Shown here piece after piece: positions 1 through 64,000 of a stretch of DNA of 64,000 nucleotides. The stretch is from Nannocystaceae bacterium (GTDB taxonomy: Bacteria; Myxococcota_A; Polyangia; Nannocystales; Nannocystaceae): NCBI GenBank assembly GCA_046351635.1, contig JAXLYC010000019.1, forward strand, positions 46,035-110,034, in the 5' to 3' direction. Made by a program: the position numbers and the translations under genes. How positions within the stretch are numbered: position 1 is the stretch's first letter; every line of letters starts with the position of its first letter. The notes under the pieces are model-generated. The model was not told where the DNA came from. It made no database searches and saw only the letters and a list, made by a program, of their open reading frames with translations.

Positions 1-547
1 CGACAGCAAGGGCGACGTCATGGACCAGGCCCTGCTCGCGGCCGGGCTCGACATCAACAGCCGCGACAAGGCCAAGATCCGCGAGGTCGTCGCTCCGATG
101 CTGCAGCAGCAGAAGCAGATCCTGCGCGCCTACGACAGCAACCCCGCGCGCGCGCTGACGAGCGGCGACACCTGGATCGCGCAGATCGACAGCGGCGATC
201 TGCTCGCGGCCCAGGCGAGCAAGCCCAGCCTGCAGTACGTCATCCCCGACGAGGGCGCGGCGCTGTGGACCGACTACGTCGCGATCGCGTCGGCGTCGAA
301 GTCACCGGAGCTGGCGCTGCGCTTCATCGACTACCTGCTCGAGCCGGAGGTCGCGGCGAGCAACGCCAACACGCTGTCGTTCGCGACGCCCAACGGCACC
401 GCGCTGGAGCAGGACCTCATCGACGCGGCCGACGACCCGCACATCTACCCGCCGCCCGAGGTCATCGCGCACCTGCAACGCAGCCAGAACTGGGTCGGCG
501 GCAACGCGGCCTTGGTCGACGAGCTGTGGCAGCAGCTGCGGGGCTAG
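1..547 (+). CDS. Polyamine (spermidine/putrescine) ABC transporter periplasmic substrate-binding protein, C-terminal part; the 5' end lies outside the window
   Basis: The ORF is open from the window start, and the first in-window Met is at 20. The translation (…DTWIAQIDSGDLLAAQASKPSLQYVIPDEGAALWTDYVAIASAS…FIDYLLEPEVAA…) resembles the PotD/PotF SBP family C-terminal lobe. Confidence 0.75.
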   Translation, partial: DSKGDVMDQALLAAGLDINSRDKAKIREVVAPMLQQQKQILRAYDSNPARALTSGDTWIAQIDSGDLLAAQASKPSLQYVIPDEGAALWTDYVAIASASKSPELALRFIDYLLEPEVAASNANTLSFATPNGTALEQDLIDAADDPHIYPPPEVIAHLQRSQNWVGGNAALVDELWQQLRG

Positions 548-558
548 CCCGGCAGCGC

Positions 559-1188
559 TCAGCCCTCGTCGCTGCTGCCGCCCTGCCCGAAGTCCTTCTG
601 CAGCGCCGCGGCCCAGCGATCGAGATCGTCGATGGTGCTGCGGATCAGCTGATCGGACACGTGCATGGCCTCGATGCGCTCGCGCAGCATCTGCCGCGCG
701 CGGAACAACCGGCTCTTGACCGTGCCGGTCTGGACCCCGAGCACCGCGGCGATGTCCGCGACGCCCATGCCCTCCCAGTAGTGCAGCTCGACGCAGATCT
801 GGAAGTCGATCGGGATGCTGCGCAGGCCCTTGAGCAGCAGCTTCTTCTCTTCGTGCATCGCCCGCAGCTGGCTGGGCGTGCCCATGAGGTCCTCGGCCGA
901 GACCTCCATGAAGTCCTCGAGCTTGCCGTGCGTGCGCTTGTTCCGGTACTGGTGGAACAGCAGGTGCCGCGCGATGCCCAGCAGGTACGCGCGGAAGGTG
1001 CCTTCCTTGATGCGGTCGAAGCTCTCGAGGCTGGCGAGGAAGGTCCGCTGCGTCAGGTCCTCGACGTCGCTGTCGATCTTGCTGCGGAAGAAGCGATAGA
1101 CGCTGCTGAAGTGGCGGTCCACGAGCTCGTTGCCCGCGGTCTTGTCGCCGTCCTTCCAGCGCTTGAGCAGCTCGAAATCGTCGCTCAA
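559..1188 (-). CDS. ECF-type RNA polymerase sigma factor (sigma-70 family, regions 2 and 4)
   Basis: The 209 aa product has region 2 (YRFFRSKIDSDVEDLTQRTFL) and region 4 (ELHYWEGMGVADIAAVLGVQTGTVKSRLFRARQML) signatures. Confidence 0.9.
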   Translation of the reverse strand: MSDDFELLKRWKDGDKTAGNELVDRHFSSVYRFFRSKIDSDVEDLTQRTFLASLESFDRIKEGTFRAYLLGIARHLLFHQYRNKRTHGKLEDFMEVSAEDLMGTPSQLRAMHEEKKLLLKGLRSIPIDFQICVELHYWEGMGVADIAAVLGVQTGTVKSRLFRARQMLRERIEAMHVSDQLIRSTIDDLDRWAAALQKDFGQGGSSDEG

Positions 1189-1235
1189 CGGGTCCAGCCT
1201 ACGTCGTTTGCCACCGGATCACCACCGCCTGGGGT

Positions 1236-1978
1236 TCAACGCGGCCGCCGGGGCTCGCGGAGCACCCGCAGGAACCAGGCCACGCCGGCCGCGAGCGTCA
1301 CCAGCGAGAACGCGCCGCAGGCCAGGCCCCACAGCCAGTAGGTCCCGCCCAGGGCCTGGGCCATCTGGGCCGTGTCCGAGGCCATGGTGCCTGCGCCGGT
1401 CACGGCGGTGTCGGTGAAGAGGTAGTCCGCGCGCGAGAACACCGACAGCGCGAGCTGGGTCGCCAGGAACACGCAGCCCAGCTGCGCAGTGGCGTCGCTG
1501 CCGCGCACCGCCAGCCACCCGGCCGCGCCGGCGACCGCGAGCGTGAACACCACGCCGAAGGGGTTGCGCACGACCAGCGCGAGCGCGACGACCAGCGCCA
1601 CGGCGATGGCGCCCAGCAGCCCCGCGCGCCGCGGCGCGAGCGGCCCGCGCCGAAGGCGATGGCCGCGACGATGGCAGGCCCGAGCAGACCGCCCGCGGCG
1701 GTGATGCCATGCGCGACGTGGCCGCCGCTGCTGCTGTGGCGCGCCACGCCAGAGCCGTCGGCGAAGATCGCCAGCGAGTCGAAGTGCCCGCCGGTCAGCA
1801 CCGCCGCGACGCCGTGCCCCAGCTCGTGGAACAGCGTCGACAGGAGCAACAGCGGGTAGGCCAGCAACGCACCGAACGGCACCAGGTACAGCGCGAGCGT
1901 GAGCACCACGCTCCACTTGAGCGCCGCGCGTGCGCGCCTGCGGGTCGCGGCATCTTCGAGCCAGTCGAGGTGGTGCAT
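1236..1978 (-). CDS. Membrane zinc metalloprotease (M50/site-2-protease-like, HELGH motif), interrupted by an apparent frameshift near 1650–1690 (possible sequencing error or pseudogene)
   Basis: ATG at 1978 gives MHHLDWLEDA…LLLLSTLFHELGHGVAAVLTGGHF…GPAIVAAIAFGAG in one frame (ORF 1400..2095). The membrane C-terminal half (LLGAIAVALVVALALVV…WFLRVLREPRRPR*) continues in the adjacent frame (ORF 1236..2204). The switch lies in a G-run (cgcggggctgctgg). It sits immediately upstream of the ECF sigma gene on the same strand. Confidence 0.6.
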
Positions 1979-2097
1979 GGCGGAGCCCCGGAGCTTGGGA
2001 TACCACGCGCAGCGCGGCGTGCATTCCGGGTACACTGACGCCCGTGCAGAACGCCTCGGGCACGCGGGATCGCCGGGTCGTCGCGACGCGCCCACGG

Positions 2098-2460
2098 CTG
2101 CGCGCTGCCCTGGCGCAGCCCGCCACGCGGCACGGCCTGCTGCTGGCCGCGCTCGCGACCGCGCCGCTGGGCTGCGGCGACGTCGAGCCCGACCACCCCG
2201 TCACGAGCTCCGCCGGTCACGACGCTGGTGCCAGCGGCGACTCCACGGCCGCCGACACCACCGCCGGCTGCACCCCCGGCGCCGAGGGCTGCGCGTGCAC
2301 GCCCGGCGGCTCCTGCGACGCGGGGCTGTCGTGCCTGTCGATGATCTGCGTCGACGCGGGCATGAACTGCCCCGTCGGCACCGAGGGCTGCGACTGCACC
2401 GAGGGCGGCACGTGCGACCCGGGGCTGGCGTGCGTGTCGCAGACGTGCGTGATGCCGTGA
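2098..2460 (+). CDS. Small secreted/lipoprotein-like Cys-rich protein with an internal duplication (start uncertain)
   Basis: The C-terminal part of ORF 1930..2460 has a hydrophobic leader (LLLAALATAPLGCGD) then two copies of G-x-EGC-x-CT-x-GG-x-CD-x-GL-x-C-x-S-x-x-CV. No ATG is near the leader, so I assume the CTG at 2098 (a GTG at 1930 is possible). Confidence 0.4.
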   Translation: MRAALAQPATRHGLLLAALATAPLGCGDVEPDHPVTSSAGHDAGASGDSTAADTTAGCTPGAEGCACTPGGSCDAGLSCLSMICVDAGMNCPVGTEGCDCTEGGTCDPGLACVSQTCVMP

Positions 2461-2730
2461 GCGCCGCGGCGCGCGATCACGGCGGCGCCTGCTTCGCGAG
2501 CGCACTGCATTCCGTGGGACGGGCACGTGCGCTCTCGGCTCTCCGCGCAGCGGCGGTGCTCTGCCGCAACCGCTCGACGCGGCGGTCGTGGCGTTCGCTC
2601 GCGGGAGTGAACTGCACGGACGCGATCGGATGGCCACGATGCCGTGTCATCGCGACCGCAGAGCGCACCCGCGCGCACCGACTCGCGGTGGCGCCGTGAG
2701 ATTTGCGCGGCGCCAACCGGAAGAACCTCG

Positions 2731-2786
2731 TTGACGAATCTACAATCGCCAGGCATGGCGCCAATGCGATTGTGGAGGCGTATCGG
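2731..2786 (+). promoter_or_regulatory. Candidate promoter/operator upstream of the LRR-like lipoprotein gene
   Basis: TTGACG (2731–2736) is −35-like. An imperfect dyad AATCGC-N16-GCGATT spans 2744–2771. GGAGG (2774–2778) lies 9 nt before ATG 2787. Confidence 0.25.
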
Positions 2787-3914
2787 ATGACGCTCGGCGG
2801 CGATGAGAGGACGAGATTCCTCGTCGTCTCGGCGCTGATGCTGCCGGCGATGATGCACGTGTTCGCATGCGGCAACTCGGACGAGTCCGGATCCGGTAGC
2901 ACTGTGCAAGCGACGCACGAGTCAGGAACGCCAACCGGGTCCAGCGAACCCGATACGACACTGAATGCGACCCTGTCGCATTCAGTGAGCGGGGAGACCG
3001 ACGCGCAATCGTCGACATCCTTCGGCGGCGCCAGCAGCGATGCGGAGTCGACTGCTTCAGGCGGCGACGTCGCGCCGGGCAGCTGCGACCGATTCGATAC
3101 CGTCGAACGCAACGTCGACGTGTATACCCAAGCGGATGCGCAGCAACTCATGGGGCTACAGTGCGTAGTCTCCGATCTCGACATCTATTCTCTGCCAGCA
3201 GACCCAGTCGTCGACCTGTCGCCATTCACAGCGCTTCATGTGGTTGGCGAGGACCTGGCCGTCAATCTCCTCGGCCTGCCGGACCTTCATGGGTTCGACG
3301 CGCTCGCGCGTGTCGGTGGGGACCTCGTCCTCGGTGGCGAGGGACCCGACATCCCTGGCTGTCTCGTGAATCCAGGCTCGCTCACGCTCGACGGCCTCGA
3401 CGCGCTAGAGCAATTGGAAGGATTGTCGATTTGCGGCCTCGATGCCCGCGGGCAGTCCGTCGCCCCTTTGCAGTCGATCGCCGCGCTCGACGCGGCGCTC
3501 GACGGCGAACTCGAACGGGTCTCGCTGCGCTACCTACCCGCGCTAGCCTCGATCGACGCGCTCAGCGGGGTCACGCACCTCGATGGACTGGTACTGATCG
3601 ACTTGCCGCAAGTGACTGACCTTGCCCCGCTCGGCGAGCTGGGCGGGATGATCTCCATGACGATGTGGCGGACCGGCGTCGCCGACTTGCACGGGCTGGA
3701 GTCCGTCATTGCACTCGACGACCGCCTCGACATCAGCTTCAACGATCAGCTCGTCACGCTCGATGGCCTCGACGCGCTCGCCTCCGTCGGTGCGCTCTAC
3801 ATCACCAACAACGCGATGCTACCGCAGACCGAGGCCGAGGCCTTCGCGGCCACCATCGATGTCGCCGCGGAGGTCGTGATCTGCGGCAACCTCGATGGCG
3901 AGCCCTGCGCGTGA
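2787..3914 (+). CDS. Lipoprotein with leucine-rich-repeat / receptor-L-domain-like repeats
   Basis: ATG 2787 is preceded by GGAGG 9 nt upstream. The leader is MTLGGDERTRFLVVSALMLPAMMHVFAC (lipobox). It has repeated L-x-x-L-x-L-x-x-L-x-x-LDGL motifs and ends ICGNLDGEPCA. Confidence 0.75.
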   Translation: MTLGGDERTRFLVVSALMLPAMMHVFACGNSDESGSGSTVQATHESGTPTGSSEPDTTLNATLSHSVSGETDAQSSTSFGGASSDAESTASGGDVAPGSCDRFDTVERNVDVYTQADAQQLMGLQCVVSDLDIYSLPADPVVDLSPFTALHVVGEDLAVNLLGLPDLHGFDALARVGGDLVLGGEGPDIPGCLVNPGSLTLDGLDALEQLEGLSICGLDARGQSVAPLQSIAALDAALDGELERVSLRYLPALASIDALSGVTHLDGLVLIDLPQVTDLAPLGELGGMISMTMWRTGVADLHGLESVIALDDRLDISFNDQLVTLDGLDALASVGALYITNNAMLPQTEAEAFAATIDVAAEVVICGNLDGEPCA

Positions 3915-3977
3915 GGCCTGGGCCGCCGTGCCGTGCGTGGCGTCCGCCGTGATCGACTCCGCCGGCGCGGCGCGCGA

Positions 3978-4886
3978 TCACGGCGGCGGTGCAGCCGGCG
4001 GCTCCGCCTTCGCTGGCGCGCCGGCCGGAGCCACCTCTGCGCCGCCGGTTGGCTTCGCGAACTTGCTCGCATCCACCGGCACGTCGATCTCCACCACCGT
4101 CAGGGTCTGCGTGGCCTTGGCGATGCCGATGTCCATGACCTGCTTGTACGGCATCTTGAAGCCCTGCACCTCGCGGTAGTCCTGCAGCTCGACCGTCACC
4201 GGCGTCTCGCCCATGGGCGTCTGCTGCTTGAACTGATGCGCGACCTGCAGGCCGCTGTCGGCGTCGAAGGACAGCGTGACGGTCGCGCCACTCTTCGCGG
4301 TGAGCTCGACGTCGTAGACCGGCTTGCCGCCGAGCTCGCGCTTGCCGACCGTGCGCGCGGCGGTGAAGTAGCGCTGCCACTGCGCCGGCAGCGACGGGCT
4401 CGAGGCCCACGCCTGCTGCTCGGCCTCGATGCCGGTGAGCGTGCGCAGGCCGCTGACGGGATCGTCGGCCCAGATCACGTCGCCCTGCTTGCCCGCACGC
4501 ACGGTGCCGACGCCGACCATGGTCTGCTCGCTGTAGAAGTCGCCGGCCTTCCACCACAGCTTCATGTCGCCGCCGATGTTCTGCGACAGCACCGAGACGG
4601 TGCCCTCGAGGTGCAGGCTCTGCAGCTGCTCGATCTTGTCCTTGCCGCCCTGCGCGACGGTGGCCTTGTCGAGCAGCGACTCGGCGCTGGGCAGATCCGA
4701 CGACGGCGCGGCCTTGGCTGCCGGGTCGCCGGCCTTGCCCTCGCCCGACTTCGTCTCGCCCTTGGCGGTCGCAGACTTGCCGTCCGCGGTCGTGCCCTCG
4801 TCTTTCTTCGCGTCGCACGCGACCGGCGCGAGCAGCAGCACGAGGGACAGACACAGCCGGGGGTGGACGCGGCGCGGACGGTTCAC
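3978..4886 (-). CDS. Hypothetical lipoprotein (302 aa)
   Basis: GTG 4886 has AGGAG 7 nt upstream. The leader is VNRPRRVHPRLCLSLVLLLAPVAC. The GTG overlaps the TGA of the upstream S41 peptidase (GTGA). Confidence 0.7.
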   Translation of the reverse strand: MNRPRRVHPRLCLSLVLLLAPVACDAKKDEGTTADGKSATAKGETKSGEGKAGDPAAKAAPSSDLPSAESLLDKATVAQGGKDKIEQLQSLHLEGTVSVLSQNIGGDMKLWWKAGDFYSEQTMVGVGTVRAGKQGDVIWADDPVSGLRTLTGIEAEQQAWASSPSLPAQWQRYFTAARTVGKRELGGKPVYDVELTAKSGATVTLSFDADSGLQVAHQFKQQTPMGETPVTVELQDYREVQGFKMPYKQVMDIGIAKATQTLTVVEIDVPVDASKFAKPTGGAEVAPAGAPAKAEPPAAPPP

Positions 4887-6319
4887 GGTGGCGCTCCTGG
4901 GGCTCGGGGATCGGTCGGCGCGGTGGGGCCCGCGTTGCCCAGGGCCGCGACCGCGGCCTCGAGCACCGGATCGTGCCCGCCCACGAAGGACTCGCGGGTC
5001 TCGGGCACGAGCACGTCGGGCACCACACCGACCCCCTCGACCACGGTGCCCTCGGGCGAACGGTAGTCGCCCACGACATACTGCAAGATGGCGCCGCCGG
5101 GCAGCTCGTCGATCACCGACGGCAGCGCCGCGCCGGCCGAGGCGCGGCCGCCGAAGATCGTGACGCGCCCCAGGTCGCGCAGGCCCGCGGCGAAGATCTC
5201 CGACGTGCTCGCGGTGCCCTCGTCGACCAGGATCGCGACCTTGCCGGTGAAGCCCAGCGGGTTGCCCTCGACGTTGAACTCCTGCTTGAAGTCGCGAAAC
5301 TGCAGCGTGCCCAGGCTGCCGGGTTGCGACAGCAGCATGCGCGCGACCGGCACGCTCATGGCCCCGACACCGCCGGGGTTGCCCCGCAGATCGAGCACCA
5401 GCGCGGTCATGCCGGCGTTGCGCAGCTCGGCCATGCCGGCCTCGACGCGCTTGACCATCGGCAGCATCCACACGTTGAACGCGAGGTAGCCGACGGTGGT
5501 GCCCGGCATCATCCGCCACGTCACGCGCGTGGGGATGTTCTCGAGGTTGCCCAGGGTCACGCGCTCGCCCTCGGGCTCGGCGCACTGCAGCATGCGGATC
5601 ACCTGGTGGCCGTCGGGCCCGGCCAGCTTGACCTTCTTCGACTGGCCCGCGCGCGCGCACGACAGCCGCGCCGAGGCCACGCGCCCCAGCTCGAACGCCA
5701 GCTCGCTGGGCCGCTGGCTGCGCGCACGCAGGCGCGCGATGGCCTCGTCGAAGTCGCGGTCGTCGACCGCGAGCAGGGTCGCGCCGGGCTCGACCGTGCC
5801 CAGGTGCCCGCCGGCGTGGCTGTCGACCACGACCAGCCGATCGTCGATCCAGCGCACCGACAGCGGCGGCTCGGCCGAGCCCTCGCGGCGCTCCTCGTCC
5901 TGCCCGCCGCCACCGGGCGGGAACAGGCGGAAGTGGCTCTGGCCCAGCTCGCCGAGCATCTCGTTGATGATCGCGTAGCCGCGATCGGCCTGCTCGATCC
6001 CGACGAGCTTCTGCGCGTAGCGCAGCCGCAGCGCCGGCCAGTCCTTACAGCCCAACGTCGGGTCGTAGTGCTTCTGCAGCACCCGCAGCCACACCTGCTG
6101 CAGCGTGTCGGCGTAGCGGCTGGCGGGCAACGCCGGCAGGCTCGCGGGATCGAGCGTGCCGTAGTCGACGCACGCCGGCGTGGGCTTTTCGCTGGGCGTA
6201 GGCTCGGGCGCGCGCTCGGGCGTGACCGCGGTCGACGAGGGCGTGGGCGCAGGCTCACCGCAGCCCAGCGCGAGCGCGAACACGGCGGCCGGGCAGCCGC
6301 GACCGCAGGTGTGCATCAT
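4883..6319 (-). CDS. S41 family C-terminal processing (tail-specific) peptidase, lipoprotein
   Basis: ATG 6319 gives MMHTCGRGCPAAVFALALGC. Motifs include LVLDLRGNPGG and VAILVDEGTASTSEIFAAGLRD (S41 catalytic Ser/Lys region). The start ATG overlaps the TGA of the upstream crp-like gene (ATGA). Confidence 0.85.
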   Translation of the reverse strand: MMHTCGRGCPAAVFALALGCGEPAPTPSSTAVTPERAPEPTPSEKPTPACVDYGTLDPASLPALPASRYADTLQQVWLRVLQKHYDPTLGCKDWPALRLRYAQKLVGIEQADRGYAIINEMLGELGQSHFRLFPPGGGGQDEERREGSAEPPLSVRWIDDRLVVVDSHAGGHLGTVEPGATLLAVDDRDFDEAIARLRARSQRPSELAFELGRVASARLSCARAGQSKKVKLAGPDGHQVIRMLQCAEPEGERVTLGNLENIPTRVTWRMMPGTTVGYLAFNVWMLPMVKRVEAGMAELRNAGMTALVLDLRGNPGGVGAMSVPVARMLLSQPGSLGTLQFRDFKQEFNVEGNPLGFTGKVAILVDEGTASTSEIFAAGLRDLGRVTIFGGRASAGAALPSVIDELPGGAILQYVVGDYRSPEGTVVEGVGVVPDVLVPETRESFVGGHDPVLEAAVAALGNAGPTAPTDPRAPGAPP

Positions 6320-7023
6320 TCGTAGGTGACGCGCTCGAGCGCGGCGAGATCCAGCACCACGATCTCCTGCCGGCTCAAGTTGAGGATGCCGTTGCGCTGC
6401 ATGCGATTGAGCGCGCGCGAGATCTCCTCGCGCACGGTGCCCAGTCGCGCCGCCACGGTGTTCATGTCGAGCTGACGCGGGATCACGGTCTGCTTGCCCG
6501 GCTCGGCGCCGTTGCGCACCGCGAGCGTGAAGAGGAACGACGCCAGCCGCCGCTCGACCGAGCGCAGCGACAGATCGAGCACGAGATCGATCAAACGGTT
6601 GGCGCGGAACGCCATGTGCCGCATCAGCGCGAACGCCAGCGCCTCGCTGCGCGCGGTCAGCTTCACGACCGCATCGGTCTCGAAGCGGTAGACCTCCGAG
6701 TCGGCCATCGCGAAGGCGCTCGCGGCACACTGCACGTCGCGCGGCAGGAAGCCCTCGCCGATCATCTTGCCGGGCTCGGCCAGGTACAGGATCTGCTCGC
6801 GGCCCTCGCTCGAGATCAGGCTCAGCTTGAACTCGCCCGACTTGACCAGGAACAACCCGGGGCCGGGCTCGCCGCGACGGAACAGCGAGCGCTTGCGCTT
6901 GACGTCGAGCAGCTCGGCGATCTGGCACAGCTGGCCGAGCACGTCGTCGGGCACGCGGTCCCAACCTGCCCAGCGCTTGAGCATCTTCGAGACCAGCTCG
7001 GCGTCCCCGGCGTCGACTGCCAT
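6316..7023 (-). CDS. Crp/Fnr family transcriptional regulator (cNMP-binding domain + C-terminal HTH)
   Basis: The 235 aa product has a β-roll region (LFRRGEPGPGLFLVKSGEFKL) and an HTH (RQLDMNTVAARLGTVREEISRALNRMQRNGIL). Confidence 0.9.
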   Translation of the reverse strand: MAVDAGDAELVSKMLKRWAGWDRVPDDVLGQLCQIAELLDVKRKRSLFRRGEPGPGLFLVKSGEFKLSLISSEGREQILYLAEPGKMIGEGFLPRDVQCAASAFAMADSEVYRFETDAVVKLTARSEALAFALMRHMAFRANRLIDLVLDLSLRSVERRLASFLFTLAVRNGAEPGKQTVIPRQLDMNTVAARLGTVREEISRALNRMQRNGILNLSRQEIVVLDLAALERVTYE

Positions 7024-7164
7024 GCCGCGCAGTGTAACTCCATGGGACCGCTCATGCGACTGTTCTCACGGCTCGGCTGCGCGCAAGGGGTCCGCGAGGC
7101 TCGTGTGGGCCCGCCACGCGCTCGCGGCCTGCCGTCGCCGGCGTGGGGCCAGGCGTTCAGGGGT

Positions 7165-7509
7165 TCATGCGTCCTCGAAGCGACCCGCGCGGAAGAGCCC
7201 GCGCTTGCGGCCTGCCGGCGGGGACTCGGGCGCCAGCTGGCGCAGCCAGGTCCACGAGTAGATCCCGGCGTCGTGTCCGTCGCTGAAGCGGATCCCCAGC
7301 GCATACGCGCCCATCTCGTAGAGCCCCACCGCGGTGACGTCCGCGGCGGGTTCGTGGAACCGGACGACGTCGCCGTGCCCCTGGCACTGCGCGCACGGAC
7401 ACCAGCCGCGCAGATATGGGATCGGCAGCTCGCTCGTGGTGCCGTCGGCCCACGCGATCGCGAGCAGGTTCTCGCCTCTGTGGTGGGCGACATCGAGCGG
7501 CTGCGCCAT
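7165..7509 (-). CDS. DUF971 domain protein (gamma-butyrobetaine-hydroxylase-like N-terminal domain)
   Basis: The 114 aa product carries YLRGWCPCAQCQG, the signature of DUF971. Confidence 0.75.
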   Translation of the reverse strand: MAQPLDVAHHRGENLLAIAWADGTTSELPIPYLRGWCPCAQCQGHGDVVRFHEPAADVTAVGLYEMGAYALGIRFSDGHDAGIYSWTWLRQLAPESPPAGRKRGLFRAGRFEDA

Positions 7510-7623
7510 GCGCCGCGAGCATACCGCGAGCCGTCGCGGCTGCCGCAGCGACGCCGGCAGCGCCGGTCGCGAGCGCGCCGCGGGGTTGCCGGGGCCGGCG
7601 CGACCGCGTCAAGCTCGGCCTCG

Positions 7624-7992
7624 ATGCTGCTGCTCCGCCGTCCTGCGTCGCTGCTGGTGACGCTCATGCTCGCGCTCGCGTGCCAGCGAGATCCGGCACA
7701 ACCCGCCGAAGGTGGCGGTGAAGGCGGTGGCTCGACCGGCAACTTCGACGCGCAGCTCGAAGAAGCGTGCCGACCGTGGTGCATGCACAACCTCGACTGC
7801 AACCCCGGTGCGACCGACGTCGAGATGTGCACCGCGTCGTGCGTCGAGGTCGAGTCGCACTACGGGCAAGACTCGCAGGAGTGCCGCGACGCCGTGATCG
7901 CGTTCTACGACTGTCTCACGACCGTGGAGTGTGGCGGCGGGTCGATGTGCCAGGGGCAGAGCACGACCGTGCATGATCTGTGCGGCAACTGA
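7624..7992 (+). CDS. Small Cys-rich lipoprotein (122 aa)
   Basis: ATG 7624 gives MLLLRRPASLLVTLMLALACQRD (lipobox). The mature part contains 10 Cys. It is the C-terminal portion of long ORF 6616..7992, whose upstream part is an out-of-frame artefact. Confidence 0.6.
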   Translation: MLLLRRPASLLVTLMLALACQRDPAQPAEGGGEGGGSTGNFDAQLEEACRPWCMHNLDCNPGATDVEMCTASCVEVESHYGQDSQECRDAVIAFYDCLTTVECGGGSMCQGQSTTVHDLCGN

Positions 7993-8058
7993 AGCGGGCA
8001 CGGGCACGGGCACGGAGCAGGGTGTCCCGAAGAACGCTTCGCGTTCTTTCGCACCCCG

Positions 8059-8949
8059 CTAGCTTCCCATCGCGCGCAGGACCCCGTCGAGGCGGTGGCA
8101 CAGCTCGACGGGGACCCACAGCGCGCGGCCGTGGGGGCCGCCGCGGAACGCCAGGCCGCAGCTCTCGAGCTCGGCGCACGGCGTCGGACCGGGGGCCGCG
8201 TCGCCGACGGCGATCGCGAGCCGATCCTGCTGCAGCACCGCCTCGATGCCGCGCGCGTCGAGGCGATCGCGCACGAGCGCGCCGAGCAGCACCAGCGCGT
8301 CGCTCGACAGCGTCGCGACCAGGATGCCCAGCAGGTGGTCGTCGCGCAGCACCTGCTCGACCTCGAGCTCGACCGCGCCGCGCATCGTCGTCACGCCCAT
8401 GCCGGTCGCGGCCATGCGCCGCGACAGCCCCAGCCGCCGCGCGATGGCGGACAGCGAGGCGTCGCCGGCCTGTTCGAGGCCCGCGCGCAGCGAGCGGGAT
8501 CGCAGGGACTCGTCGGTGCGCGGCGTCGACTCCTCGGGCGCGCGGTCCGGCTGCACCAACGGCGCGGTCAGCTCGCGATCGTCGATGCGGATCGCGAGCT
8601 CGAACGCCCGCAGCCGCGCGCGCTCGTGGCCGACCAAGCCCGCGACCATCGCCCGCGTGACCGCGCGCAACGCCGCGACGCCGTCGTGCGCGGCGCGCTC
8701 GTCGACGCGATCGGGCTCGGCGAGGTAGCGCGCCGTCACGGCATCGGCGTGGGCGAGCCGCGAGACCAGCTCGATCGGCCAGCGCGTGAACGGATGCCCG
8801 CTGGCGTGCAGCGCCCGCAGCAGCCGCGCGACCGAGCGACGCGTCGCCCGGACCTCGTCGTGCAGCGGCATCGGCTCGGCGTTGGGCTGCGGCTCACCGG
8901 CGATCAGGCGCAAGCGCGGGCTCGACTCGCTCTGCATGTCTGGCTGCAT
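8059..8949 (-). CDS. Hypothetical protein (296 aa), possibly regulatory
   Basis: ATG 8949 gives MQPDMQSE. Composition is protein-like and no family was recognised with confidence. Confidence 0.4.
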   Translation of the reverse strand: MQPDMQSESSPRLRLIAGEPQPNAEPMPLHDEVRATRRSVARLLRALHASGHPFTRWPIELVSRLAHADAVTARYLAEPDRVDERAAHDGVAALRAVTRAMVAGLVGHERARLRAFELAIRIDDRELTAPLVQPDRAPEESTPRTDESLRSRSLRAGLEQAGDASLSAIARRLGLSRRMAATGMGVTTMRGAVELEVEQVLRDDHLLGILVATLSSDALVLLGALVRDRLDARGIEAVLQQDRLAIAVGDAAPGPTPCAELESCGLAFRGGPHGRALWVPVELCHRLDGVLRAMGS

Positions 8950-9057
8950 CGCTGTCCGAGGCCGCGGCCTTGAAGTCGGCGCGCGCACCGTCGGCCCCGA
9001 TCCCGGCCGCTTCGCCGGAAACTTGGTCGGGCGCAGCCTACATGTAGGATATGCACG

Positions 9058-9492
9058 ATGGAGCCCGAGAACCCGCAAAGCAGCGCTCCCCGAAGCTTTC
9101 GTGTGCGTCCGCTGCCGCATCCCGGCGGCCCCCCGTTCGATCGACGCAAGCGCCGGTCGAGCTCGGCTGCGGTCGCGATCGAGCTGGCGCTCACCAGCGC
9201 GGCCGCGCGGGCGCGACTGGACGCGATGATCGTGGTCGACGACGACGGCATGTTGGTCGCGCGCAGCCGCGGCCCGCTCGATCTGTCGATGCTGGCCGCG
9301 GTCACGCCCATCGTGGGCCGGGGTCAGGCCATCCCGCGCATCAAGCGAGAGGGCCGGCAGCTCGACATGAGCGTCGAGACGATCGAGATCGCCGGTGACC
9401 GCTACTACGTCGCGGCGCTGGGCGGGCGCTACCTCGAGCGGCGTCGCGAGCTCGAAGACGGCGTGGCCGCGGCGCGGCGCATCCTGGCCTGA
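9058..9492 (+). CDS. Hypothetical protein, tentatively Roadblock/LC7-like; start uncertain
   Basis: …LDAMIVVDDDGMLVARSRG…IEIAGDRYYVAALGG… resembles MglB/Roadblock folds. It is divergent from the 8949 gene. Confidence 0.35.
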   Translation: MEPENPQSSAPRSFRVRPLPHPGGPPFDRRKRRSSSAAVAIELALTSAAARARLDAMIVVDDDGMLVARSRGPLDLSMLAAVTPIVGRGQAIPRIKREGRQLDMSVETIEIAGDRYYVAALGGRYLERRRELEDGVAAARRILA

Positions 9493-9624
9493 GCGGCTGT
9501 CCGCGGATGCTGGCGGCCTCTGCTCGCGCCGGCGACCGCAAGGAGACGGACCGAGGCCGGCGAGGCCGTTGCGACTCGCGTCCTTCCCGTCGCCGCCGCG
9601 ACGAGGGCGCGGACGATCGCGCGA

Positions 9625-10806
9625 TCACTCGAACGCGGCCAGCGCGGCGCGCAGGCCCGCATCGGTCTCGCCGGCGACCGGCACGATCGGATCGAGCGCG
9701 ATCGCGACGTCTGGGGTCACGCCCGCGCCGTCGACCAGACGATCGTCGGGCGAGAAGTAGCGCGCGACGGTGAACGTCGCGACCGAGCCATCAGGCAGGC
9801 CCAGAACCTCCTGCACGGTGCCCTTGCCGTAGCTGCGCTCGCCGACGATGCGCGCGCGCTTGTGATCCTGCAGCGCGGCCGCGAGCAGCTCCGACGCCGA
9901 CGCGCTGCGACGGTCCTGCAGCACCACCAGCGGCGTGGTCACGTCGCTGCCCTGGCTGTGCGCGGCCTCCTCGCGCAGCAGGCGACCGCCGCGACCCCGG
10001 GTGCGCACCAGTACTCCCGTGGCCACGAACGCGTCGGCGACGACCAGGGCCTCGTGGACCTCGCCGCCAGGGTTGCCGCGCACGTCGAGGATGATGCCGG
10101 CGAGCTCGTGTCGCAGCGCGCGCCGACGCGCGGCGATCGCCGCGAGCACGGCCGCACCGCTCTCGGCCCCGAAGTGGCGCAGCACGACGTGCGCGAAGCT
10201 GCGGCCACGATCGTCGCGGACGATCGCGGCTTCGACCATCTTGGCGCGGGGCTTGTCGAGCACCAACGCGACCTCGCGCGGGGCCGAGCCCTCGCCCGAT
10301 TGCACGAGCAACGCGACCTCGTCGCCGACCGCCCCGGCGAGCAACACCTCGGCCTCGATCTGCGTCGCGATGCGATCGACGTCGCGCTCGCCGATGCGAA
10401 CCACGCGATCGCCCGGCGCGAGCCCGGCGCGGGCCGCCGGCGACGCGGGCGTGACCGCGAGGACCTCGAGCGCGGGCCCCTGCTGGGCGTCGTGCCGCAG
10501 CGCGACCGCGAGCCCGGTGCTGCCGGCGTGCGGTCGCTTCGTCAGCGCCTTGCGCTGGGCCGACGTGAGGAAATGACTGTGAGGGTCCAGCTGCGCGAGC
10601 ATCGCGGACAGCCCCGCGGCGAGCAGGGCCGGCTCGTCCACCGGCTCGACGTAGCGGTCCAACACCGCGTCCAGCGCCTGTTCGAAGCCGGAACGATCGA
10701 GCCGGGGCGCGGGCGCAGCGGCGGGTCCCGGCCCGAAGCTGGCCGTGAGCGCCAGCGTGACCGCGACCCCCAGAGCAAACCCACCGACCGCGCTGCGGGC
10801 CGTCAT
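9625..10806 (-). CDS. S41 family carboxyl-terminal protease (CtpA-like) with PDZ domain
   Basis: The 393 aa product has an N-terminal signal/TM, a PDZ (GDRVVRIGERDV), and S41 motifs ILDVRGNPGG and SASASELLAAALQD…GERSYGKGTVQ. Confidence 0.9.
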   Translation of the reverse strand: MTARSAVGGFALGVAVTLALTASFGPGPAAAPAPRLDRSGFEQALDAVLDRYVEPVDEPALLAAGLSAMLAQLDPHSHFLTSAQRKALTKRPHAGSTGLAVALRHDAQQGPALEVLAVTPASPAARAGLAPGDRVVRIGERDVDRIATQIEAEVLLAGAVGDEVALLVQSGEGSAPREVALVLDKPRAKMVEAAIVRDDRGRSFAHVVLRHFGAESGAAVLAAIAARRRALRHELAGIILDVRGNPGGEVHEALVVADAFVATGVLVRTRGRGGRLLREEAAHSQGSDVTTPLVVLQDRRSASASELLAAALQDHKRARIVGERSYGKGTVQEVLGLPDGSVATFTVARYFSPDDRLVDGAGVTPDVAIALDPIVPVAGETDAGLRAALAAFE

Positions 10807-10853
10807 GAACGGTCATCGTGTCGTATCCTCCGCGCGAGGTCAAAGCGCCCCCG

Positions 10854-12776
10854 ATGAAATCCACGACGACGCTCCACATCACCACGGTCGCGCTCGCGCT
10901 GGCACTCGCGCCTGCATGCAAGAAGGACGAGCCCAAGGCAGACGAGAAGAAGACGGAGGCGACGCAGACCAAGACCACCGACGCCGGCAAGACCGATGGC
11001 AAGCCCACCGACGCCGGCAAGCCCACCACCGACAAGCCCGCGCCGATCCCCGGCGAGGGTGTCACACCGACCAGCCAGCCGCTGACGCCGGCGTCGAAGC
11101 TCAGCCGCGGCGCCGTGCTCGCGCACGTGCTGATGCCCAATCCCGCGACGATGCTGTCGGACATCAAGGCGCAGATCGTTCCGGCCCAGGCGGCGCAGTT
11201 CGTCGACGAGACCTTCTTGCGCACCATGGGCGCCGGCACGCTCGGCAGCCGCTCGGGCATCGCCAAGAACCTCGATCTGACCAAGCCCATGGGCTGCGCG
11301 CTGGTCGACACCACCACGACCAAGGCACCGGTCGCGTGCGTCATCGGCTACACCGGCGGCGCCAAGGCGCTCGTCACCGATCTCGGCGAAGAGGGCAAGC
11401 AGGCCGACGCCGGCGGTCACACGGCGAAGTACAGCGTCGGCGGGCAGGACATCTTCGTCGACGACATCGGCGGTGAGGCCATCGTCAGCACCGGGGCCGA
11501 CGTGTTCGAGAAGGCCAAGCCGTACATCGAGGAAAACCTCATCGCGCGCGCCGGCAGCGTCGCGACCGACCTCGAGGTCGTCGCCTACCCCGGCAGCCTC
11601 ATGACCCGCTACGAGGCCGAGCTGCGGCCCGTGCTCGAGGCCATGAGCAAGGTGGCGCCGGCGCCGGTGCCCGGCGTGCCGCCGAGCACGGAGAAGCTCA
11701 TGGGCGCGATGCAGGCCTATGGCGTGAAGGCCAACGCGCGGACGATCCAGACCTTCCGCGACATGGAACAGTTCACGCTCGCCTTCTCGGTCGAGCCCGC
11801 GGGCTTCGTCGCCCGCTACGCGCTGTTCCCCGTCGCCGGCAGCGAGCTCGAGGCGCAGACCAAGCTCACCGCCGCGGGCCCGGTCGATCCGAAGTTCGTG
11901 CGCAGCCTGCCGAGCTCGTCGTGGGCGGTCATCGCGGTCAACAGCCACGTCGGCGAGGTCGCGGACATGCCGTCGGTGAAGGAGCTGCGCGACGTGTTCG
12001 TGTCGGCCTACGCCGAGGCCGTGGGCAAGGATCCGGCCGCGACCTCCGCGGCAGTCGACAGCTTCGTCGCCGAGACGCGTGCGACCTACTCGGGCGTGAC
12101 CGCGCTGACGTTCATGCACGAGCCCGGCACCCTGGGCGGGCTCGCCGTGGTCGCCGGGCTGCAGCCGGGCAAGAGCGCGCGCGACGGCTACAAGACCTGG
12201 TCGGAGGGCTTCACGCCCGAGTCGATCCTCGGCCCCGAGGCCTCGAAGAAGGTCACCTGGTCGTTCCAGATGGACGCGGCCAAGGCCGGTGACGTCGCGG
12301 TCGATCGCTGGATCATCGAGCCGACCGACGCGGTCAAGGCCGACATGCGCAAGGACGGCGGCGCCAAGCTGGCCGAGTGGGAGACCAAGCTCGGCGGCCT
12401 GCGCCTGGTGCTCAACCGCATCGAGAAGAACGAAGAGGTCGTGTGGGTCGTGGGCCCGGGCTCGGACGACAAGTACGTGCAGCGGATGGTCGACGCGATG
12501 GGCGGGACCGGCTCGCTCGCGGACAACGCCGGTCTGTCGCGCGTGCTCGATCGCAACCCGTCGGTTTCGAGCATCTTCGCGTTCGACGTCAAGGGCATGT
12601 TCGCCTGGGTCTCCGAGCTCATGCCCGCCGAGGAGCGCGCCAAGCTGCCGGCCGGCATCGGCAGCGACCTGAGCGACGTCTTCATGGCCGCGTCCTACGG
12701 CGACAACGGCTCGCAGTCGGGCGAGATCGTGGTCTCGCAGACGCTCATCGATCAGCTGCGCGCACTGGCGAAGTGA
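10854..12776 (+). CDS. Hypothetical large lipoprotein (640 aa)
   Basis: ATG 10854 gives MKSTTTLHITTVALALALAPACKKDE (lipobox), followed by a Lys/Thr/Asp-rich linker and then a globular region. It is divergent from ctpA-like. Confidence 0.8.
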   Translation: MKSTTTLHITTVALALALAPACKKDEPKADEKKTEATQTKTTDAGKTDGKPTDAGKPTTDKPAPIPGEGVTPTSQPLTPASKLSRGAVLAHVLMPNPATMLSDIKAQIVPAQAAQFVDETFLRTMGAGTLGSRSGIAKNLDLTKPMGCALVDTTTTKAPVACVIGYTGGAKALVTDLGEEGKQADAGGHTAKYSVGGQDIFVDDIGGEAIVSTGADVFEKAKPYIEENLIARAGSVATDLEVVAYPGSLMTRYEAELRPVLEAMSKVAPAPVPGVPPSTEKLMGAMQAYGVKANARTIQTFRDMEQFTLAFSVEPAGFVARYALFPVAGSELEAQTKLTAAGPVDPKFVRSLPSSSWAVIAVNSHVGEVADMPSVKELRDVFVSAYAEAVGKDPAATSAAVDSFVAETRATYSGVTALTFMHEPGTLGGLAVVAGLQPGKSARDGYKTWSEGFTPESILGPEASKKVTWSFQMDAAKAGDVAVDRWIIEPTDAVKADMRKDGGAKLAEWETKLGGLRLVLNRIEKNEEVVWVVGPGSDDKYVQRMVDAMGGTGSLADNAGLSRVLDRNPSVSSIFAFDVKGMFAWVSELMPAEERAKLPAGIGSDLSDVFMAASYGDNGSQSGEIVVSQTLIDQLRALAK

Positions 12777-12858
12777 TGCGCGCTCGCGGCCGATCCCGCG
12801 GACGCGGGATCGGGCCGCGGGACCAGCCCGACGGCGCGGCGCAACGGCACCGCGCGCC

Positions 12859-15256
12859 TCACCCCGGTTGGTAGCGCAGCGCTCGCAGGCCCGCGAGCGA
12901 CACGCCGTCGTGGAAGAAGAACACGTCGTCGTCGACGTCGTAGGTCAGCTTCTGCCCCGCAGCGTTGGGCGGGAAGTCGGCGGGCGGCGCAGGCAGCTGC
13001 GTCCAGGCATCCGCGACCAGGTCGTAGGCCCACAGCTGCAGCGCGTCGCCGCTCATCGCGAGCACGCGCTGGTGCACGTCGTCGTAGGCGAGGTGGGCAT
13101 AGCCGCCCGGTGGCGCGTTCGCAGGCGCCTTGGCCACGCAGTGGCCCGCGTCGACGTCGACGACGTAGGTGTCGCTGTCGAGCGGACCGTTGTAGTGCGC
13201 GCCACCGAAGAGCACGAAGGTGCCCGCGGCGGCGTGGAAGGCCGCGCCCGCGAAGCCGCCGGTGGGGCAGTCGGCGAGCGCGCGGAAGCGGTTGCTCGCG
13301 ACGTCGTAGAGATGGCCGCTGAAGTACGCCAGCTGCCGCTCGGGGTCGAAGGCACCGGTGACCTCGACCCCCGGTCGCGCGAGATCGGGCGGCAGCAGTC
13401 GCTGGCCGCGACCGGCGAGCACGTCGTAGGCGTACAGCGTCCACGCGGTGCCGCTGTTGAGCGTGAGGTTGCCGTTGGTCAGATACAGCCCGCGCTGGCC
13501 GTCGACGGTGACGTTGCCCTCGTCATGGCCGATGCCCGGCAAGTGCTCGCTCCACGCGTTCTCGGTGACCTCGAGCAACTCCCAGCGGTTGTGCGAGAAG
13601 TCGTAGCCGAGCAGCGCGTTCTGATCCTCGCCGTACGACAGCTGCACCGCGTGGTACTTGCCGAACACGACCGCACGCTTCGCCGCCGCGATGTAGTTGA
13701 TGCTGCTGTAGCCCTCGTCGCCCACGCCCTGCGCGTCGACCGTGATGCCACCGGCCTGCAGCACCGTCCAGGTGTTGGGCGCCAGCTGCGGCGCAGGGCC
13801 GTCGCTGCCGTAGCGCACCAACTCGACCGGCGGCTCGTCGCCGTCGTCGCCGCGCTTGGCGACGTAGACCTGCTTGGTCGCGGAGGGGAAGTGCTTCTCG
13901 GTCCAGATCACGTGGGCGACATCGCCGACGAGCGCGAGCGCGGGCGAGTCGACCGCGCCGTCGCCGTGGTGGACGGCGAGTGGACTCTCGACCGCGGACC
14001 ACGAACCGCCGCTGCGCGTGCGGGTGTACAGCTCGGCCTTCTCACCCGCGGGCGCCTCGCTCCACGACAGCAGCAGGCCCTCACCGGTGGCCAGCAGCGC
14101 GGGGCGACCGGGCTGGCCGTCCGGCGTCGCGTCGGCCTCGTCGGCGTCGATCGACCACGTGCCGTCGACCAGGTGCCCCGTGCGGATGCGGTAGTCGCCC
14201 GCGGCCGGCTTCTCCTGCCATGCGAGGTGCAAACCCTCGGCGTCGGCCGCCAGCGCGAGGTAGTTCACCTGGCCTTCGCCGTCGGCATCGAGCGGCTCGG
14301 GCCGCACGACGAAACCATCGCCCTGCAGCGACGCGATCCGAAGCGCGGCGTCGTCGTGCAGCAGGCCGTCGGTGGCGGTCTCTTCGATCTCGCTCCACGC
14401 CACCGTCGGCACGCCGTCGTGCTCGACCAACGCGAGGTCGATGATCTTGCGGCGGCTGCCCTCGCCCGCGCCACCGTTGTACGGTTCACCCACGGCCACC
14501 CAACCGTCGCCTTCGCGTCGCTTGACGGCGATCGCGTCGACGTCACCCTGCTCGGCGAGGTTCTCGATCCACGCGACGTGCAGCACGCCGCCGATGTCGG
14601 CCAGCACGGGGTTGCGCGCGTCGTGGGTCGGCGCGAGGTTGAGCGCACCGAACGCGTCGCCGGCGTCCGCGTCGGCGACCCACGCAGCGCCGTCCCAGTG
14701 CGCGACGAACACCGCGGACTCGTGCGCCTCGGCCCAGCCGTAGCCGCCGCCCTCGTACCACGCGACGTAGATCGTCTCGCCGCTCACCGCGATGCTGGCA
14801 TCGAACGCCTCGGGCCACAGCACGCCGTCGGCCTCGGTGTGGCCGATGCGTCCGCCCAGTGGGCTCCACGAACCATCCGCGTACGACGCGACCGCGATAC
14901 CGGAGTGCTCCCAGATCGACGGGTTGCGATGTTGCGTCCACGCGGCGACGATCGTGCCGCCGGGTCCCGCCGCGACCGCGGCGTTGTTGGTCCAGCCCAT
15001 CGGATCGGTCGAGAGGCTCGCGCTGATCCGCGTCCACATCGAGGGCGGCAGCGGCTCGCCCGTGCTGCTGTCCATCCCATCGTCCGCGCTCGAGTCGCCG
15101 CCGCGGCTGCTGCTGCCGCCGGGCCCGCTGCCGGCGTCCGACGACGAGGCAGCGCCCGCGTCGGACGACGTCGCGTCCCCCGCGGGCTGGCTACCACCGT
15201 GACACGCGACCAGTGCGGCGATCGGGATCGAGCAGGCGTGGCGGACGCGCGGCATC
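12859..15256 (-). CDS. Secreted lipoprotein with β-propeller-type repeats (recurrent x-VAW-x-E blades, Kelch-like C-terminal region)
   Basis: ATG 15256 gives MPRVRHACSIPIAALVAC…. Repeats of ~50 aa include IVAAWTQH, IYVAWYE, LHVAWIEN, PTVAWSE, LHLAWQEK, LLLSWSEA and AHVIWTEK. Confidence 0.8.
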
Positions 15257-15344
15257 GCGACCAGAGGTCGCGCGAGCCCGGCCGCACGGCTCACGGACAC
15301 GCCACGGCGGCGCTGCGGTCGGCGCCCCGCGGCCCCGCGCCCGA

Positions 15345-15519
15345 TCAGGCCGCGCGCTTGGTCACCGGCACGGTGCCGCTGGCTTCGCCCGGCGCGCTGC
15401 GGGCCCGATCGAACATGCGCGCCAGCCTCGCGCGCTGGACCTCGATCGACAGCGCCTCGGTGGTGACCGCGTCGACGAACCGTGCCACGAACGCGTAGTA
15501 CCGGAGATTGGGTGCCTGC
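15345..15519 (-). CDS. Small hypothetical protein (58 aa)
   Basis: ATG 15519 is preceded by GGGAGGG 6–7 nt upstream. The sequence is MQAPNLRYYAFVARFVDAVTTEALSIEVQRARLARMFDRARSAPGEASGTVPVTKRAA. It lies 88 nt upstream of the propeller lipoprotein on the same strand. Confidence 0.4.
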
Positions 15520-15746
15520 ATCGTCGTCCCTCCCGTCCTGCCAAACCCAACGGAGCTCGGGGTCCGGCCTGACACTCGGCTGAACGAGTGCAGGCGCCGT
15601 ACCATATCGGTGCACGGGCGAGCGGCCCCGGCGTTCCCGAAAAAAGCCTGTGCCGTCGCGGCGCGCTCGCGGAATCTCCGCGCACGTGCCGGGGTTCGCT
15701 CGGCCCGCAGTGTCAAGCGTCCGGCGGCGGCCGTCGGCGTTCCATC

Positions 15747-16673
15747 ATGCCACCTGTGATCCCCGGGCCGACAGAACCCGTGACCCGCCGCTGCGGTGGC
15801 TGCGGTGCCATGCTCGCGTCGCCGCCCGAGCGCATCGCCGATCGCTGCAGCTACTGCGACGCGCAGCTGGTCGACGCGACCGCGGTGACGGCGGTCGACG
15901 CGGTGTGTCCGTTCGCGATCTCGCAACGCGCCGCGCTGCAGCGCATGCGCGAGCACGTCGCAGGCAACCCGTGGTTGCCCGGCGAGCTGCGTCTGCTCGC
16001 GCGCCGCGGGCAGCTGCGGCCCGAGGTGCTGCGCGGCGTGCTGGTGCCCTACTTCGTCTACGACGCGCGCACGCAATCGCGCTGGCAGGCCAAGATCGGC
16101 GTCGACTGGTGGCGCAGCGAGACCGTGCGCGACAAGGACGGCAAGACCCGCACCGAGCGCGTGCGCGAGACCGAGTGGTTCGAGCTCGGCGGCACCGCGG
16201 TGGGACAGTGGCTCGATCATCTCGAGTGCGCCTCGGTCGCGCTCACCGCCGAGGAGGTCGATCGGCTCGGCGGCTTCGACCTCGGCGCGGCCGTGGCCTA
16301 CGACCCACGGGTGTTGGCGGGCTCGGTCGCGGAGCTGCCCTCGCGCACGCGCGCGCAGGTCGACCGCGACGCAGCCGCGGCGGTGCGCGAGCTCGAGGCC
16401 CGCCGCATCGAGCACAAGCTCTTGCCCGGTGATCACGCGCGCATCGTCGCGCTCGCGACCGAGGTCTCGCTGGGTCACGCGCGGCTGGTGCTGGTGCCGG
16501 TGTGGCTCGCGAGTTTCCGCCACGGCGGGCGCCCCCATCGCATGCTCGTGCACGGTCAGCACGGCGCGTGCATCGGACGACCGCCGCTGTCGCGCGCGAA
16601 GGTCTCGCTCGCGGCCGCCGGCTTCGCCCTGGCCGTGGTTGGGCTGCTGTGGCTCGCGGGGGTGTGGTCGTGA
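15747..16673 (+). CDS. Hypothetical protein with N-terminal zinc-ribbon (C-x2-C…C-x2-C) and C-terminal transmembrane anchor
   Basis: ATG 15747 gives MPPVIPGPTEPVTRRCGGCGAMLASPPERIADRCSYCDAQLVD. The C-terminus is …PVWLASFRHGGRPHRMLVHGQHGACIG…AAGFALAVVGLLWLAGVWS*. Confidence 0.65.
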   Translation: MPPVIPGPTEPVTRRCGGCGAMLASPPERIADRCSYCDAQLVDATAVTAVDAVCPFAISQRAALQRMREHVAGNPWLPGELRLLARRGQLRPEVLRGVLVPYFVYDARTQSRWQAKIGVDWWRSETVRDKDGKTRTERVRETEWFELGGTAVGQWLDHLECASVALTAEEVDRLGGFDLGAAVAYDPRVLAGSVAELPSRTRAQVDRDAAAAVRELEARRIEHKLLPGDHARIVALATEVSLGHARLVLVPVWLASFRHGGRPHRMLVHGQHGACIGRPPLSRAKVSLAAAGFALAVVGLLWLAGVWS

Positions 16674-17538
16674 TTGTCGTGCGTTGCGATGCCTGCGGCG
16701 GTTCGGTCGCGTTCGATGCCGAGCGCGCGCGGGCGCAGTGCCTCTTCTGTGCCGCGGTCGCGCTCGAGCCGGTGCCGCTGGCGCAACCACCGGCGCCGCC
16801 CGAGCGCGTGGTGCCGTTTTCGATCGACGACGCCGCCGCGCGCGGACGCTTCGCGCAGTGGTGCCGGGGATCGTGGTGGCGCCCCGTGGCGTTGCGCGAG
16901 GTCGCGTTGCAGCTGCAACCGCTGTGGCTGCCGGCCTGGCGCGCGCGTGCCGAGGTCGAGCTGCACTGGGCCGGCCTGGTCGCCGCGCGTAGTGCAGCGG
17001 TCGACGCGCCGCGCGCCGGCGTCGACCGTGGCACCGCCGAGGCGATGATCCCGGCGTCGCTGGGCATCTCGCCCGCGAGCTGTCCCACGCCGCACCGTTT
17101 CCGCCAGCCAGCCGCAGCTGGACCGCCCACGACGGCGCGATCGCACGCGAGTTGCCGAGCTTGACCGAGGCGGGCGCACGCGCACGCGTGCTCGCGGCGC
17201 TCGAGGCCACGCGGCTGCGCGAGGTCGCCGCGCGCGAGCACCTGCACGATCCCGGCGGCACCGCGCGGCTACACGCGCTCGCAACCTCGCTCGAGTCGCT
17301 GCCGGTCTACATCGGCGCGTTCCGCTTCCGCGACCGCCCCTGGCGCGTGGTGATCAACGGCGCGACCGGCAAGCTGGTCGGCCGCGCGCCGATCGATCGC
17401 GTCAAGCTCACGATCGCGATCGCGATCGGCGTGCTCGTGCTGCTGGCGCTGGCGTGGTGGTCGCGGCCGCCCGACGATCAGCCCGGCGGCCCCGAGGACG
17501 ACTCGAAGCCCAGCGTCACGCGCAGCCGCTCGTTCTGA
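16670..17538 (+). CDS. Paralogue of the preceding zinc-ribbon/TM protein, split between two frames (apparent frameshift near 17040–17100)
   Basis: GTG 16670 overlaps the previous TGA (GTGA). The N-terminus RCDACGG…CLFCAAV and the middle align with the 15747 gene in frame 2. The C-terminal part (…LPSLTEAGARARVLAALEATRLREV…LPVYIGAFRFRDRPWRVVINGATGKLVG…IAIAIGVLVLLALAWW) aligns in frame 1 (ORF 17152..17538, which opens at 16993). Confidence 0.5.
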
Positions 17539-18254
17539 CCGATGGTGTTGCCCATGGTCGTGTTGGTCTGCAGGTCGCCGTCGATGGTGTACTCGACGGT
17601 CTCGGGCGCCGCGTTGTCGCCCAGCGCGACGAAGCTCGCGACGTAGTTGCCGAACTCGGTCGGCTGGCCCTCGTACTCGAGCCCGATCTCCGCGAGGTTG
17701 AGCCCGCCGCCGGCCGGCAGCGCGTAGGCGAACACGCCCGAGATCGTCAGGTAGCGCCCGTCGAGCTCGAACACGCCGTCCTGGTCGGAGTAGTAGACGT
17801 CGTAGAACTCGGTGTCGACGCCCTTGATGTCGCGGTTGGCGTCGCCGAGCGGATCGTCGAGCCGCGTGGTCAGCTCGGCGCCGTCGACCGCGAAGGTGTA
17901 GGGCGTGGGCGCGTCGCCGCCCGAGCGCTCGTAGAAGGTGATCGAGACCAGGCCCGGGATCATGCGCACGGGGTAGGTCGTGGGCCCGCCGCTGCCGCTG
18001 CCGTCGCCGCCGAGGTCGAACTTGAAGTCGCTGCTGGTGCTGCCGTCGGTGCCGCCCATCGACGTCATCGATGCGCCGCCGCCGGTGGTGCCATCGCCAC
18101 TGCCGCTGCCGCTGCCGCCCGCGCTCGACGAGCCGCCTTGCAGGGTCGTGCTCGACAGCGTGGTCGCGGTGCCGCCGTCGCCGCGGCCCTCGTCCGCACC
18201 GCACGCGGCCAGCCAGGTCAGCACCAGTGTCGACGCGGCGCGGCCGGGGCTCAT
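17478..18254 (-). CDS. Hypothetical lipoprotein with Gly/Ser-rich linker (258 aa)
   Basis: ATG 18254 gives MSPGRAASTLVLTWLAACGADEG (lipobox). The ATG overlaps the TGA of the upstream prolyl oligopeptidase (ATGA). Confidence 0.65.
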   Translation of the reverse strand: MSPGRAASTLVLTWLAACGADEGRGDGGTATTLSSTTLQGGSSSAGGSGSGSGDGTTGGGASMTSMGGTDGSTSSDFKFDLGGDGSGSGGPTTYPVRMIPGLVSITFYERSGGDAPTPYTFAVDGAELTTRLDDPLGDANRDIKGVDTEFYDVYYSDQDGVFELDGRYLTISGVFAYALPAGGGLNLAEIGLEYEGQPTEFGNYVASFVALGDNAAPETVEYTIDGDLQTNTTMGNTIGQNERLRVTLGFESSSGPPG

Positions 18255-20476
18255 TGCGTCATCGTAGCAGCTTCGCGCGCGGGCCCGACGCCCAGGGCGT
18301 GGAGCAGGAACGAGAACGTGTCCACGGCCTGCTCGATGTCCTTCTTGATCATGTCCGAACCGCCGTGGCCAGCGTTGGTCTCGATGCGCAGGTATACCGG
18401 CCTGGGCGAGACCGCCTGCATCGCCGCGACGAACTTGCGCGCGTGCATCGGGTCGACGCGGTCGTCGCTGTCCGCCGACAGCATGAGCATCGCCGGGTAG
18501 GGCTTGCCGCGCGCGACGTGGTGGTAGGGCGAGTACGCGAACAACGTCTCGAACTGGCCGCGATCCTCGGCCGAGCCGTACTCGGCGATCCACGTGCGGC
18601 CGGCACCGAAGAGGTGGTAGCGGACCATGTCGAGCAGCGGCACCGCGCACACGACCGCACCGAACAGCTCGGGGTGCTGCGTCATCGCGGCGCCGACCAG
18701 CAGGCCACCGTTGCTGCCGCCCATGATCGCGAGCTTGTCGGGCCGCGTGATGTCCTGCGCGATCAGGTGCTGCGCCGCCGCGGCGAAGTCGTCGAACACG
18801 TTCTGCTTGTTGGCGCCCATACCCGACTGGTGCCAGGCCTCGCCGAACTCGCCGCCGCCGCGCAGGTTGGCCACCGCGTACACGCCACCGTGCTCGAGCC
18901 ACAACACCGCGCGTGAGCTGAAGTTGGGCTCGAGGCTGACATTGAAGCCGCCGTAGCCCACCAGCAGCGTGGGGTTGTCGCCACGGCGCTGCATGTCCTT
19001 GCGGTGGACCACGAACATCGGCACCCGGGTGCCGTCCTTCGACGTGAACCACATCTGCTCGGTCACGAACTGCGAGGTGTCGACCGGGATCTCGATCTTC
19101 TGCCACAGCTCCGACTTGCCCGACGCGATCGACGTCTTGAAGATCTGCGGCGTCTCGGTGAACGAGCTGAAGTAGTAGTAGCCCTCGTCCTCGTCGGGCT
19201 CGCCGAGGATGCCGCTCGCGCTGCCGATGCCGGGCAGCTCGACCTTGCGCACGAGCTTGCCCGCCAGATCGTGAACCTCGAGCTCGGAGTGGGCGTCGCG
19301 CAGGTACGACAGCACCAGGTGGTCGCCGACGACGCTGGCGCCGTCGAGCACCGCGTCGGACTCGGGCACGATCTCGCGCCAGTGTTCGCGCGCGCGCTTG
19401 GCCGGATCGACCACGTACACGCGATAGCGCGGCGCGCCGTCGTTGGTGTGGACGTAGAACTTGTCGCGCCAGGCGCTGACCGAGAAGATCGCCGGCTTGT
19501 CCTTCACCAGCGGCTCGAACTTCGGCGCAGCGGTGGGCGGGCGGCGCTTGCCGCCCTTGGCCCTGCCGAGATCGGCGACGTAGACGTCGCTCGCGCTCCA
19601 GCCGCGCGAGTGGTTCACCAGCAGCCAGCGGCCATCGCGTGACACCGACGCGCCGACGAAGCGCGTGGGATCGTGCGACGCCGGGAACATGATCGGGTCG
19701 GTCTTGGGATCGGTGCCCAGCCGATGGAAGCGCACGTCGGCGTGCCCCGGCAGCTCCGCCACCGGGATCGCGGGATCGGTCGGCAGGTTCACGTAGAAGA
19801 AGCCCGAGTCGTCGGGCAACCACGACGCCGCGGCATAGCGCGCGCCCTCGATGGTGTCGATGGTGAGCTCGGTGTTGGTGTCGAGATCGCGGACGTACAA
19901 CGTCGCGGCGTCGGCGTTGTTGCGCGACAGCTTGTACGCGAGGTAGCGGCCGCTGCGGCTGGGCATCACGCCGTGGACCGAGACGCTGCCGTCGGCCGAC
20001 ATCGTGTTGGGATCGAGCAGCACCTCCTCGGCGCCATGCTCACCCTTGCGCACGTAGTAGATCGCCTTCTCCTTGTCCTTGTGGCTGCGGGTGTAGAAAT
20101 AGCGGCTGCCGCGGTGGGCCGGCGGCGAGATCGAGTCGAGGTACGACAGCTCCGAGAGTCGCTGCTCGAGGTCCGCCCGCAGCGGCAGCGCGCCCAACCG
20201 CTTGCGCGCGTAGTCGTCCTGCGCGTTCATCCACGCTGCGACCTCGGGGTCGTCGACGTTCTCGAGCCAGCGGTACGGGTCGTCGACCTTGCGGCCGAAC
20301 AGGACGTCGCTGACCTCGCTCGCGCGGGTCGTCGGGGTGGTCGTGTCGTCGTGCGCGGTGGGCATCGTGGCGCCGCCACCTCCGGGGGTCGTGCTCGTCC
20401 CGCCGGCGCCGTCGCGGTCCGGTCGGCACGAGAGCAGCGCGAGCGCGAGCAGGGAGACCGTCGGCAGGTGGCGCAT
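18251..20476 (-). CDS. Prolyl oligopeptidase (S9A family) lipoprotein
   Basis: ATG 20476 gives MRHLPTVSLLALALLSC. The N-terminal β-propeller region (DPYRWLEN…) is followed by the catalytic domain: GGSNGGLLVGAAMTQHPELF (nucleophile elbow GxSxGG), D…RVDPMHARKF and …NAGHGG (Ser-Asp-His triad). Confidence 0.9.
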   Translation of the reverse strand: MRHLPTVSLLALALLSCRPDRDGAGGTSTTPGGGGATMPTAHDDTTTPTTRASEVSDVLFGRKVDDPYRWLENVDDPEVAAWMNAQDDYARKRLGALPLRADLEQRLSELSYLDSISPPAHRGSRYFYTRSHKDKEKAIYYVRKGEHGAEEVLLDPNTMSADGSVSVHGVMPSRSGRYLAYKLSRNNADAATLYVRDLDTNTELTIDTIEGARYAAASWLPDDSGFFYVNLPTDPAIPVAELPGHADVRFHRLGTDPKTDPIMFPASHDPTRFVGASVSRDGRWLLVNHSRGWSASDVYVADLGRAKGGKRRPPTAAPKFEPLVKDKPAIFSVSAWRDKFYVHTNDGAPRYRVYVVDPAKRAREHWREIVPESDAVLDGASVVGDHLVLSYLRDAHSELEVHDLAGKLVRKVELPGIGSASGILGEPDEDEGYYYFSSFTETPQIFKTSIASGKSELWQKIEIPVDTSQFVTEQMWFTSKDGTRVPMFVVHRKDMQRRGDNPTLLVGYGGFNVSLEPNFSSRAVLWLEHGGVYAVANLRGGGEFGEAWHQSGMGANKQNVFDDFAAAAQHLIAQDITRPDKLAIMGGSNGGLLVGAAMTQHPELFGAVVCAVPLLDMVRYHLFGAGRTWIAEYGSAEDRGQFETLFAYSPYHHVARGKPYPAMLMLSADSDDRVDPMHARKFVAAMQAVSPRPVYLRIETNAGHGGSDMIKKDIEQAVDTFSFLLHALGVGPAREAATMTQ

Positions 20477-20675
20477 GGGCGCGGATGCTAGCAGTCCGCG
20501 CGAGGTGGGCCGGGTCGGCATGGAGGCTTCGAAACCTGCCGCAGCCGTGCGGTTTCGCGGCGCCGGCCGCCGCGGTGCCGCGGGCATGGCGACCTGCCGA
20601 CCAGCGTGGCGCCGGGTGCCTCCGGCCGCCGGCAGTGGACAGCATCGCCCGGCAGTGCTCCGATGGACGGCGGCG

Positions 20676-21256
20676 ATGCTGGACGCGTCGGAGATCGATC
20701 GGCCCAAGGGCGAGCCGCGGATCCGCGGCGCGATCCTCCTCAACAACCTCGTGGGCTTCGAGGACGTCGTCGGCGCCGACGTGGTCCGGCGCGCCCTGGC
20801 CGGGCTGCCGCCCGAGCTGGTGCACGAGGCCAGCACGGTGGTGCCGGTGGCGTGGGTCCGCGCCGATCTGGTCGACTCGCTGTTCGCCGCGAGTGCGCAC
20901 GCGGCCAAGCGCGAGCCCGAGGAGCTGTTCCCCGAAGCGATCGAGCGCGGGGTCTACCGCACGCTGCACACGGTGTGGCGCGCGCTCATGCACCTGTCGA
21001 GCGACGCGGCCATCGTCATGCGCACCCCGGCGTTGTTCGCCCGCACCTACTCGTGCGGGCGGCTCAAGCGCGCTTCCTCGGCGACGGCGCCGCGGAGGCC
21101 GAGCTGTTCGAGTGGCCGGGGGTCTCGCGCTTCCGCATGCTCGCGATCGCGGCGGGCGTGCGCGCGGTGCTGCGGGTCGCGGGCCGCGACGAGGTCGTGG
21201 TCCGCAGCGAACGCACCGCCGACGGCGCCCGCTTCCGCGCCAGCTGGAAGCGCTGA
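20676..21256 (+). CDS. Hypothetical protein, tentatively of the Myxococcales-restricted DUF2378/TIGR02265-like family; apparent frameshift near 21045–21070
   Basis: ATG 20676 gives MLDASEIDRPKGEPRIRGAILLNNLVGFEDVVGADVV…ARTYSCG in frame 0. It continues as …ARFLGDGAAEAELFEWPGVSRFRMLAIAAGVRAVLRVAGRDEVVVRSERTADGARFRASWKR* in frame 2 (ORF 20606..21256). Confidence 0.5.
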
Positions 21257-21274
21257 GCCGCGGACATGGGCGGC

Positions 21275-23129
21275 TCACGGCCGCGCGCGCGCGAGGTGCT
21301 CGGGCACGATCGCAGCGGCGGGCGAGAGCACTTCGTTGGCGAAGCGGTAGCCGTCGTGCTCGGGGTCCGCGTAGTAGGTCGGCCGTCGTCGCGACGTAGA
21401 ACAGCATCTTGTTGCCGCTCGAGAACGCGGGAAAGTACGCCGTGATGCGCTCGTGGTGGCCGTCGTCGGCGACGTACTCGATGTCGGTGGTGAACGGCTG
21501 CGCTGCGGTCGTGCCGAAGGTGTGGCCGACCATCAGGTGCGCGCCGGGGTAGCTCGCGCCGGGGTAGTCGTACGGCCAATCGTTGCCGCCCAGCAGGAAC
21601 ACGCCTTGGCAGTTGTTCCAGCCGTCTTGCGTCTGCGCACAGAAGTACTGCGTGCGGTCGAGCGCGGCGCTGCGCGTGACCCCGACGACGTCGCGCAGTC
21701 GCAGCGGCGCGTCCTCGTCGGCGCAGCGCAGGCGCGCGGCGTAGATCTCGGTGCCGCCGACGGACGCACCCAGCTCCGAGCTGCCGGCCCAGCCACCGAT
21801 GGCGAAGAGGTCGTCGTCGTCGGTGACCACGACGTCGCGCAGGCGGCTGTAGCCCGGCCCGCTCGCGATCGCATCGAGCGCCAGCACCTCGCCGTCGCTG
21901 CCGATGAACGCCAGCGCATCGTCGTAGCTGCCCGCGCTCGCGCGATGCAGCGTCCCCACCGCGGTCTCGCCGTCGTACGCGAAGCCGACGATGGTGGTGC
22001 CACGGCCGTCGATGTCGAGCGACTCGGGCAGTTCGTCCGACGCGCCGCCGAGCGCCTCCACGTCGAGCAGCTGGCCGGTGGGATCGTAGTGCGCGAGCAG
22101 CAGATCGCCGGCACCCTGGGCGGCGAGCCCATGGCCAGCCATCGTCACGCTGCCGCTGAAGTGGCCCAGCGCCGCGAGCTCGCCCTGCGGCCCCTCCGCG
22201 ACCAGCGACAGCGCCGGATCGACCGCCGCGTTGCCGGTGTGCCACAGCAGCGTGCCGGTGCCGGCGTCGAAGCGGGCGAGGGTCGCGCGGCCGCCGTTGC
22301 CGTCGGCGATCGATCCGACCGCGACGAGGGTGTGATCGTGGCCCAGCCGCAGATCGCGGATCTCCGACGGCGACGTGACCTGCCACAGCTGCGTGCCGTC
22401 GGCGGCGAAGTGGATCAGCTGGGTCTCGCTGCCGCCGGTGGCGATGATCAGCCGGCGCACGCCGATGGTGATCTCGCCGGCGTCGTCGACCACGAGCCCG
22501 CTGTAGTAGTCCGAGCTGTCGGTGCCGCCGAGCTGGCGCGTCCACAGCACCTGGCCGTCCTCGTCGAGCACGCCGAGGAACACGTCGCCGACGACGACGT
22601 GCTGCGGATCGGGCGGCGGCAGCATCGGCGTGAACACGTCGCCGAGGGTCGTGCCGGCGCCGCCGCTGCTGGCCACCGCGATGATGCCGCCGCCGGCCGC
22701 GAGCGAGCCGCGGTTGTTGACGTCGCTGTCGACCATCTCGATCGCCCACAGGAACTGGCCCGAGGCGTCCAGCCGCGTGATCACGCCGGGGTAGAACAGA
22801 AACGGCACGGTCGGCAGGCTCAGGCTGCCGAAGGTCCCGCTCGCGCCGTTGCCGAGGAATCGTCCCAGCATCGCGATGCCGCCGTCGTCGAGTGCGGCCC
22901 CGGCCACGCCGGTCTCGCGTGGCTGGCCCGCGAACGCGATCGAGGAACCGCCGTGTTGCGACCAGCTCCGCACCGGCGTGCACGCAGGCGCCCCCGGCTC
23001 GACGCGATCGTCCTCGGTGCCCGGACCGAGATCGCGCGGCGCGGCCGCGCTGTCGCAGCCCGACGCCATCGCTGCCAACGCGAGCGCCCACGCGCGCGTC
23101 CGAGGTTCGTGCCCGTTTCGGTCTTGCAT
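21275..23129 (-). CDS. Lipoprotein with PQQ-like β-propeller repeats; apparent 1-nt frameshift near 21375–21383 before the last ~33 codons
   Basis: ATG 23129 gives MQDRNGHEPRTRAWALALAAMASGC. Repeats include GQFLWAIEM, GQVLWTRQLGG, GTQLWQVTS and GTLLWHTGN. The main frame reads through to 20040 with junk. The adjacent frame gives a natural C-terminus …(D)YYADPEHDGYRFANEVLSPAAAIVPEHLARARP* with its stop at 21275–21277, convergent with the gene ending at 21256. Confidence 0.65.
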
Positions 23130-23253
23130 GGTGCCGCCTTCGCGCGGCCGCGCTCGCGGCCTGCGAGCTGTCAGTAACGCCGGGCGGAACGCGGTTCGGC
23201 GCGCGCCGCTTCTGAGCGCGGGCCCCGCCGGAAGACCTGCTAGCCTGCGCCGC

Positions 23254-24327
23254 GTGAACGAGCGTCGTGGTGGCTGGCTGTTGGGAGTGTTGGCGTTGTG
23301 CGCATGCCCGGGCGGGGACGACGGCTCGACCGCCGGCGACACCGGCAGCAGCAGCGGTGGCAGCTCGCAGACCACCGCCTCGACGACCGCGACCACCGAC
23401 GACGCGACCTCGATCTCCACCAGCGAGTCGAACACCACCGCGACCACCACGGTCGGCAGCACCGGCGACGCCAGCAGCACCAGTGCCGACGGCAGCGGCA
23501 GCGACAGCGGCACCGGTGACGGCAGCACCGGCGGTGGCGTCGACGCGAACGGCTGCCCCGCGAACGCGCCCGACTCGTGGGTGATGTGCGAGGACTTCGA
23601 GGCCATCGACGACCCCGAGACACAGCTGTCGCAGTGGAACGTCGCCGGCGACGCCTTCGGCGTCGAGGGCGAGCTCGGCGACGCCGGCGATCGTGCGCTG
23701 CGGGTCACGCTCACGCCCCACCTGATGTTCGGCGGCTGGGTCACGCTGCGCTTCGGCGACGGACCCGACGCGCCTGCGATCGACTCGCCCGACGGCCACT
23801 TCGACGAGGTGTGGGTGCGCTACAGCCTGCGCACGGGCGACGACTGGCCCGGCTACCCCATCGGCGACGTCGGCGAGGTCATCGCGATGAACGGCGCCAA
23901 CTGGGGCATCGCGGCGGACCTCAACCTGCGCGCCGAGGCGCCGATGCGATTGCATCCGCTGGTGTGGAGCTGCGTGTTCGGGGGCAACCTCGCCTGCGAC
24001 GGCAACAACGACTGGGCCGGCACGTTGCAGAACATCTGGGGTCAGGAGGGCGACACGGTGCTGTTCGACGACAACAGCGCCGGCGTGCAGCGCTGCGTGG
24101 TCGCGCACATGCGGCTCAACACCGTGGGCCAGTCGGACGGCGAGGTCGACGTCGTGGTCGACGGCGTGCAGGAGATCGCAGGCAGCGGCCTCGATCTGCG
24201 CGGCACCTGGGACGACTACGGCATCAACGCCGTGCGCTTCACCAACTACACCAATCCGCCGGCGCAGCCGCTCGACTTCTGGGTCGACGACGTCGTGGTC
24301 GCGACCGAAGCGCTGCAGTGCCCGTGA
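23254..24327 (+). CDS. Secreted protein / lipoprotein with Ser/Thr-rich linker and C-terminal globular domain (hypothetical)
   Basis: GTG 23254 gives VNERRGGWLLGVLALCACPGG. A T/S-rich low-complexity linker follows, and the protein ends …FWVDDVVVATEALQCP*. It is divergent from the 23129 gene. Confidence 0.6.
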   Translation: MNERRGGWLLGVLALCACPGGDDGSTAGDTGSSSGGSSQTTASTTATTDDATSISTSESNTTATTTVGSTGDASSTSADGSGSDSGTGDGSTGGGVDANGCPANAPDSWVMCEDFEAIDDPETQLSQWNVAGDAFGVEGELGDAGDRALRVTLTPHLMFGGWVTLRFGDGPDAPAIDSPDGHFDEVWVRYSLRTGDDWPGYPIGDVGEVIAMNGANWGIAADLNLRAEAPMRLHPLVWSCVFGGNLACDGNNDWAGTLQNIWGQEGDTVLFDDNSAGVQRCVVAHMRLNTVGQSDGEVDVVVDGVQEIAGSGLDLRGTWDDYGINAVRFTNYTNPPAQPLDFWVDDVVVATEALQCP

Positions 24328-24342
24328 GCCGCGGCCGCGGGC

Positions 24343-24774
24343 TCACCGCGTCGCCGCGCGCTTGGCCCGGACGCCGGCGACGGCCGCCGCGACCACGCTC
24401 CACACGAACATCGCGGCGAGGATGATCGAGAGCGCCCACAGCCACAGCGCGTGCAGCACGACGACGCCGCCGGCGTGCATCGACATCATGGTCGAGAGCA
24501 GGGTCCAAGGTCCGAGCAAGAGCGACGCGACCAGCGGCCGGGCCCACGAGCGGCGGTAGGACCACGGCCGCAGCATCGCGTAGAGGATCGCGAACTCGAT
24601 CGCGAGCGCCACGAGGCCTTGCAGCAGCGCCCCCTCGTGATTGCCGTGCTCACGCACGACCGTGGGCGGCCCGGGATCGCGGTACCAATCCCGCACCATC
24701 GCAGCGGCCGTCGCCGCGGTCAGCAGCGGCAACCACAACAGGTGGATCGTGCGCAGCGGTGACCGGCGGCTCAC
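24343..24774 (-). CDS. Small integral membrane protein (4 predicted TM helices), hypothetical
   Basis: GTG 24774 overlaps the TGA of fhs (GTGA). The protein has helices IHLLWLPLLTAATAAAMV, LVALAIEFAILYAML, LVASLLLGPWTLLSTMM and VVVLHALWLWALSIILAAMFVWSVV. Confidence 0.55.
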   Translation of the reverse strand: MSRRSPLRTIHLLWLPLLTAATAAAMVRDWYRDPGPPTVVREHGNHEGALLQGLVALAIEFAILYAMLRPWSYRRSWARPLVASLLLGPWTLLSTMMSMHAGGVVVLHALWLWALSIILAAMFVWSVVAAAVAGVRAKRAATR

Positions 24775-26405
24775 GACAGCCCGACGATGGTGCCGTCCTG
24801 GAGGTCGATCTTCGCCGCGGCCGGGACCTTGGGCAGACCCGGCATGCGCATGAGCTCGCCGGTCAGCACGACGATGAAGCCGGCGCCGGCGTTGATCTGC
24901 AGCCCGCGCACGGTGATCTCGAAGTCGCGCGGACGGCCGCGCAGCTTGGGATCGTCCGACAGCGAGTTCTGGGTCTTGGCCACGCAGATCGGCAGGTTGC
25001 CGTAGCCGAGCTTGTCGATGTCCTTGAGGTCGCGCTCGGCCGACTTGGTGAAGGCCACGCCGCGCGCACCGTACATCGCCCGGGCCACGGCCTCGATCTT
25101 GGCCGGGATGGACGCCTCGAGCGGATACAGCGGCTCGAAGCGAGCGCCGCCCTTGTCGACCGCGGCGATGACCTGGCGACCGAGCTCGAGCGCCCCCTCG
25201 CCGCCGCGACCGAAGTGCTCGCACACCGCCACGCCCACGCCACGCTTGGCGCAGGCCTCGGCGACCACGGCGAGTTCCTCGTCGGTGTCGCTGCCGAAGC
25301 GGTTGAGCGCGACCACGGCGGGCTTGCCGAAGCGCGCGACGCTCTCGAGGTGCTTCTCGAGGTTGGGCAGGCCCGCGGCCACGCCCGCGGGATCGGGCCT
25401 GTTGATCGCGTCGAGCGCGACGCCACCGTGCATCTTGAGCGCGCGCGCGGTCGCGACCAGCACGACCGCGTCGGGATCGAAGCCGGCGCTGCGGCACTTG
25501 ATGTCGAAGAACTTCTCCGCGCCCAGGTCGAAGCCGAAGCCAGCCTCGGTCACGACCCAGTCCGCCAGCTTGAGCCCGGTGCGCGTGGCGATGACGCTGT
25601 TGCAGCCGTGCGCGATGTTGGCGAAGGGCCCGCCGTGCACGATCGCCGGGGTGCCCTGCTCGGTCTGCACGAGGTTGGGCAGCAGCGCGTCGCGCAGCAG
25701 CGCCAGCATCGCGCCGGTGACCCCGAGCGCGCCGGCGGTGACGGGTGCGCCGCTGCGATCGAAGCCGACCAGGGTACGATCGATGCGGCGGCGCAGATCG
25801 TCGGCGTCGTCGGCCAGGCACAGCATCGCCATCAGCTCCGACGCGGCGGTGATGTCGAAGCCGGCCTCGCGCGGGGTCCCGTTGGTCTCGCCGCCCAGGC
25901 CCACGACGATGTTGCGCAGGCTGCGATCGTTCATGTCGATCACGCGGCGCCACAGCACCCGACGCGCGTCGAGCCCCGGCGCGGTGCCGAAGTGCACGCA
26001 ATTGTCGATCGCCGCCGCCAGCAGGTTGTGCGCGCTGGTGATCGCGTGAAAGTCACCGTTGAAGTGCAGGTTGATGTCATCCGAGGGCGAGAGCCGACTG
26101 CGACCACCGCCGGTGCCGCCGCCCTTGACGCCGAAGCACGGCCCCAACGATGGCTCGCGCAGCACCGCGGTCGCGCGGTGCCCCAGCAGCGTCAGCGCAT
26201 CGGACAGCCCGATCGACGTCGTGGTCTTGCCCTCGCCCGCCGGCGTCGGCGTGATCGCGGAGACCAGCACCAACTTCGCCGGCGTCGCGCTCGCGCGCGG
26301 CCGCGTCAACACGGCGCGGTCGATCTTGGCCTTGTCGCGGCCAAACGGGATCAGATCGTCGGACGACAGGCCCAGGCGCGAAGCGACATCGAGCAGCGGC
26401 AGCAT
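24771..26405 (-). CDS. fhs: Formate–tetrahydrofolate ligase (formyltetrahydrofolate synthetase)
   Basis: ATG 26405 gives MLPLLDVASRLGLSSDDLIPFGRDKAKI. Conserved motifs include TPAGEGKTTTSIGL and the P-loop-like region. The product is 544 aa. Confidence 0.95.
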   Translation of the reverse strand: MLPLLDVASRLGLSSDDLIPFGRDKAKIDRAVLTRPRASATPAKLVLVSAITPTPAGEGKTTTSIGLSDALTLLGHRATAVLREPSLGPCFGVKGGGTGGGRSRLSPSDDINLHFNGDFHAITSAHNLLAAAIDNCVHFGTAPGLDARRVLWRRVIDMNDRSLRNIVVGLGGETNGTPREAGFDITAASELMAMLCLADDADDLRRRIDRTLVGFDRSGAPVTAGALGVTGAMLALLRDALLPNLVQTEQGTPAIVHGGPFANIAHGCNSVIATRTGLKLADWVVTEAGFGFDLGAEKFFDIKCRSAGFDPDAVVLVATARALKMHGGVALDAINRPDPAGVAAGLPNLEKHLESVARFGKPAVVALNRFGSDTDEELAVVAEACAKRGVGVAVCEHFGRGGEGALELGRQVIAAVDKGGARFEPLYPLEASIPAKIEAVARAMYGARGVAFTKSAERDLKDIDKLGYGNLPICVAKTQNSLSDDPKLRGRPRDFEITVRGLQINAGAGFIVVLTGELMRMPGLPKVPAAAKIDLQDGTIVGLS

Positions 26406-26581
26406 CGCGCACGACCGTACCCGCCTTCGCGCGCGAGGTGAACCACGGGCGGCGCAAGCCGGCCGCCGACGCCCCGCGCGCCGCCGCGGCACCATCGCGG
26501 CCGTGCGCGGCCGGGGGCGGGTGTGCCAGCCGCCGCGGCCGCGCGACGATCGGCCCCCCCGACGGTGTGTACGATCGCCCG

Positions 26582-27952
26582 ATGGTCGACGTGCTACAGG
26601 AGTTTCGCCGCGCGTTGTGGTTCGCGGCCGCGGGCTCGCTCGCGTGCGGGCCCACGGTGGTCGCCCCGGGCGGCGATGCGGGAGCAGACGGGAGCTCGTC
26701 TTCCGGGCTCGGCACCGACACCGCCGCGTCGCACTCGAGCAGTGCCGACGCGAGCGCCACGACGGCGACCGCAACGAGCGCGGCCGGCACGGACTCGCTC
26801 GATGGCGGCTCGACCGACGCGCCGATCAAGTTCGACCTCGGCGCCCCCGACAGCGGTGTGCCGCCCGAGTGCGTTCCGACCGTGACGCCGCGCGAACCGT
26901 GCGAGGTGCCGCCACCGCCGGACGCCATCGACGTGCGACTGCTGTGCGTCTCGCCGGCAGTCGAGTGCGCGACGTGGGCCGCTGCCTTCGACCCGGGCAA
27001 CCTCGACCCGGCGGCGCAGGCCGTCGTGCCCTGCATCGACGGCGGCGACGGCAGCTGTGGTGGCGGCACCCTCGGACCGATCCTGTGTGGGCCCTACGAA
27101 GGCGACGACACCTGTTGCTTCTGGTTCGCGATCGAAGACACGCAGATCTGTCCTGGCCGCCCGTTCACGATCGCAGGTACGGCCCGACGTGCGACTGCCC
27201 GCGCGAACGCGGCGTGGCTCGCCGCCGAGCCGAGCGTGACCGTGGGCTCGCGCGACGCCGACGCGATCGCGGCGGCCTGGACCGAGGCAGCGCTCTTCGA
27301 GCACGCGTCGGTCGCCTCGTTCGCCCGCGCGGTGCTGCATCTACTCGCGGTCGCCGCCCCCGCCGAGCTGGTCGCGGCGACCCAGCGCTCGTTGTCGGAG
27401 GAGATCGGGCACGCGCGCAGCCTGTTCTCGCTCGCCTCGCGCTGGGCCGGCCACGCCGTGGGACCCGGGCCGCTCGACGTCGACGGCGCCCTGGCGGACG
27501 TCGCCACGCTCGCGCAACTGGTCATCGCCACGGTCGAAGAGGGTTGCATCGCGGAGACGGTCTCCGCGTGGCAGCTCTACGTCGCGGCGGAACGTGCGGC
27601 GGATCCCGAGGTCCGCACGATGCTCCACCGCATCGCGCGAGAAGAGGTCGAGCACGCCGCGCTCGCGTGGCGCGTACTCGCGTGGGCGCTGCCGCAGGTC
27701 GAGCTCGAGACCCGGTGTGCGATCCAGCAGCGCTTCGCCGAGCCGCATCGGTACATCGCGCGCGGCCCACGGCTCGCGTCCGGTGTGAGCGACGAGACCT
27801 GGCGCGGCGCCGGCCTGCTGCCGGCGTGCGAGCGCGAAGCGGCGGCACGCAACGCGATCCATGCGCTGGTGTTGCCGACCGCGGCGATGGTGCTGACCGG
27901 CGCAGCGCCGGCGTTCGCCGACGATGCGGCGAGCGCGACCGTCACGGCCTAG
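26582..27952 (+). CDS. Lipoprotein with Cys-rich N-terminal region and C-terminal ferritin-like (diiron, two E-x-x-H) domain
   Basis: ATG 26582 gives MVDVLQEFRRALWFAAAGSLAC. The C-terminal domain contains SLSEEIGHARSLF and IAREEVEHAALAW, consistent with a ferritin-like/rubrerythrin-type four-helix bundle. Confidence 0.65.
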   Translation: MVDVLQEFRRALWFAAAGSLACGPTVVAPGGDAGADGSSSSGLGTDTAASHSSSADASATTATATSAAGTDSLDGGSTDAPIKFDLGAPDSGVPPECVPTVTPREPCEVPPPPDAIDVRLLCVSPAVECATWAAAFDPGNLDPAAQAVVPCIDGGDGSCGGGTLGPILCGPYEGDDTCCFWFAIEDTQICPGRPFTIAGTARRATARANAAWLAAEPSVTVGSRDADAIAAAWTEAALFEHASVASFARAVLHLLAVAAPAELVAATQRSLSEEIGHARSLFSLASRWAGHAVGPGPLDVDGALADVATLAQLVIATVEEGCIAETVSAWQLYVAAERAADPEVRTMLHRIAREEVEHAALAWRVLAWALPQVELETRCAIQQRFAEPHRYIARGPRLASGVSDETWRGAGLLPACEREAAARNAIHALVLPTAAMVLTGAAPAFADDAASATVTA

Positions 27953-28001
27953 CGGGGGCCGCGGCGGAGGCGGCCGCGCGGGGCACCGACGCCAGGGCGA
28001 A

Positions 28002-28781
28002 TCACCCCGCGCCGGGCCACAGCGTGTCTCGGTGCCGCAGCGCGCAGCAGTCGCGCCCGGCGCGGCCGCTGGGGCCGAGCACGGACTCGGGCGCCTGCCG
28101 GGCGCCGAGCGCCACGAGCATCCGGGCCGCAAGGTGCCACGCCCCGGTGCGGTCGAGCCACGGGTCGAGCCAGCCGTTGGTGATCGAGAAGTGCACGTCG
28201 TGCGGCGCGCGATGATGCACCGCGTGGTGCTCGGGCCGCAGGAGCAGGCCGCTGCGCTGCAGTGCGCGGATGATCGGGTGACACGGCCGACGCGCATGGG
28301 CAAAGCGGTGGATCTGGTTGGTGAAGGCGCCGAAGACCAGGAACACGACCCCGGTCGACGTCGCGGCCAGACCCCAGCGGGTCGTGTCGGTCGGCACCCA
28401 CAGCGCGAGCACCAGCAGGATCGGCGTGCACAACGTGATCGCGGGCGCGTTGAGCTCGCGGAAGCTCAGCGTGCAGATGATGCCGGGATGCTCGTGGTGC
28501 TGACGGAAGCGGAACACGAACGCGGGCCCGAGCAGTGGCGTCTTCTCGTCGCCGAAGTTGTCGGCGACAACGTGCAGGAAGCCCGTGGCCAGCGCTGCGC
28601 CGACGACACCGAGCGGCCATAGCAGCACCACCCAAGCGGTGGCGACACCGAAGCGGGCGAAGCCCGCGATGACGTCGATCGTCGCGGCGAGCAGCGCGAG
28701 CGGGAACACCGTCATCGCAACGAGCTCGACGGTGGACATCAGGACGTGAAAACGCCGCGTGCGCGGATGGACCTGCGCCAT
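28002..28781 (-). CDS. Integral membrane histidine-box protein, tentatively CarF/TMEM189 (Kua-domain plasmanylethanolamine-desaturase-like) family
   Basis: ATG 28781 gives MAQVHPRTRRFHVLMSTVELVAMTVFPLALL. TM helices are followed by His clusters FRQHHEHP, IHRFAHARRPCHP and PEHHAVHHRAPHD. Confidence 0.55.
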   Translation of the reverse strand: MAQVHPRTRRFHVLMSTVELVAMTVFPLALLAATIDVIAGFARFGVATAWVVLLWPLGVVGAALATGFLHVVADNFGDEKTPLLGPAFVFRFRQHHEHPGIICTLSFRELNAPAITLCTPILLVLALWVPTDTTRWGLAATSTGVVFLVFGAFTNQIHRFAHARRPCHPIIRALQRSGLLLRPEHHAVHHRAPHDVHFSITNGWLDPWLDRTGAWHLAARMLVALGARQAPESVLGPSGRAGRDCCALRHRDTLWPGAG

Positions 28782-28836
28782 CGACGGGATCAGTCTATCC
28801 CACGGTCGATTGCGCAGGCCAGCCGCACGCCGGGGC

Positions 28837-37898: not shown

Positions 37899-38066
37899 GG
37901 CGAGCCCGAGGAGGCCATCTTGGCGCTGTGCGCCGAGGGCAACTACGACCTCGTTCTGATCGGCAGCGGCCTGCGCATCGCCAGCGCGCGCGCGTTCTAC
38001 GGCCACCGGGTCGAGCGCATCCTCGAGCGCGCGCCCTGCCCGGTCGGCATCGTCAGCTCGACCTGA
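37899..38066 (+). pseudogene. C-terminal remnant (~55 codons) of a universal stress protein (UspA-family) gene with no intact N-terminus
   Basis: The frame ending TGA 38064–38066 encodes …GEPEEAILALCAEGNYDLVLIGSGLRIASARAFYGHRVERILERAPCPVGIVSST*, matching the USP C-terminal consensus (DLIVMGS…GSVAERVVRHAPCPVLVV). The upstream in-frame sequence is not protein-like, and no N-terminal USP segment exists in other frames. Confidence 0.35.
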
Positions 38067-38673
38067 CGCGGCGCGACGGCGGCGGCCGTTCGACGATGGC
38101 GCGCACGAGCGCGCCCAGCTGCTCGCGATGCGCCGCGGTCGAGCTGGCGCAGTAGCTCGCGCCGTGGCCCGCAGCCATCAGCAGCGACTGCAGCGTCGCC
38201 GCCTTGCCGCCGAAGCGCGCCAGCGACACCGCCTGCTCGCGTGCGGCGGACTTGATCGCCGCCAGTAGCACCTCCGCGAAGGCCTTGTCGCCTGCGGCGA
38301 CGACGTCGCGCGCAGTGGCATCGCTGGACTCGAGCAGCTCCCGCGCGTGCGGTGACGACTCGACCAGCGCATACACCGTGGTGAACTTGGCCGCCAGCAC
38401 CGCGGTCAGCCGCGCGATCGCGTCGGGCTCGGCCAGCGCCGCGCGGGCCTGCTGCACGATGCGATCCATGACCGCCTGGCACACCGCGACGAAGATGGCG
38501 TCCTTGTCCTCGAAGTGGGCGTACAGCGTGGGCTTGGCCAGTCGCGCCTCGCGGGCGATGAGCTCGACGGTTGTGCGGCGGTAACCGTAGCGACCGAACA
38601 ACGTCGTGGCCGCCCGCACGATCGCCTCGCGCTTGCCCTGGCCTCCCGACGCCGCCGCTGCCACGGGCGTCAT
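38053..38673 (-). CDS. TetR/AcrR family transcriptional regulator
   Basis: ATG 38673 gives MTPVAAAASGGQGKREAIVRAATTLFGRYGYRRTTVELIAREARLAKPTLYAHFEDKDAIF (TetR HTH). It is divergent from the SDR gene. Confidence 0.85.
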   Translation of the reverse strand: MTPVAAAASGGQGKREAIVRAATTLFGRYGYRRTTVELIAREARLAKPTLYAHFEDKDAIFVAVCQAVMDRIVQQARAALAEPDAIARLTAVLAAKFTTVYALVESSPHARELLESSDATARDVVAAGDKAFAEVLLAAIKSAAREQAVSLARFGGKAATLQSLLMAAGHGASYCASSTAAHREQLGALVRAIVERPPPSRRVRSS

Positions 38674-38791
38674 CGTAGCAACCCGTGCGGGCCCGATGCC
38701 AGGAACCTCACTTGAACCAGGTTCATAAAGCTGGTTCAATCCGGAAACCCCGGCCCGCGCGGCGCCGCCCACGGGGCAAAGGCGATCGTCC

Positions 38792-39649
38792 ATGTCACAG
38801 TCCAAGGCCGTCCTCATCACGGGTTGCTCGTCCGGCATCGGCCGCGCGACCGCGCTCCACCTCGCGACGCTGCCGGGCTGGACCGTGTGGGCCAGCGCGC
38901 GACGCCCGGCGGAGCTGGCCGAGCTGCAGGCGGCGGGCTGTCGCGCGCTCGCGCTCGACGTCACCGACCCCGCGTCGATGGACGCGGCGGTCGCTGCGGT
39001 CGAGGCCGAACACGGTGCGGTCGCAGCACTGGTGAACAACGCCGGCTACTCGCAGAGCGGCGCGTTCGAGGCGGTGCCGCTCGAGCGCGTGCGCGCGCAG
39101 TTCGAGACCAACGTCTTCGGCGTGATCGCGCTGACCCAGCGCGTGCTGCCCGGCATGCGGCGCCAGCGATGGGGCCGCGTGGTCAACCTCAGCTCGATGG
39201 GCGGCAAGCTGGTGTTCCCCGGCGGTGGCTACTACCACGCGACCAAGCACGCGATCGAAGCGCTCGGCGACGCGCTGCGCTTCGAGGTGCGCGGCTTCGG
39301 CATCGACGTGGTCTTGGTCGAGCCCGGCCTGATCAAGAGCGGCTTCAGCGAGGCCGCGCTCGGGGCCATGTCCGTGCGCGAGGGCATGGACACGGTCTAC
39401 GGCCCGTTCCACGAGGCCGTGTCCCGCGCGACCAAGGAGAGCTACGAGAAGGGCCCGCTCGCGCGGCTGGCGGGCGTGCCGCTCGACGTCGCGCGCGTCG
39501 TCGAGAGGGCCCTGCTCGCGCCGCGCCCGCGCGCACGCTACACGGTCTCGCTCTCTGCCAAGGTGCTCTTGGCCCAGCGACGTTGGAGCAGCGATCGCGT
39601 GTGGGACTGGCTCATGCGGCAGAACTTCCCCAGCCCGGGCGACGCGTGA
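38792..39649 (+). CDS. Short-chain dehydrogenase/reductase (SDR) family oxidoreductase
   Basis: MSQSKAVLITGCSSGIGRATA contains the TGxxxGIG Rossmann motif. The catalytic residues are NNAG and YYHATKHA (Y-x3-K). Confidence 0.9.
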   Translation: MSQSKAVLITGCSSGIGRATALHLATLPGWTVWASARRPAELAELQAAGCRALALDVTDPASMDAAVAAVEAEHGAVAALVNNAGYSQSGAFEAVPLERVRAQFETNVFGVIALTQRVLPGMRRQRWGRVVNLSSMGGKLVFPGGGYYHATKHAIEALGDALRFEVRGFGIDVVLVEPGLIKSGFSEAALGAMSVREGMDTVYGPFHEAVSRATKESYEKGPLARLAGVPLDVARVVERALLAPRPRARYTVSLSAKVLLAQRRWSSDRVWDWLMRQNFPSPGDA

Positions 39650-39812
39650 ACCCGCGCGTGCGAGCACGGCGCGGCGGTGGCCGTGATCGTGCCGCACGCG
39701 TGCGACGTCGCGTCGCGCGCGGCGTGGTCGCATGCGCATGCGTGCACCCGACCTCCGCCGGCCCGCTGCACGACTCGACGTATCGGCCGAACGGCGTCAC
39801 ATTGATCGCACG

Positions 39813-40433
39813 ATGTCGGGCCCCTACCTCGCATGGTGGGCCGGGGGCATGGCCCTCGGCGGCCTCGCGTTGGCGCAGTGGTTGATCGACCGCCGCTCGC
39901 TCGGGGTCTCGGGCTACCTCGATCGCGGACTGCGGGCGCTGGGCCGACCCGAGCAGGCGCGCGAGGAGGCGCGGGTGCTCGCGGCCGATCCCGAAGCGCT
40001 GCGTGCCGCACTCGCGGCGGCGGTGCTCGAAGACGTCGCCGATTCGGGGCACGATGGTTCGCCGTCGCGCAGCGCGGTTGCTGCGCAGGTCCGCGAGCCC
40101 ACCCGTCGCGCACGTCCGGTGGGCGCCCGCACGGCGCTGTGGTACGTCGTCGCGATCATCGCGGGCGGCGCGATCGCTGCGGCCCAACGCGGGGCGTGGT
40201 CGCTCGAGCTCGCGCTGCCGGCGAGCGCGAGCGCGCGCTTCGGCGCCGGTGGTTGGCTCGCGCTGCTGCTCGGTGGCGCGCTGGTCGGAGTCGGCGCGCG
40301 CATGGCCGGCGGCTGTTCCAGCGGGCACGGCCTGTCGGGTTGCGCGCGACTGCAGCCCGCGAGCATGGTCGCGACCGCGACCTTCCTCGCCGCCGCGATC
40401 GCGACCACGTGGCTCTTCGGGAGGTTCGCGTGA
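39813..40433 (+). CDS. YeeE/YedE family membrane protein (sulfur-compound transporter-like), first half-gene
   Basis: ATG 39813 gives MSGPYLAWWAGGMALGGLALAQWL…. The signature GGCSSGHGLSG is near the C-terminus. Confidence 0.8.
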   Translation: MSGPYLAWWAGGMALGGLALAQWLIDRRSLGVSGYLDRGLRALGRPEQAREEARVLAADPEALRAALAAAVLEDVADSGHDGSPSRSAVAAQVREPTRRARPVGARTALWYVVAIIAGGAIAAAQRGAWSLELALPASASARFGAGGWLALLLGGALVGVGARMAGGCSSGHGLSGCARLQPASMVATATFLAAAIATTWLFGRFA

Positions 40434-40837
40434 GCCGGGCGGACACACGCCTGGTGGCGTACGGCCTCGCGCTGGGCTACGTGCTCAGCCACATGGGCTT
40501 CACGGACGCCGCGCAGGTGCAGGCGATGTTCGCCCTGACCGACCCGCGGCTGTGGCTCGGGTTCGGCCTCGCGGTGATCATCGCGGCGATCGGCTTCCGC
40601 CGCGATCGCCTCGCCGCGCCCGAGCGTCCGTTGCACGCCGGCGTCGTGCCGGGCGCAATCCTCTTCGGCGTGGGCTGGGCCGTGTGCGGTACGTGCACCG
40701 GTTCGAGCTTGGCCGCACTCGGCGAGGGTCAACTCGCCGTCGCCGTCTCCGTGCTCGGTGTGGTGGCCGGCACGTGGGGCTACGGCGCGATCCACCGCCG
40801 GTGGTTTCGATGGGATCCAGGATCATGCGGGTTGTGA
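40430..40837 (+). CDS. YeeE/YedE family membrane protein, second half-gene
   Basis: GTG 40430 overlaps the previous TGA (GTGA). The protein is hydrophobic (…GVGWAVCGTCTGSSLAALGEG…). Confidence 0.7.
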   Translation: MSRADTRLVAYGLALGYVLSHMGFTDAAQVQAMFALTDPRLWLGFGLAVIIAAIGFRRDRLAAPERPLHAGVVPGAILFGVGWAVCGTCTGSSLAALGEGQLAVAVSVLGVVAGTWGYGAIHRRWFRWDPGSCGL

Positions 40838-41040
40838 ACGACAAGGCCGGCAGCAGCTGCACGCATCGCGGCACGTGCCCGATGTTCGCGCTCTTCGATC
40901 GCGGCAACCAGCTCGAGTACTGGAAGGAGCGCTACTGCGACTCCGAGTTCACCCGCTGCGCGCGCTACCAGAAGATGACCGAGGGCGAGACGCCGCCGGT
41001 GCAGCTGCTGCCCAGCGGTCGCATGCTGCGGCTGGGCTGA
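40825..41040 (+). CDS. Small Cys-containing protein (71 aa) downstream of yeeE/yedE pair
   Basis: The start is ATG 40825 (or 40810), overlapping the previous stop. The sequence is MRVVNDKAGSSCTHRGTCPMFALFDRGNQLEYWKERYCDSEFTRCARYQKMTEGETPPVQLLPSGRMLRLG, with a C-x5-C-P…C-x5-C pattern. Confidence 0.4.
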   Translation: MRVVNDKAGSSCTHRGTCPMFALFDRGNQLEYWKERYCDSEFTRCARYQKMTEGETPPVQLLPSGRMLRLG

Positions 41041-41059
41041 GCTGCGGACTCCCGCTGGC

Positions 41060-42061
41060 TCACCGCGACTGGACCAGGTTCCAGCGATCCGCGACCAGCG
41101 GCTGCGACGGACCGGCGCCGCTCGAGAAGCTCCACTGCACCGCACCCTCACCGGCCGGGATCGCCTCGGCGCCCAGGCGCGGACCCGGATTCGGCGGGCT
41201 GTAGCCGTAGCCGCTGTCGTAGCCGCCGCCGTCGCTGTTGTAGCCGCCGTCGCTGTTGTAGCCGCCGTCGCTGCCGTAGCCGCCGTCGCTGCCGTAGCCG
41301 CCGGACTCGCCACCAGACTCGCCACCAGACTCGCCACCAGACTCGCCGCCAGACTCGCCGCCAGACTCGCCGCCAGACTCGCCGCCGGATTCGCCGCCAG
41401 ACTCACCGCCGGATTCGCCGCCAGACTCGCCGCCGGATTCGCCGCCAGACTCGCCGCCCGAGCCCTCGCTGCCCGAGCCGCTCATCGACTCCGACATGCC
41501 TTCGCCCTGGCTCTGCTTGTACCAGTCGTAGCAGAGCATCGCGGTGCCCGCGACGCCGACGGCACACTTGCCCCAATCGAACGGGTCGACCTTCTTCACG
41601 AACGCCTGCAGGCACTGGATGCCGGCACCGACGCCCGCGAGCCCGCACTTCGCTCCGGCACTGACCTCGCGGAAGCCCTGGGTGTTGCCGTCGGTGTAGA
41701 AGGCATGCAACGCGTCGGAGTCCGACAGCGTGTTCTCGACCAGCGAACCGTCTTCGCGCAGGGTCAGCGTGCCGGTGCTGGCACCCTCGGCCTCGATGGT
41801 CAGCGTGTCGTCGGTCGCGGACATCGTGAACACGACGACCGCGCCGTTGGAGCCGTCGATGCCCACGACCTGCATGGCCGCGCCGCCGATCGGCGTGATG
41901 TCCCAGCGCACGATGCCCAGCGAGGCGCGCGTCTGCTCCGACGCACCGACCAGCGCGATGCCGCTGCCATCACCCCCGTGATCTCGACCTGCCGCCGCGC
42001 ACCCCGAGATGCCGAGCGCAGCGAACACCACCATTGCCAGTTGCAACCGCGGACGTGCCAT
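41060..42061 (-). CDS. Lipoprotein with C-terminal low-complexity (GGES)13 and GGY(G/N)SD repeats
   Basis: ATG 42061 gives MARPRLQLAMVVFAALGISGC. A globular N-terminal ~230 aa is followed by SGGESGGESGG… and GGYGSDGGYGSDGGYNSDGGYNSD. Confidence 0.7.
   Translation of the reverse strand: MARPRLQLAMVVFAALGISGCAAAGRDHGGDGSGIALVGASEQTRASLGIVRWDITPIGGAAMQVVGIDGSNGAVVVFTMSATDDTLTIEAEGASTGTLTLREDGSLVENTLSDSDALHAFYTDGNTQGFREVSAGAKCGLAGVGAGIQCLQAFVKKVDPFDWGKCAVGVAGTAMLCYDWYKQSQGEGMSESMSGSGSEGSGGESGGESGGESGGESGGESGGESGGESGGESGGESGGESGGESGGESGGESGGYGSDGGYGSDGGYNSDGGYNSDGGGYDSGYGYSPPNPGPRLGAEAIPAGEGAVQWSFSSGAGPSQPLVADRWNLVQSR
41190..41460 (-). repeat. Perfect/near-perfect 12-nt tandem repeat (×13, encoding GGES) preceded by 18-nt repeats (×4)
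   Basis: On the plus strand the 12-nt unit is gactcgccacca / gactcgccgcca / gattcgccgcca, repeated 13 times across ~41303–41458. The 18-nt unit is gtagccgccgtcgctgtt/gcc, repeated 4 times across 41211–41285. Confidence 0.8.
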
Positions 42062-42194
42062 TGGATTTGCCCCACCCTTCGCGCACTGCCGTCGTGCGCG
42101 ACCTTCCTGTTCTACGTAGGGGTCCGGAGGTTCCCGACTCCGGTGCGGTTTTCTCGTGCGGCTCCGCGCCGGCCGCGGCAACGCCGCGCGCCCG

Positions 42195-42611
42195 CTACCA
42201 CGTGCCCGTGTTCGGCATCGACAGCCACGGCTCGCGGGGCGGCAGCGCCTCGCCGGCCTGCAGCAGCTCGATCGAGATCTCGTCCGGCGAGCGCACGAAC
42301 GCCATGCGACCGTCCCGTGGCGGGCGCAGGATCGTGACGCCGGCCTGCTGCAGGCGCTCGCACGCGGCGTAGATGTCGTCGACCTCGTAGGCGAGGTGGC
42401 CGAAGTTCCGCCCGCCGCCGTAGGGCTCGGTCTGATCCCAGTTGTGCGTGAGCTCGACCTCGGGCTGGCCCGGCGCGGTCGCGAGGAACACGAGCGTGAA
42501 GCGGCCGGCCTCGACGCGCTTGCGTCGGACCTCCTGCAAGCCGAGTACGCCGAAGAACTGCAGCGCGCGATCGAGGTCGAGGACCCGCAGCATCGTGTGG
42601 AGGTACTTCAC
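42195..42611 (-). CDS. gloA: Lactoylglutathione lyase (glyoxalase I)
   Basis: GTG 42611 gives (M)[24 protein letters not shown]…[49 protein letters not shown]. This is canonical GloA. Confidence 0.85.
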
Positions 42612-42634
42612 CGCTGCAGCGTACACCGCGGCGA

Positions 42635-43666
42635 TCACCCGCGGCGCGGCGGCGTCTCGGCGCGACGCGGGCGTCGGCGAAAAAGCGCGATCAGCAGCGC
42701 GAGCACGGCCTCGCCGCGACGAGACGCGAGCGTGGAGCTGCACGCACACGCGGGCGCAGCCGCCGGAGCCGCCGCCGCGCCGGCGCTCGCGCTGCTCGAA
42801 CCGCCCGGCGCACCGCTGTCGCTCGACGCACCGCCGTCGCTCGACGCGGTCACAGCCGCGGACGTACTGCCCGACTCGGTCTCGCCGCGCTCGCCCGAGC
42901 CCGAGTCACCGCCGCCCTCGCTGCTGCTCGCGCCGCCCGCAGCGTCGGCTTCGACGACCCACGCGATGCCGCCGGTGACGTGCGCGAGCCACTGCGGGTC
43001 CGCCCAGGCCTCGCTGGGATGTCCGCCGGCGGTGTAGAACACGCGCGCGCCCGCGAGCTCGTGGGTCCAGGCGATGGGATGATCGCGCCCCATCGTGCCG
43101 CCTTGGTACGTGCTCTCGTCGAGCTGCAGCAGCACGTCGACCTTGTCCGACGGGCTCGCGGTGAAGTTGTACCACTCGTCGAAGCGCGACCACGACTGCG
43201 GCAGACCGGCGCACGCCGGATGTCGCGGTGCGACCACATGCACGATCGCGTCCTGCGGCGCGGGGTGATCGACGAAGCGCGTGCCGATGAGCGTGCCGAA
43301 CCACGGCCAGCGCGTCTCGGCGTTGACGGTGGCGTGGATGCCGACGAAGCCGTGCCCGCCCTCGACGAAGGCCTGCAGTCCGGCCTGCTGCGCCTCGTCG
43401 AGCACGTCGCCGGTGTTCATGAGGAAGACCGCCGCGTCGATGTTCGCGAGCGTGCCGTCGGTGAACACCGCCGCGTCCTCGGTCGCCAGGATGGTCCAAT
43501 CGCGCGCCGCGGCCTGGTCCTGCAGCGCGGCGACGGCGGTGGGGATCGACGCGTGGCGATAGCCCGCGGTCTTCGAGAACAGCAGCAGCGAGGCGTCGGC
43601 GGCGGCCGCCCGCGCGAACCCGGGCACCGCCGCCAACCCTGCGAGCACTGCGAGCGACCGCCGCAT
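42635..43666 (-). CDS. ThuA-like (type-1 glutamine-amidotransferase-like fold) secreted protein with C-terminal MYXO-CTERM-like sorting tail
   Basis: ATG 43666 gives [23 protein letters not shown] (signal). GYRHASIP is the ThuA motif. The C-terminus has a Gly/Ser-rich spacer then [31 protein letters not shown], i.e. Cys pair + hydrophobic helix + Arg cluster. Confidence 0.75.
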
Positions 43667-43730
43667 CTGGCCACGGTAGCGCGGCCGCGCGGGCGCGACC
43701 ACCGGCTTGCCAACCGCAGCGCGGATCTCG

Positions 43731-44195
43731 ATGATCGCGGACGCCGTGGACCACGACCGCACCGCGCTGCGTCGCATCCTGCTGCAGACCCGCACCATCG
43801 CCGTGCTCGGCGCCCACTGGGAGCCCGACCGACCCGCGTGCTACGTGCCCGAGTACCTCGCCGAGGTCGGCTACCGCGTGCTCCCGGTCAACCCCGCGGG
43901 CGTGGGCCGCGAGGGCTTCGGCGCACGCTATGTCGCGCGGCTGACCGAGCTGGACGAGGCGGTCGACATGGTCGACGTGTTCCGGCGCTCGGCGCTGGTC
44001 GCCGATCACGTCGACGAGATCCTGGCGATGTCACCGCGACCCAAGGTCGTGTGGCTGCAACTGGGCGTGCGCAACGACGACGCGACCGCGCGCCTGCAGG
44101 CCGCCGGCATCGAGGTGGTGCAGGACCGCTGCACCCTGGCCGATCACCAGGCCCTGGGTCTGCCGCGGCGCTACGCGCCTTCTGCCTCGCGATAG
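43731..44195 (+). CDS. CoA-binding domain protein (YccU/YneT-like)
   Basis: ATG 43731 gives MIADAVDHDRTALRRILLQTRTIAVLGAHWEPDRPACYVPEYL, a Rossmann-like CoA-binding motif. Confidence 0.7.
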   Translation: MIADAVDHDRTALRRILLQTRTIAVLGAHWEPDRPACYVPEYLAEVGYRVLPVNPAGVGREGFGARYVARLTELDEAVDMVDVFRRSALVADHVDEILAMSPRPKVVWLQLGVRNDDATARLQAAGIEVVQDRCTLADHQALGLPRRYAPSASR

Positions 44196-44920
44196 GGGTC
44201 GCGGGCATCACCCAGCGCCATCAGTCCCCGCAGTTCGACGAGCACGGCTTCGCGCAGCGCCTGACCCTGCAGATCGCTGACGAGCAGCGCCCGCAATCGA
44301 TCGGCGCCGCGCACGACCGCGCGCGGCATCTCCGAGCTCTGCGTGAGCGACGAAGCGAGCTCGAAGATCTGCTGCAGCTCGGTGTCGCGCAACCGGCCGC
44401 GACCGCGCCACAACGCGGCCACGGTCGCATCGACGTCCTGCAGCCACCGCGGGCGATGCTCCCGGTGGTACTCCGCGCGCGGCATCGCGGGCGTGAACAA
44501 TGGCGGCAGCGAGGCCGCGACGAGGCCAAGTGGGATCTGCACCGCCCACGCAGCCAAGAAGCCGAGCACGCCGACGCCACAAGCGGTTCGCAGATCCCAG
44601 CTGATCTGCTCAGGCAGACCCAGCGCCACGGAGGTGCCGGCTGCCAGGCCTGCGAGCATCCCGATCGCCGCGGCCCAACCGACGACGCGGTTGCGGGGCA
44701 TCGCGCCGATCCACACCGACAGCGCTGTGCCAACAGCCAGGGTGGCCGCGGCCGCGAGCAGCGGCTGACCCGGCACGAACGCGCATCCCTTCGAGTGCAT
44801 GCACCCGCGCGCCGCCGGGCCCGGCAGCATCGTCGCCGCACCGGCGAGTGTCAGGCCCGTGAGCGCCACGACCCACGCCCGCCGCGAGATTCCGAACGCC
44901 GCGCGATCGAACTCCACCAT
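44171..44920 (-). CDS. Hypothetical membrane protein
   Basis: The 249 aa product has several hydrophobic helices in its N-terminal two thirds. It overlaps the convergent CoA-binding gene by 25 nt. Confidence 0.45.
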   Translation of the reverse strand: MVEFDRAAFGISRRAWVVALTGLTLAGAATMLPGPAARGCMHSKGCAFVPGQPLLAAAATLAVGTALSVWIGAMPRNRVVGWAAAIGMLAGLAAGTSVALGLPEQISWDLRTACGVGVLGFLAAWAVQIPLGLVAASLPPLFTPAMPRAEYHREHRPRWLQDVDATVAALWRGRGRLRDTELQQIFELASSLTQSSEMPRAVVRGADRLRALLVSDLQGQALREAVLVELRGLMALGDARDPYREAEGA

Positions 44921-44995
44921 GGCAGCGTGAACCCGCGCCCGCGTCGGTTCCTTTCGACGTCCGCACCGAGCGCGCCTGGAGTCAGCTCGGGCGCG

Positions 44996-45871
44996 TCACG
45001 CGAGCCGGTCGTGGAACCCGAGCACCGCCGCGAGCACCGCCGCCGGCGCCTCGATCTGGGGATAGTGCCCGACGCCGGGCAGCGGCGTCACCTCGGCGCG
45101 CGGCAGCAGCTCGCGCCAGCGCGCGATCATGTCCGCGCCCGAGACCGGATCCGCGGCGCCGTCGACGAACGCGAGCGGTACCGCGGTCTGCTGCAGCGCG
45201 CCGACCCAGCGCGACCGCTGCACCCGACGCTCGCGGATGTAGTCGATGAGCAACGGCAACACCCGGTGACCGTCGGCGTGGCGCAACAACGTCCACAGCT
45301 CGTCGACGAACTCGGGTGACGGCGGGGTCTCGCGTCCGAAGATCGCGTACAGCCCCCGCGCCAGGGTCCGACGCGAGCTCAACCGTGCGACGACCGGGCC
45401 CAGCGGCGTCGCGAGCAGCCGCTGGATCGGGCGCGGGTGATGGCACTCGGGGAACAGCCCGCCGTTGAGCATCACGCACGAGGCGATCGCGAGCCCGCCG
45501 CCGCGCCGCTGCTCGTGGCGCGCGAGCAGCTCCTGCGCCACGGTGTCACCGTAGTCGTGCGCGAGCAGGTGCACGCGCGCGACCGATCGCGCGGCGAGCA
45601 GCGCCTCGAGCCGGTCGGCCTGATCGAGGATCGAATAGCGGAACGGTCGCGGCTTGTCGGACCAGCCGAAGCCCAGCAGGTCCGGCGCGATCACGCGGAA
45701 GCGCTGCGTGAGCCCGGGCAGGATCGCGTGCCAGTCCCACGACGCGCTGGGGAAGCCGTGGATGGCCAGCAGCGCGTCGCCGCGACCGCGCTCGACCACG
45801 GCAATGGCGTGACCGCAGTGCTCGAAGCGCTGTCCCTCGCGACGCCAGGCCTCGAACGCGGCGGATCCCAC
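44996..45871 (-). CDS. Alpha/beta-fold hydrolase
   Basis: HGFPSASWDWHAI… and LLAHDYGDTVA form a nucleophile-elbow-like G-x-D-x-G variant. The C-terminal PGVGHYPQIE supplies the catalytic His. Confidence 0.8.
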   Translation of the reverse strand: MGSAAFEAWRREGQRFEHCGHAIAVVERGRGDALLAIHGFPSASWDWHAILPGLTQRFRVIAPDLLGFGWSDKPRPFRYSILDQADRLEALLAARSVARVHLLAHDYGDTVAQELLARHEQRRGGGLAIASCVMLNGGLFPECHHPRPIQRLLATPLGPVVARLSSRRTLARGLYAIFGRETPPSPEFVDELWTLLRHADGHRVLPLLIDYIRERRVQRSRWVGALQQTAVPLAFVDGAADPVSGADMIARWRELLPRAEVTPLPGVGHYPQIEAPAAVLAAVLGFHDRLA

Positions 45872-45904
45872 CGCGCGCAGCGTAGCGCACTCGTGCGGCG
45901 CCGA

Positions 45905-47245
45905 TCAGCCGGGGCAGAGCTCGCTGGGCTCGGCGTAGCCGTGGGTGATGAAGAAGATCGGGTGCCCCGGCGTGAATGCGCCCGAGGGCAGCACATCCCA
46001 GCTCATGCCGTCGGTGCTGCGCAGGAATCGCTGCTCGTCGTAGCCCAGCCAGACGTTGTTGACCGCGACCAGGGTGCCCTCGGGGCTGCGCGCGACCGGG
46101 CCGACGTCCTCGTCCGAAGCGATCGCCTCGGTCGTCCACGTGATGCCGTCGCTGCTGCGGTAGCGATTGCCCCAACCCCAGAACCAGAACTCCTCGCCGG
46201 TCCAGATGCCCGAGCTCGCGATGCGGCTGTCGGTGATGATGTGCGATTCCCAGCTCTGGCCGCCGTCGACCGAGCGACAGGCGTGACCGTCGCCGTCGGC
46301 CATCAGCAGCACGTCGTTGCCGCCGATGATGTCGCCGTAGGCACCGGGGCCCTCGCCGACGCAGTCGGCCGGGAAGCTGCTGGGTCGCCACCAGGTGTCG
46401 CCGGCATCGGAGCTGACCAGCACGTCCGCGCTGCTGTTGCCGCTGGCGTAGGCGACGAAGCGACCCTCGCCGCCGTAGCTGCCCCAACCGAAGCGACGCA
46501 CCGACCAGATCACGCCCTCGGTGCCCTCGAAGTCGGCCTCGGTCGTGGGCATCCACGTCGCACCATCGCTCGACACCTGCGGCGTGCGCGAGGCGACCAC
46601 GAAGCGGTTGCCGTCGAAGCGCAGGCCGCCGAAGCTGTCGTTGTCCAGGCCGACGGTCCAGTCGATGCCGTTGGTGCTCCACGACACCGCACCGGGCCAA
46701 CCCCAGCCCCACGTCGCGACGAAGACGCCGTTGCCGTAGGCGACGCCCTTGCTGAAGCCGGGGCTGTGACCGCAGTCGCACGCGTCCATGCTGCAGCTGC
46801 CGTCGTACCAGACCTGCGAACACGTCGCGCCGTCGTTGGCGCTGCAGTCGACCGGCGTGGTCGAGCCGCACAGGTGCACGTCGCCCTCGAGATCCCACGA
46901 GCGATCGCCGACCCACGTGAGCCCGTCGTCGCACGAGATCGTCGAGCGCCCGACCATGCCCTGGGCAACGAACACCGGCACGCCCTCGGGCACGCTGCCG
47001 GTGTCGCTGGAGCTGCCGCCCTCGTCGGTGGCGTCGGTGCCGACCGTACTCGACGCGGTCGTGCTCGCGGTCGTGCTGCTGCTCGCGGTGGTGCCCGCGG
47101 TCGTGCCCGCGGTGCCGCTGCCCTCGCCGCCCTCGCTGCTGCTGCCCTCGCCTGCGTCGCTCGATCCGCCCGTGCCCGAGCCGGACGACCCGCAGGCCAG
47201 TGCGAAACCGAGCAACACCAAGGGGGTCCGATGCGCGCGCGACAT
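45905..47245 (-). CDS. Secreted lipoprotein with Ser/Thr-rich linker and W-G-x-G repeat β-propeller-like domain (hypothetical)
   Basis: ATG 47245 gives MSRAHRTPLVLLGFALACGSSG. Repeats include WGWGWPG and FWFWGWGNRY. Confidence 0.7.
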   Translation of the reverse strand: MSRAHRTPLVLLGFALACGSSGSGTGGSSDAGEGSSSEGGEGSGTAGTTAGTTASSSTTASTTASSTVGTDATDEGGSSSDTGSVPEGVPVFVAQGMVGRSTISCDDGLTWVGDRSWDLEGDVHLCGSTTPVDCSANDGATCSQVWYDGSCSMDACDCGHSPGFSKGVAYGNGVFVATWGWGWPGAVSWSTNGIDWTVGLDNDSFGGLRFDGNRFVVASRTPQVSSDGATWMPTTEADFEGTEGVIWSVRRFGWGSYGGEGRFVAYASGNSSADVLVSSDAGDTWWRPSSFPADCVGEGPGAYGDIIGGNDVLLMADGDGHACRSVDGGQSWESHIITDSRIASSGIWTGEEFWFWGWGNRYRSSDGITWTTEAIASDEDVGPVARSPEGTLVAVNNVWLGYDEQRFLRSTDGMSWDVLPSGAFTPGHPIFFITHGYAEPSELCPG

Positions 47246-47352
47246 GCCGGACCCCCTTGGTAACCCGAGCGCGCCACTTGTCTCGCGGCGCCGCGAAAAC
47301 TCACCGCGCGGCGCCCGAGCTCGTGCACCGCGGCCGCTCGCGGACAACCCAC

Positions 47353-48102
47353 TCAGCTGGGGATGCCCGCGGCCTGCTCGAACGGCGCCTTGCTGATGCG
47401 CCACACGCCCACGAAGGGATGGTCGATGTCCCAGACCACGGCGCGGATCATCGTGAGCACCGCGGCCAGACACACGAACGCGGCGTGGCCCAGCTGCGGC
47501 TGGGCGCCCGGCGGCAACAGCAACAGCCCTGCGAGCAGCAGTGCGGACAGCAGCGCGAGCAGATGGTTCAGCGTCGCCGGCATGCGGTGCTTGGCCGCGC
47601 TCACGCGCGAGACCCGGCACTCGCGCAGGGCCGCGAGCGCATCGGACAGCCGCGCGTCGGCGGTGGGCCCGACGGTGGGCGTCGCCGCGAGCTCGGCCAC
47701 GCGCGCATCGAGGGCATCGAGCGCGGCGGTGGCCGCACGGCTCTCCTGCAGCGCCGCGAGCTCGTCCCACTCGGCCGCGGCCGCGGTGAGGTAGGTGCGC
47801 GTGGCCGACGCGACGCGGCGACGCGCGTCGTCCTGACCGGCGGCCAGCAGCGACGCGAGCCGCGGCAGCTCGGCCGCGAGGCTGCCCTCGCGCACGGTGA
47901 GCTTCTGCAGCGCATTGAACTGCTCCCACACCACGAAGATCACGAACGCCGTGAGCACGCTGTAGATGCCGCCGACGAGCTCGAGGAACGCTTCGAGCAT
48001 CGGCACGGCATCGTTGCGGATCCCGAGCATGTCGCTGGGCACCAGCAGGCACACCAGCGCCGCCGCCACGACCGCGAGCACGACCTTGACGTAGACACCC
48101 AT
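47353..48102 (-). CDS. Hypothetical 4-TM membrane protein (tentatively DUF4239-like)
   Basis: The 249 aa product has hydrophobic helices at both ends and a long amphipathic central region. Confidence 0.65.
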   Translation of the reverse strand: MGVYVKVVLAVVAAALVCLLVPSDMLGIRNDAVPMLEAFLELVGGIYSVLTAFVIFVVWEQFNALQKLTVREGSLAAELPRLASLLAAGQDDARRRVASATRTYLTAAAAEWDELAALQESRAATAALDALDARVAELAATPTVGPTADARLSDALAALRECRVSRVSAAKHRMPATLNHLLALLSALLLAGLLLLPPGAQPQLGHAAFVCLAAVLTMIRAVVWDIDHPFVGVWRISKAPFEQAAGIPS

Positions 48103-48191
48103 GGAGTTCGACCTCGTCGCAGCTCAACCCCGGGGCGCCGCGCCTCAATCCCAGCCGCGGCGGCGCCGCCACGGCGGCGCGCGGTGCCGGC

Positions 48192-48746
48192 TCACGGCGG
48201 GTCGTCGTGGCTGTGGATGCCCAAGCCGTCGGCGATGCGGTTGTAGTACGCGAACAGCGCGATCACCTGCACCGCGTGCGCGATCGCGGCGTCGCTCCAG
48301 CCGTGCCCGCGCAGGGCCGCGACGTCGGCGGGCTGGATCGCCGCCGGCGTGCGCGTCAGCCTGTCCGCGAACGCCACCAGCGCGGCCTCGGCCGGCGGCA
48401 GCGTCGGCGTCTCGCCACGCAGTAGCGCGTCGGCGATCGCGGGCGCATCGGGTCGGTGAGCGACCTCGGCACGGAGGTCGTCGGCGTGCGAGCGCAGTCA
48501 ATACTCGCACGCGTTGATCATCGACACGTACGACGCGAGCAGCTCTCGCTGCGCGCGGGACAGCGGCTCGTCGCGCGCGTGCATCAGCCGCAGGTACAGC
48601 TCGGTCGAGGCCTCGAGCACGCGCGGCTGCAGGCTCTGGATCCGGATCACCGCGAAGACCTTGCCGGCGCGGCGAACCGCCGCGTCGTACAGCCTGCGCA
48701 ACAAGCCCTCGGCGCGCTCGGGCGCGACGGTGTCGATGAACGGCAT
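48192..48746 (-). CDS. Carboxymuconolactone decarboxylase / AhpD-like family protein with in-frame UGA at the redox motif (candidate selenoprotein, C-E-Y-U-L-R-S-H)
   Basis: ATG 48746 gives MPFIDTVAPERAEG…YVSMINACEY-[TGA at 48500–48498]-LRSHADDLRAEVAH…HGWSDAAIAHAVQVIALFAYYNRIADGLGIHSHDDPP*. ORFs 48498..48887 and 48192..48377 are in the same frame, separated only by the TGA. A 9-bp stem/6-nt loop hairpin lies 15 nt downstream of the UGA. Confidence 0.6.
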
Positions 48747-48892
48747 GCCGCGATCGTACCCGCGTCGCGTGCGAGCCTTCCGCGCCGCCGTATTCATCGG
48801 CCGGGTGGCCACCGCGGCGCGGCCGTGACGACTGGCACGATCGCGGTCGCGGGCGGGCGAACCGTCGGGCACCCACGGGCGACCCACGGCGC

Positions 48893-49405
48893 ATGGTAGG
48901 TTCGTCGACGATCAGTTTCGCGTTGGCTCTGGGAGCGACCCTGGTGACGGTCGCTGCATCGGGGGTTCCCGGCACCTCGGCATCCGCCACCGACACGCCC
49001 GAGCTCGCGCTCGAGGTGGACACGGGCGAGGGCATGGCGGCGATGGCCGCATCGGAGAGCAGCGGCGGCATCGTGGATCCGCGGCCGAACGAAGGCGACA
49101 CCCGCAAGTGCTTCGTCGGATGGATCACGACCTCGCGCTCGGGCAGCAGCTGCACCGTGACGCTGTCCGCCAAGGTCGCGATGCAGACCAGCGTGTGCAC
49201 CAACCCGCCCAACCCGTACCCCAACCCCAACCCCACCACGCAGGCGTTCCTCGACGGCGGGCTCAAGCTGGAGACGCCCGGCTGCTCGGTGACGTCGGCG
49301 ACCAAAGGCAAGGACACGGTGATCAGCTGCAACCCCTGCCCCAGCGAGATCACGATGACCGTCAACGCCGACGGCGGTCGCCGCGTCACCTTGCCGTTGC
49401 CGTGA
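48893..49405 (+). CDS. Hypothetical secreted protein (170 aa)
   Basis: ATG 48893 gives MVGSSTISFALALGATLVTVAASG, a signal peptide. The mature part is Cys-containing and Ser/Thr-rich. Confidence 0.5.
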   Translation: MVGSSTISFALALGATLVTVAASGVPGTSASATDTPELALEVDTGEGMAAMAASESSGGIVDPRPNEGDTRKCFVGWITTSRSGSSCTVTLSAKVAMQTSVCTNPPNPYPNPNPTTQAFLDGGLKLETPGCSVTSATKGKDTVISCNPCPSEITMTVNADGGRRVTLPLP

Positions 49406-49447
49406 GCCGTCCTCGCCCTCGATCACGTCACCCGGAGTGCACCGCCC

Positions 49448-50167
49448 ATGTCGATCCCCGAACGTCGTGAGACCGCAATCCTCGTCCCGGTCGCCCATCA
49501 CATCGAACCGCTGTGCGAGGCCGGTCTGACCGAGCTCGAGCGCATGGGCTACCCGGTGTTCCGCGTGCGCGGGCACTCGGACATCGCGCGCGGGCGCAGC
49601 CAGATGGCGACCCAGGCGCTCGAGCAGGGTCATCGCGCGCTCATGTGGATCGACGCCGACATGATGTTCGTGCCCGAGGACGTCGACCGCTTCCGCCAGG
49701 GCGAGCACGCCCTGGTCGGCGGCGTGTACCCGGTCAAGGGCCAGCGGCGGCTGACGATGCGACCGCTGCCGGGCACCACCGAGCTGATGTTCGGCGAACA
49801 AGGTGACGTGGTCGAGGTGCTCTACCTCGCGACCGGCTTTCTCTACAGCCGCGCCGAGGTCTACGCCGACGTGCAGCGGCGGCTGGAGCTGCCGCGTTGC
49901 GGCACCGACCCGACCGACGCCGCGATCCCGTTCTTCCTCTCGGTCGTGGCCAACGACGGCGGCACGCCGACGTACCTCAGCGAGGATTTCTCGTTCTGCT
50001 ACCGCGCGCGCGTGGCCGGCCACCGCGTCATGGCCGACACGCGCGTGCGGCTGGGCCACATCGGCAGCTACGTCTACACCGTCGAGGATGCGGGTCGCGA
50101 GCGGGTGCTGCACCCGAGCTTCCGCTTCCGCCTGCTCGACGAGCACGACACCCTGCCGGGTCAGTAG
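49448..50167 (+). CDS. Putative glycosyltransferase (GT-A-like, D-x-D)
   Basis: LMWIDADMMFVPEDVDRF contains the D-A-D motif. The C-terminal region is …TPTYLSEDFSFCYRARVAGHRVMADTRVRLGHIG. Confidence 0.5.
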   Translation: MSIPERRETAILVPVAHHIEPLCEAGLTELERMGYPVFRVRGHSDIARGRSQMATQALEQGHRALMWIDADMMFVPEDVDRFRQGEHALVGGVYPVKGQRRLTMRPLPGTTELMFGEQGDVVEVLYLATGFLYSRAEVYADVQRRLELPRCGTDPTDAAIPFFLSVVANDGGTPTYLSEDFSFCYRARVAGHRVMADTRVRLGHIGSYVYTVEDAGRERVLHPSFRFRLLDEHDTLPGQ

Positions 50168-51175
50168 CTGCTCGCGTCGAGCCTGACCTTGCCGCGGAAG
50201 ATCCAGTAGACGATCACGGTGTAGCTCGCGACCAGCGGCATGCCCAGGATCGCGATCCACAGCATGCGCCCGAGCGTGCCGTCCGAGGCCGCGGCCGCGT
50301 GCAGCTCGAGGCTCCATGCCGGGTCGAGGCTCGAGTGCACGAGGTTGGGGTACAGCGCCAGCGCGACCAGCGACGTCATCGCCGCGATGGTGCAGCACGA
50401 CGACACGAACGCCATGCCGCTGCGGCCGGCCGCGATCGCGCGGGGATGTTGGCGATCGCGAGCACGTGCAGCGCCACCAGCAGCCACGCCGCGGGCCAGC
50501 GTTGCAGCGCCGCAGTCGCGTGCGGATCGCGAACACGGCGCCCAGCGTCACGCCGAGCCACGCGAGCACGAAGACTGCGAAGCTGCGCCACATCCAGCCG
50601 CGCACGCGCTGTTGCAGCGCGCCCTCGGTCTTGAGGTGCAGGTAGATGCTGCCGTGCATGGCCGCGGTCGCGAGCGCGAGCACGCCGACCGCCACTGGGT
50701 AGGGCCGCAGCAGATCCGACAGCGTGCCGCGGTACTCGCCGCCGGGGCCCAGCGGCACGCCCTGCACGATGTTGCCCAGCAGCAGCCCGAACGCGAAGGT
50801 GGCGCTGGCGCTCGAGACGAAGAACGAGCCGTCCCACCACGCGCGCCAGCGCGGGTGATCGAGCTTGCTGCGGAACTCCAGCGAGATCGCGCGGCCGATG
50901 AGCGCGAAGAGCACCAGCATCACCGGCAGGTAGAAGCCCGAGAACAGCGCCGCGTAGGCCTGCGGGAACGCGCCGAACAGCGCGCCGCCGAAGGTCACCA
51001 GCCACACCTCGTTGCCGTCCCACAGCGGCCCGATGCTGTTGAGCGCGAGCCGTCGCTGGGTCTCGTCGCGCAGCCACACGTGCACGATGCCGACGCCGAA
51101 GTCGAAGCCGTCGAGGATCGCGTAGCCCATCAGCAGCACGCCGAGCAGGCCGAACCACACCAGCGGCAGGTCCAT
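50161..51175 (-). CDS. cydB: Cytochrome bd ubiquinol oxidase subunit II; two apparent 1-nt frameshifts near 50555–50565 and 50435–50445
   Basis: ATG 51175 overlaps the cydA TGA (TGATG). Frame A reads [31 protein letters not shown]…AVFAIRTR. A third frame then reads …ALQRWPAAWLLVALHVLAIANIP. The last frame (ORF 50161..50487) gives the canonical C-terminus …SLVALALYPNLVHSSLDPAWSLELHAAAASDGTLGRMLWIAILGMPLVASYTVIVYWIFRGKV. Confidence 0.75.
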
Positions 51176-52629
51176 CACGCGCCCCCGTCGTCGCGGCGCG
51201 GGCGCTCGCCGGCGGTGAGCGACTCGCCGCCGTGGCCCATGCCGACCTCGACCGCGGCCCGCACCAGCGAGCGCGCCGCGGCGGGCTCGTGGCCCTCGCC
51301 CGGCAGCGTCGGGCCGTGACGGATCTTCTCGTTGACCACCACCAGCCACAGCACGAACAGCGCGAAGTAGATCAGGCCAAACCCCAGCAGCGAGGCGAGC
51401 ACGTGCTCGGGCGCGACCGTGTGCGAGACCGCGTCGGCGGTGCGCAGCAGGCCGTAGACCACCCACGGCTGGCGCCCGACCTCGGCTGCGACCCAGCCGG
51501 CCTGGTTGGCGGCGTAGGGACCCAGCACCGCGACGACGAAGATCCACAGCAGCCAGCGCTGCGTGAACAGGCGCCCGCGCCACCACAGCACCGCCGCGAG
51601 CGTGGTCAGGCCCACGAACGCCATGCCCAGCGCGATCATCACGTGGTACGCGAGAAACGGCACCACCACCGGCGGTCGCTCGTCGGGCGGGATGCGATCG
51701 AGTCCGGTGACCGGCTCGCGCAGGTTGCCCTTGACCAGCAAGCTCAGCATGCCCGGGATCGCGACGCCGCCGCGCACGGTCTGGGCCTCGACGTCGGGCC
51801 AGCCCACGACGAAGAGCGGCGTGGGCCCCTCGCCGGTCTCGAAGTGGCCCTCGAACGCGGCGAGCTTGGCCGGCTGGTGCTCCGCGATCATCTCGGCTTG
51901 CGCGTGACCCGAGAGCAGCTCGGCCCATGACGCCAGCGTCGCGACCACCAGGCCCGCGCCGAAGCTGCGGCGCGCGAGCTCGGCGTGGCGGCCGCGCAGC
52001 AGGTACCACGCGCTGATGCTCATGACGAAGAAGCCGCCGAGCACGAACGCGCCCAGCAGCACGTGCCCGAGTCGGTGCATCGACGACGGGCTGAAGACCA
52101 TGGCCCAGAAGTCGACCACCTCCACGCGCACGACGCCGTCGTGCTCGACCAGGCGGTGACCCGCCGGGGTCTGCTGCCACGAGTTGGCGATGATGATCCA
52201 CACCGCCGAGAAGGTCGATCCGAGGAAGACCATCACGGTGGCGAAGAAGTGCGTGCGACGGCCGACGCGATCCCAACCGAACACCAACACCGCGAGGAAG
52301 CCCGACTCGAGGAAGAACGCGAAGATGCCCTCGGCTGCCAAGGCCGAGCCGAACACGTCGCCGACGAAGCGCGAGTACGCGGCCCAGTTGGTGCCGAACT
52401 GGAACTCCATCACGATGCCGCTGGCGACGCCGACGGCGAAGTTCACCGCGAAGATGCGGGTCCAGAAGCGCGCCAGCGCCTCGTCGCGCGGGTCGCCGCG
52501 CCGCAGCGCCCGACCCTCGATCACCACCATCACCAGTCCCAGGCCGATCGACAGCGGCGGGAACAGGTAGTGGAACATCACCGTGAAGGCGAACTGGATC
52601 CGCGACAGCAGTACGACGTCGAGGTCCAT
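51175..52629 (-). CDS. cydA: Cytochrome bd ubiquinol oxidase subunit I
   Basis: [32 protein letters not shown]…, the Q-loop region, and …[14 protein letters not shown] are all present. The product is 484 aa. Confidence 0.9.
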
Positions 52630-52683
52630 CGTCGTGGCCCTGGGGTCAGGCGAATGCCTCGTGGTCCGCCATGCTCACCCCGG

Positions 52684-53742
52684 TCAACGATCGAACAGCC
52701 CCTCGAGTTTCTCCGTGCGCGGGCCCTTGGCGTCGCACACGGCGAAGCTGCCGCCGTCGAACAGCGCTGCGCCGCCGTAGCGGCCCTGCTTGTCGACCGC
52801 GTAGTAGTTCACGTTGAAGTCGGGCTTGCCGTCCGCGCGCAGCAATCGCGGCGCGCGCGTGCTCTCGACGATGCGCTTGCACGCGGCCAGGCACGCGTCC
52901 TTGGGGTGCTTGCCCGCGCGCATGAACTCGACCACGGTGTGGCTGCCGGCGGTGACGATGTTGGCTTCGCCTCGTCCGGTGCTGCCGGCCGCGCCGACGC
53001 CGTTGTCGACGAACAGGCCCGCACCGACCAGGGGGCTGTCGCCGACGCGACCAGGGATCTTGAACGCGAGCCCGCTGGTGGTGGTCACGCCCGCGAGGTT
53101 GCCGTCGCGATCGACCGCGCAGCAGTTGATGGTGCCGGTGATGCCGAAGAAGGCCTTCACGTTGGCGGGCACGTCCTTGCCGGTCTTGGGCAACCAGTCG
53201 TCTTTGTCCGACATGGTCGACTTCCAGTACAGCCAGATCTCGCGTGCCTCGGGCGTGAGCAGCTCCTGCTCGACGAAACCGTGGGCACGGGCGAAGGCCC
53301 GCGCGCCCTCGCCCGCGAGCAGCACGTGGTCGGTGTAGCGCATCACCGCGAGCGCGACCTGGCTGGGGTTTCTGATCCGACGCAGCGAGCACACCGCGCC
53401 GGCGAGCCCGCTCTTGCCGTCCATGACCGAGGCGTCGAGCTCGACCTCGCCGTCCTCGTTGGGCAACCCGCCGAGCCCGACGCTGTGATCGCTGGGGTCG
53501 TCCTCGACCAAGGTCACGCCGGCGACGACCGCGTCGACCGCCGGCGTGCCTGCGAGGATCTTCTCCAGCGCCGTCTGCACGCACGCGGGGTGACCATTGG
53601 CCGACGCGACCACGACCGGGTGTTTGGGCGTGCGCAACACCGTCGGCGCGGCCGCGCTACCCGACTTGGGCGCGACCAGACAGCCCGAGCCGAGCATCAT
53701 CGTGGATCGGAGCAGGAAGCCACGGCGGCGCAGTCTCGGCAT
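52684..53742 (-). CDS. Isoaspartyl peptidase / L-asparaginase (Ntn-hydrolase, glycosylasparaginase-like) with twin-arginine signal peptide
   Basis: ATG 53742 gives MPRLRRRGFLLRSTMMLGSGCLVAPKS (RRxGFLL Tat motif); a GTG at 53760 is possible. The Ntn-hydrolase region includes FFGITGTINCCAVD and GAAGSTGRGE. Confidence 0.8.
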   Translation of the reverse strand: MPRLRRRGFLLRSTMMLGSGCLVAPKSGSAAAPTVLRTPKHPVVVASANGHPACVQTALEKILAGTPAVDAVVAGVTLVEDDPSDHSVGLGGLPNEDGEVELDASVMDGKSGLAGAVCSLRRIRNPSQVALAVMRYTDHVLLAGEGARAFARAHGFVEQELLTPEAREIWLYWKSTMSDKDDWLPKTGKDVPANVKAFFGITGTINCCAVDRDGNLAGVTTTSGLAFKIPGRVGDSPLVGAGLFVDNGVGAAGSTGRGEANIVTAGSHTVVEFMRAGKHPKDACLAACKRIVESTRAPRLLRADGKPDFNVNYYAVDKQGRYGGAALFDGGSFAVCDAKGPRTEKLEGLFDR

Positions 53743-53778
53743 CGCGTCGAACTGTGCCACAAACCGCGATCGGCCGCG

Positions 53779-56709
53779 TCATCCGCCGACCAGGCCGATG
53801 TCGCCACCGCGCTCGCGCAGCCAGGTCTCGTACTCGCGCTCGGACTCCGCGACGCTCGCGGCATCACCCAGGCCGGCGTCGCGCAGGGTCGTCAACGCGC
53901 GGCGGCCGAGCTTCAGCGCGCGGTCGCGCGCGTCGGCGTCGTCGCCCCGCGCCTGCCACAGCGCCCGCGCGAGCGTGAAGTAGGTCAGGCTCATCTCGCC
54001 GGCGTCGAAGTCCTTGCCCTCGCGCAGCGCCAGCGCGCGCTCGGCCATGGGCAGGGCCTCGGCGGCGCGCTCGAGCCCGAGCAGCGCGCGGGCCTTGCCG
54101 AGGTACTCGTACGCGAGACTGGGATGATCGTCGCCCAGTGCCTCGCGCTCGATCGCGATGGCGCGGTCGTAGCGCGAGAGCGCCTCGTCGAAGCGACCGC
54201 GCTCGAGCAGCACGTTGGCGCCGTTGGTCAGCGGCACCGCGATGCGCGGGTGGGTCGCGCCATAGCGGGCCTCGTAGATGCGCCCGACCTCGTCGTAGTG
54301 CGCGAGCGCGCCGTCGAGGTCGTGCTCGGCGTGCGCGACGGTGCCGAGGTGGTTGTGCGCGACGCCGACGTAGGGATGGTCGCGGCCGAGCCGCTTCTCG
54401 AAGATCGCAAGCGCGCGCTCGCCGTGCTCGCGCGCGGGCCCGAGCTCGAGCTGACCATACTCGAGCACTGCGAGGTTGATGAGCGACTCGCCGACCGCTC
54501 GCGCGTCGGGGCCCAGGCCCTGCTCGCGCACGCGCACGGACTCGAGATACAGCGTGCGCGCGCGCTCGACCTCGCCGAGCTCGACCGCATCGCGCGCGAG
54601 GTTGGCCATGTCCGCGCCGATCGACGGGTGCTTGCTGCCGTAGACCGCCAGCGCGAGATCATAGGCTTGCTGGTGGGCCTCGAGGGCGTCGCGATAGCGG
54701 CCCAGGGCGTAGAGCGTGTTGCCGTAGTTCGCGAACAACACCACCCGCACGCTGTCGTCGCCGCTGCCGGCCTGTGCCAACGCGAGCGCGCGCTCGTGGT
54801 GGGCCAGTGCCTGGTCGGGCTTGCCTGCGTCGACGTAGACCGTCGCGAGCACCGACTCGTAGCGGCGCACGAGCTCGTCGGGCTCGCCGGCCGCGGCGAT
54901 CTCGAGCTCGATCGGCAGCACCAGCGCGAGCGCCTCGGCCGGCTTGGCCTGCTCGCTGCCGAGCGTGAACATCAGCTCGATCCACGCCTCGGCGGCGTCG
55001 TGGTGCATCTGCGCCGGCACCAGCTGTCGCAGCGCGGCGCGCAGGCTCTGCTCGGCGGCCGCAGCGTCGCCGGTGCGGTGCTGCATCTGCCCCTGCACCG
55101 TGAGCACGCGGCCGCGCAGCCACGGCACCTCGAGCTCGCCCAGCTCGGACAGCGCCGCCGCGGTCGCGGCGATGCCCTGGTGGTAGCGCCCGGCGTCGTT
55201 GCGCGCGTCCGCGATCGCGAGCAATCGCGAGGCCGCGTCGACGCGTGCGCGGTCGTCCTCGTCGAGCTCGCCGACCGGCCGCGCGACCGGGTCGCGGCAG
55301 TCCTGCGCCGGTGGCAGCCGCCGCACCGCGCTCTCGGCCCGCAGCGCCAGCTCGTCGTCGACCTGCTCGAGCTCCGCCAGCAGTCCGTCGAGATGATCGC
55401 GCCGGTCCTGTAGGCAGCGCATGCGCGCGTCGAGGCGCTCGTCCGATTGCTCGCCGCGCACGTGGGTCGCCGCGCACGCGTCGATGAACATCTCGCGCCA
55501 CGACGCGACCGCGGCGTCGATGCGCGTCACCTGCTCCGACCACACCTCCGCCGCCCGCGGCACCTGCGTGCGCGCGAAGGCCTCGGCGATGGCATCGCTG
55601 CGCTCGCTGTTCCACACCGCCTCGATCTCGTCGGCGCCGCGATCGCACCGCCGCATCGACGGATCCCACAGCGACTGCGCGGTCACGGCCGCGGCCAGGG
55701 TCGTCACGACGAAACCGATGCCGATCACCGCCCGCCGCGTGCGCGCGGGGTCGTGCTCCAGCACGCCCAGCAACGCGGCCATCGACGGGTGCCGTGCGGC
55801 CGGATCGAGCTGCAGCCCGCGCAGCACCGCATGGCGCACGCGCCCGGGCACACCGCTGCGCGGCGGCTCGCGCACGCGGCCGCTGCCCACGGCCTCGGCC
55901 AGCGCCGCGACCGAGTCGGCCTCGAACGGACGCTGGCCCCACAGGCCCTCGTACAGCGCGACGCAGAAGCTGAACTGATCGCTCCACGAGCCGGTCGCGC
56001 CGGGGCGCCCCGAGCTCGCGGCACCGAATTGCTCGGGCGCCATGTAGCGCGGCGTGCCGGCGAACGCGACCGTGTCGGTGCGATCGAGCTTGCCGTCGGC
56101 GGTGCTGGCGATCTCGTCCGCGCTCTCGCGCGCGAGTCCGAAGTCGGTCACGAGTACGCGCTGGACCGTGCCGTCGGGTCCCAGCGCGAGCATGACGTTG
56201 TCGGGCTTGAAGTCGCGATGGACCAGGTCGACCGCATGCGCGGCCGCGAGCCCGCGCCCGGCCTGCAGGTACACCGCGAGCACCTCGCGCCAGCTGCGTG
56301 GTGCCGCCGCGAGCCAGGCCTTGATGGTCGTGCCCTGCACGAACTCCATCGCGATGAACGTGCGCTGCTCGTGCACGCCGACGTCGTGCACCGCGACGAC
56401 GTTGGGATGGGTCAGCCGCGCCATCGCCTGGGCCTCGCGCAGCATCCGGCCGCGGCCCTGGGTGTCGACCGAGCGCGCGCGCGAGAGCAGCTTGAGCGCG
56501 ACCCGGCGGTCGAGCTGGGGGTCGTAGGCGGCATAGACCTCGCCCATGCCGCCCACACCGACGCGCTGCAGCACGACGTAGCGCGAGATCACCGTGCCCC
56601 GCGCCAGCTCGTCGTCGGGACCGGCCGCCTCACCGCTGCCGGAGACCGTCTGCTGGTTGCTGGGCACCAGCGTGGGGTCTTCGGCGAGTCGGCGGGGTTG
56701 GGCAGTCAT
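53779..56709 (-). CDS. Ser/Thr protein kinase with C-terminal TPR repeat region (intact paralogue of the 33938..36929 kinase)
   Basis: The kinase motifs are VGVGGMGEVYAAYD, VALK, HRDFKPDNVML, DFGLA and GTPRYMAPEQ. They are followed by a TM-like segment and ~600 aa of TPR-like helices. The start is taken at ATG 56709; upstream ATGs at 56751/56814 are possible. Confidence 0.8.
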   Translation of the reverse strand: MTAQPRRLAEDPTLVPSNQQTVSGSGEAAGPDDELARGTVISRYVVLQRVGVGGMGEVYAAYDPQLDRRVALKLLSRARSVDTQGRGRMLREAQAMARLTHPNVVAVHDVGVHEQRTFIAMEFVQGTTIKAWLAAAPRSWREVLAVYLQAGRGLAAAHAVDLVHRDFKPDNVMLALGPDGTVQRVLVTDFGLARESADEIASTADGKLDRTDTVAFAGTPRYMAPEQFGAASSGRPGATGSWSDQFSFCVALYEGLWGQRPFEADSVAALAEAVGSGRVREPPRSGVPGRVRHAVLRGLQLDPAARHPSMAALLGVLEHDPARTRRAVIGIGFVVTTLAAAVTAQSLWDPSMRRCDRGADEIEAVWNSERSDAIAEAFARTQVPRAAEVWSEQVTRIDAAVASWREMFIDACAATHVRGEQSDERLDARMRCLQDRRDHLDGLLAELEQVDDELALRAESAVRRLPPAQDCRDPVARPVGELDEDDRARVDAASRLLAIADARNDAGRYHQGIAATAAALSELGELEVPWLRGRVLTVQGQMQHRTGDAAAAEQSLRAALRQLVPAQMHHDAAEAWIELMFTLGSEQAKPAEALALVLPIELEIAAAGEPDELVRRYESVLATVYVDAGKPDQALAHHERALALAQAGSGDDSVRVVLFANYGNTLYALGRYRDALEAHQQAYDLALAVYGSKHPSIGADMANLARDAVELGEVERARTLYLESVRVREQGLGPDARAVGESLINLAVLEYGQLELGPAREHGERALAIFEKRLGRDHPYVGVAHNHLGTVAHAEHDLDGALAHYDEVGRIYEARYGATHPRIAVPLTNGANVLLERGRFDEALSRYDRAIAIEREALGDDHPSLAYEYLGKARALLGLERAAEALPMAERALALREGKDFDAGEMSLTYFTLARALWQARGDDADARDRALKLGRRALTTLRDAGLGDAASVAESEREYETWLRERGGDIGLVGG

Positions 56710-56924
56710 CGTTTCGCGGCATGCGTCGCGGCGCGACGGACCAGCGGCCATTGTATCAGCGCGGTCGCGGGCCCAAGGCGGCGTGGGCCCCACCGGACGG
56801 CTGTCCTTGCGCATCGCGTGAGCAAGCTCGCCGCTCGTTCAGTCGACATTGGTGCCGCGCGCCGTCGACACGCGCGCACGCGCGGGCCTACGCTCCGCGC
56901 GCCACTCGAACGAAAGGGCTCCGA

Positions 56925-58112
56925 ATGCGTCTCGCCTTGTCCACCCTCGTGCTCTGTGCCCTCGCGACCGCGTGCGAACAGCAGCAGCAGCCGACCAACA
57001 ACCCCGAGCCCGTCGCGGCGGCCCCGGCCAAGCCGGTCAAGCCGATCCCGGAGAACTTCTTCGCGGTCACGCCGCAGCTGACCGTCGTGGGCGTCGACAC
57101 TGCGGTCGACTTCTACGTCAAGGCGCTGGGCGCCCAGAAGCTCTTCTCGCTGCCGGGTCCCGACGGCACGACGATCCATGCCGAGGTCAAGATCGGCGAC
57201 TCGATCGTGATGATCGACGAGCAGAACCTCGAGCAGGGCGCGAAGGCGCCGACGACCCTGGGCGGCACACCGGCCACGCTCATGGTCTACGTGCCCGATG
57301 CCGATGCGGCGTTCGCCACCGCCGTCGCGGCCGGCGCGACCGCGGAGCGCCCCATCGAGGAGCAGTTCTGGGGTGACCGCTACGGTCAGCTCATCGACCC
57401 CGCGGGTCACCGCTGGGCGCTCGCGACCCACGTCGAGGATCTCACGCCCGAGCAGATGCAGCAGCGCGGCGCGATCGTGATGGCCGAGATGGACCCCAAG
57501 GCCAAGAAGAAGAAGAAGAAGGCCAAGAAGGGCGCGCCACCGGCATGGAAGGCGATCGCGGGCACGCCCGCGACCGCACCGGTGCCGCCGCCGTACCACA
57601 CCGTCACGGTCGCGCTGACCACCGACGATGCCGCCAAGGCCATCGAGTTCTACAAGACCGCGCTGGGCGCGACCGAGCGCGACCGCATGGTCGATCCCAG
57701 CGGCAAGATCATGCACGCGGAGCTCGCGATCGGCGACTCGTTCCTGATGCTCAGCGACGAGTACCCGGCGATGGGCAGCAAGGCCGCCAAGACCCTCGGC
57801 GGCTCGCCGGTCGCGTTGATGTTCTACACCGAGGATGTCGACGCGGCGTACGCGAAGGCCACCGGCGCGGGCGCGACCGCGGCGTTGCCGGTCGCGGACA
57901 TGTTCTGGGGTGATCGCTACGGCGCCGTGCTCGACGCGGCCGGGTACCTGTGGGGCATCGCCACGCACAAGGAAGACCTGACGCCCGAGCAGATCGCCGA
58001 GCGTGCGAAGGCCGCGATGCCGGCCGCCGCCGCGCCGACCGAGGCTGCGCCCGCGGGCGATGCGGCCGCGGCGACGCCGGCCGCGACCCCGGCCGCGCCG
58101 CCGGCGGGCTGA
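56925..58112 (+). CDS. Lipoprotein with two tandem VOC (glyoxalase/bleomycin-resistance, PhnB-like) domains joined by a poly-Lys linker
   Basis: ATG 56925 has AAGGG upstream and gives MRLALSTLVLCALATAC. Two copies of …FY(V)KALGA…IHAE(L)…IGDS…M…DE…FWGDRYG…D.AG..W… are present. The linker is KAKKKKKKAKKG, encoded by (aag)6 at 57504–57521. Confidence 0.8.
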   Translation: MRLALSTLVLCALATACEQQQQPTNNPEPVAAAPAKPVKPIPENFFAVTPQLTVVGVDTAVDFYVKALGAQKLFSLPGPDGTTIHAEVKIGDSIVMIDEQNLEQGAKAPTTLGGTPATLMVYVPDADAAFATAVAAGATAERPIEEQFWGDRYGQLIDPAGHRWALATHVEDLTPEQMQQRGAIVMAEMDPKAKKKKKKAKKGAPPAWKAIAGTPATAPVPPPYHTVTVALTTDDAAKAIEFYKTALGATERDRMVDPSGKIMHAELAIGDSFLMLSDEYPAMGSKAAKTLGGSPVALMFYTEDVDAAYAKATGAGATAALPVADMFWGDRYGAVLDAAGYLWGIATHKEDLTPEQIAERAKAAMPAAAAPTEAAPAGDAAAATPAATPAAPPAG

Positions 58113-58253
58113 AGCTTCGCGTCGCGCGGGCCAGGCGAGTTGCCTGGCCCGGCGCGGTGCAGATTGCCCAACCGCAGCACCGTCACGGGTGCCGCGCGCT
58201 GACGATCGCTGGGATCGTGATTCGGGGCACACCCGTTGCAGAGGTGCGCTCGC

Positions 58254-59699
58254 ATGCGGATGTGGGCAACGTTGCGAAAAGCGTCGATCGCGATCGCGAT
58301 CGCGAGCACCCAGGGCTGCGGCGCGTCACCGGGCGTAGGCCCGTGCGACGACCCGCTGGGCTGCTTCCCCGTCGCGCCGGGTGACACCGGCACCACCGGC
58401 TGGACGCCGACCAGCGACGGCGAGCCCGGCTCGGGCAGCGGCTCGGAGTCCAGCAGCGGCGGCGCGCTCGACACCGGCGAGCCCGCGGGGCCGCAGCTGC
58501 CGTGCGACGTCGCTGCGGCGCTGTCGCGCGCGTGCGGCGATTGCCACGGCGAGGCGCCGAGCTTCGGCGCACCGATGCCGCTGGCGAGCTACGACGACCT
58601 GCACGTGCCGGCGCTGACCGACCCCACGCGCAAGGTCTACGAGCTCGTGGCCGAGCGCATCGAGGCCGACACCAAGATGATGCCGCCCGACGGCGACATC
58701 ACCGACGACGAGCGCGCGGCGTTGTTGTCGTGGATCGAGGCCGGCGCGCCGGCGGATCCGTCGGCGGACTGCGACGACCTCCCGCCGCCCGAGGACGACG
58801 GCGTCGGCCCGGAGTCGCTGCCGTGCGACAACCCGCTCGAGCTGCGGGCCCACGCGCCCGGCAGCGACGAGCCCTTCGCGGTGCCGGCCCAGGGCGCCGA
58901 CGATCTCTACCAGTGCTTCGCCTTCAAGGCGCCGTTCACCGAGCCGACCCAGGCGCTGGCGTGGGCGCCGATCATCGACGACGAGCGCGTGGTCCACCAC
59001 TGGATCTTGTACCGCACGACCGAGCCGCACGAAGACGGCGAGGTGTTCCCGTGCGACGTGTCGCTGCAGGTCACTGCGGAGTTCGTCGCGGGTTGGGCCC
59101 CCGGCGGCGGCAACGTCGAGATGCCGGCCGGCGTGGGTCTCGAGCTCGGCGCACCCGAGGACTACTACGTGCTGCAGCTGCACTACCACAACGCCGCGCA
59201 CTACGACGACGCGGCCGATCGCAGCGGCGTGGCCTTCTGCGTCGCCGACACGCCGCAACCCCAGACCGCGGGCGTGCTGACCCTGGGCACCACCAGCATC
59301 AACATCCCGCCCGGCGCCGTCGGTCACGACGAGGTCGGCACCTGCGGCGGCCTGCTCACGCTGTTCTGGCCCGGCCCGCTGCACGTGCTGGGCTCGTCCC
59401 CGCACATGCACCAACTCGGGCGAGCCTTCCGCACCGAACTCATCCGCTCGGGCGGCGGCGGCAACGACATGATCGTCGACGTGCCGCAGTTCAACTTCGA
59501 GAACCAGGCGATGTACCTGCTCGAGCAGGAGATCGTGGTGAACCCGGGCGACACCTTGCGCACCACGTGCAGCTTCGACAACCCCGGCACCGAGACGGTG
59601 CACTTCGGCGAGGGCACCGGCGACGAGATGTGCTTCGGCTTCGTGCTGGCGTATCCGATCCAGCAGCTGGGCAATCGCAACTGCGGGATCGTGTTCTAG
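58254..59699 (+). CDS. Copper type II ascorbate-dependent monooxygenase-like (PHM/DBH-like) lipoprotein
   Basis: ATG 58254 has GAGGTG 8 nt upstream and gives MRMWATLRKASIAIAIASTQGC. The CuH-like site is VVHHWILY…LQLHYHN. The CuM-like site is PHMHQLG…DEMCFGF. Confidence 0.65.
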   Translation: MRMWATLRKASIAIAIASTQGCGASPGVGPCDDPLGCFPVAPGDTGTTGWTPTSDGEPGSGSGSESSSGGALDTGEPAGPQLPCDVAAALSRACGDCHGEAPSFGAPMPLASYDDLHVPALTDPTRKVYELVAERIEADTKMMPPDGDITDDERAALLSWIEAGAPADPSADCDDLPPPEDDGVGPESLPCDNPLELRAHAPGSDEPFAVPAQGADDLYQCFAFKAPFTEPTQALAWAPIIDDERVVHHWILYRTTEPHEDGEVFPCDVSLQVTAEFVAGWAPGGGNVEMPAGVGLELGAPEDYYVLQLHYHNAAHYDDAADRSGVAFCVADTPQPQTAGVLTLGTTSINIPPGAVGHDEVGTCGGLLTLFWPGPLHVLGSSPHMHQLGRAFRTELIRSGGGGNDMIVDVPQFNFENQAMYLLEQEIVVNPGDTLRTTCSFDNPGTETVHFGEGTGDEMCFGFVLAYPIQQLGNRNCGIVF

Positions 59700-59738
59700 C
59701 GGGATGCGGAAGAACGCTCGCGTGCTTCCGCACCCTGC

Positions 59739-61364
59739 TCACTCGCAGCCGGTCAGGCCCTTGATCGCCGGCGCGTTGGGGTAGTTCGTCTTCGCCTCGC
59801 AGCCGCGGCTGTTCCGCAGCGGGGCGAGCGTCGCACGACCCGCGGTCTGCACCGCCTTGAAGTGCGCCTCGACCATCGCGCCGAAGCCGTTGTTGTCGGC
59901 GAGGCAGAAGCCCACGCCGTCGGTGGCGCACTTGGCCGAGGTCACCGCGCCGCTGGCGAGCTTGTTCGCGAGATCCTGCAGCGAGGCCGCGTCGGCGCTG
60001 GCGAGCGCCACGAACTTGCCGCTGGTGGGCGACTTGAGCGGGATCGTGGCCGGCAGATCGGTGCCGCCGATGCCGAAGTCGTCCTTGTGCAGCGTCAGGA
60101 TCTCCTCGAGCAGCGGACCCATGATGTCGGAGTTCTTGGCCCCGGCCGGCGGCGCGGCCTGCACCCGCGGCAGCGCGTTGTGCCACAGCTGGCAGCGGAA
60201 CGACGACAGCGTCGGCGTGTGCCAGTCGAGCGCGCGCACGCGCATGACCTGATCGGCGCTCAGCGCCCGCACCGCGAGCAGCTGCTTCTCGTAGGCCACG
60301 GTCGCGGCGCCGCGGGTCGGCATCATCGTCAGCGGGTCGGGCGTGCTCGCCGGCGACAGCCGCATGACCTTGTCCTGCCACCAGTCCCACGGCCAACCCG
60401 TGCCCATGAGCTGGAAGTAGACCGACGCGAGGCCCTCGTCGACGGTGGCGTTGGCCGACAGCAGCCCGCTCTTGCCGTCCTCGGTGACGTAGGTGAGCTG
60501 CTCGTCGCAGAACAGCGGCCGCAGCAGCGACATCGCCTCGTCGACGTTGGCGGGGTTGCGACGGATCCGCAGCCGCGCGGTCGCGATGCGCTGGGTGAAG
60601 GCCGAACGGATGGTCTGCTCCAGCCGCGCGGCCGACTTGCGCAGCGGCGAGCCGACTCCGGCGAGCTGCTTGAAGTTGGGCGCGTTCTGGGTCGCGTCCG
60701 AGACCGTGTGATCGAAGCTCTGCGGCTCGGCGAACCAGTGCTGCCACGGCGCCGACAGCTCGTTCATGATCGGCGTCATCGGCATCGCCAGCCCCTCGAT
60801 GTGCTCGGGCTGGGTGTGGCACTCCTTGCAGTCGCTGGGATCGATCTGCAGCGCCATCTTGGTCTTGCTGCCCTTGACCGGCACCGCCTTGTAGAAGCGG
60901 TACTGGAACGCGGTCGCGTCCCACGCGAACATCTCGATCGTGCGGGTGTCGACGTCGACCTTGCCCTTGTCCGGGAACGACAGCGCGAAGAAGGCGAGGT
61001 CGGCCTTGGTGCGGTCGGTCGAGCACAGCGTGTTGACGACGCGCGGGAACGACGTCGTGGTGTCGGCCACGAGGTCGTCGGAGATCACGTAGGAGTCGAT
61101 CGTGTCCTCGCCGCAGCCCTGGGCCATCGCGATGGCCTTGAGCATGTCGAGGTAGGGCATCGCGAACTGGCCCTTCTTGTCGAGCTTGGTCTTGAGGAAG
61201 TTGGCGATCGGATCGTTGAACATCGCCAGCTGCGCGGCCGCGGCCCCGGCCGCATCGCACTTGCCGTCCTCGCAGACGGTCTCGTCCTCGTCGCCCTCGT
61301 CGGCCTCGTCGCAACCCAGCGGCAGCGCGGTGCAGCCCAGCGCGAGCACGAGCTTCGCGAGCAT
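59739..61364 (-). CDS. Hypothetical lipoprotein with a single C-x-x-C-H heme-binding-type motif
   Basis: ATG 61364 gives MLAKLVLALGCTALPLGC. The motif DPSDCKECHTQPEH is present. The protein is 541 aa and convergent with the monooxygenase gene. Confidence 0.65.
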   Translation of the reverse strand: MLAKLVLALGCTALPLGCDEADEGDEDETVCEDGKCDAAGAAAAQLAMFNDPIANFLKTKLDKKGQFAMPYLDMLKAIAMAQGCGEDTIDSYVISDDLVADTTTSFPRVVNTLCSTDRTKADLAFFALSFPDKGKVDVDTRTIEMFAWDATAFQYRFYKAVPVKGSKTKMALQIDPSDCKECHTQPEHIEGLAMPMTPIMNELSAPWQHWFAEPQSFDHTVSDATQNAPNFKQLAGVGSPLRKSAARLEQTIRSAFTQRIATARLRIRRNPANVDEAMSLLRPLFCDEQLTYVTEDGKSGLLSANATVDEGLASVYFQLMGTGWPWDWWQDKVMRLSPASTPDPLTMMPTRGAATVAYEKQLLAVRALSADQVMRVRALDWHTPTLSSFRCQLWHNALPRVQAAPPAGAKNSDIMGPLLEEILTLHKDDFGIGGTDLPATIPLKSPTSGKFVALASADAASLQDLANKLASGAVTSAKCATDGVGFCLADNNGFGAMVEAHFKAVQTAGRATLAPLRNSRGCEAKTNYPNAPAIKGLTGCE

Positions 61365-61617
61365 GCGTTCAGTCCCCAAGCCAGTTCTCGCCCCGGTCAT
61401 CGGCCTACTAGTGCGGCACGGGGCGCAGCCGTTCGGATCAGCGTGGCGTTGGGGGCATCACGACCCAGCGATCGCTGCGATCGCGGCGGGCGACGTAGCC
61501 TGGCCCACCGCCGCAGCCGGGGCTGCGGGCATTCTCACGGGGGTTTCGACCCGTCGCAGCCCGGCGCGCCGGCTCGAGCGTCGCGCCCCGGGGGAGCCGA
61601 CGCAGCGCGATGCGCGG

Positions 61618-63657
61618 TCAGAAGCTCGCGGCGATCACCGAGTTGCCGCCGTCGCGGCTCACGCTCTGCGCGTGGATGGCCAACACCGCAGTGCCCGGCG
61701 GCAGGCCCAGCTTGCTGCTGAGATCGATCTGCGGCAGCGTGATCTTGCCAAAGCCCGTGGTGCCGAGCTGGCCCAGCACGCCGTTGACCAGCTGGGCCTC
61801 GAGCAGATCGACGAGCGCCGGCTCCATCTCGAGGTTGCCGTCGTTGGCGGTCAGCTCGGTCTGGACCTCGACGACCTCGTCGAGGTCCAGCTGGATGCCG
61901 TCGTCGGTGGCGCTGATGCCCATGCGCACGATCAACGTGGTGAACGCGGTGAACTCGACGACGTTGTTGCCGCTCTTGAAGCTGGCGTCGATGCGGATGT
62001 CGCCGATGGTCGCGAGCGTGGTGCCGTCGGGGCCGCAGTCGGAGACCGTCGGCGCGAGCATGCCGCTGACGTCGACCTGCAGATCCTCGAGCAGGCCGCC
62101 GCCGACCGAGTCGCCGCCCAGCGGGAACTCGAGCAGGCCGCCGCGCCAGCCCGCGAAGAGCAGCTGGTTGAGGGTGTCGTCGGCGATCGCGATCTCCAGC
62201 GGCGCCTCGCGCGGCAGCGACAGCGCCTGCATCTGCGTGCCGCAGCCCTCGCGCAGGGGCACACCGTCGTTGTCGTACGGCGTCACCGCGAGCGTGGGAT
62301 AGCCACCGGCCCGCAGCACCACCGCGCCACCGCGCGGCGGCGAGGGCTCGGGCGGCGCGATGCCGTCGTGGAAGTCGGTCTCGGTGAAGTCGGCCGCGAG
62401 CTCGACCGGGATCGACTGCCGCGCGTTGCCGAGGTTGGGAAAGTCGAATGTGGTCGCGAGCGAGAGGTCCGAGAGGCCACCTGCGAGCGCGGGCCCGAGG
62501 TTGCTCTCGATCTGATCCTCGAGCGCGCCCTCGAGCGACGACACCAGCGAGTCGTGGATGAACAGCTCGATGACCGACAGCAGGAAGTCGGTCCAGCCGT
62601 TGTTGGACCAGATCTCGACGTCGTCGGGATCGACCGAGGCATCGACGTTCACCAGCTGGGCGGTGAGCTGGTGCTGCGGGTCGACGCCGAGCACGAGCAG
62701 GCCCTCGACCTGCACCGCGGCGACGCTGACGCCACCGGTGCCGTCGCCGCCGGCGAGCTCGCACGCGAAGTTGGTGCAGTCGAACTGCAGATCGCCGGTG
62801 ATGTCCTGGATCGCCGCACCGATGGCGATGCCGCCATCGGTGCCCTGCAGCGACACCGTCGCGCTGCCGAGATCGAGCGAGGTCAGGTAGACGTCGTAGC
62901 CCGCCTGGCTCGCGATGGGACTGTCGCCATTGGCGAACTGGTTGGTGTCGAAGGCGCCCAGTGCCAGCTCCAGTGCGGTCGCGAGGTCGTCGATCGGCTG
63001 CGCGTGGTCACCATCGTCGAGCGACTCCTGACCCAGCCAGAAGCCCAGCCCCTCGGGCACCGGCGCGTCGCCGGGGACCATGGGCTCGAGGAACGCGCTC
63101 GACCACAGCAGCGACTGCACGCGGCGGCGGTGGTTGCCGGCGTCGTCCTCGGCCTCGAACACCAGCAGGTTGCCGCCGACGTTCACCGGCACGACGTGGC
63201 TGAAGCTGCCGTCGTCTGCGACGTCGACCGGTTCACCGCCCAGGGTCAGCGACGTGATCGAGCCCAGGCCGCTGCGGACCGTGCCGGTGACGACGACCGA
63301 GGGATCGCCGGCCTGACCGATCACGGTCGCCGCACGCGGCGGGAACTCGACGTCGATGATCGGCCGACAGGCGTTGTCGAGCTGCGGCTCGTGGGTGCAG
63401 CTGCCCGACGCGCAGCTGTCGAGCGTGCACGGGTCGTCGTCGTCGCACAGCGCCTCGCAGTCGTCGCCCGAGTCGGCACTGCCGGCGCCCGTGGGCGTGG
63501 TGTCGTTCGCGGCGCCGGTGCTGTCGCCGCTGGCGCCACCGTCACCGGCGTGGCCGGCATCGTCGCCACACGCCGACAGGCCCGATGCGATCGCGATGGT
63601 GCTGCCCACGACCACCGCGGCGCACAGGCCCGAAATGCCCCACAGCCCCCTGCGCAT
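61618..63657 (-). CDS. Hypothetical large lipoprotein (679 aa)
   Basis: ATG 63657 gives MRRGLWGISGLCAAVVVGSTIAIASGLSAC, followed by an Asp/Gly-rich Cys-containing N-terminal region. Confidence 0.7.
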   Translation of the reverse strand: MRRGLWGISGLCAAVVVGSTIAIASGLSACGDDAGHAGDGGASGDSTGAANDTTPTGAGSADSGDDCEALCDDDDPCTLDSCASGSCTHEPQLDNACRPIIDVEFPPRAATVIGQAGDPSVVVTGTVRSGLGSITSLTLGGEPVDVADDGSFSHVVPVNVGGNLLVFEAEDDAGNHRRRVQSLLWSSAFLEPMVPGDAPVPEGLGFWLGQESLDDGDHAQPIDDLATALELALGAFDTNQFANGDSPIASQAGYDVYLTSLDLGSATVSLQGTDGGIAIGAAIQDITGDLQFDCTNFACELAGGDGTGGVSVAAVQVEGLLVLGVDPQHQLTAQLVNVDASVDPDDVEIWSNNGWTDFLLSVIELFIHDSLVSSLEGALEDQIESNLGPALAGGLSDLSLATTFDFPNLGNARQSIPVELAADFTETDFHDGIAPPEPSPPRGGAVVLRAGGYPTLAVTPYDNDGVPLREGCGTQMQALSLPREAPLEIAIADDTLNQLLFAGWRGGLLEFPLGGDSVGGGLLEDLQVDVSGMLAPTVSDCGPDGTTLATIGDIRIDASFKSGNNVVEFTAFTTLIVRMGISATDDGIQLDLDEVVEVQTELTANDGNLEMEPALVDLLEAQLVNGVLGQLGTTGFGKITLPQIDLSSKLGLPPGTAVLAIHAQSVSRDGGNSVIAASF

Positions 63658-63745
63658 CCCGATCCACCGTAGCACGACCGGGCCGCGCTGCAGGCGTTCG
63701 TCGCGGTTCTTGGTGCGGGCGCACGGCCGTGGCTACTCTTTCGTC

Positions 63746-64000
63746 ATGGTGCCATCGCCTGCGTGGACTCGGACTTCGGCATGGGCGCGCCGCGGCACGA
63801 CGTGCGCGGTCGCGCCGGCGGGACTGTGGCTGCTCGCGGTGACCGGCTGCGCGGATCCGTGTCTCGACGACGGCCTGGGCCAGTCCGCGTGCCCGGTGCA
63901 GGACGTGGGCACCGACACCGAGGGCGGCTCGAGCAGCGCGGGCTCGGCCAGCGCGAGCGCGACGATGACCGCGGGCTCGCTCAGCGACAGCGACAGCGCG
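63746..64000 (+). CDS. Lipoprotein, N-terminal part; the 3' end lies outside the window
   Basis: ATG 63746 gives MVPSPAWTRTSAWARRGTTCAVAPAGLWLLAVTGCADPCLDDG…, with a lipobox VTGC. The frame stays open to the window end and is divergent from the 63657 gene. Confidence 0.4.
   Translation, partial: MVPSPAWTRTSAWARRGTTCAVAPAGLWLLAVTGCADPCLDDGLGQSACPVQDVGTDTEGGSSSAGSASASATMTAGSLSDSDSA

Follow-up and report, generated by a model that had tools for sequence, protein, structure and literature searches.

Genes with interrupted reading frames

The window (the whole 64-kb stretch of DNA analysed here) comes from a MAG deposited at NCBI as 'MAG: Nannocystaceae bacterium', where it is part of a 114-kb contig with locus tags U0168_*. 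Nucleotide alignment to an independent MAG of the same species (GCA_964505145.1, the sister assembly) revealed 26 small indels, 22 of them deletions and four insertions, gathered in seven short patches. These affect genes for an M50B peptidase, a zinc-ribbon paralogue, a 193-aa protein, a PQQ-like protein, a Lipid_desat protein, a Ser/Thr kinase and CydB, along with one intergenic spot (table 1). The eight frame breaks listed in the initial annotation all proved real, both by the continuity of Pfam domains across frames and by alignment to intact orthologues, but some had been misplaced and the indels had been under-counted. Neither an Rfam scan nor a tRNA scan gave any match in the window.

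Table 1. Features carrying small indels. Numbers in brackets are nucleotides lost (-) or gained (+) relative to the sister assembly.
Feature	Position in window	Strand	Indels
M50B peptidase gene	1236-1978	-	1624 (-1); CCCCC to CCCC on the + strand, a G-run on the coding strand
Intergenic patch	7108-7124		7108 (-5), 7124 (-1); from alignment to sister locus L085
Zinc-ribbon (CxxC...CxxC) paralogue	16670-17538	+	16992 (-1), 17008 (+1), 17077 (-1)
193-aa gene	20676-21256	+	21066 (-1); non-repeated G lost
PQQ_2-like beta-propeller gene	21275-23069	-	21382 (-1), 21390 (-1); 8 nt apart, near the 3' end
Lipid_desat (CarF-like) gene	28002-28781	-	28009 (-1), 28061 (-1), 28075 (-1); at the 3' end
Ser/Thr kinase gene (999 aa in sister)	33938-36929	-	12 indels in 855 nt (35653-36507)
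cydB	50161-51175	-	50445 (-1), 50524 (-1); 79 nt apart

The peptidase domain of M50B (PF13398) is split across two frames, with profile matches 4-92 and 97-201. The break had been correctly assigned to a G-run but placed at 1650-1690, and it is the only indel in 1.35 kb at 99.85% identity to the sister; the gene shows one frameshift and no substitutions. In the zinc-ribbon paralogue, the first two indels form a compensated pair that garbles about 6 aa, while the third is uncompensated and leaves the frame shifted. This last break, and the one in the 193-aa gene, stand as first described. The label 'DUF2378-like' for the 193-aa gene does not, as the intact orthologue has no Pfam or NCBIfam match. 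For the PQQ-like gene, the break is real, but what had been read as an extra C is a pair of one-base deletions with the same net effect on frame. Its name also holds only in part: a PQQ_2 match exists, but at 25.4 bits it falls below the cut-off of 27.6. The Lipid_desat gene is missing from the breaks listed in the initial annotation. Its three deletions (C5 to C4, G3 to G2 and G5 to G4) sum to -3, so that the ORF stays open with approximately 22 codons garbled; the gene otherwise differs from the sister, whose 260-aa protein matches PF10520 (1.6e-38), by two synonymous substitutions.

The kinase gene is the most heavily affected. Two uncompensated deletions, at 36507 (-1) and 35759 (-1), correspond to the two breaks first noted there. 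Ten further indels scramble the regions of the catalytic loop and the DFG motif, yet bring the frame back locally: 36455 (-1), 36430 (-1) and 36423 (-1) total -3; 36352 (-1), 36340 (-3) and 36333 (-2) total -6 and destroy the motif 'VADFGLARG'; 36130 (+1) cancels 36121 (-1); and 35667 (+1) with 35653 (+2) total +3. The kinase domain (PF00069) is consequently broken across frames (profile matches 1-83 and 117-258), and the source record splits the gene into two separate proteins, P0245 (36465-35704) and P0126 (35755-33941). Since both repeat the garbled reading, the indels are present in the deposited record itself.

cydB is broken twice, as first reported, although the deletion at 50524 had been placed at 50555-50565. 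One loss removes a non-repeated A and the other shortens GGG to GG on the + strand, so that three reading frames are needed for a single PF02322 domain (profile matches 1-207 and 233-302). Apart from these two frameshifts the gene carries one synonymous substitution relative to the sister, where an intact 338-aa CydB directly follows CydA. The two deletions are the sole 1-nt indels in 17 kb at 99.82% identity, and the only errors in the 3' end of the window (46.9-64 kb, 17 kb).

A dynamic programme based on codon usage with penalised +/-1 shifts was also run on the window. It called shifts at 4908, 17341, 18285, 33957, 40799, 42684, 44254, 50217 and 63790, all of which we attribute to gene boundaries or end effects because a signal peptide or Met follows, the genes are separate in the sister (with a 4-nt overlap), and the alignments are gap-free. 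The same scan missed all of the frame-restoring clusters.

Comparison with relatives

The sister assembly, a binchicken co-assembly, is about 99.7% identical to the window over approximately 59 of its 64 kb (loci L081, L084, L085 and L170) and is the only same-species comparator for most sites. All 26 indels are absent from it, and the affected genes are intact: M50B (247 aa), zinc-ribbon (289 aa, L085), the 193-aa gene (L085), PQQ-like (618 aa as called), Lipid_desat, the kinase (P0247) and CydB. The congener SSF46, assembled from Illumina reads with SPAdes at 98x, has the sister's version wherever a site was checked. There, the zinc-ribbon gene is likewise a single ORF, the 193-aa gene (GC3 0.91) and the PQQ-like gene (629 aa, GC3 0.94) are uninterrupted (all L001), and the kinase is intact at 992 aa (P0125). 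The proposed check against orthologous loci thus came out in favour of error: wherever the sites are covered, neither the sister nor SSF46 carries any of the lesions, and both encode the proteins in one frame.

Other same-species contigs (Logan L086, L088 and L171; JGI L082, L087 and L089) stop short of the indel sites; one of them (L089, with protein P0246) takes in just the kinase C terminus plus downstream genes, outside the indel patch. A metagenome scan with the intact kinase domain returned paralogues or distant kinases only (at most 52% identity) and no further same-species copy, since generic kinase motifs saturated the search. A literature search for SRR10035867, SRR17659557, 3300045365 and GCA_964505145 found no paper.

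Genuine length differences do occur in this population, and they do not resemble the private indels. The intergenic indel at 12857 also occurs in another independent assembly, and we class it as a true polymorphism together with changes in a hexamer repeat at 7999 and a 12-mer repeat at 41336.

Distribution and context of the indels

The 26 private indels compare with 142 substitutions in the 49 kb aligned. They are biased towards deletion (22 versus 4, p = 5e-4) and strongly clustered, with a median nearest-neighbour spacing of 15 nt against approximately 707 nt in 5000 random placements (p ≤ 2e-4). Substitutions are 4-fold more common within 30 nt of an indel (1.1% versus 0.27%, p = 8e-5). 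The patches ignore gene boundaries: the one at 21066-21390 runs across two convergent genes at their 3' ends, and the one at 7108-7124 shows that private indels reach beyond coding DNA.

Base runs account for part of the pattern. One-base deletions are enriched in runs of at least 3 (7 of 19, 9.8% expected, p = 0.0015) and of at least 5 (3 of 19, 0.6% expected, p = 2e-4), which bears out the 'homopolymer-type' description in the initial annotation to that extent, but 9 of the 19 remove a non-repeated base. At the same time, runs of at least 5 match the sister in 39 of 42 cases and runs of 4 in 209 of 210, and the four runs of at least 6 in the region are all unchanged. An uncorrected long-read assembly, as proposed, is therefore unlikely as a global description. 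With about half of the deletions in runs and nearly all runs correct, the errors form local patches rather than the homopolymer noise of a globally unpolished sequence; such a combination is atypical for a plain unpolished nanopore consensus. The sequence GATC adjoins two indel sites.

Outside the patches the pattern of substitution is purifying, with 53 synonymous and 19 nonsynonymous changes in unaffected genes, and no nonsense change was seen among the 45 genes compared between window and sister. The kinase alone has an excess of nonsynonymous changes (7 synonymous to 10 nonsynonymous), concentrated in its indel patch. The shifted segments each keep the high GC3 of functional coding sequence. 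Among multi-indel groups in coding sequence, 6 of 8 restore the frame, where about one-third would be expected by chance (binomial P approx. 0.02). This could hint at selection acting on real mutations, although local miscalls that preserve length fit equally well.

Origin of the frame breaks

Since the breaks are private to one MAG and follow an error-like pattern, we regard them as a problem of sequence quality rather than of biology. Our reading, to which we give a probability of roughly 85%, is that they are small clustered consensus errors, mostly lost bases, that probably persist as consensus or polishing faults of the deposited assembly. We infer this from the comparison of assemblies and not from reads. 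The preference for consensus error over biology expressed in the initial annotation is accordingly upheld: an independent assembly lacks the indels, which are deletion-biased and clustered, and there are no nonsense changes. Gene decay and programmed frameshifting look like a poorer fit.

Under the consensus-error reading, the deposited MAG would have lost, and occasionally gained, one or a few bases within seven short patches of 1 to about 855 nt, with extra substitutions entering the consensus in the same places. As in the sister assembly, the genes for M50B, the zinc-ribbon, 193-aa and PQQ-like proteins, Lipid_desat, the kinase and CydB are most likely all intact in the organism itself. The restriction to seven patches suggests that the consensus was poor locally or that polishing was incomplete; the most likely technical cause would be stretches where reads were sparse or noisy, such as sequence derived from long reads and left unfixed by short-read polishing within otherwise accurate sequence. 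Annotation would then have turned the breaks into fragments. The 114-kb source contig spans a tandem repeat at about 41.3 kb, a point at which the short-read sister is broken. Had the source been assembled from short reads alone by a de Bruijn method, reads carrying such indels would have to exist. Polishing with mis-mapped reads from kinase paralogues was considered as the cause of the kinase patch, and was set aside because cydB, M50B and Lipid_desat, for which no paralogues were seen in the window, have the same lesions. Nanopore errors at methylation motifs were rejected as a general cause, the indel contexts being heterogeneous and the errors clustered rather than bound to motifs.

Frameshift-aware correction and IDEEL-type length tests rest on the same concern over indel errors. 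Long-read assemblies err mostly by short indels; deletions prevail at homopolymers, a smaller share falls on non-repeated bases, and frameshifted pseudogenes result, more so at low coverage (PMC12007338, Kastor; PMC8103633). The window resembles long-read or hybrid assemblies in its deletion-dominated short indels, its homopolymer enrichment with a non-repeated minority, its split genes, the absence of the lesions from short-read assemblies of the same organism and the lack of nonsense changes. It differs in that the indels fall in seven short patches and that long homopolymers are right in more than 90% of cases. This patchiness suggests that polishing was incomplete or failed locally, or that depth was low in places, rather than that the consensus was uniformly noisy.

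Foremost among the alternatives, and in our view unlikely, is that the indels are real, recent and strain-specific mutations that have made genuine pseudogenes of cydB, M50B, the kinase and others, perhaps through a local deletion-prone process, such as patches of error-prone repair or a mutator background. The deposited sequence does contain them, deletions favour short base runs, which are also sites of replication slippage, several groups restore the frame as selection for compensating changes would, and in an already dead gene such as the kinase additional indels would be neutral. In nature, roughly one indel is expected for every ten or more substitutions, and coding DNA has fewer still. 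The 26 indels found beside 142 substitutions, at a divergence of 0.3%, greatly exceed that expectation. There are no nonsense changes, and constraint is not relaxed outside the patches, which cross gene boundaries and take in intergenic DNA; cydB, which otherwise shows one difference, has two uncompensated deletions only 79 nt apart; none of the indels is shared with the sister or, at the sites it covers, with SSF46; and a mutator would scatter indels over long homopolymers, of which 39 of 42 are unchanged. In genome decay, as in Mycobacterium leprae and recent host-restricted pathogens, nonsense changes, frameshifts and larger deletions accompany a relaxed dN/dS, and lesions are common to related strains. 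The window shares with such genomes several conserved genes with broken frames in a short region, but has only tiny clustered indels, in one assembly, amid purifying substitutions. Phase variation was also dismissed: phase-variable tracts typically measure at least 7-8 nt, whereas no affected run here exceeds 5 nt, half of the sites lie outside runs and runs of at least 6 are unchanged.

Still less probable are two narrower variants. In one, 'showers' of small deletion-biased mutations would have struck patches of about 100-900 nt, for example as repair tracts of an error-prone polymerase, with the frame partly restored by selection; cydB, M50B and the kinase would then have been inactivated within a very short evolutionary time. 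In the other, one or a few genuine strain polymorphisms, such as the C5 to C4 change in M50B, would be mixed with a majority of consensus errors. Genuine length polymorphisms do exist in the population (12857, 7999 and 41336), and the event at 1624 is isolated from other errors. The known polymorphisms, however, are intergenic or in-frame changes of repeat units and never break a frame, and the change at 1624 is indistinguishable from the C5 and G5 contractions in the patch at 28 kb.

Two further possibilities can be all but discounted. Any assembly may err, and with one same-species comparator for most sites the window might be right and its relatives wrong through spurious insertions; yet the relatives have uninterrupted ORFs with full Pfam coverage, two independent assemblies (binchicken and SPAdes) concur, and random insertions would not close the frame at about twenty sites. 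Programmed ribosomal frameshifting or transcriptional slippage, which would yield full-length proteins in vivo, had been kept open in the initial annotation and accords with the coding signature and domain continuity of both gene halves. It is ruled out for practical purposes by the in-frame orthologues, as a programmed site would be conserved in a sister that is 99.7% identical and in SSF46; the sites also have heterogeneous contexts without a common slippery motif, and several genes would require 2 to 12 successive shifts. In prfB and dnaX, one protein likewise lies in two frames, but there a conserved shift site is kept across orthologues, unlike here.

Indel errors of about 0.4 per kb over the window give the finding a modest weight for data quality. 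Three affected stretches keep an open frame and were exposed only by comparison with a close relative, so they would escape quality checks based on ORFs or pseudogenes. Protein entries are already mis-annotated: one is a 254-aa 'protein kinase' whose catalytic loop is garbled, another a 605-aa 'hypothetical protein'. Metabolic reconstructions would wrongly infer the loss of cytochrome bd oxidase. Because the organism almost certainly has these genes intact, the frame breaks carry no biological weight.

Comparison genomes and gene content of the window

Proteins encoded in the window are 100% identical to deposited 'MAG: Nannocystaceae bacterium' proteins with U0168_* locus tags, whose accessions run from MFO0634639.1 to MFO0634667.1 (P0001, P0126 and P0248 match MFO0634650.1, MFO0634639.1 and U0168_17395, respectively). 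The window was compared with SSF46, a congeneric SPAdes/Illumina MAG of ~98× coverage (loci L001 and L083; 85–93% nucleotide identity, collinear over window positions 7.6–35.1 kb), and with the sister (GCA_964505145.1), a conspecific MAG from an independent assembly, whose contigs 13 and 112 (L085, L084, L081 and L170) align at ~99.7% identity to 1106–2460, 3152–22773, 24037–41312 and 41249–64000. The sister is the more useful comparator. Short Logan and JGI contigs of the same species (L082, L086–L089 and L171) served as local controls. At the window's G+C content of ~72%, every one of the six frames contains long ORFs; third-position GC, three-frame translations and Pfam were therefore used.

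The bacterial 843-aa protein is homologous to the eukaryotic major vault protein and is kept in the sister, SSF46 and a JGI contig. The copper monooxygenase represents a type of enzyme more familiar from animals. SSF46 lacks both the 4.2-kb block and the lipoprotein gene, which are present in the window and the sister and therefore represent lineage-specific insertions or deletions. The DUF4215/D8C_UMOD-like protein aligns messily with its sister counterpart, the internal repeats cross-matching, and the length gap could be either real repeat variation or repeat collapse in one assembly. The hypervariable spot at 2460–3470 has flanks 99.8% identical to the sister, and Rfam and tRNA scans gave no match within it. 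Each of the tandem paralogues carries a zinc-ribbon-like CxxC...CxxC motif at the N-terminus and a transmembrane segment at the C-terminus, and no Pfam or NCBIfam family matches either gene.

Positions of private indels, length polymorphisms and other features in the window
Feature	Position	Strand	Detail
M50B indel	1624		C5→C4
Hypervariable spot	2460–3470		~1 kb; little coding signal; unalignable or only ~64% identical to sister
Intergenic patch	7108, 7124
(CACGGG)n repeat	7999		intergenic; one-unit difference
C-run	12857		intergenic; shared with Logan SRR10035867 contig, not sister or SRR17659557
Tandem paralogous genes	15810–16673, 16670–17538	+	287 and 289 aa in sister
Patch	16992, 17008, 17077		three indels relative to sister
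Lipoprotein gene	17560–18229		258 aa
Patch	21066, 21382, 21390		3′ ends of two convergent genes
4.2-kb block	26555–30627		456-aa gene, Lipid_desat/CarF-like gene, repeat protein
Lipid_desat/CarF-like indels	28009, 28061, 28075		net −3
DUF4215/D8C_UMOD-like protein	28837–30399	−	repeat-rich; 520 aa (sister 567 aa)
Vault protein homologue	30735–33266	−	843 aa; MVP_shoulder (PF11978), weak Vault_3 (PF17795) match
Broken kinase	33941–36465	−	two fragments deposited as separate proteins
Kinase indels	35653 to 36507		12 events
12-nt tandem repeat	41336 (gene 41060–42034)	−	one copy more than sister, in frame
cydB indels	50445, 50524
Copper monooxygenase	58254–59699	+	481 aa; both copper type II ascorbate-dependent domains (PF01082, PF03712; PHM/DBH-like)

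Frame breaks and their positions

The eight frame breaks named in the initial annotation are all real, judged by Pfam continuity and alignment to intact orthologues. A single profile runs on across frames in cydB (PF02322, positions 1–207 and 233–302), the kinase (PF00069, 1–83 and 117–258) and M50B (PF13398, 4–92 and 97–201, over two frames). Nucleotide alignment to the orthologues, which fixed the positions, moved the M50B break to 1624 from the proposed 1650–1690 and the upstream cydB break to 50524 from 50555–50565, and it replaced the 'extra C' reported in the PQQ-like gene with two separate 1-nt deletions (21382 and 21390). Two gene names fared less well: no Pfam or NCBIfam match stands behind 'DUF2378-like', and the PQQ_2 match exists but scores under its cut-off. 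The count of breaks was also too low, as the window carries 26 small indels private with respect to the sister, grouped into seven patches. The Lipid_desat/CarF-like ORF is still open because its net change is −3.

A dynamic-programming scan proposed further shifts (at 4908, 18285, 33957, 40799, 42684, 44254 and elsewhere). They coincide with normal boundaries between genes, being followed by new signal peptides or start codons; the sister calls separate genes, and the alignments are ungapped there.

Distribution and probable origin of the indels

Statistics were computed over 49 kb; coverage of 53.6–64 kb, added later, brought no new events. The indels are strongly clustered: their median distance to the nearest neighbour is 15 nt, whereas 5000 random placements averaged ~707 nt and never gave less than 153 nt. 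Deletions outnumber insertions by 22 to 4 (binomial p = 5e-4), and substitutions are enriched within 30 nt of an indel (1.1% versus 0.27% elsewhere; Fisher p = 8e-5). The description of the errors as homopolymer-type holds in part: 7 of 19 one-base deletions lie in runs of at least 3 (9.8% expected; p = 0.0015) and 3 of 19 in runs of 5 (0.6% expected; p = 2e-4), but 9 of 19 remove a non-repeated base. Nor are the errors global, since the window agrees with the sister in 39 of 42 runs of at least 5 and in 209 of 210 runs of 4. This patchiness suggests that stretches of poor consensus may locally have outlasted polishing.

A codon-by-codon comparison of 45 genes, guided by the sister's gene calls, found no nonsense substitution. 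Unaffected genes differ by 53 synonymous and 19 nonsynonymous changes, while M50B has one frameshift and no substitution, cydB two frameshifts and one synonymous substitution, and Lipid_desat three deletions and two synonymous substitutions. Several observations point to a probable technical origin, in support of the initial annotation's main interpretation, consensus error: the proportion of indels to substitutions (26 to 142, at 0.3% divergence), the clustering of the indels, their disregard for gene boundaries (one patch is intergenic and one spans two genes), the surplus of substitutions close to them, and the fact that neither the sister nor SSF46 carries them at any site where it could be compared. 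Artefacts of this class are known from published work: in long-read assemblies most errors are short indels, with deletions predominating at homopolymers and a minority of errors at non-repeated bases, and such errors inflate the number of frameshifted pseudogenes, the more so at low coverage (PMC12007338; PMC8103633). Near 41.3 kb the source contig bridges the 12-nt tandem repeat at which the short-read sister splits into two contigs, an indirect hint that the source contig derives from long reads.

Genuine mutation is the best-surviving alternative, though an improbable one. It retains some weight mainly because the frame is restored in six of the eight multi-indel groups that lie in coding sequence, against about one third expected, a misfit to a naive random-error model (P~0.02 by our own binomial calculation). 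Frame restoration can, however, also arise from length-preserving miscalls in neighbouring short runs, as in the pair at 36130/36121, where TT→TTT accompanies GGGG→GGG 10 nt away. The C-run at 12857 is a genuine indel polymorphism and behaves unlike the private indels, being intergenic and present also in a Logan assembly of another run; length differences of whole, in-frame repeat units at 7999 and 41336 also look biological. Programmed frameshifting, which the initial annotation had allowed for, can effectively be dismissed: each protein has single-frame orthologues at 99.7% and at ~88% identity, no motif is common to the sites, and between 2 and 12 shifts would be required in several genes. 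The converse reading, with errors in the relatives and correct sequence in the window, is excluded by the unbroken ORFs and complete domains of two independent assemblies. On the sequence comparison, our verdict is that the indels are probably not a biological feature.

Kinase fragments in the public record

The kinase orthologues of the sister (P0247, 999 aa) and SSF46 (P0125, 992 aa) give the same reading, including GRVRVADFGLARGIDRS; the window reads EVLDVPSPPVAG-PAGDAAGVLH...GRVRWPTS--SRGIDRS. MFO0634640.1 (254 aa), deposited as 'protein kinase', has a garbled catalytic loop, and the C-terminal fragment MFO0634639.1 (605 aa; U0168_17485) is deposited as 'hypothetical protein'. The indels are therefore present in the public record, and protein databases now contain both erroneous kinase sequences. 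The finding is of use as a caution about the quality of this MAG and of the protein entries that come from it.

Follow-up and report, generated by a model that had tools for sequence, protein, structure and literature searches.

The window analysed here, a 64-kb stretch of DNA from a member of the Nannocystaceae, contains at 28002..28781 on the minus strand a complete coding sequence (259 aa and a stop codon) for a member of the CarF/PEDS1/FAD4 family of membrane lipid desaturases (PF10520); the product carries leucine (Leu105) at the site of the ninth histidine that is diagnostic of PEDS1. Family membership and a di-iron desaturase mechanism are well supported, the di-iron chemistry itself being predicted from the conserved residues. 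Plasmalogens owe their vinyl-ether bond to CarF/PEDS1, and the eukaryotic pathway is now proposed to have come from myxobacteria. As one of the nine histidines is missing, CarF/PEDS1 function is not established for the window protein, and plasmalogen synthesis by it is plausible. In our reading, to which we give an even chance, it is a desaturase of the CarF family that may well have shifted away from canonical PEDS1 in its substrate or regiospecificity.

The open reading frame is a real gene. It runs from an ATG at 28779-28781 to a TGA at 28002-28004, and these start and stop codons agree exactly with the coordinates given in an earlier sequence-only reading of this DNA. Its GC content by codon position (0.71/0.51/0.91) is the coding signature for sequence of 72% GC, and the overlapping alternative frames at the locus lack this signature. 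In addition, the catalytic residues are invariant in 17 relatives that share just 40-68% identity, which indicates that the gene is under purifying selection. From residue 15 onwards the sequence matches NCBI MFO0634635.1 at every position; PGAP begins that protein at M15 (28737-28739), and the upstream ATG at 28781 adds 14 residues. The resulting N-terminal peptide, MAQVHPRTRRF (28749..28781, minus strand), has the sub-clade form MAQxxPRTxxF, and because this form is kept in relatives, the ATG at 28781 is favoured over the PGAP start. A scan for promoters and terminators around the gene returned nothing informative.

The last ~22 residues (28005..28073, minus strand) form an unconserved C-terminal tail. 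Compared with positions 10700-10783 of the corresponding locus (L001) in the near-identical MAG GCA_964505145.1, the tail differs by three 1-nt homopolymer indels, which recode it before the same stop codon is regained; such indels point either to errors in sequencing or assembly or to an unconstrained tail. They could also be taken as signs that the gene is a decaying or non-catalytic CarF relic or a sequencing-damaged ORF, as could the tyrosine found in the related MAG gene L008 (JBEIQZ010000533.1, 2408-3136) at a histidine (CarF H191) that is otherwise universal and essential. We hold such decay to be very improbable, since the frame is intact with a GC3 of 0.91, the indels are confined to the unconserved tail, the eight ligand histidines with their supporting Asp and Phe are invariant in relatives as distant as those above, and the predicted structure is confident. 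As for L008, the near-identical P0017 has histidine at this site, and the tyrosine is possibly a sequencing error or an inactivated copy.

The sequence-only reading had assigned the protein to the CarF/TMEM189-like family from its motifs and had proposed a profile search with PF10520 (Lipid_desat). That search gives 132.9 bits (cut-off 26.4; E 1.6e-38, far outside chance) over positions 4-167 of the 175 in the profile, so that the assignment is confirmed. In addition, the best matches are not to ordinary acyl-lipid desaturases or to hydroxylases, the finding that would have spoken against it: the Pfam scan returned no match to the ordinary acyl-lipid desaturase profile PF00487, and the only other match, to FA_hydroxylase (PF04116), scored 22.5 bits, under the threshold of 31, for which reason a hydroxylase reading was dropped. 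The NCBI record agrees, being named 'MAG: fatty acid desaturase CarF family protein [Nannocystaceae bacterium]'. The family call for this gene is thus already public, and what is new is only that this variant of a known family had not been described before.

The predicted architecture also resembles that of the family. The multiple transmembrane helices noticed earlier agree with hydropathy, which gives four hydrophobic segments (two overlapping runs at ~11-73, then 109-133 and 136-154) positioned as in CarF, one pair ahead of H70 and the other between L105 and H158, and with a helical AlphaFold (AF2) model with a mean pLDDT of 89.5 and a pTM of 0.84. No chain was matched when the PDB was searched with the protein sequence, and a Foldseek search of the model against solved structures found only a weak match to Scs7p (E 0.27). 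To our knowledge, no member of PF10520 has a solved structure. The sphingolipid alpha-hydroxylase Scs7p and the stearoyl-CoA desaturase SCD1, which are solved di-metal membrane enzymes, have no detectable sequence relation to the window protein, and their His-box spacing differs.

The histidines were aligned against M. xanthus CarF and human PEDS1, both taken from the supplements of a recent phylogeny paper (bioRxiv 10.1101/2025.10.10.681575). M. xanthus CarF has histidine at positions 78, 103, 104, 113, 164, 168, 183, 190, 191, 194, 195 and 218 (bioRxiv 10.1101/2025.10.10.681575), of which H78, H103, H104, H164, H168, H191, H194 and H195 are the eight universal essential ones. All eight are kept in the window protein, as H70, H95, H96, H158, H162, H186, H189 and H190, and by this alignment it has a complete set of putative di-iron ligands. 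The first metal-ligand histidine, H70 (CarF H78, mouse H96), lies with its partner D74 (mouse D100) at 28560..28574; the first His box, R91-F92-R93-Q94-H95-H96, at 28494..28511, where H95/H96 correspond to CarF H103/H104 and F92 to mouse F118; the second box, H158-R-F-A-H162 (CarF H164 and H168), at 28296..28310; and the third, H185-H186-A-V-H189-H190, at 28212..28229, where H186/H189/H190 correspond to CarF H191/H194/H195 and H185 to the non-essential CarF H190 (all on the minus strand). The motifs quoted in the sequence-only reading are all present (QHHEHP at 94-99, HRFAH at 158-162 and EHHAVHH at 184-190), H98 within the first of them not being a conserved position. D74 and F92 are invariant in the clade described below; in mouse PEDS1, D100 and F118 are essential and support the metal-ligand histidines (PMC8960569). 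The alignment to the nine conserved histidines proposed at the outset thus succeeds for eight and fails for the ninth, CarF H113 (mouse H131), which is replaced by Leu105 (28467..28469, minus strand).

The ninth histidine is the position on which the functional question turns. It is present in every validated plasmalogen desaturase, and the homologues tested that lack it (three from Arabidopsis and one from Bradyrhizobium) made no plasmalogen (PMC9131029). The corresponding residue is Arg in plant FAD4 and is likewise not His in the alphaproteobacterial homologue, and neither complements (PMC9131029). Mutation of H113 in CarF, or of its equivalent in human PEDS1, abolished the light response of M. 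xanthus (PMC9131029, PMC8960569). In mouse PEDS1, the H131A mutant has 7.4% of activity left, and by the description given there H131 sits in the second shell, behind H121, which is an iron ligand, and does not itself bind iron (PMC8960569). Given this second-shell position and the residual activity, loss of the histidine alone does not exclude formation of the vinyl ether.

Leu105 is not peculiar to the window protein. The 16 closest database relatives, at 40-68% identity, all have Leu at the CarF-H113 position (17/17 with the window protein), and two related MAG genes, L006 and L007, have Gly. The 16 relatives also share the signature FRFRQHH....IC.LSFRELNG, the more distant matches having the canonical PFREHH....ITRHDF.ETNG. 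Beside the first His box, Arg91 replaces the canonical Pro (CarF P99) and Gln94 the canonical Glu (CarF E102); Arg159 stands for Lys, and a new histidine, H216 (28134..28136, minus strand), is invariant in the sub-clade and occurs in 3% of His113-type relatives at that column. The sub-clade is discrete and rare. A pattern scan of one genome per species, across 185,579 species, found it at 6 loci: two in Nannocystaceae, one in Polyangia and three in MAGs labelled Alphaproteobacteria or proteobacterium, two of these three with Gly. When 1.84 billion representative proteins were searched with a profile, two outliers scored 333 and 269 bits, and the next matches formed a continuum that was mostly of the His type. 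Similarly, the string RFRQHH is absent from the full table of PEDS1/FAD4 homologues in the 2025/2026 phylogeny paper (bioRxiv 10.1101/2025.10.10.681575). A 682-aa metagenomic protein, P0025, was also encountered, which carries two PF10520 domains on either side of a third His-rich membrane domain, both PF10520 copies being without the ninth histidine (Asn and Asp).

Comparison with named members of the family places the clade nearer to PEDS1 than to FAD4. The window protein scores 110 bits pairwise against a nine-His Nannocystaceae CarF, 114 against the Leptospira homologue and 90 against M. xanthus CarF (87-114 over the PEDS1-type references), as against 62 for the Bradyrhizobium homologue and 58-79 for FAD4-like proteins. 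Across the clade, the corresponding ranges are 110-146, 108-155 and 89-146 bits for the three PEDS1-type references, and 56-80 and 58-90 for Bradyrhizobium and the FAD4-like proteins. Neighbor-joining bootstraps grouped the clade with its two outliers, P0023 and P0024, in 68% of replicates; the deep nodes are saturated and do not resolve, and the split from FAD4 and Bradyrhizobium appeared in only 9% of replicates. As judged from pairwise and HMM scores only, the clade seems to have branched from the bacterial lineage of CarF/PEDS1 type, and the window protein is among its more divergent members.

PF10520, the eight histidines, the Asp and Phe, four predicted hydrophobic helices, length and a stand-alone gene are common to the window protein, M. 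xanthus CarF and human PEDS1 (TMEM189; plasmanylethanolamine desaturase, EC 1.14.19.77), but identity is just 33-34%, and CarF H113, E102 and P99 are replaced by Leu105, Gln94 and Arg91. The nine-His CarF proteins of Nannocystaceae, for example those of JADJRG01 sp016712315 and N. exedens, come from the same family of bacteria and, at 39-45% identity, rank with the closest relatives that bear the histidine; they have in common with the window protein an HF(F/L)ADNFGS..TP.LGP stretch, but unlike it they have retained REHH as well as ITRH(D/S)F, which contains the ninth histidine. Such nine-His CarF proteins are common (653 matches at E<=1e-20), whereas the Leu clade is rare. The Bradyrhizobium homologue, which does not complement delta-carF, is likewise a bacterial PF10520 protein without the ninth histidine (it has Tyr), but it is only 30% identical to the window protein and has Thr at CarF F100, having lost the conserved Phe.

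Absence of the ninth histidine is also a property of plant and algal FAD4, the delta-3-trans desaturase of phosphatidylglycerol sn-2 16:0, which belongs to PF10520, keeps the eight histidines and demonstrates that the di-iron site is functional without the ninth. The window protein might accordingly be imagined as an acyl-chain desaturase of FAD4 or another type, such as one that introduces a delta-3-trans bond into phosphatidylglycerol, with no relation to ether lipids. This appears improbable, since the diagnostic position is Leu rather than Arg, the first box reads FRQHH rather than FQGHH, and the pairwise scores fall below those against PEDS1-type proteins. FAD4 itself works in the chloroplasts of photosynthetic eukaryotes.

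More weight has to be given to the proposal that the protein is a genuine plasmanylethanolamine desaturase, forming the vinyl ether without the ninth histidine, with R91, Q94 and H216 compensating. We used the NCBIfam CarF equivalog model NF045946, whose cut-off is 500 bits, after calibrating it on known proteins. M. xanthus CarF scored 571 bits, human PEDS1 234, the Leptospira homologue 219 and the nine-His Nannocystaceae CarF 181; the cut-off is therefore narrow, as human PEDS1 is functional and the Leptospira homologue belongs to a complementing group. The clade members P0010 and P0023 scored 159 and 152 bits, near the nine-His Nannocystaceae CarF and well over the non-PEDS1 homologues (Bradyrhizobium 99, FAD4-like 98; range over both 91-99), which, like the closer pairwise scores to PEDS1-type references, the retention of D74 and F92, the new invariant His216 and the residual activity of mouse H131A, speaks for a plasmalogen desaturase. 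So does the genome of one clade member, CAITDR01 (locus L007), which has a GNPAT/FARAT-type gene in the GNPAT tree and no PF10520 entry in the PEDS1 homologue table of the same paper (bioRxiv 10.1101/2025.10.10.681575). Against it stand the presence of the ninth histidine in every validated PEDS1, the loss of the M. xanthus response when that residue is mutated in either CarF or human PEDS1, and the score of the window protein itself on the CarF model, 97 bits (97.2), which is under the cut-off and level with the non-PEDS1 homologues. No ether-lipid genes were found among the ORFs scanned across the window, and nine-His CarF occurs in other Nannocystaceae, so the clade may be an extra paralogue. 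Taken together, we regard a genuine PEDS1 as the main alternative, with an appreciable chance that falls clearly short of even. The plasmanylethanolamine desaturase function implied by the sequence-only reading is thus not established, the protein lacking the ninth histidine and scoring on NF045946 at the level of the non-complementing Bradyrhizobium homologue.

The genomic context was considered as a functional clue and set aside, because the window, L001, the six genome loci and two JGI contigs have no lipid genes in common. In the window, the desaturase gene is convergent with a gene for a 504-aa hypothetical protein, and its start lies 55 bp downstream of a gene for a secreted 559-aa protein (28837-30516, minus strand) that is Ser/Gly-rich in its N-terminal region and has three D8C domains resembling those of uromodulin (PF23283, 149 bits over 3 stretches). 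The latter gene itself follows one for an 843-aa major-vault-protein-like product (30735-33266, minus strand; PF11978 MVP_shoulder 89.6 bits, PF17795 Vault_3 43 bits), a protein of eukaryote type here found in the MAG of a myxobacterium. The vault-like gene thus stands two genes upstream of the desaturase gene, and this order occurs in MAG GCA_964505145.1 as well. Elsewhere in the window, at 58221-59696 (plus strand), lies a gene for a copper type II ascorbate-dependent monooxygenase-like protein with the eukaryote-typical domain pair PF01082 and PF03712. Among the window ORFs scanned (64 kb) there were no AGPS, FAR, GNPAT, carotenoid or CarQRS genes, and a search of the window for a second PF10520 copy found none.

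The only recurring gene order is pyrophosphatase / S9 peptidase / desaturase, which is found in a subgroup resembling Nannocystaceae ST9: pyrophosphatase, S9 prolyl oligopeptidase and Leu-type desaturase genes stand together at 6964-10753 of L005 (Nannocystaceae ST9) and at 4964-8726 of L016 (a JGI contig). An orthologous S9 peptidase gene is present in the window at 18251-20953 (minus strand), 7 kb from the desaturase, and the arrangement is probably residual synteny. At the Gly-variant MAG loci, the desaturase gene adjoins a type III polyketide synthase gene (L006, 4775-5926, minus strand) or an ICMT-family methyltransferase gene (L007, 4971-5564, minus strand). A type III polyketide synthase paired with an ICMT-family methyltransferase is typical of alkylresorcinol and phenolic-lipid clusters. 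These neighbours are not kept at the Nannocystaceae loci.

The link to the Myxococcus light response that had been drawn from the family name does not extend to this locus. CarQ, CarR and CarS have been reported only in Cystobacterineae, and canonical carF is a stand-alone gene (PMC9304148); the CarQRS context was not seen around the window gene. A survey of 27 cultured myxobacteria found carF within the Nannocystineae only in N. exedens (PMC9304148). As a check for a nine-His CarF in the same genome, six CarF-family proteins of the His type were followed to their assemblies; all six lay in assemblies other than GCA_964505145.1 and the MAG of the window.

We therefore return to a CarF-family desaturase with a possibly altered substrate or regiospecificity as our working model. 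The gene would encode a four-helix, cytoplasm-facing di-iron enzyme of membrane lipids, in which H70, H95, H96, H158, H162, H186, H189 and H190 would hold two iron atoms, with D74 and F92 in supporting roles. Using O2 and two electrons from a chain of reductases, it would take two hydrogens off one of the hydrocarbon chains in a membrane glycerolipid. We infer that it is an O2-dependent desaturase acting on the intact lipid near the glycerol backbone, where both characterised members of the family are active. The sites are C1' of the sn-1 alkyl chain for PEDS1 and, for FAD4, C3 of the acyl chain at sn-2. In evolutionary terms, a small Nannocystaceae-centred branch may have split from the bacterial CarF/PEDS1-type lineage and fixed Leu in place of the second-shell histidine, along with the changes of Pro to Arg91 and Glu to Gln94 beside the first His box. 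The Leu-105 clade could then constitute a third functional class in PF10520, defined either by a new substrate or double-bond position or by plasmalogen desaturation without the ninth histidine, a proposal to which we assign slightly less than an even chance.

As the family and its chemistry are known, the stakes are modest. The presence of PEDS1 in genomes is now inferred from PF10520 membership together with nine histidines, and a clade on the PEDS1 side with Leu at the diagnostic position offers a natural test of the role of the ninth. Should the clade make plasmalogens, the nine-His criterion would prove too strict, and a plasmalogen desaturase without the ninth histidine would overturn the nine-His rule for recognising PEDS1 in genomes; should it make none, PF10520 would include one more bacterial lipid desaturation that is still to be characterised. 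In both cases, caution is advisable in transferring the label 'plasmanylethanolamine desaturase' to genes of this kind, as the JGI annotation has already done for the clade member P0006.

Follow-up and report, generated by a model that had tools for sequence, protein, structure and literature searches.

Does the in-frame UGA that divides a gene on the minus strand of this 64-kb stretch of DNA (referred to throughout as the window) end a short open reading frame, or is it decoded as selenocysteine (Sec) within a single longer protein? The frame that opens with the ATG at 48746 and closes with the TGA at 48194..48192 has one sole interruption, the TGA at 48500..48498, around which the residues read ...SMINACEY-[TGA]-LRSHADDLRAEV..., giving the local context C-E-Y-UGA-L-R-S-H. 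In the gene calls on record for the organism's assemblies, the gene appears as two 'hypothetical protein' fragments, one of 82 aa and the other of 61 or 77 aa. The locus is also carried by the assemblies GCA_964505145.1 and GCA_019694555.1. The initial annotation of this DNA had described two ORFs of the same frame parted only by this TGA and had proposed a candidate selenoprotein. The separation of the two ORFs by nothing but the TGA was confirmed, whereas the start at 48887 was not: the GTG of the mechanical ORF was rejected in favor of the ATG at 48746, whose product (MPFI...) agrees with the homologues (MPFI/MPWI) and with the recorded gene call. When the 64 kb was scanned for in-frame TGAs that have coding signal both before and after them, nothing came up besides this site except an ordinary gene boundary at 45907, and the scan found no other selenoprotein gene in the window. 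The features of the locus are collected in Table 1.

Table 1. Features of the putative selenoprotein gene and its predicted RNA hairpin (positions in the window)
Feature	Position	Strand	Description	Source or score
Complete putative selenoprotein CDS	48746..48192	minus	184 codons; ATG 48746..48744; terminal TGA 48194..48192	translation
Glu68	48543..48545	minus	completes the Glu/Cys/Tyr/Cys/His proton-relay set of AhpD-like proteins	
Redox motif C80-E-Y82-U83-L-R-S-H87	48486..48509	minus	CxxUxxxH	
In-frame UGA, presumed Sec codon 83 (U83)	48498..48500	minus	replaces the second Cys of CxxC	
Frame 3' of the UGA, codons 84-184	48192..48497	minus	translated only if the UGA is recoded	
Full hairpin	48458..48482	minus	9 bp; bulged C at 48460; starts 15 nt after the UGA	RNAfold, -11.6 kcal/mol
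Conserved core of the putative SECIS	48461..48480	minus	7-bp stem CGACCUC/GAGGUCG; 6-nt apical loop CGUGCC at 48473..48468	
UGA plus putative SECIS unit	48450..48500	minus	matched by covariance model R1	57.4 bits, E ~7e-18

When the UGA is read through, the predicted product of ~20 kDa is AhpD-like. It matches TIGR01926 ('peroxidase-related enzyme', peroxid_rel) with 123.4 bits against a cutoff of 81.8, its residues 3-181 covering positions 2-177 of the 178-position profile. This full-length match, with no stops or indels downstream, upholds the earlier view that the frame stays family-like on both sides of the UGA and is free of an indel. The Pfam CMD domain PF02627 also matches the product, as does PDB 6K40 (E 8.6e-22), and in PDB 6K40, 2OYO and 3C1L the residue opposite position 83 is the second Cys of CVYC/CLYC/CYYC, in agreement with the initial placing of the UGA at the second Cys of a C-x-x-C-x-x-x-H motif. 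Alignment A1 shows no variation at E68, C80, Y82 or H87. Judged by sequence, the proton-relay set E68/C80/Y82/U83/H87 is complete, and its spacing of 12 residues between the Glu and the first Cys equals that of the set E36/C48/Y50/C51/H55 in PA0269 and that of M. tuberculosis AhpD (PMC3141380).

Neighboring families were rejected. AhpD sensu stricto (TIGR00777) reaches 21.7 bits against a cutoff of 191.95, and NF041238 (AhpD_rel_CFYUT) reaches 70.6 bits against 175, the match being confined to profile positions 175-335 of a 357-position model. An assignment as gamma-carboxymuconolactone decarboxylase (PcaC) was also discarded; although the Pfam CMD domain matches, the protein has a CxxU/proton-relay centre and its gene surroundings are not of the pca type, and the AhpD-like and gamma-CMD groups are treated as separate families (PMC3141380).

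A hairpin had been reported to begin 15 nt after the UGA, with a 9-bp stem, a 1-nt bulge and the loop CGUGCC, and RNAfold reproduces it. Its full sequence (48482..48458) is GACGACCUC / loop CGUGCC / GAGGUCG-C-UC. Conservation is confined to the upper 7 bp (48480..48461; alignment A4), the bulge and the two pairs below it being lineage-specific. This core overlaps codons D90-L-R-A-E-V95, its loop starts 24 nt after the UGA, and its free energy, for the hairpin only, is -10.5 kcal/mol. Published rules for bacterial SECIS elements (bSECIS) give a loop of 3-9 nt, an upper stem of 4-16 bp, an energy <= -7.5 kcal/mol, a distance of 16-37 nt between the UGA and the loop, and a G at loop position 1 or 2, after which G or U is usual (PMC13188914). 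The present hairpin agrees with all four of the published constraints, having a loop of 6 nt, a stem of 7-9 bp, a spacing of 24 nt and an energy of -10.5 to -11.6 kcal/mol. The loop carries G at position 2 followed by U, in line with the bSECIS model; in the optional N1-N2 base-pair detail it departs from the commonest bSECIS loop pattern. Rfam, searched with the whole window at the gathering threshold and with the locus up to E 10, returned neither a SECIS nor any other family, a result that carries no information, since Rfam has no models for bacterial SECIS elements of this type. As a single sequence the hairpin is only weakly better than chance for DNA of 72% G+C (z-score -1.78, with 8 of 200 shuffles folding as well). 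Its significance comes from comparison, the structure being kept in all 80 relatives.

For this comparison, the 80 closest species-level loci, from at least eight phyla, were retrieved starting from a 5-sequence alignment. The aligned codon is TGA in 80 of 80 (79 by regex and L066 by hand), a figure that partly reflects ascertainment, given that one of the two retrieval peptide patterns, [AS]HA[HD]DLRAE, is encoded by the SECIS region itself and favors Sec-type relatives. The carriers include two Nannocystaceae MAGs with 82% (L003) and 77% (L004) identity, Enhygromyxa salina SWB007 and Nannocystaceae ST9. Close relatives therefore carry TGA and neither TGC nor TGT, the codons whose presence had been named as an outcome against the proposal. 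Members occur in Acidobacteriota, Planctomycetota, Chloroflexota, Gemmatimonadota, Myxococcota and others; Cys-type (P0006 and the PDB homologues) and Ser-type (P0009, P0011, P0013) relatives also exist, at identities of <=42%. The tblastn matches in the relatives span residues 1-177 or more, and many of their database entries stop or start precisely at the UGA and so hold only half of the protein.

RNAalifold on the 80 sequences predicts the same 7-bp stem. In the conserved stem 97.3% of the cells are paired, against 19-45% in slid controls, 16 cells show double changes, and none of 500 shuffles reaches the observed values, although such shuffle counts overstate independence because the 80 sequences are phylogenetically related. 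The compensatory changes include C-G to U-A and other pair types. At synonymous sites within the hairpin, where the codon frequencies overstate independence for the same reason, Leu is CTC in 78 of 80 sequences (background 39%), Arg is CGT in 39, CGG in 41 and CGC in none (CGC background 53%), Glu is GAG in all 80 (background 69%) and Ala is GCG in only 2 (background 37%). Selection at the RNA level thus acts on the hairpin, and its description as SECIS-like has been strengthened, the structure being conserved, covarying and in agreement with the published bacterial model. A covariance model (R1) built from 77 relatives, with the window, L003 and L004 left out, recovered the locus as a unique match, the next best in the 64 kb on both strands scoring 13.1 bits, so that the check by covariance model suggested in the initial annotation came out in favor of the hairpin.

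In four Nannocystaceae-lineage genomes, dN/dS downstream of the UGA is 0.31-0.44, similar to the 0-0.36 of the N-terminal half, and the downstream half contains no stops or indels. The downstream frame is under purifying selection.

Given the conservation of UGA and hairpin together with the membership in TIGR01926, the proposal of a selenoprotein is well supported, and we consider it highly probable that a single selenoprotein of 184 residues, belonging to the known AhpD-like family (TIGR01926/COG2128, CxxU), is encoded here, with Sec inserted by means of the SECIS hairpin. By this reading, a ribosome would reach UGA-83 and the hairpin 24 nt downstream would act as a bacterial SECIS, its 7-9 bp stem and loop C-G-U-G-C-C (second base G, then U) recruiting SelB-GTP-Sec-tRNA(Sec), and selenocysteine would then be inserted instead of termination. 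We infer that UGA-83 is a site of such insertion and that selABCD are present in the host genome. The product would probably be a small enzyme of antioxidant type, an all-helical thiol/selenol oxidoreductase in which U83 takes the place of the second Cys in a Glu68/Cys80/Tyr82/Sec83/His87 relay. It may cycle between selenol/thiol and selenenylsulfide while reducing peroxides or a peroxiredoxin-type partner.

Among the alternatives, the one that survives best is that of a relic gene, in a lineage that has lost the Sec machinery, in which translation ends at the UGA and yields an 82-residue fragment or no useful product. In its favor, no selA, selB, selC or selD was found in the 64-kb window or in the flanks of the 80 relatives. 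Pfam on ~40 window ORFs, together with precomputed Pfam on an overlapping contig, gave no sel gene; tblastn with E. coli SelA, SelB and SelD as queries had no match at E 1e-3 in the window or in any of the loci; and ARAGORN reported no tRNA at all in the window, while the tRNAs of 60 related loci were all ordinary ones, none of them tRNA-Sec. Compared with the closest sister population (L084), moreover, there are ~15 non-synonymous changes in the C-terminal half and 0 in the N-terminal half. Against this, four Nannocystaceae-lineage genomes that have diverged by up to ~17% in nucleotide sequence all preserve the UGA, the intact hairpin and the open downstream frame, the dN/dS of 0.31-0.44 3' of the UGA is not above the upstream value in most pairs, and every family-invariant C-terminal residue is retained. 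Plesiocystis pacifica SIR-1, a cultured member of the Nannocystaceae, is furthermore listed with 6 selenoprotein genes. A relic is therefore very unlikely.

A split gene, in which the UGA is a true stop, the C-terminal part is made separately through re-initiation and the pieces assemble, is in our view even harder to sustain. Gene callers do annotate two pieces (82 aa and 61 or 77 aa), and some relatives have a GTG, ATG or TTG-like codon after the UGA, for which reason database entries begin there. However, the codon after the UGA is CTG here and ACC, ATC, GTC, AGG, CGA, GCT and others in the relatives, mostly non-start codons, and the next in-frame start in the window lies 41 codons downstream, where initiation would delete His87 and a conserved helix. 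The break would also sit inside the CxxC active-site turn, and the synonymous-site selection on the RNA hairpin would be left unexplained.

The chance that the UGA is read as something other than Sec, be it by near-cognate Trp or Cys or under a reassigned code (genetic codes 4 and 25), is slighter still. JGI pipelines gave W or G at this position in relatives, but these residues stem from the code that the gene caller chose, the UGA being translated under another code. TGA is the predominant ordinary stop codon of the genes in the window, which rules out reassignment. The position is that of the catalytic Cys in the Cys-type homologues, where Trp or Gly would kill the redox centre, and SelB-dependent recoding has as its specific signature just such a conserved hairpin, with a G[G/U] loop and the spacing of a SECIS. 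Finally, an error of sequencing or assembly, or a pseudogene that arose by a recent nonsense mutation, is effectively refuted, for although a one-base change of TGC/TGT to TGA would give the same picture in one assembly, the identical 82-aa ORF ending at this TGA, and with it the A that the initial annotation had wanted checked, is seen in at least 23 independent assemblies (NCBI, ENA and Logan; several sequencing projects), TGA is shared by the 80 closest species, and purifying selection acts on both sides of the UGA.

The selenoprotein that we favor resembles several known systems to different degrees. The AhpD-like selenoprotein family was first described in 2005 from Sargasso Sea metagenomes, with 27 CxxU sequences (Zhang, Fomenko & Gladyshev, PMC1088965); the GOS study reported 299 sequences of 'AhpD-like 1' (PMC2398784), and a 2026 review table includes 'AhpD-like protein, TIGR01926, CxxU' among the selenoproteins. 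The statement that AhpD-like selenoproteins come mainly from Deltaproteobacteria, made in the initial annotation, is not borne out by the marine metagenomic discovery of the family, nor by the at least eight phyla found here. Common to that family (COG2128/TIGR01926) and to the present protein are an HMM score above cutoff, CxxU with a single Sec as the second Cys, a bacterial-type SECIS directly 3' of the UGA and a length of ~180-200 residues. Nothing essential differs, the present copy coming from a high-G+C Nannocystaceae-like myxobacterium and not from marine plankton. NF041238, the CMD-like PF02627 CxxU proteins and NF041047 (a distant AhpD homologue) share the CMD/AhpD superfamily and CxxU with it, although it is not a member of NF041238.

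The best solved relatives are DR1765 of Deinococcus radiodurans (6K40), 2OYO, 3C1L, 2PFX and 2PRR, matched over nearly full length at E 8.6e-22 to 1.5e-11. They share the C-x-Y-C-x-x-x-H centre at moderate identity, but have Cys instead of Sec, and ...GAALREF... where the present protein has the DLRAEV segment that encodes the SECIS. According to a passage in PMC8945050 citing Zhao et al. 2020, a DR1765 mutant is H2O2-sensitive and its complementation needs the CxxC cysteines. AhpD of M. tuberculosis has the same helix-turn-helix motif, its Glu118/Cys130/His132/Cys133/His137 corresponding to Glu68/Cys80/Tyr82/Sec83/His87 here (PMC3141380), while chain topology and length differ and its His132 is Tyr in the present protein. 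The M. tuberculosis enzyme (TIGR00777) reduces AhpC in a lipoamide/SucB-dependent manner, whereas neither ahpC nor any other peroxiredoxin gene was found among the window ORFs scanned and the locus is without a conserved partner gene. All-against-all ORF clustering of 81 loci gave no conserved neighbor beyond small clades of <=9 loci; with no neighbors shared across the loci, gene context gives no clue to a partner or substrate. A promoter and terminator scan of 47200-49500 returned nothing, as is expected for a high-G+C genome without sigma70 consensus promoters.

Like the canonical bacterial SECIS of the E. coli fdhF/fdnG type, the hairpin is a stem-loop within the coding region that closely follows the UGA; its apical loop is small, with G and then G/U towards the 5' side, its spacing falls within 16-37 nt and its stability is adequate. 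In primary sequence it has no relation to the E. coli elements.

The gene is a further member of a selenoprotein family known since 2005 and leaves the current understanding unchanged. Its main value lies in annotation, as the gene on record is split in two and related entries are truncated halves or carry Trp/Gly at the Sec site. It adds a selenoprotein to a Nannocystaceae-like myxobacterium, which would imply a Sec-decoding trait and a need for selenium, and the AhpD-like family to which it belongs is among the most abundant and commonest known bacterial selenoprotein families. Experimental work could draw on the cultured carriers E. salina SWB007 and Nannocystaceae ST9.

Bacterial SECIS elements are generally described as lacking a conserved sequence, but in this family the sequence is near-invariant across phyla. 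In Sec-type TIGR01926 members it reads GACCUC-CGKGCY-GAGGUC and doubles as the peptide D-L-R-A-E-V, in at least eight phyla from Myxococcota to Chloroflexota. We give roughly even chances to the view that the Sec form of TIGR01926 had a single origin followed by wide spread, under an unusually rigid dual-coding constraint on the SECIS. Should this be true, a family-specific covariance model could repair thousands of split or mistranslated database entries, and the rigid dual-coding element would contrast with the usual statement that there is no sequence conservation in bacterial SECIS. The strongly conserved dual-coding SECIS is also a neat case in which one set of bases has to satisfy the constraints of RNA and of protein alike. 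Five species have a silent change in the Asp codon of the 5' arm (GAC to GAT) together with a change of GUC to AUC on the 3' arm, which replaces Val by Ile; the RNA pair is thus preserved, and an amino-acid substitution is the price.

The AhpD-like gene on the minus strand of the window adds a new member to a well-known selenoprotein family, and the predicted SelB- and SECIS-dependent insertion of selenocysteine (Sec) at its codon 83 is well supported. Translation of the window gives a frame of 184 codons that opens with ATG 48746 and closes with the TGA at 48194..48192, and its sole internal in-frame TGA (48500..48498) is flanked by ...YVSMINACEY-[TGA]-LRSHADDLRAEV... The two ORF pieces from which the gene had been proposed (48498..48887 and 48192..48377) are both present in the mechanical ORF list, and the frame between them is fully open. 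The true start is ATG 48746, because homologues start with MPFI or MPWI and the recorded gene call starts there. Recorded calls in this organism's assemblies (loci L001 and L083-L092) split the gene into two fragments, one of 82 aa and one of 61 or 77 aa. The window has a G+C content of ~72% and TGA is the commonest stop codon of its genes; in a whole-window scan, the only TGAs flanked on both sides by a codon-position G+C signal were 48500..48498 and a gene boundary at 45907. The latter (TGA 45905-45907, minus strand) was rejected as a recoding site, being the ordinary stop of a 446-aa gene; an alpha/beta hydrolase gene starts 34 nt further on in the same frame.

A scan of relatives with one genome per species (GTDB r232) yielded 552 relatives, and TGA occupies the aligned codon in all of the best 80 (79 by pattern and the locus L066 by inspection), a count in which Sec-type members were favoured, as one of the two retrieval peptide patterns was the DLRAE segment. 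Among these 80 are two MAGs of Nannocystaceae (82% and 77% identity) as well as Enhygromyxa salina SWB007 and Nannocystaceae ST9, and many others come from Acidobacteriota, Planctomycetota, Chloroflexota, Gemmatimonadota, Latescibacterota, Zixibacteria and Actinomycetota. Cys-type relatives (protein entry P0006 and PDB proteins) and Ser-type relatives (entries P0009, P0011 and P0013) share at most 42% identity. An assembly error at the TGA base is ruled out, since at least 23 assemblies (NCBI MAGs, ENA, Logan) contain an N-terminal ORF of exactly the same 82 residues that stops at this TGA.

In the protein search, full-length JGI entries carry W or G at the Sec position (CHYW, CPYW, CFYW, CFYG), which results from reading the UGA with genetic code 4 or 25, other matches end at ...C-E/H-Y, and many entries of ~100 aa start directly after the UGA position. 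The family is mostly damaged in public protein collections, as entries with W/G at Sec, N-terminal pieces ending ...C-x-Y or C-terminal pieces (P0001, P0002, P0003, P0004, P0005, P0007, P0022 and about 30 of ~100 aa).

The frame beyond the UGA was compared among four Nannocystaceae-lineage genomes, namely the window, the sister population L084 and the MAGs L003 and L004. Its 101 codons contain no indels and no stops, substitutions fall mostly at third positions, and dN/dS (Nei-Gojobori) is 0.31-0.44, comparable to 0-0.36 upstream; as judged from these comparisons, this part of the gene is translated. Directly after the UGA stands CTG in the window, and no conserved start codon is found there among relatives, which argues against two polypeptides translated separately.

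The hairpin described in the initial annotation (48482..48458) was reproduced by RNAfold. On a single sequence it is unimpressive (z -1.78, with 8 of 200 shuffles folding equally well), but comparison across relatives lends it much stronger support. From 80 sequences aligned without gaps, RNAalifold independently recovers a conserved stem (see table) closed by a 6-nt loop, CGKGCY; 97.3% of stem cells are paired, compared with 19-45% in controls with a shifted 3' arm, and 16 stem cells show changes on both sides, values reached by none of 500 shuffles. In five species, drawn from three phyla (loci L018, L029, L042, L053 and L082), one stem pair has changed from C-G to U-A; there, a silent Asp GAC to GAT in the 5' arm accompanies a Val GUC to Ile AUC in the 3' arm, an amino acid substitution that restores the RNA base pair.

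The same stem-loop (48461-48480, minus strand) doubles as the peptide motif D-L-R-A-E-V, whereas Cys-type homologues lack this motif and have ...AALREF... in its place. Codon choice within it departs from the background of the same genes: Leu is CTC in 78 of 80 (background 39%), Glu is GAG in 80 of 80 (69%), Ala is GCG in only 2 of 80 (37%), and Arg is CGT in 39, CGG in 41 and never CGC (53%). Such bias at synonymous sites shows that the hairpin is under selection as RNA. The Arg third base, G or U only, is the 'G[G|U]' position of the bacterial SECIS model, which calls for a loop of 3-9 nt with a G at its first or second position, usually then G or U, a stem of 4-16 bp, a UGA-to-loop distance of 16-37 nt and a free energy of at most -7.5 kcal/mol (PMC13188914). 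The window hairpin has a 6-nt loop (C-G-U-G-C-C), a stem of 7-9 bp, a spacing of 24 nt and a free energy of -10.5 to -11.6 kcal/mol. A covariance model trained on 77 relatives, with the window and the two relatives nearest to it left out, matches 48500..48450 with 57.4 bits (E ~7e-18); elsewhere in the window no match exceeds 13.1 bits. Rfam holds no family corresponding to the hairpin. The rigid retention of this SECIS sequence, or DLRAEV peptide, across phyla is the one mildly unusual feature of the gene.

When Cys is substituted at the TGA, NCBIfam TIGR01926 'peroxidase-related enzyme' covers the whole product (123.4 bits, cutoff 81.8), which also matches Pfam CMD (PF02627). The product falls below the cutoff of canonical AhpD (TIGR00777, 21.7 vs 192), of NF041238 and of a YciW-related model, and identities as a gamma-carboxymuconolactone decarboxylase or an M. 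tuberculosis-type canonical AhpD were rejected. The nearest solved structures are AhpD-like (6K40, which is DR1765 of Deinococcus radiodurans, E 8.6e-22; 2OYO, 3C1L, 2PFX and 2PRR), and position 83 aligns with the second Cys of their C-x-Y-C-x-x-x-H. E68, C80, Y82 and H87 do not vary among relatives, and together with position 83 they have the spacing of the proton-relay residues of PA0269 (Glu36, Cys48, Tyr50, Cys51, His55) and of M. tuberculosis AhpD (Glu118, Cys130, His132, Cys133, His137) (PMC3141380). The peroxidase activity of PA0269 is weak (PMC3141380), and a deletion mutant of DR1765 is sensitive to H2O2, with the CxxC cysteines needed for complementation (PMC8945050). By homology, the product would be a selenol/thiol oxidoreductase cycling via a Cys80-Sec83 selenenylsulfide and could reduce peroxides or an oxidised peroxiredoxin-type partner.

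The 'AhpD-like protein' (COG2128, CxxU) was introduced in 2005 as a new selenoprotein family with 27 sequences from Sargasso Sea data (PMC1088965). In the GOS data, it ranked fourth in abundance among prokaryotic selenoprotein families, with 299 sequences (PMC2398784). It serves as an example family in BSepDB, and a 2026 review lists it as TIGR01926, CxxU, with one Sec (PMC13188914). The window gene shows every defining feature of the family that was tested. The initial proposal of an AhpD-family selenoprotein with a UGA and a SECIS-like hairpin was real and correctly interpreted.

No tRNA was found in the window, nor were selA, selB or selD by Pfam on ~40 window ORFs and precomputed calls or by tblastn with the E. 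coli SelA, SelB and SelD proteins; the flanks of the 80 relatives held no sel genes, and the 60 of them scanned for tRNAs no tRNA-Sec. The organism is presumably Sec-decoding, a trait supported by the six selenoprotein genes listed for the cultured Nannocystaceae member Plesiocystis pacifica SIR-1 (Peng et al., 2016, Supplementary Table S2). No gene neighbour is conserved across 81 loci, so context gives no information on the redox partner. The adjacent bestrophin-like gene is also found beside it in the sister population (L084, L086); the arrangement does not extend to other phyla, so this gene is probably not a functional partner.

Conserved SECIS stem and other genes located in the window
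Feature	Position	Strand	Size	Remarks
Conserved stem of the hairpin	48480..48474 paired with 48467..48461	minus	7 bp	RNAalifold, ungapped 80-sequence alignment
Bestrophin-like gene	47353-48102	minus	249 aa	PF14023; follows the selenoprotein gene after 89 nt, same strand
Major vault protein (MVP) homologue	30735-33266	minus	843 aa	MVP_shoulder (89.6 bits) and Vault_3 domains
Lipid_desat protein	28002-28781	minus	259 aa	PF10520, 132.9 bits
'Eukaryote-like' protein	28837-30105	minus	422 aa	three uromodulin-type D8C domains
'Eukaryote-like' copper type II ascorbate-dependent monooxygenase	58236-59699	plus	487 aa	PHM/DBH-like, N and C domains

Among the other genes, the monooxygenase has a weak cytochrome c-like match at its N-terminus, and the Lipid_desat protein is a probable member of the CarF/TMEM189 plasmanylethanolamine desaturase family. 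Bacterial MVP homologues have been described, some of them in Myxococcota (bioRxiv 10.1101/872010). For the plasmalogen genes of myxobacteria, a 2026 PNAS paper draws a link to the eukaryotic pathway (PMC13012113).

Positions 41261-58102 are 99.73% identical, with a few small indels, to CAZDHJ010000112.1 (27 kb, MAG GCA_964505145.1, locus L001), and the sister population GCA_019694555.1 (L084) shows 87-90% DNA identity to the window, although the N-terminal halves of the two selenoproteins are the same. The organism also turns up in many public runs, namely SRR14610232, SRR14610240, SRR14610249, SRR17659557, SRR17659558, SRR14932510 and SRR1027651 and also in ERZ27268159 and ERZ27268160. An AhpD-like selenoprotein gene is also carried by two 'uncultured Klebsiella sp.' MAGs (L031, L045) and a 'Singulisphaera sp. 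GP187' MAG (L067). Their active-site segment, TSSVNHCLY-U-RRSHAHDLRAE, is shared without any difference by three Roseiflexaceae MAGs (L032, L034 and L038); their taxon labels look wrong or their contigs mis-binned. The label of a 'Bifidobacteriaceae' MAG (L049), whose segment differs, is doubtful on taxonomic grounds only.
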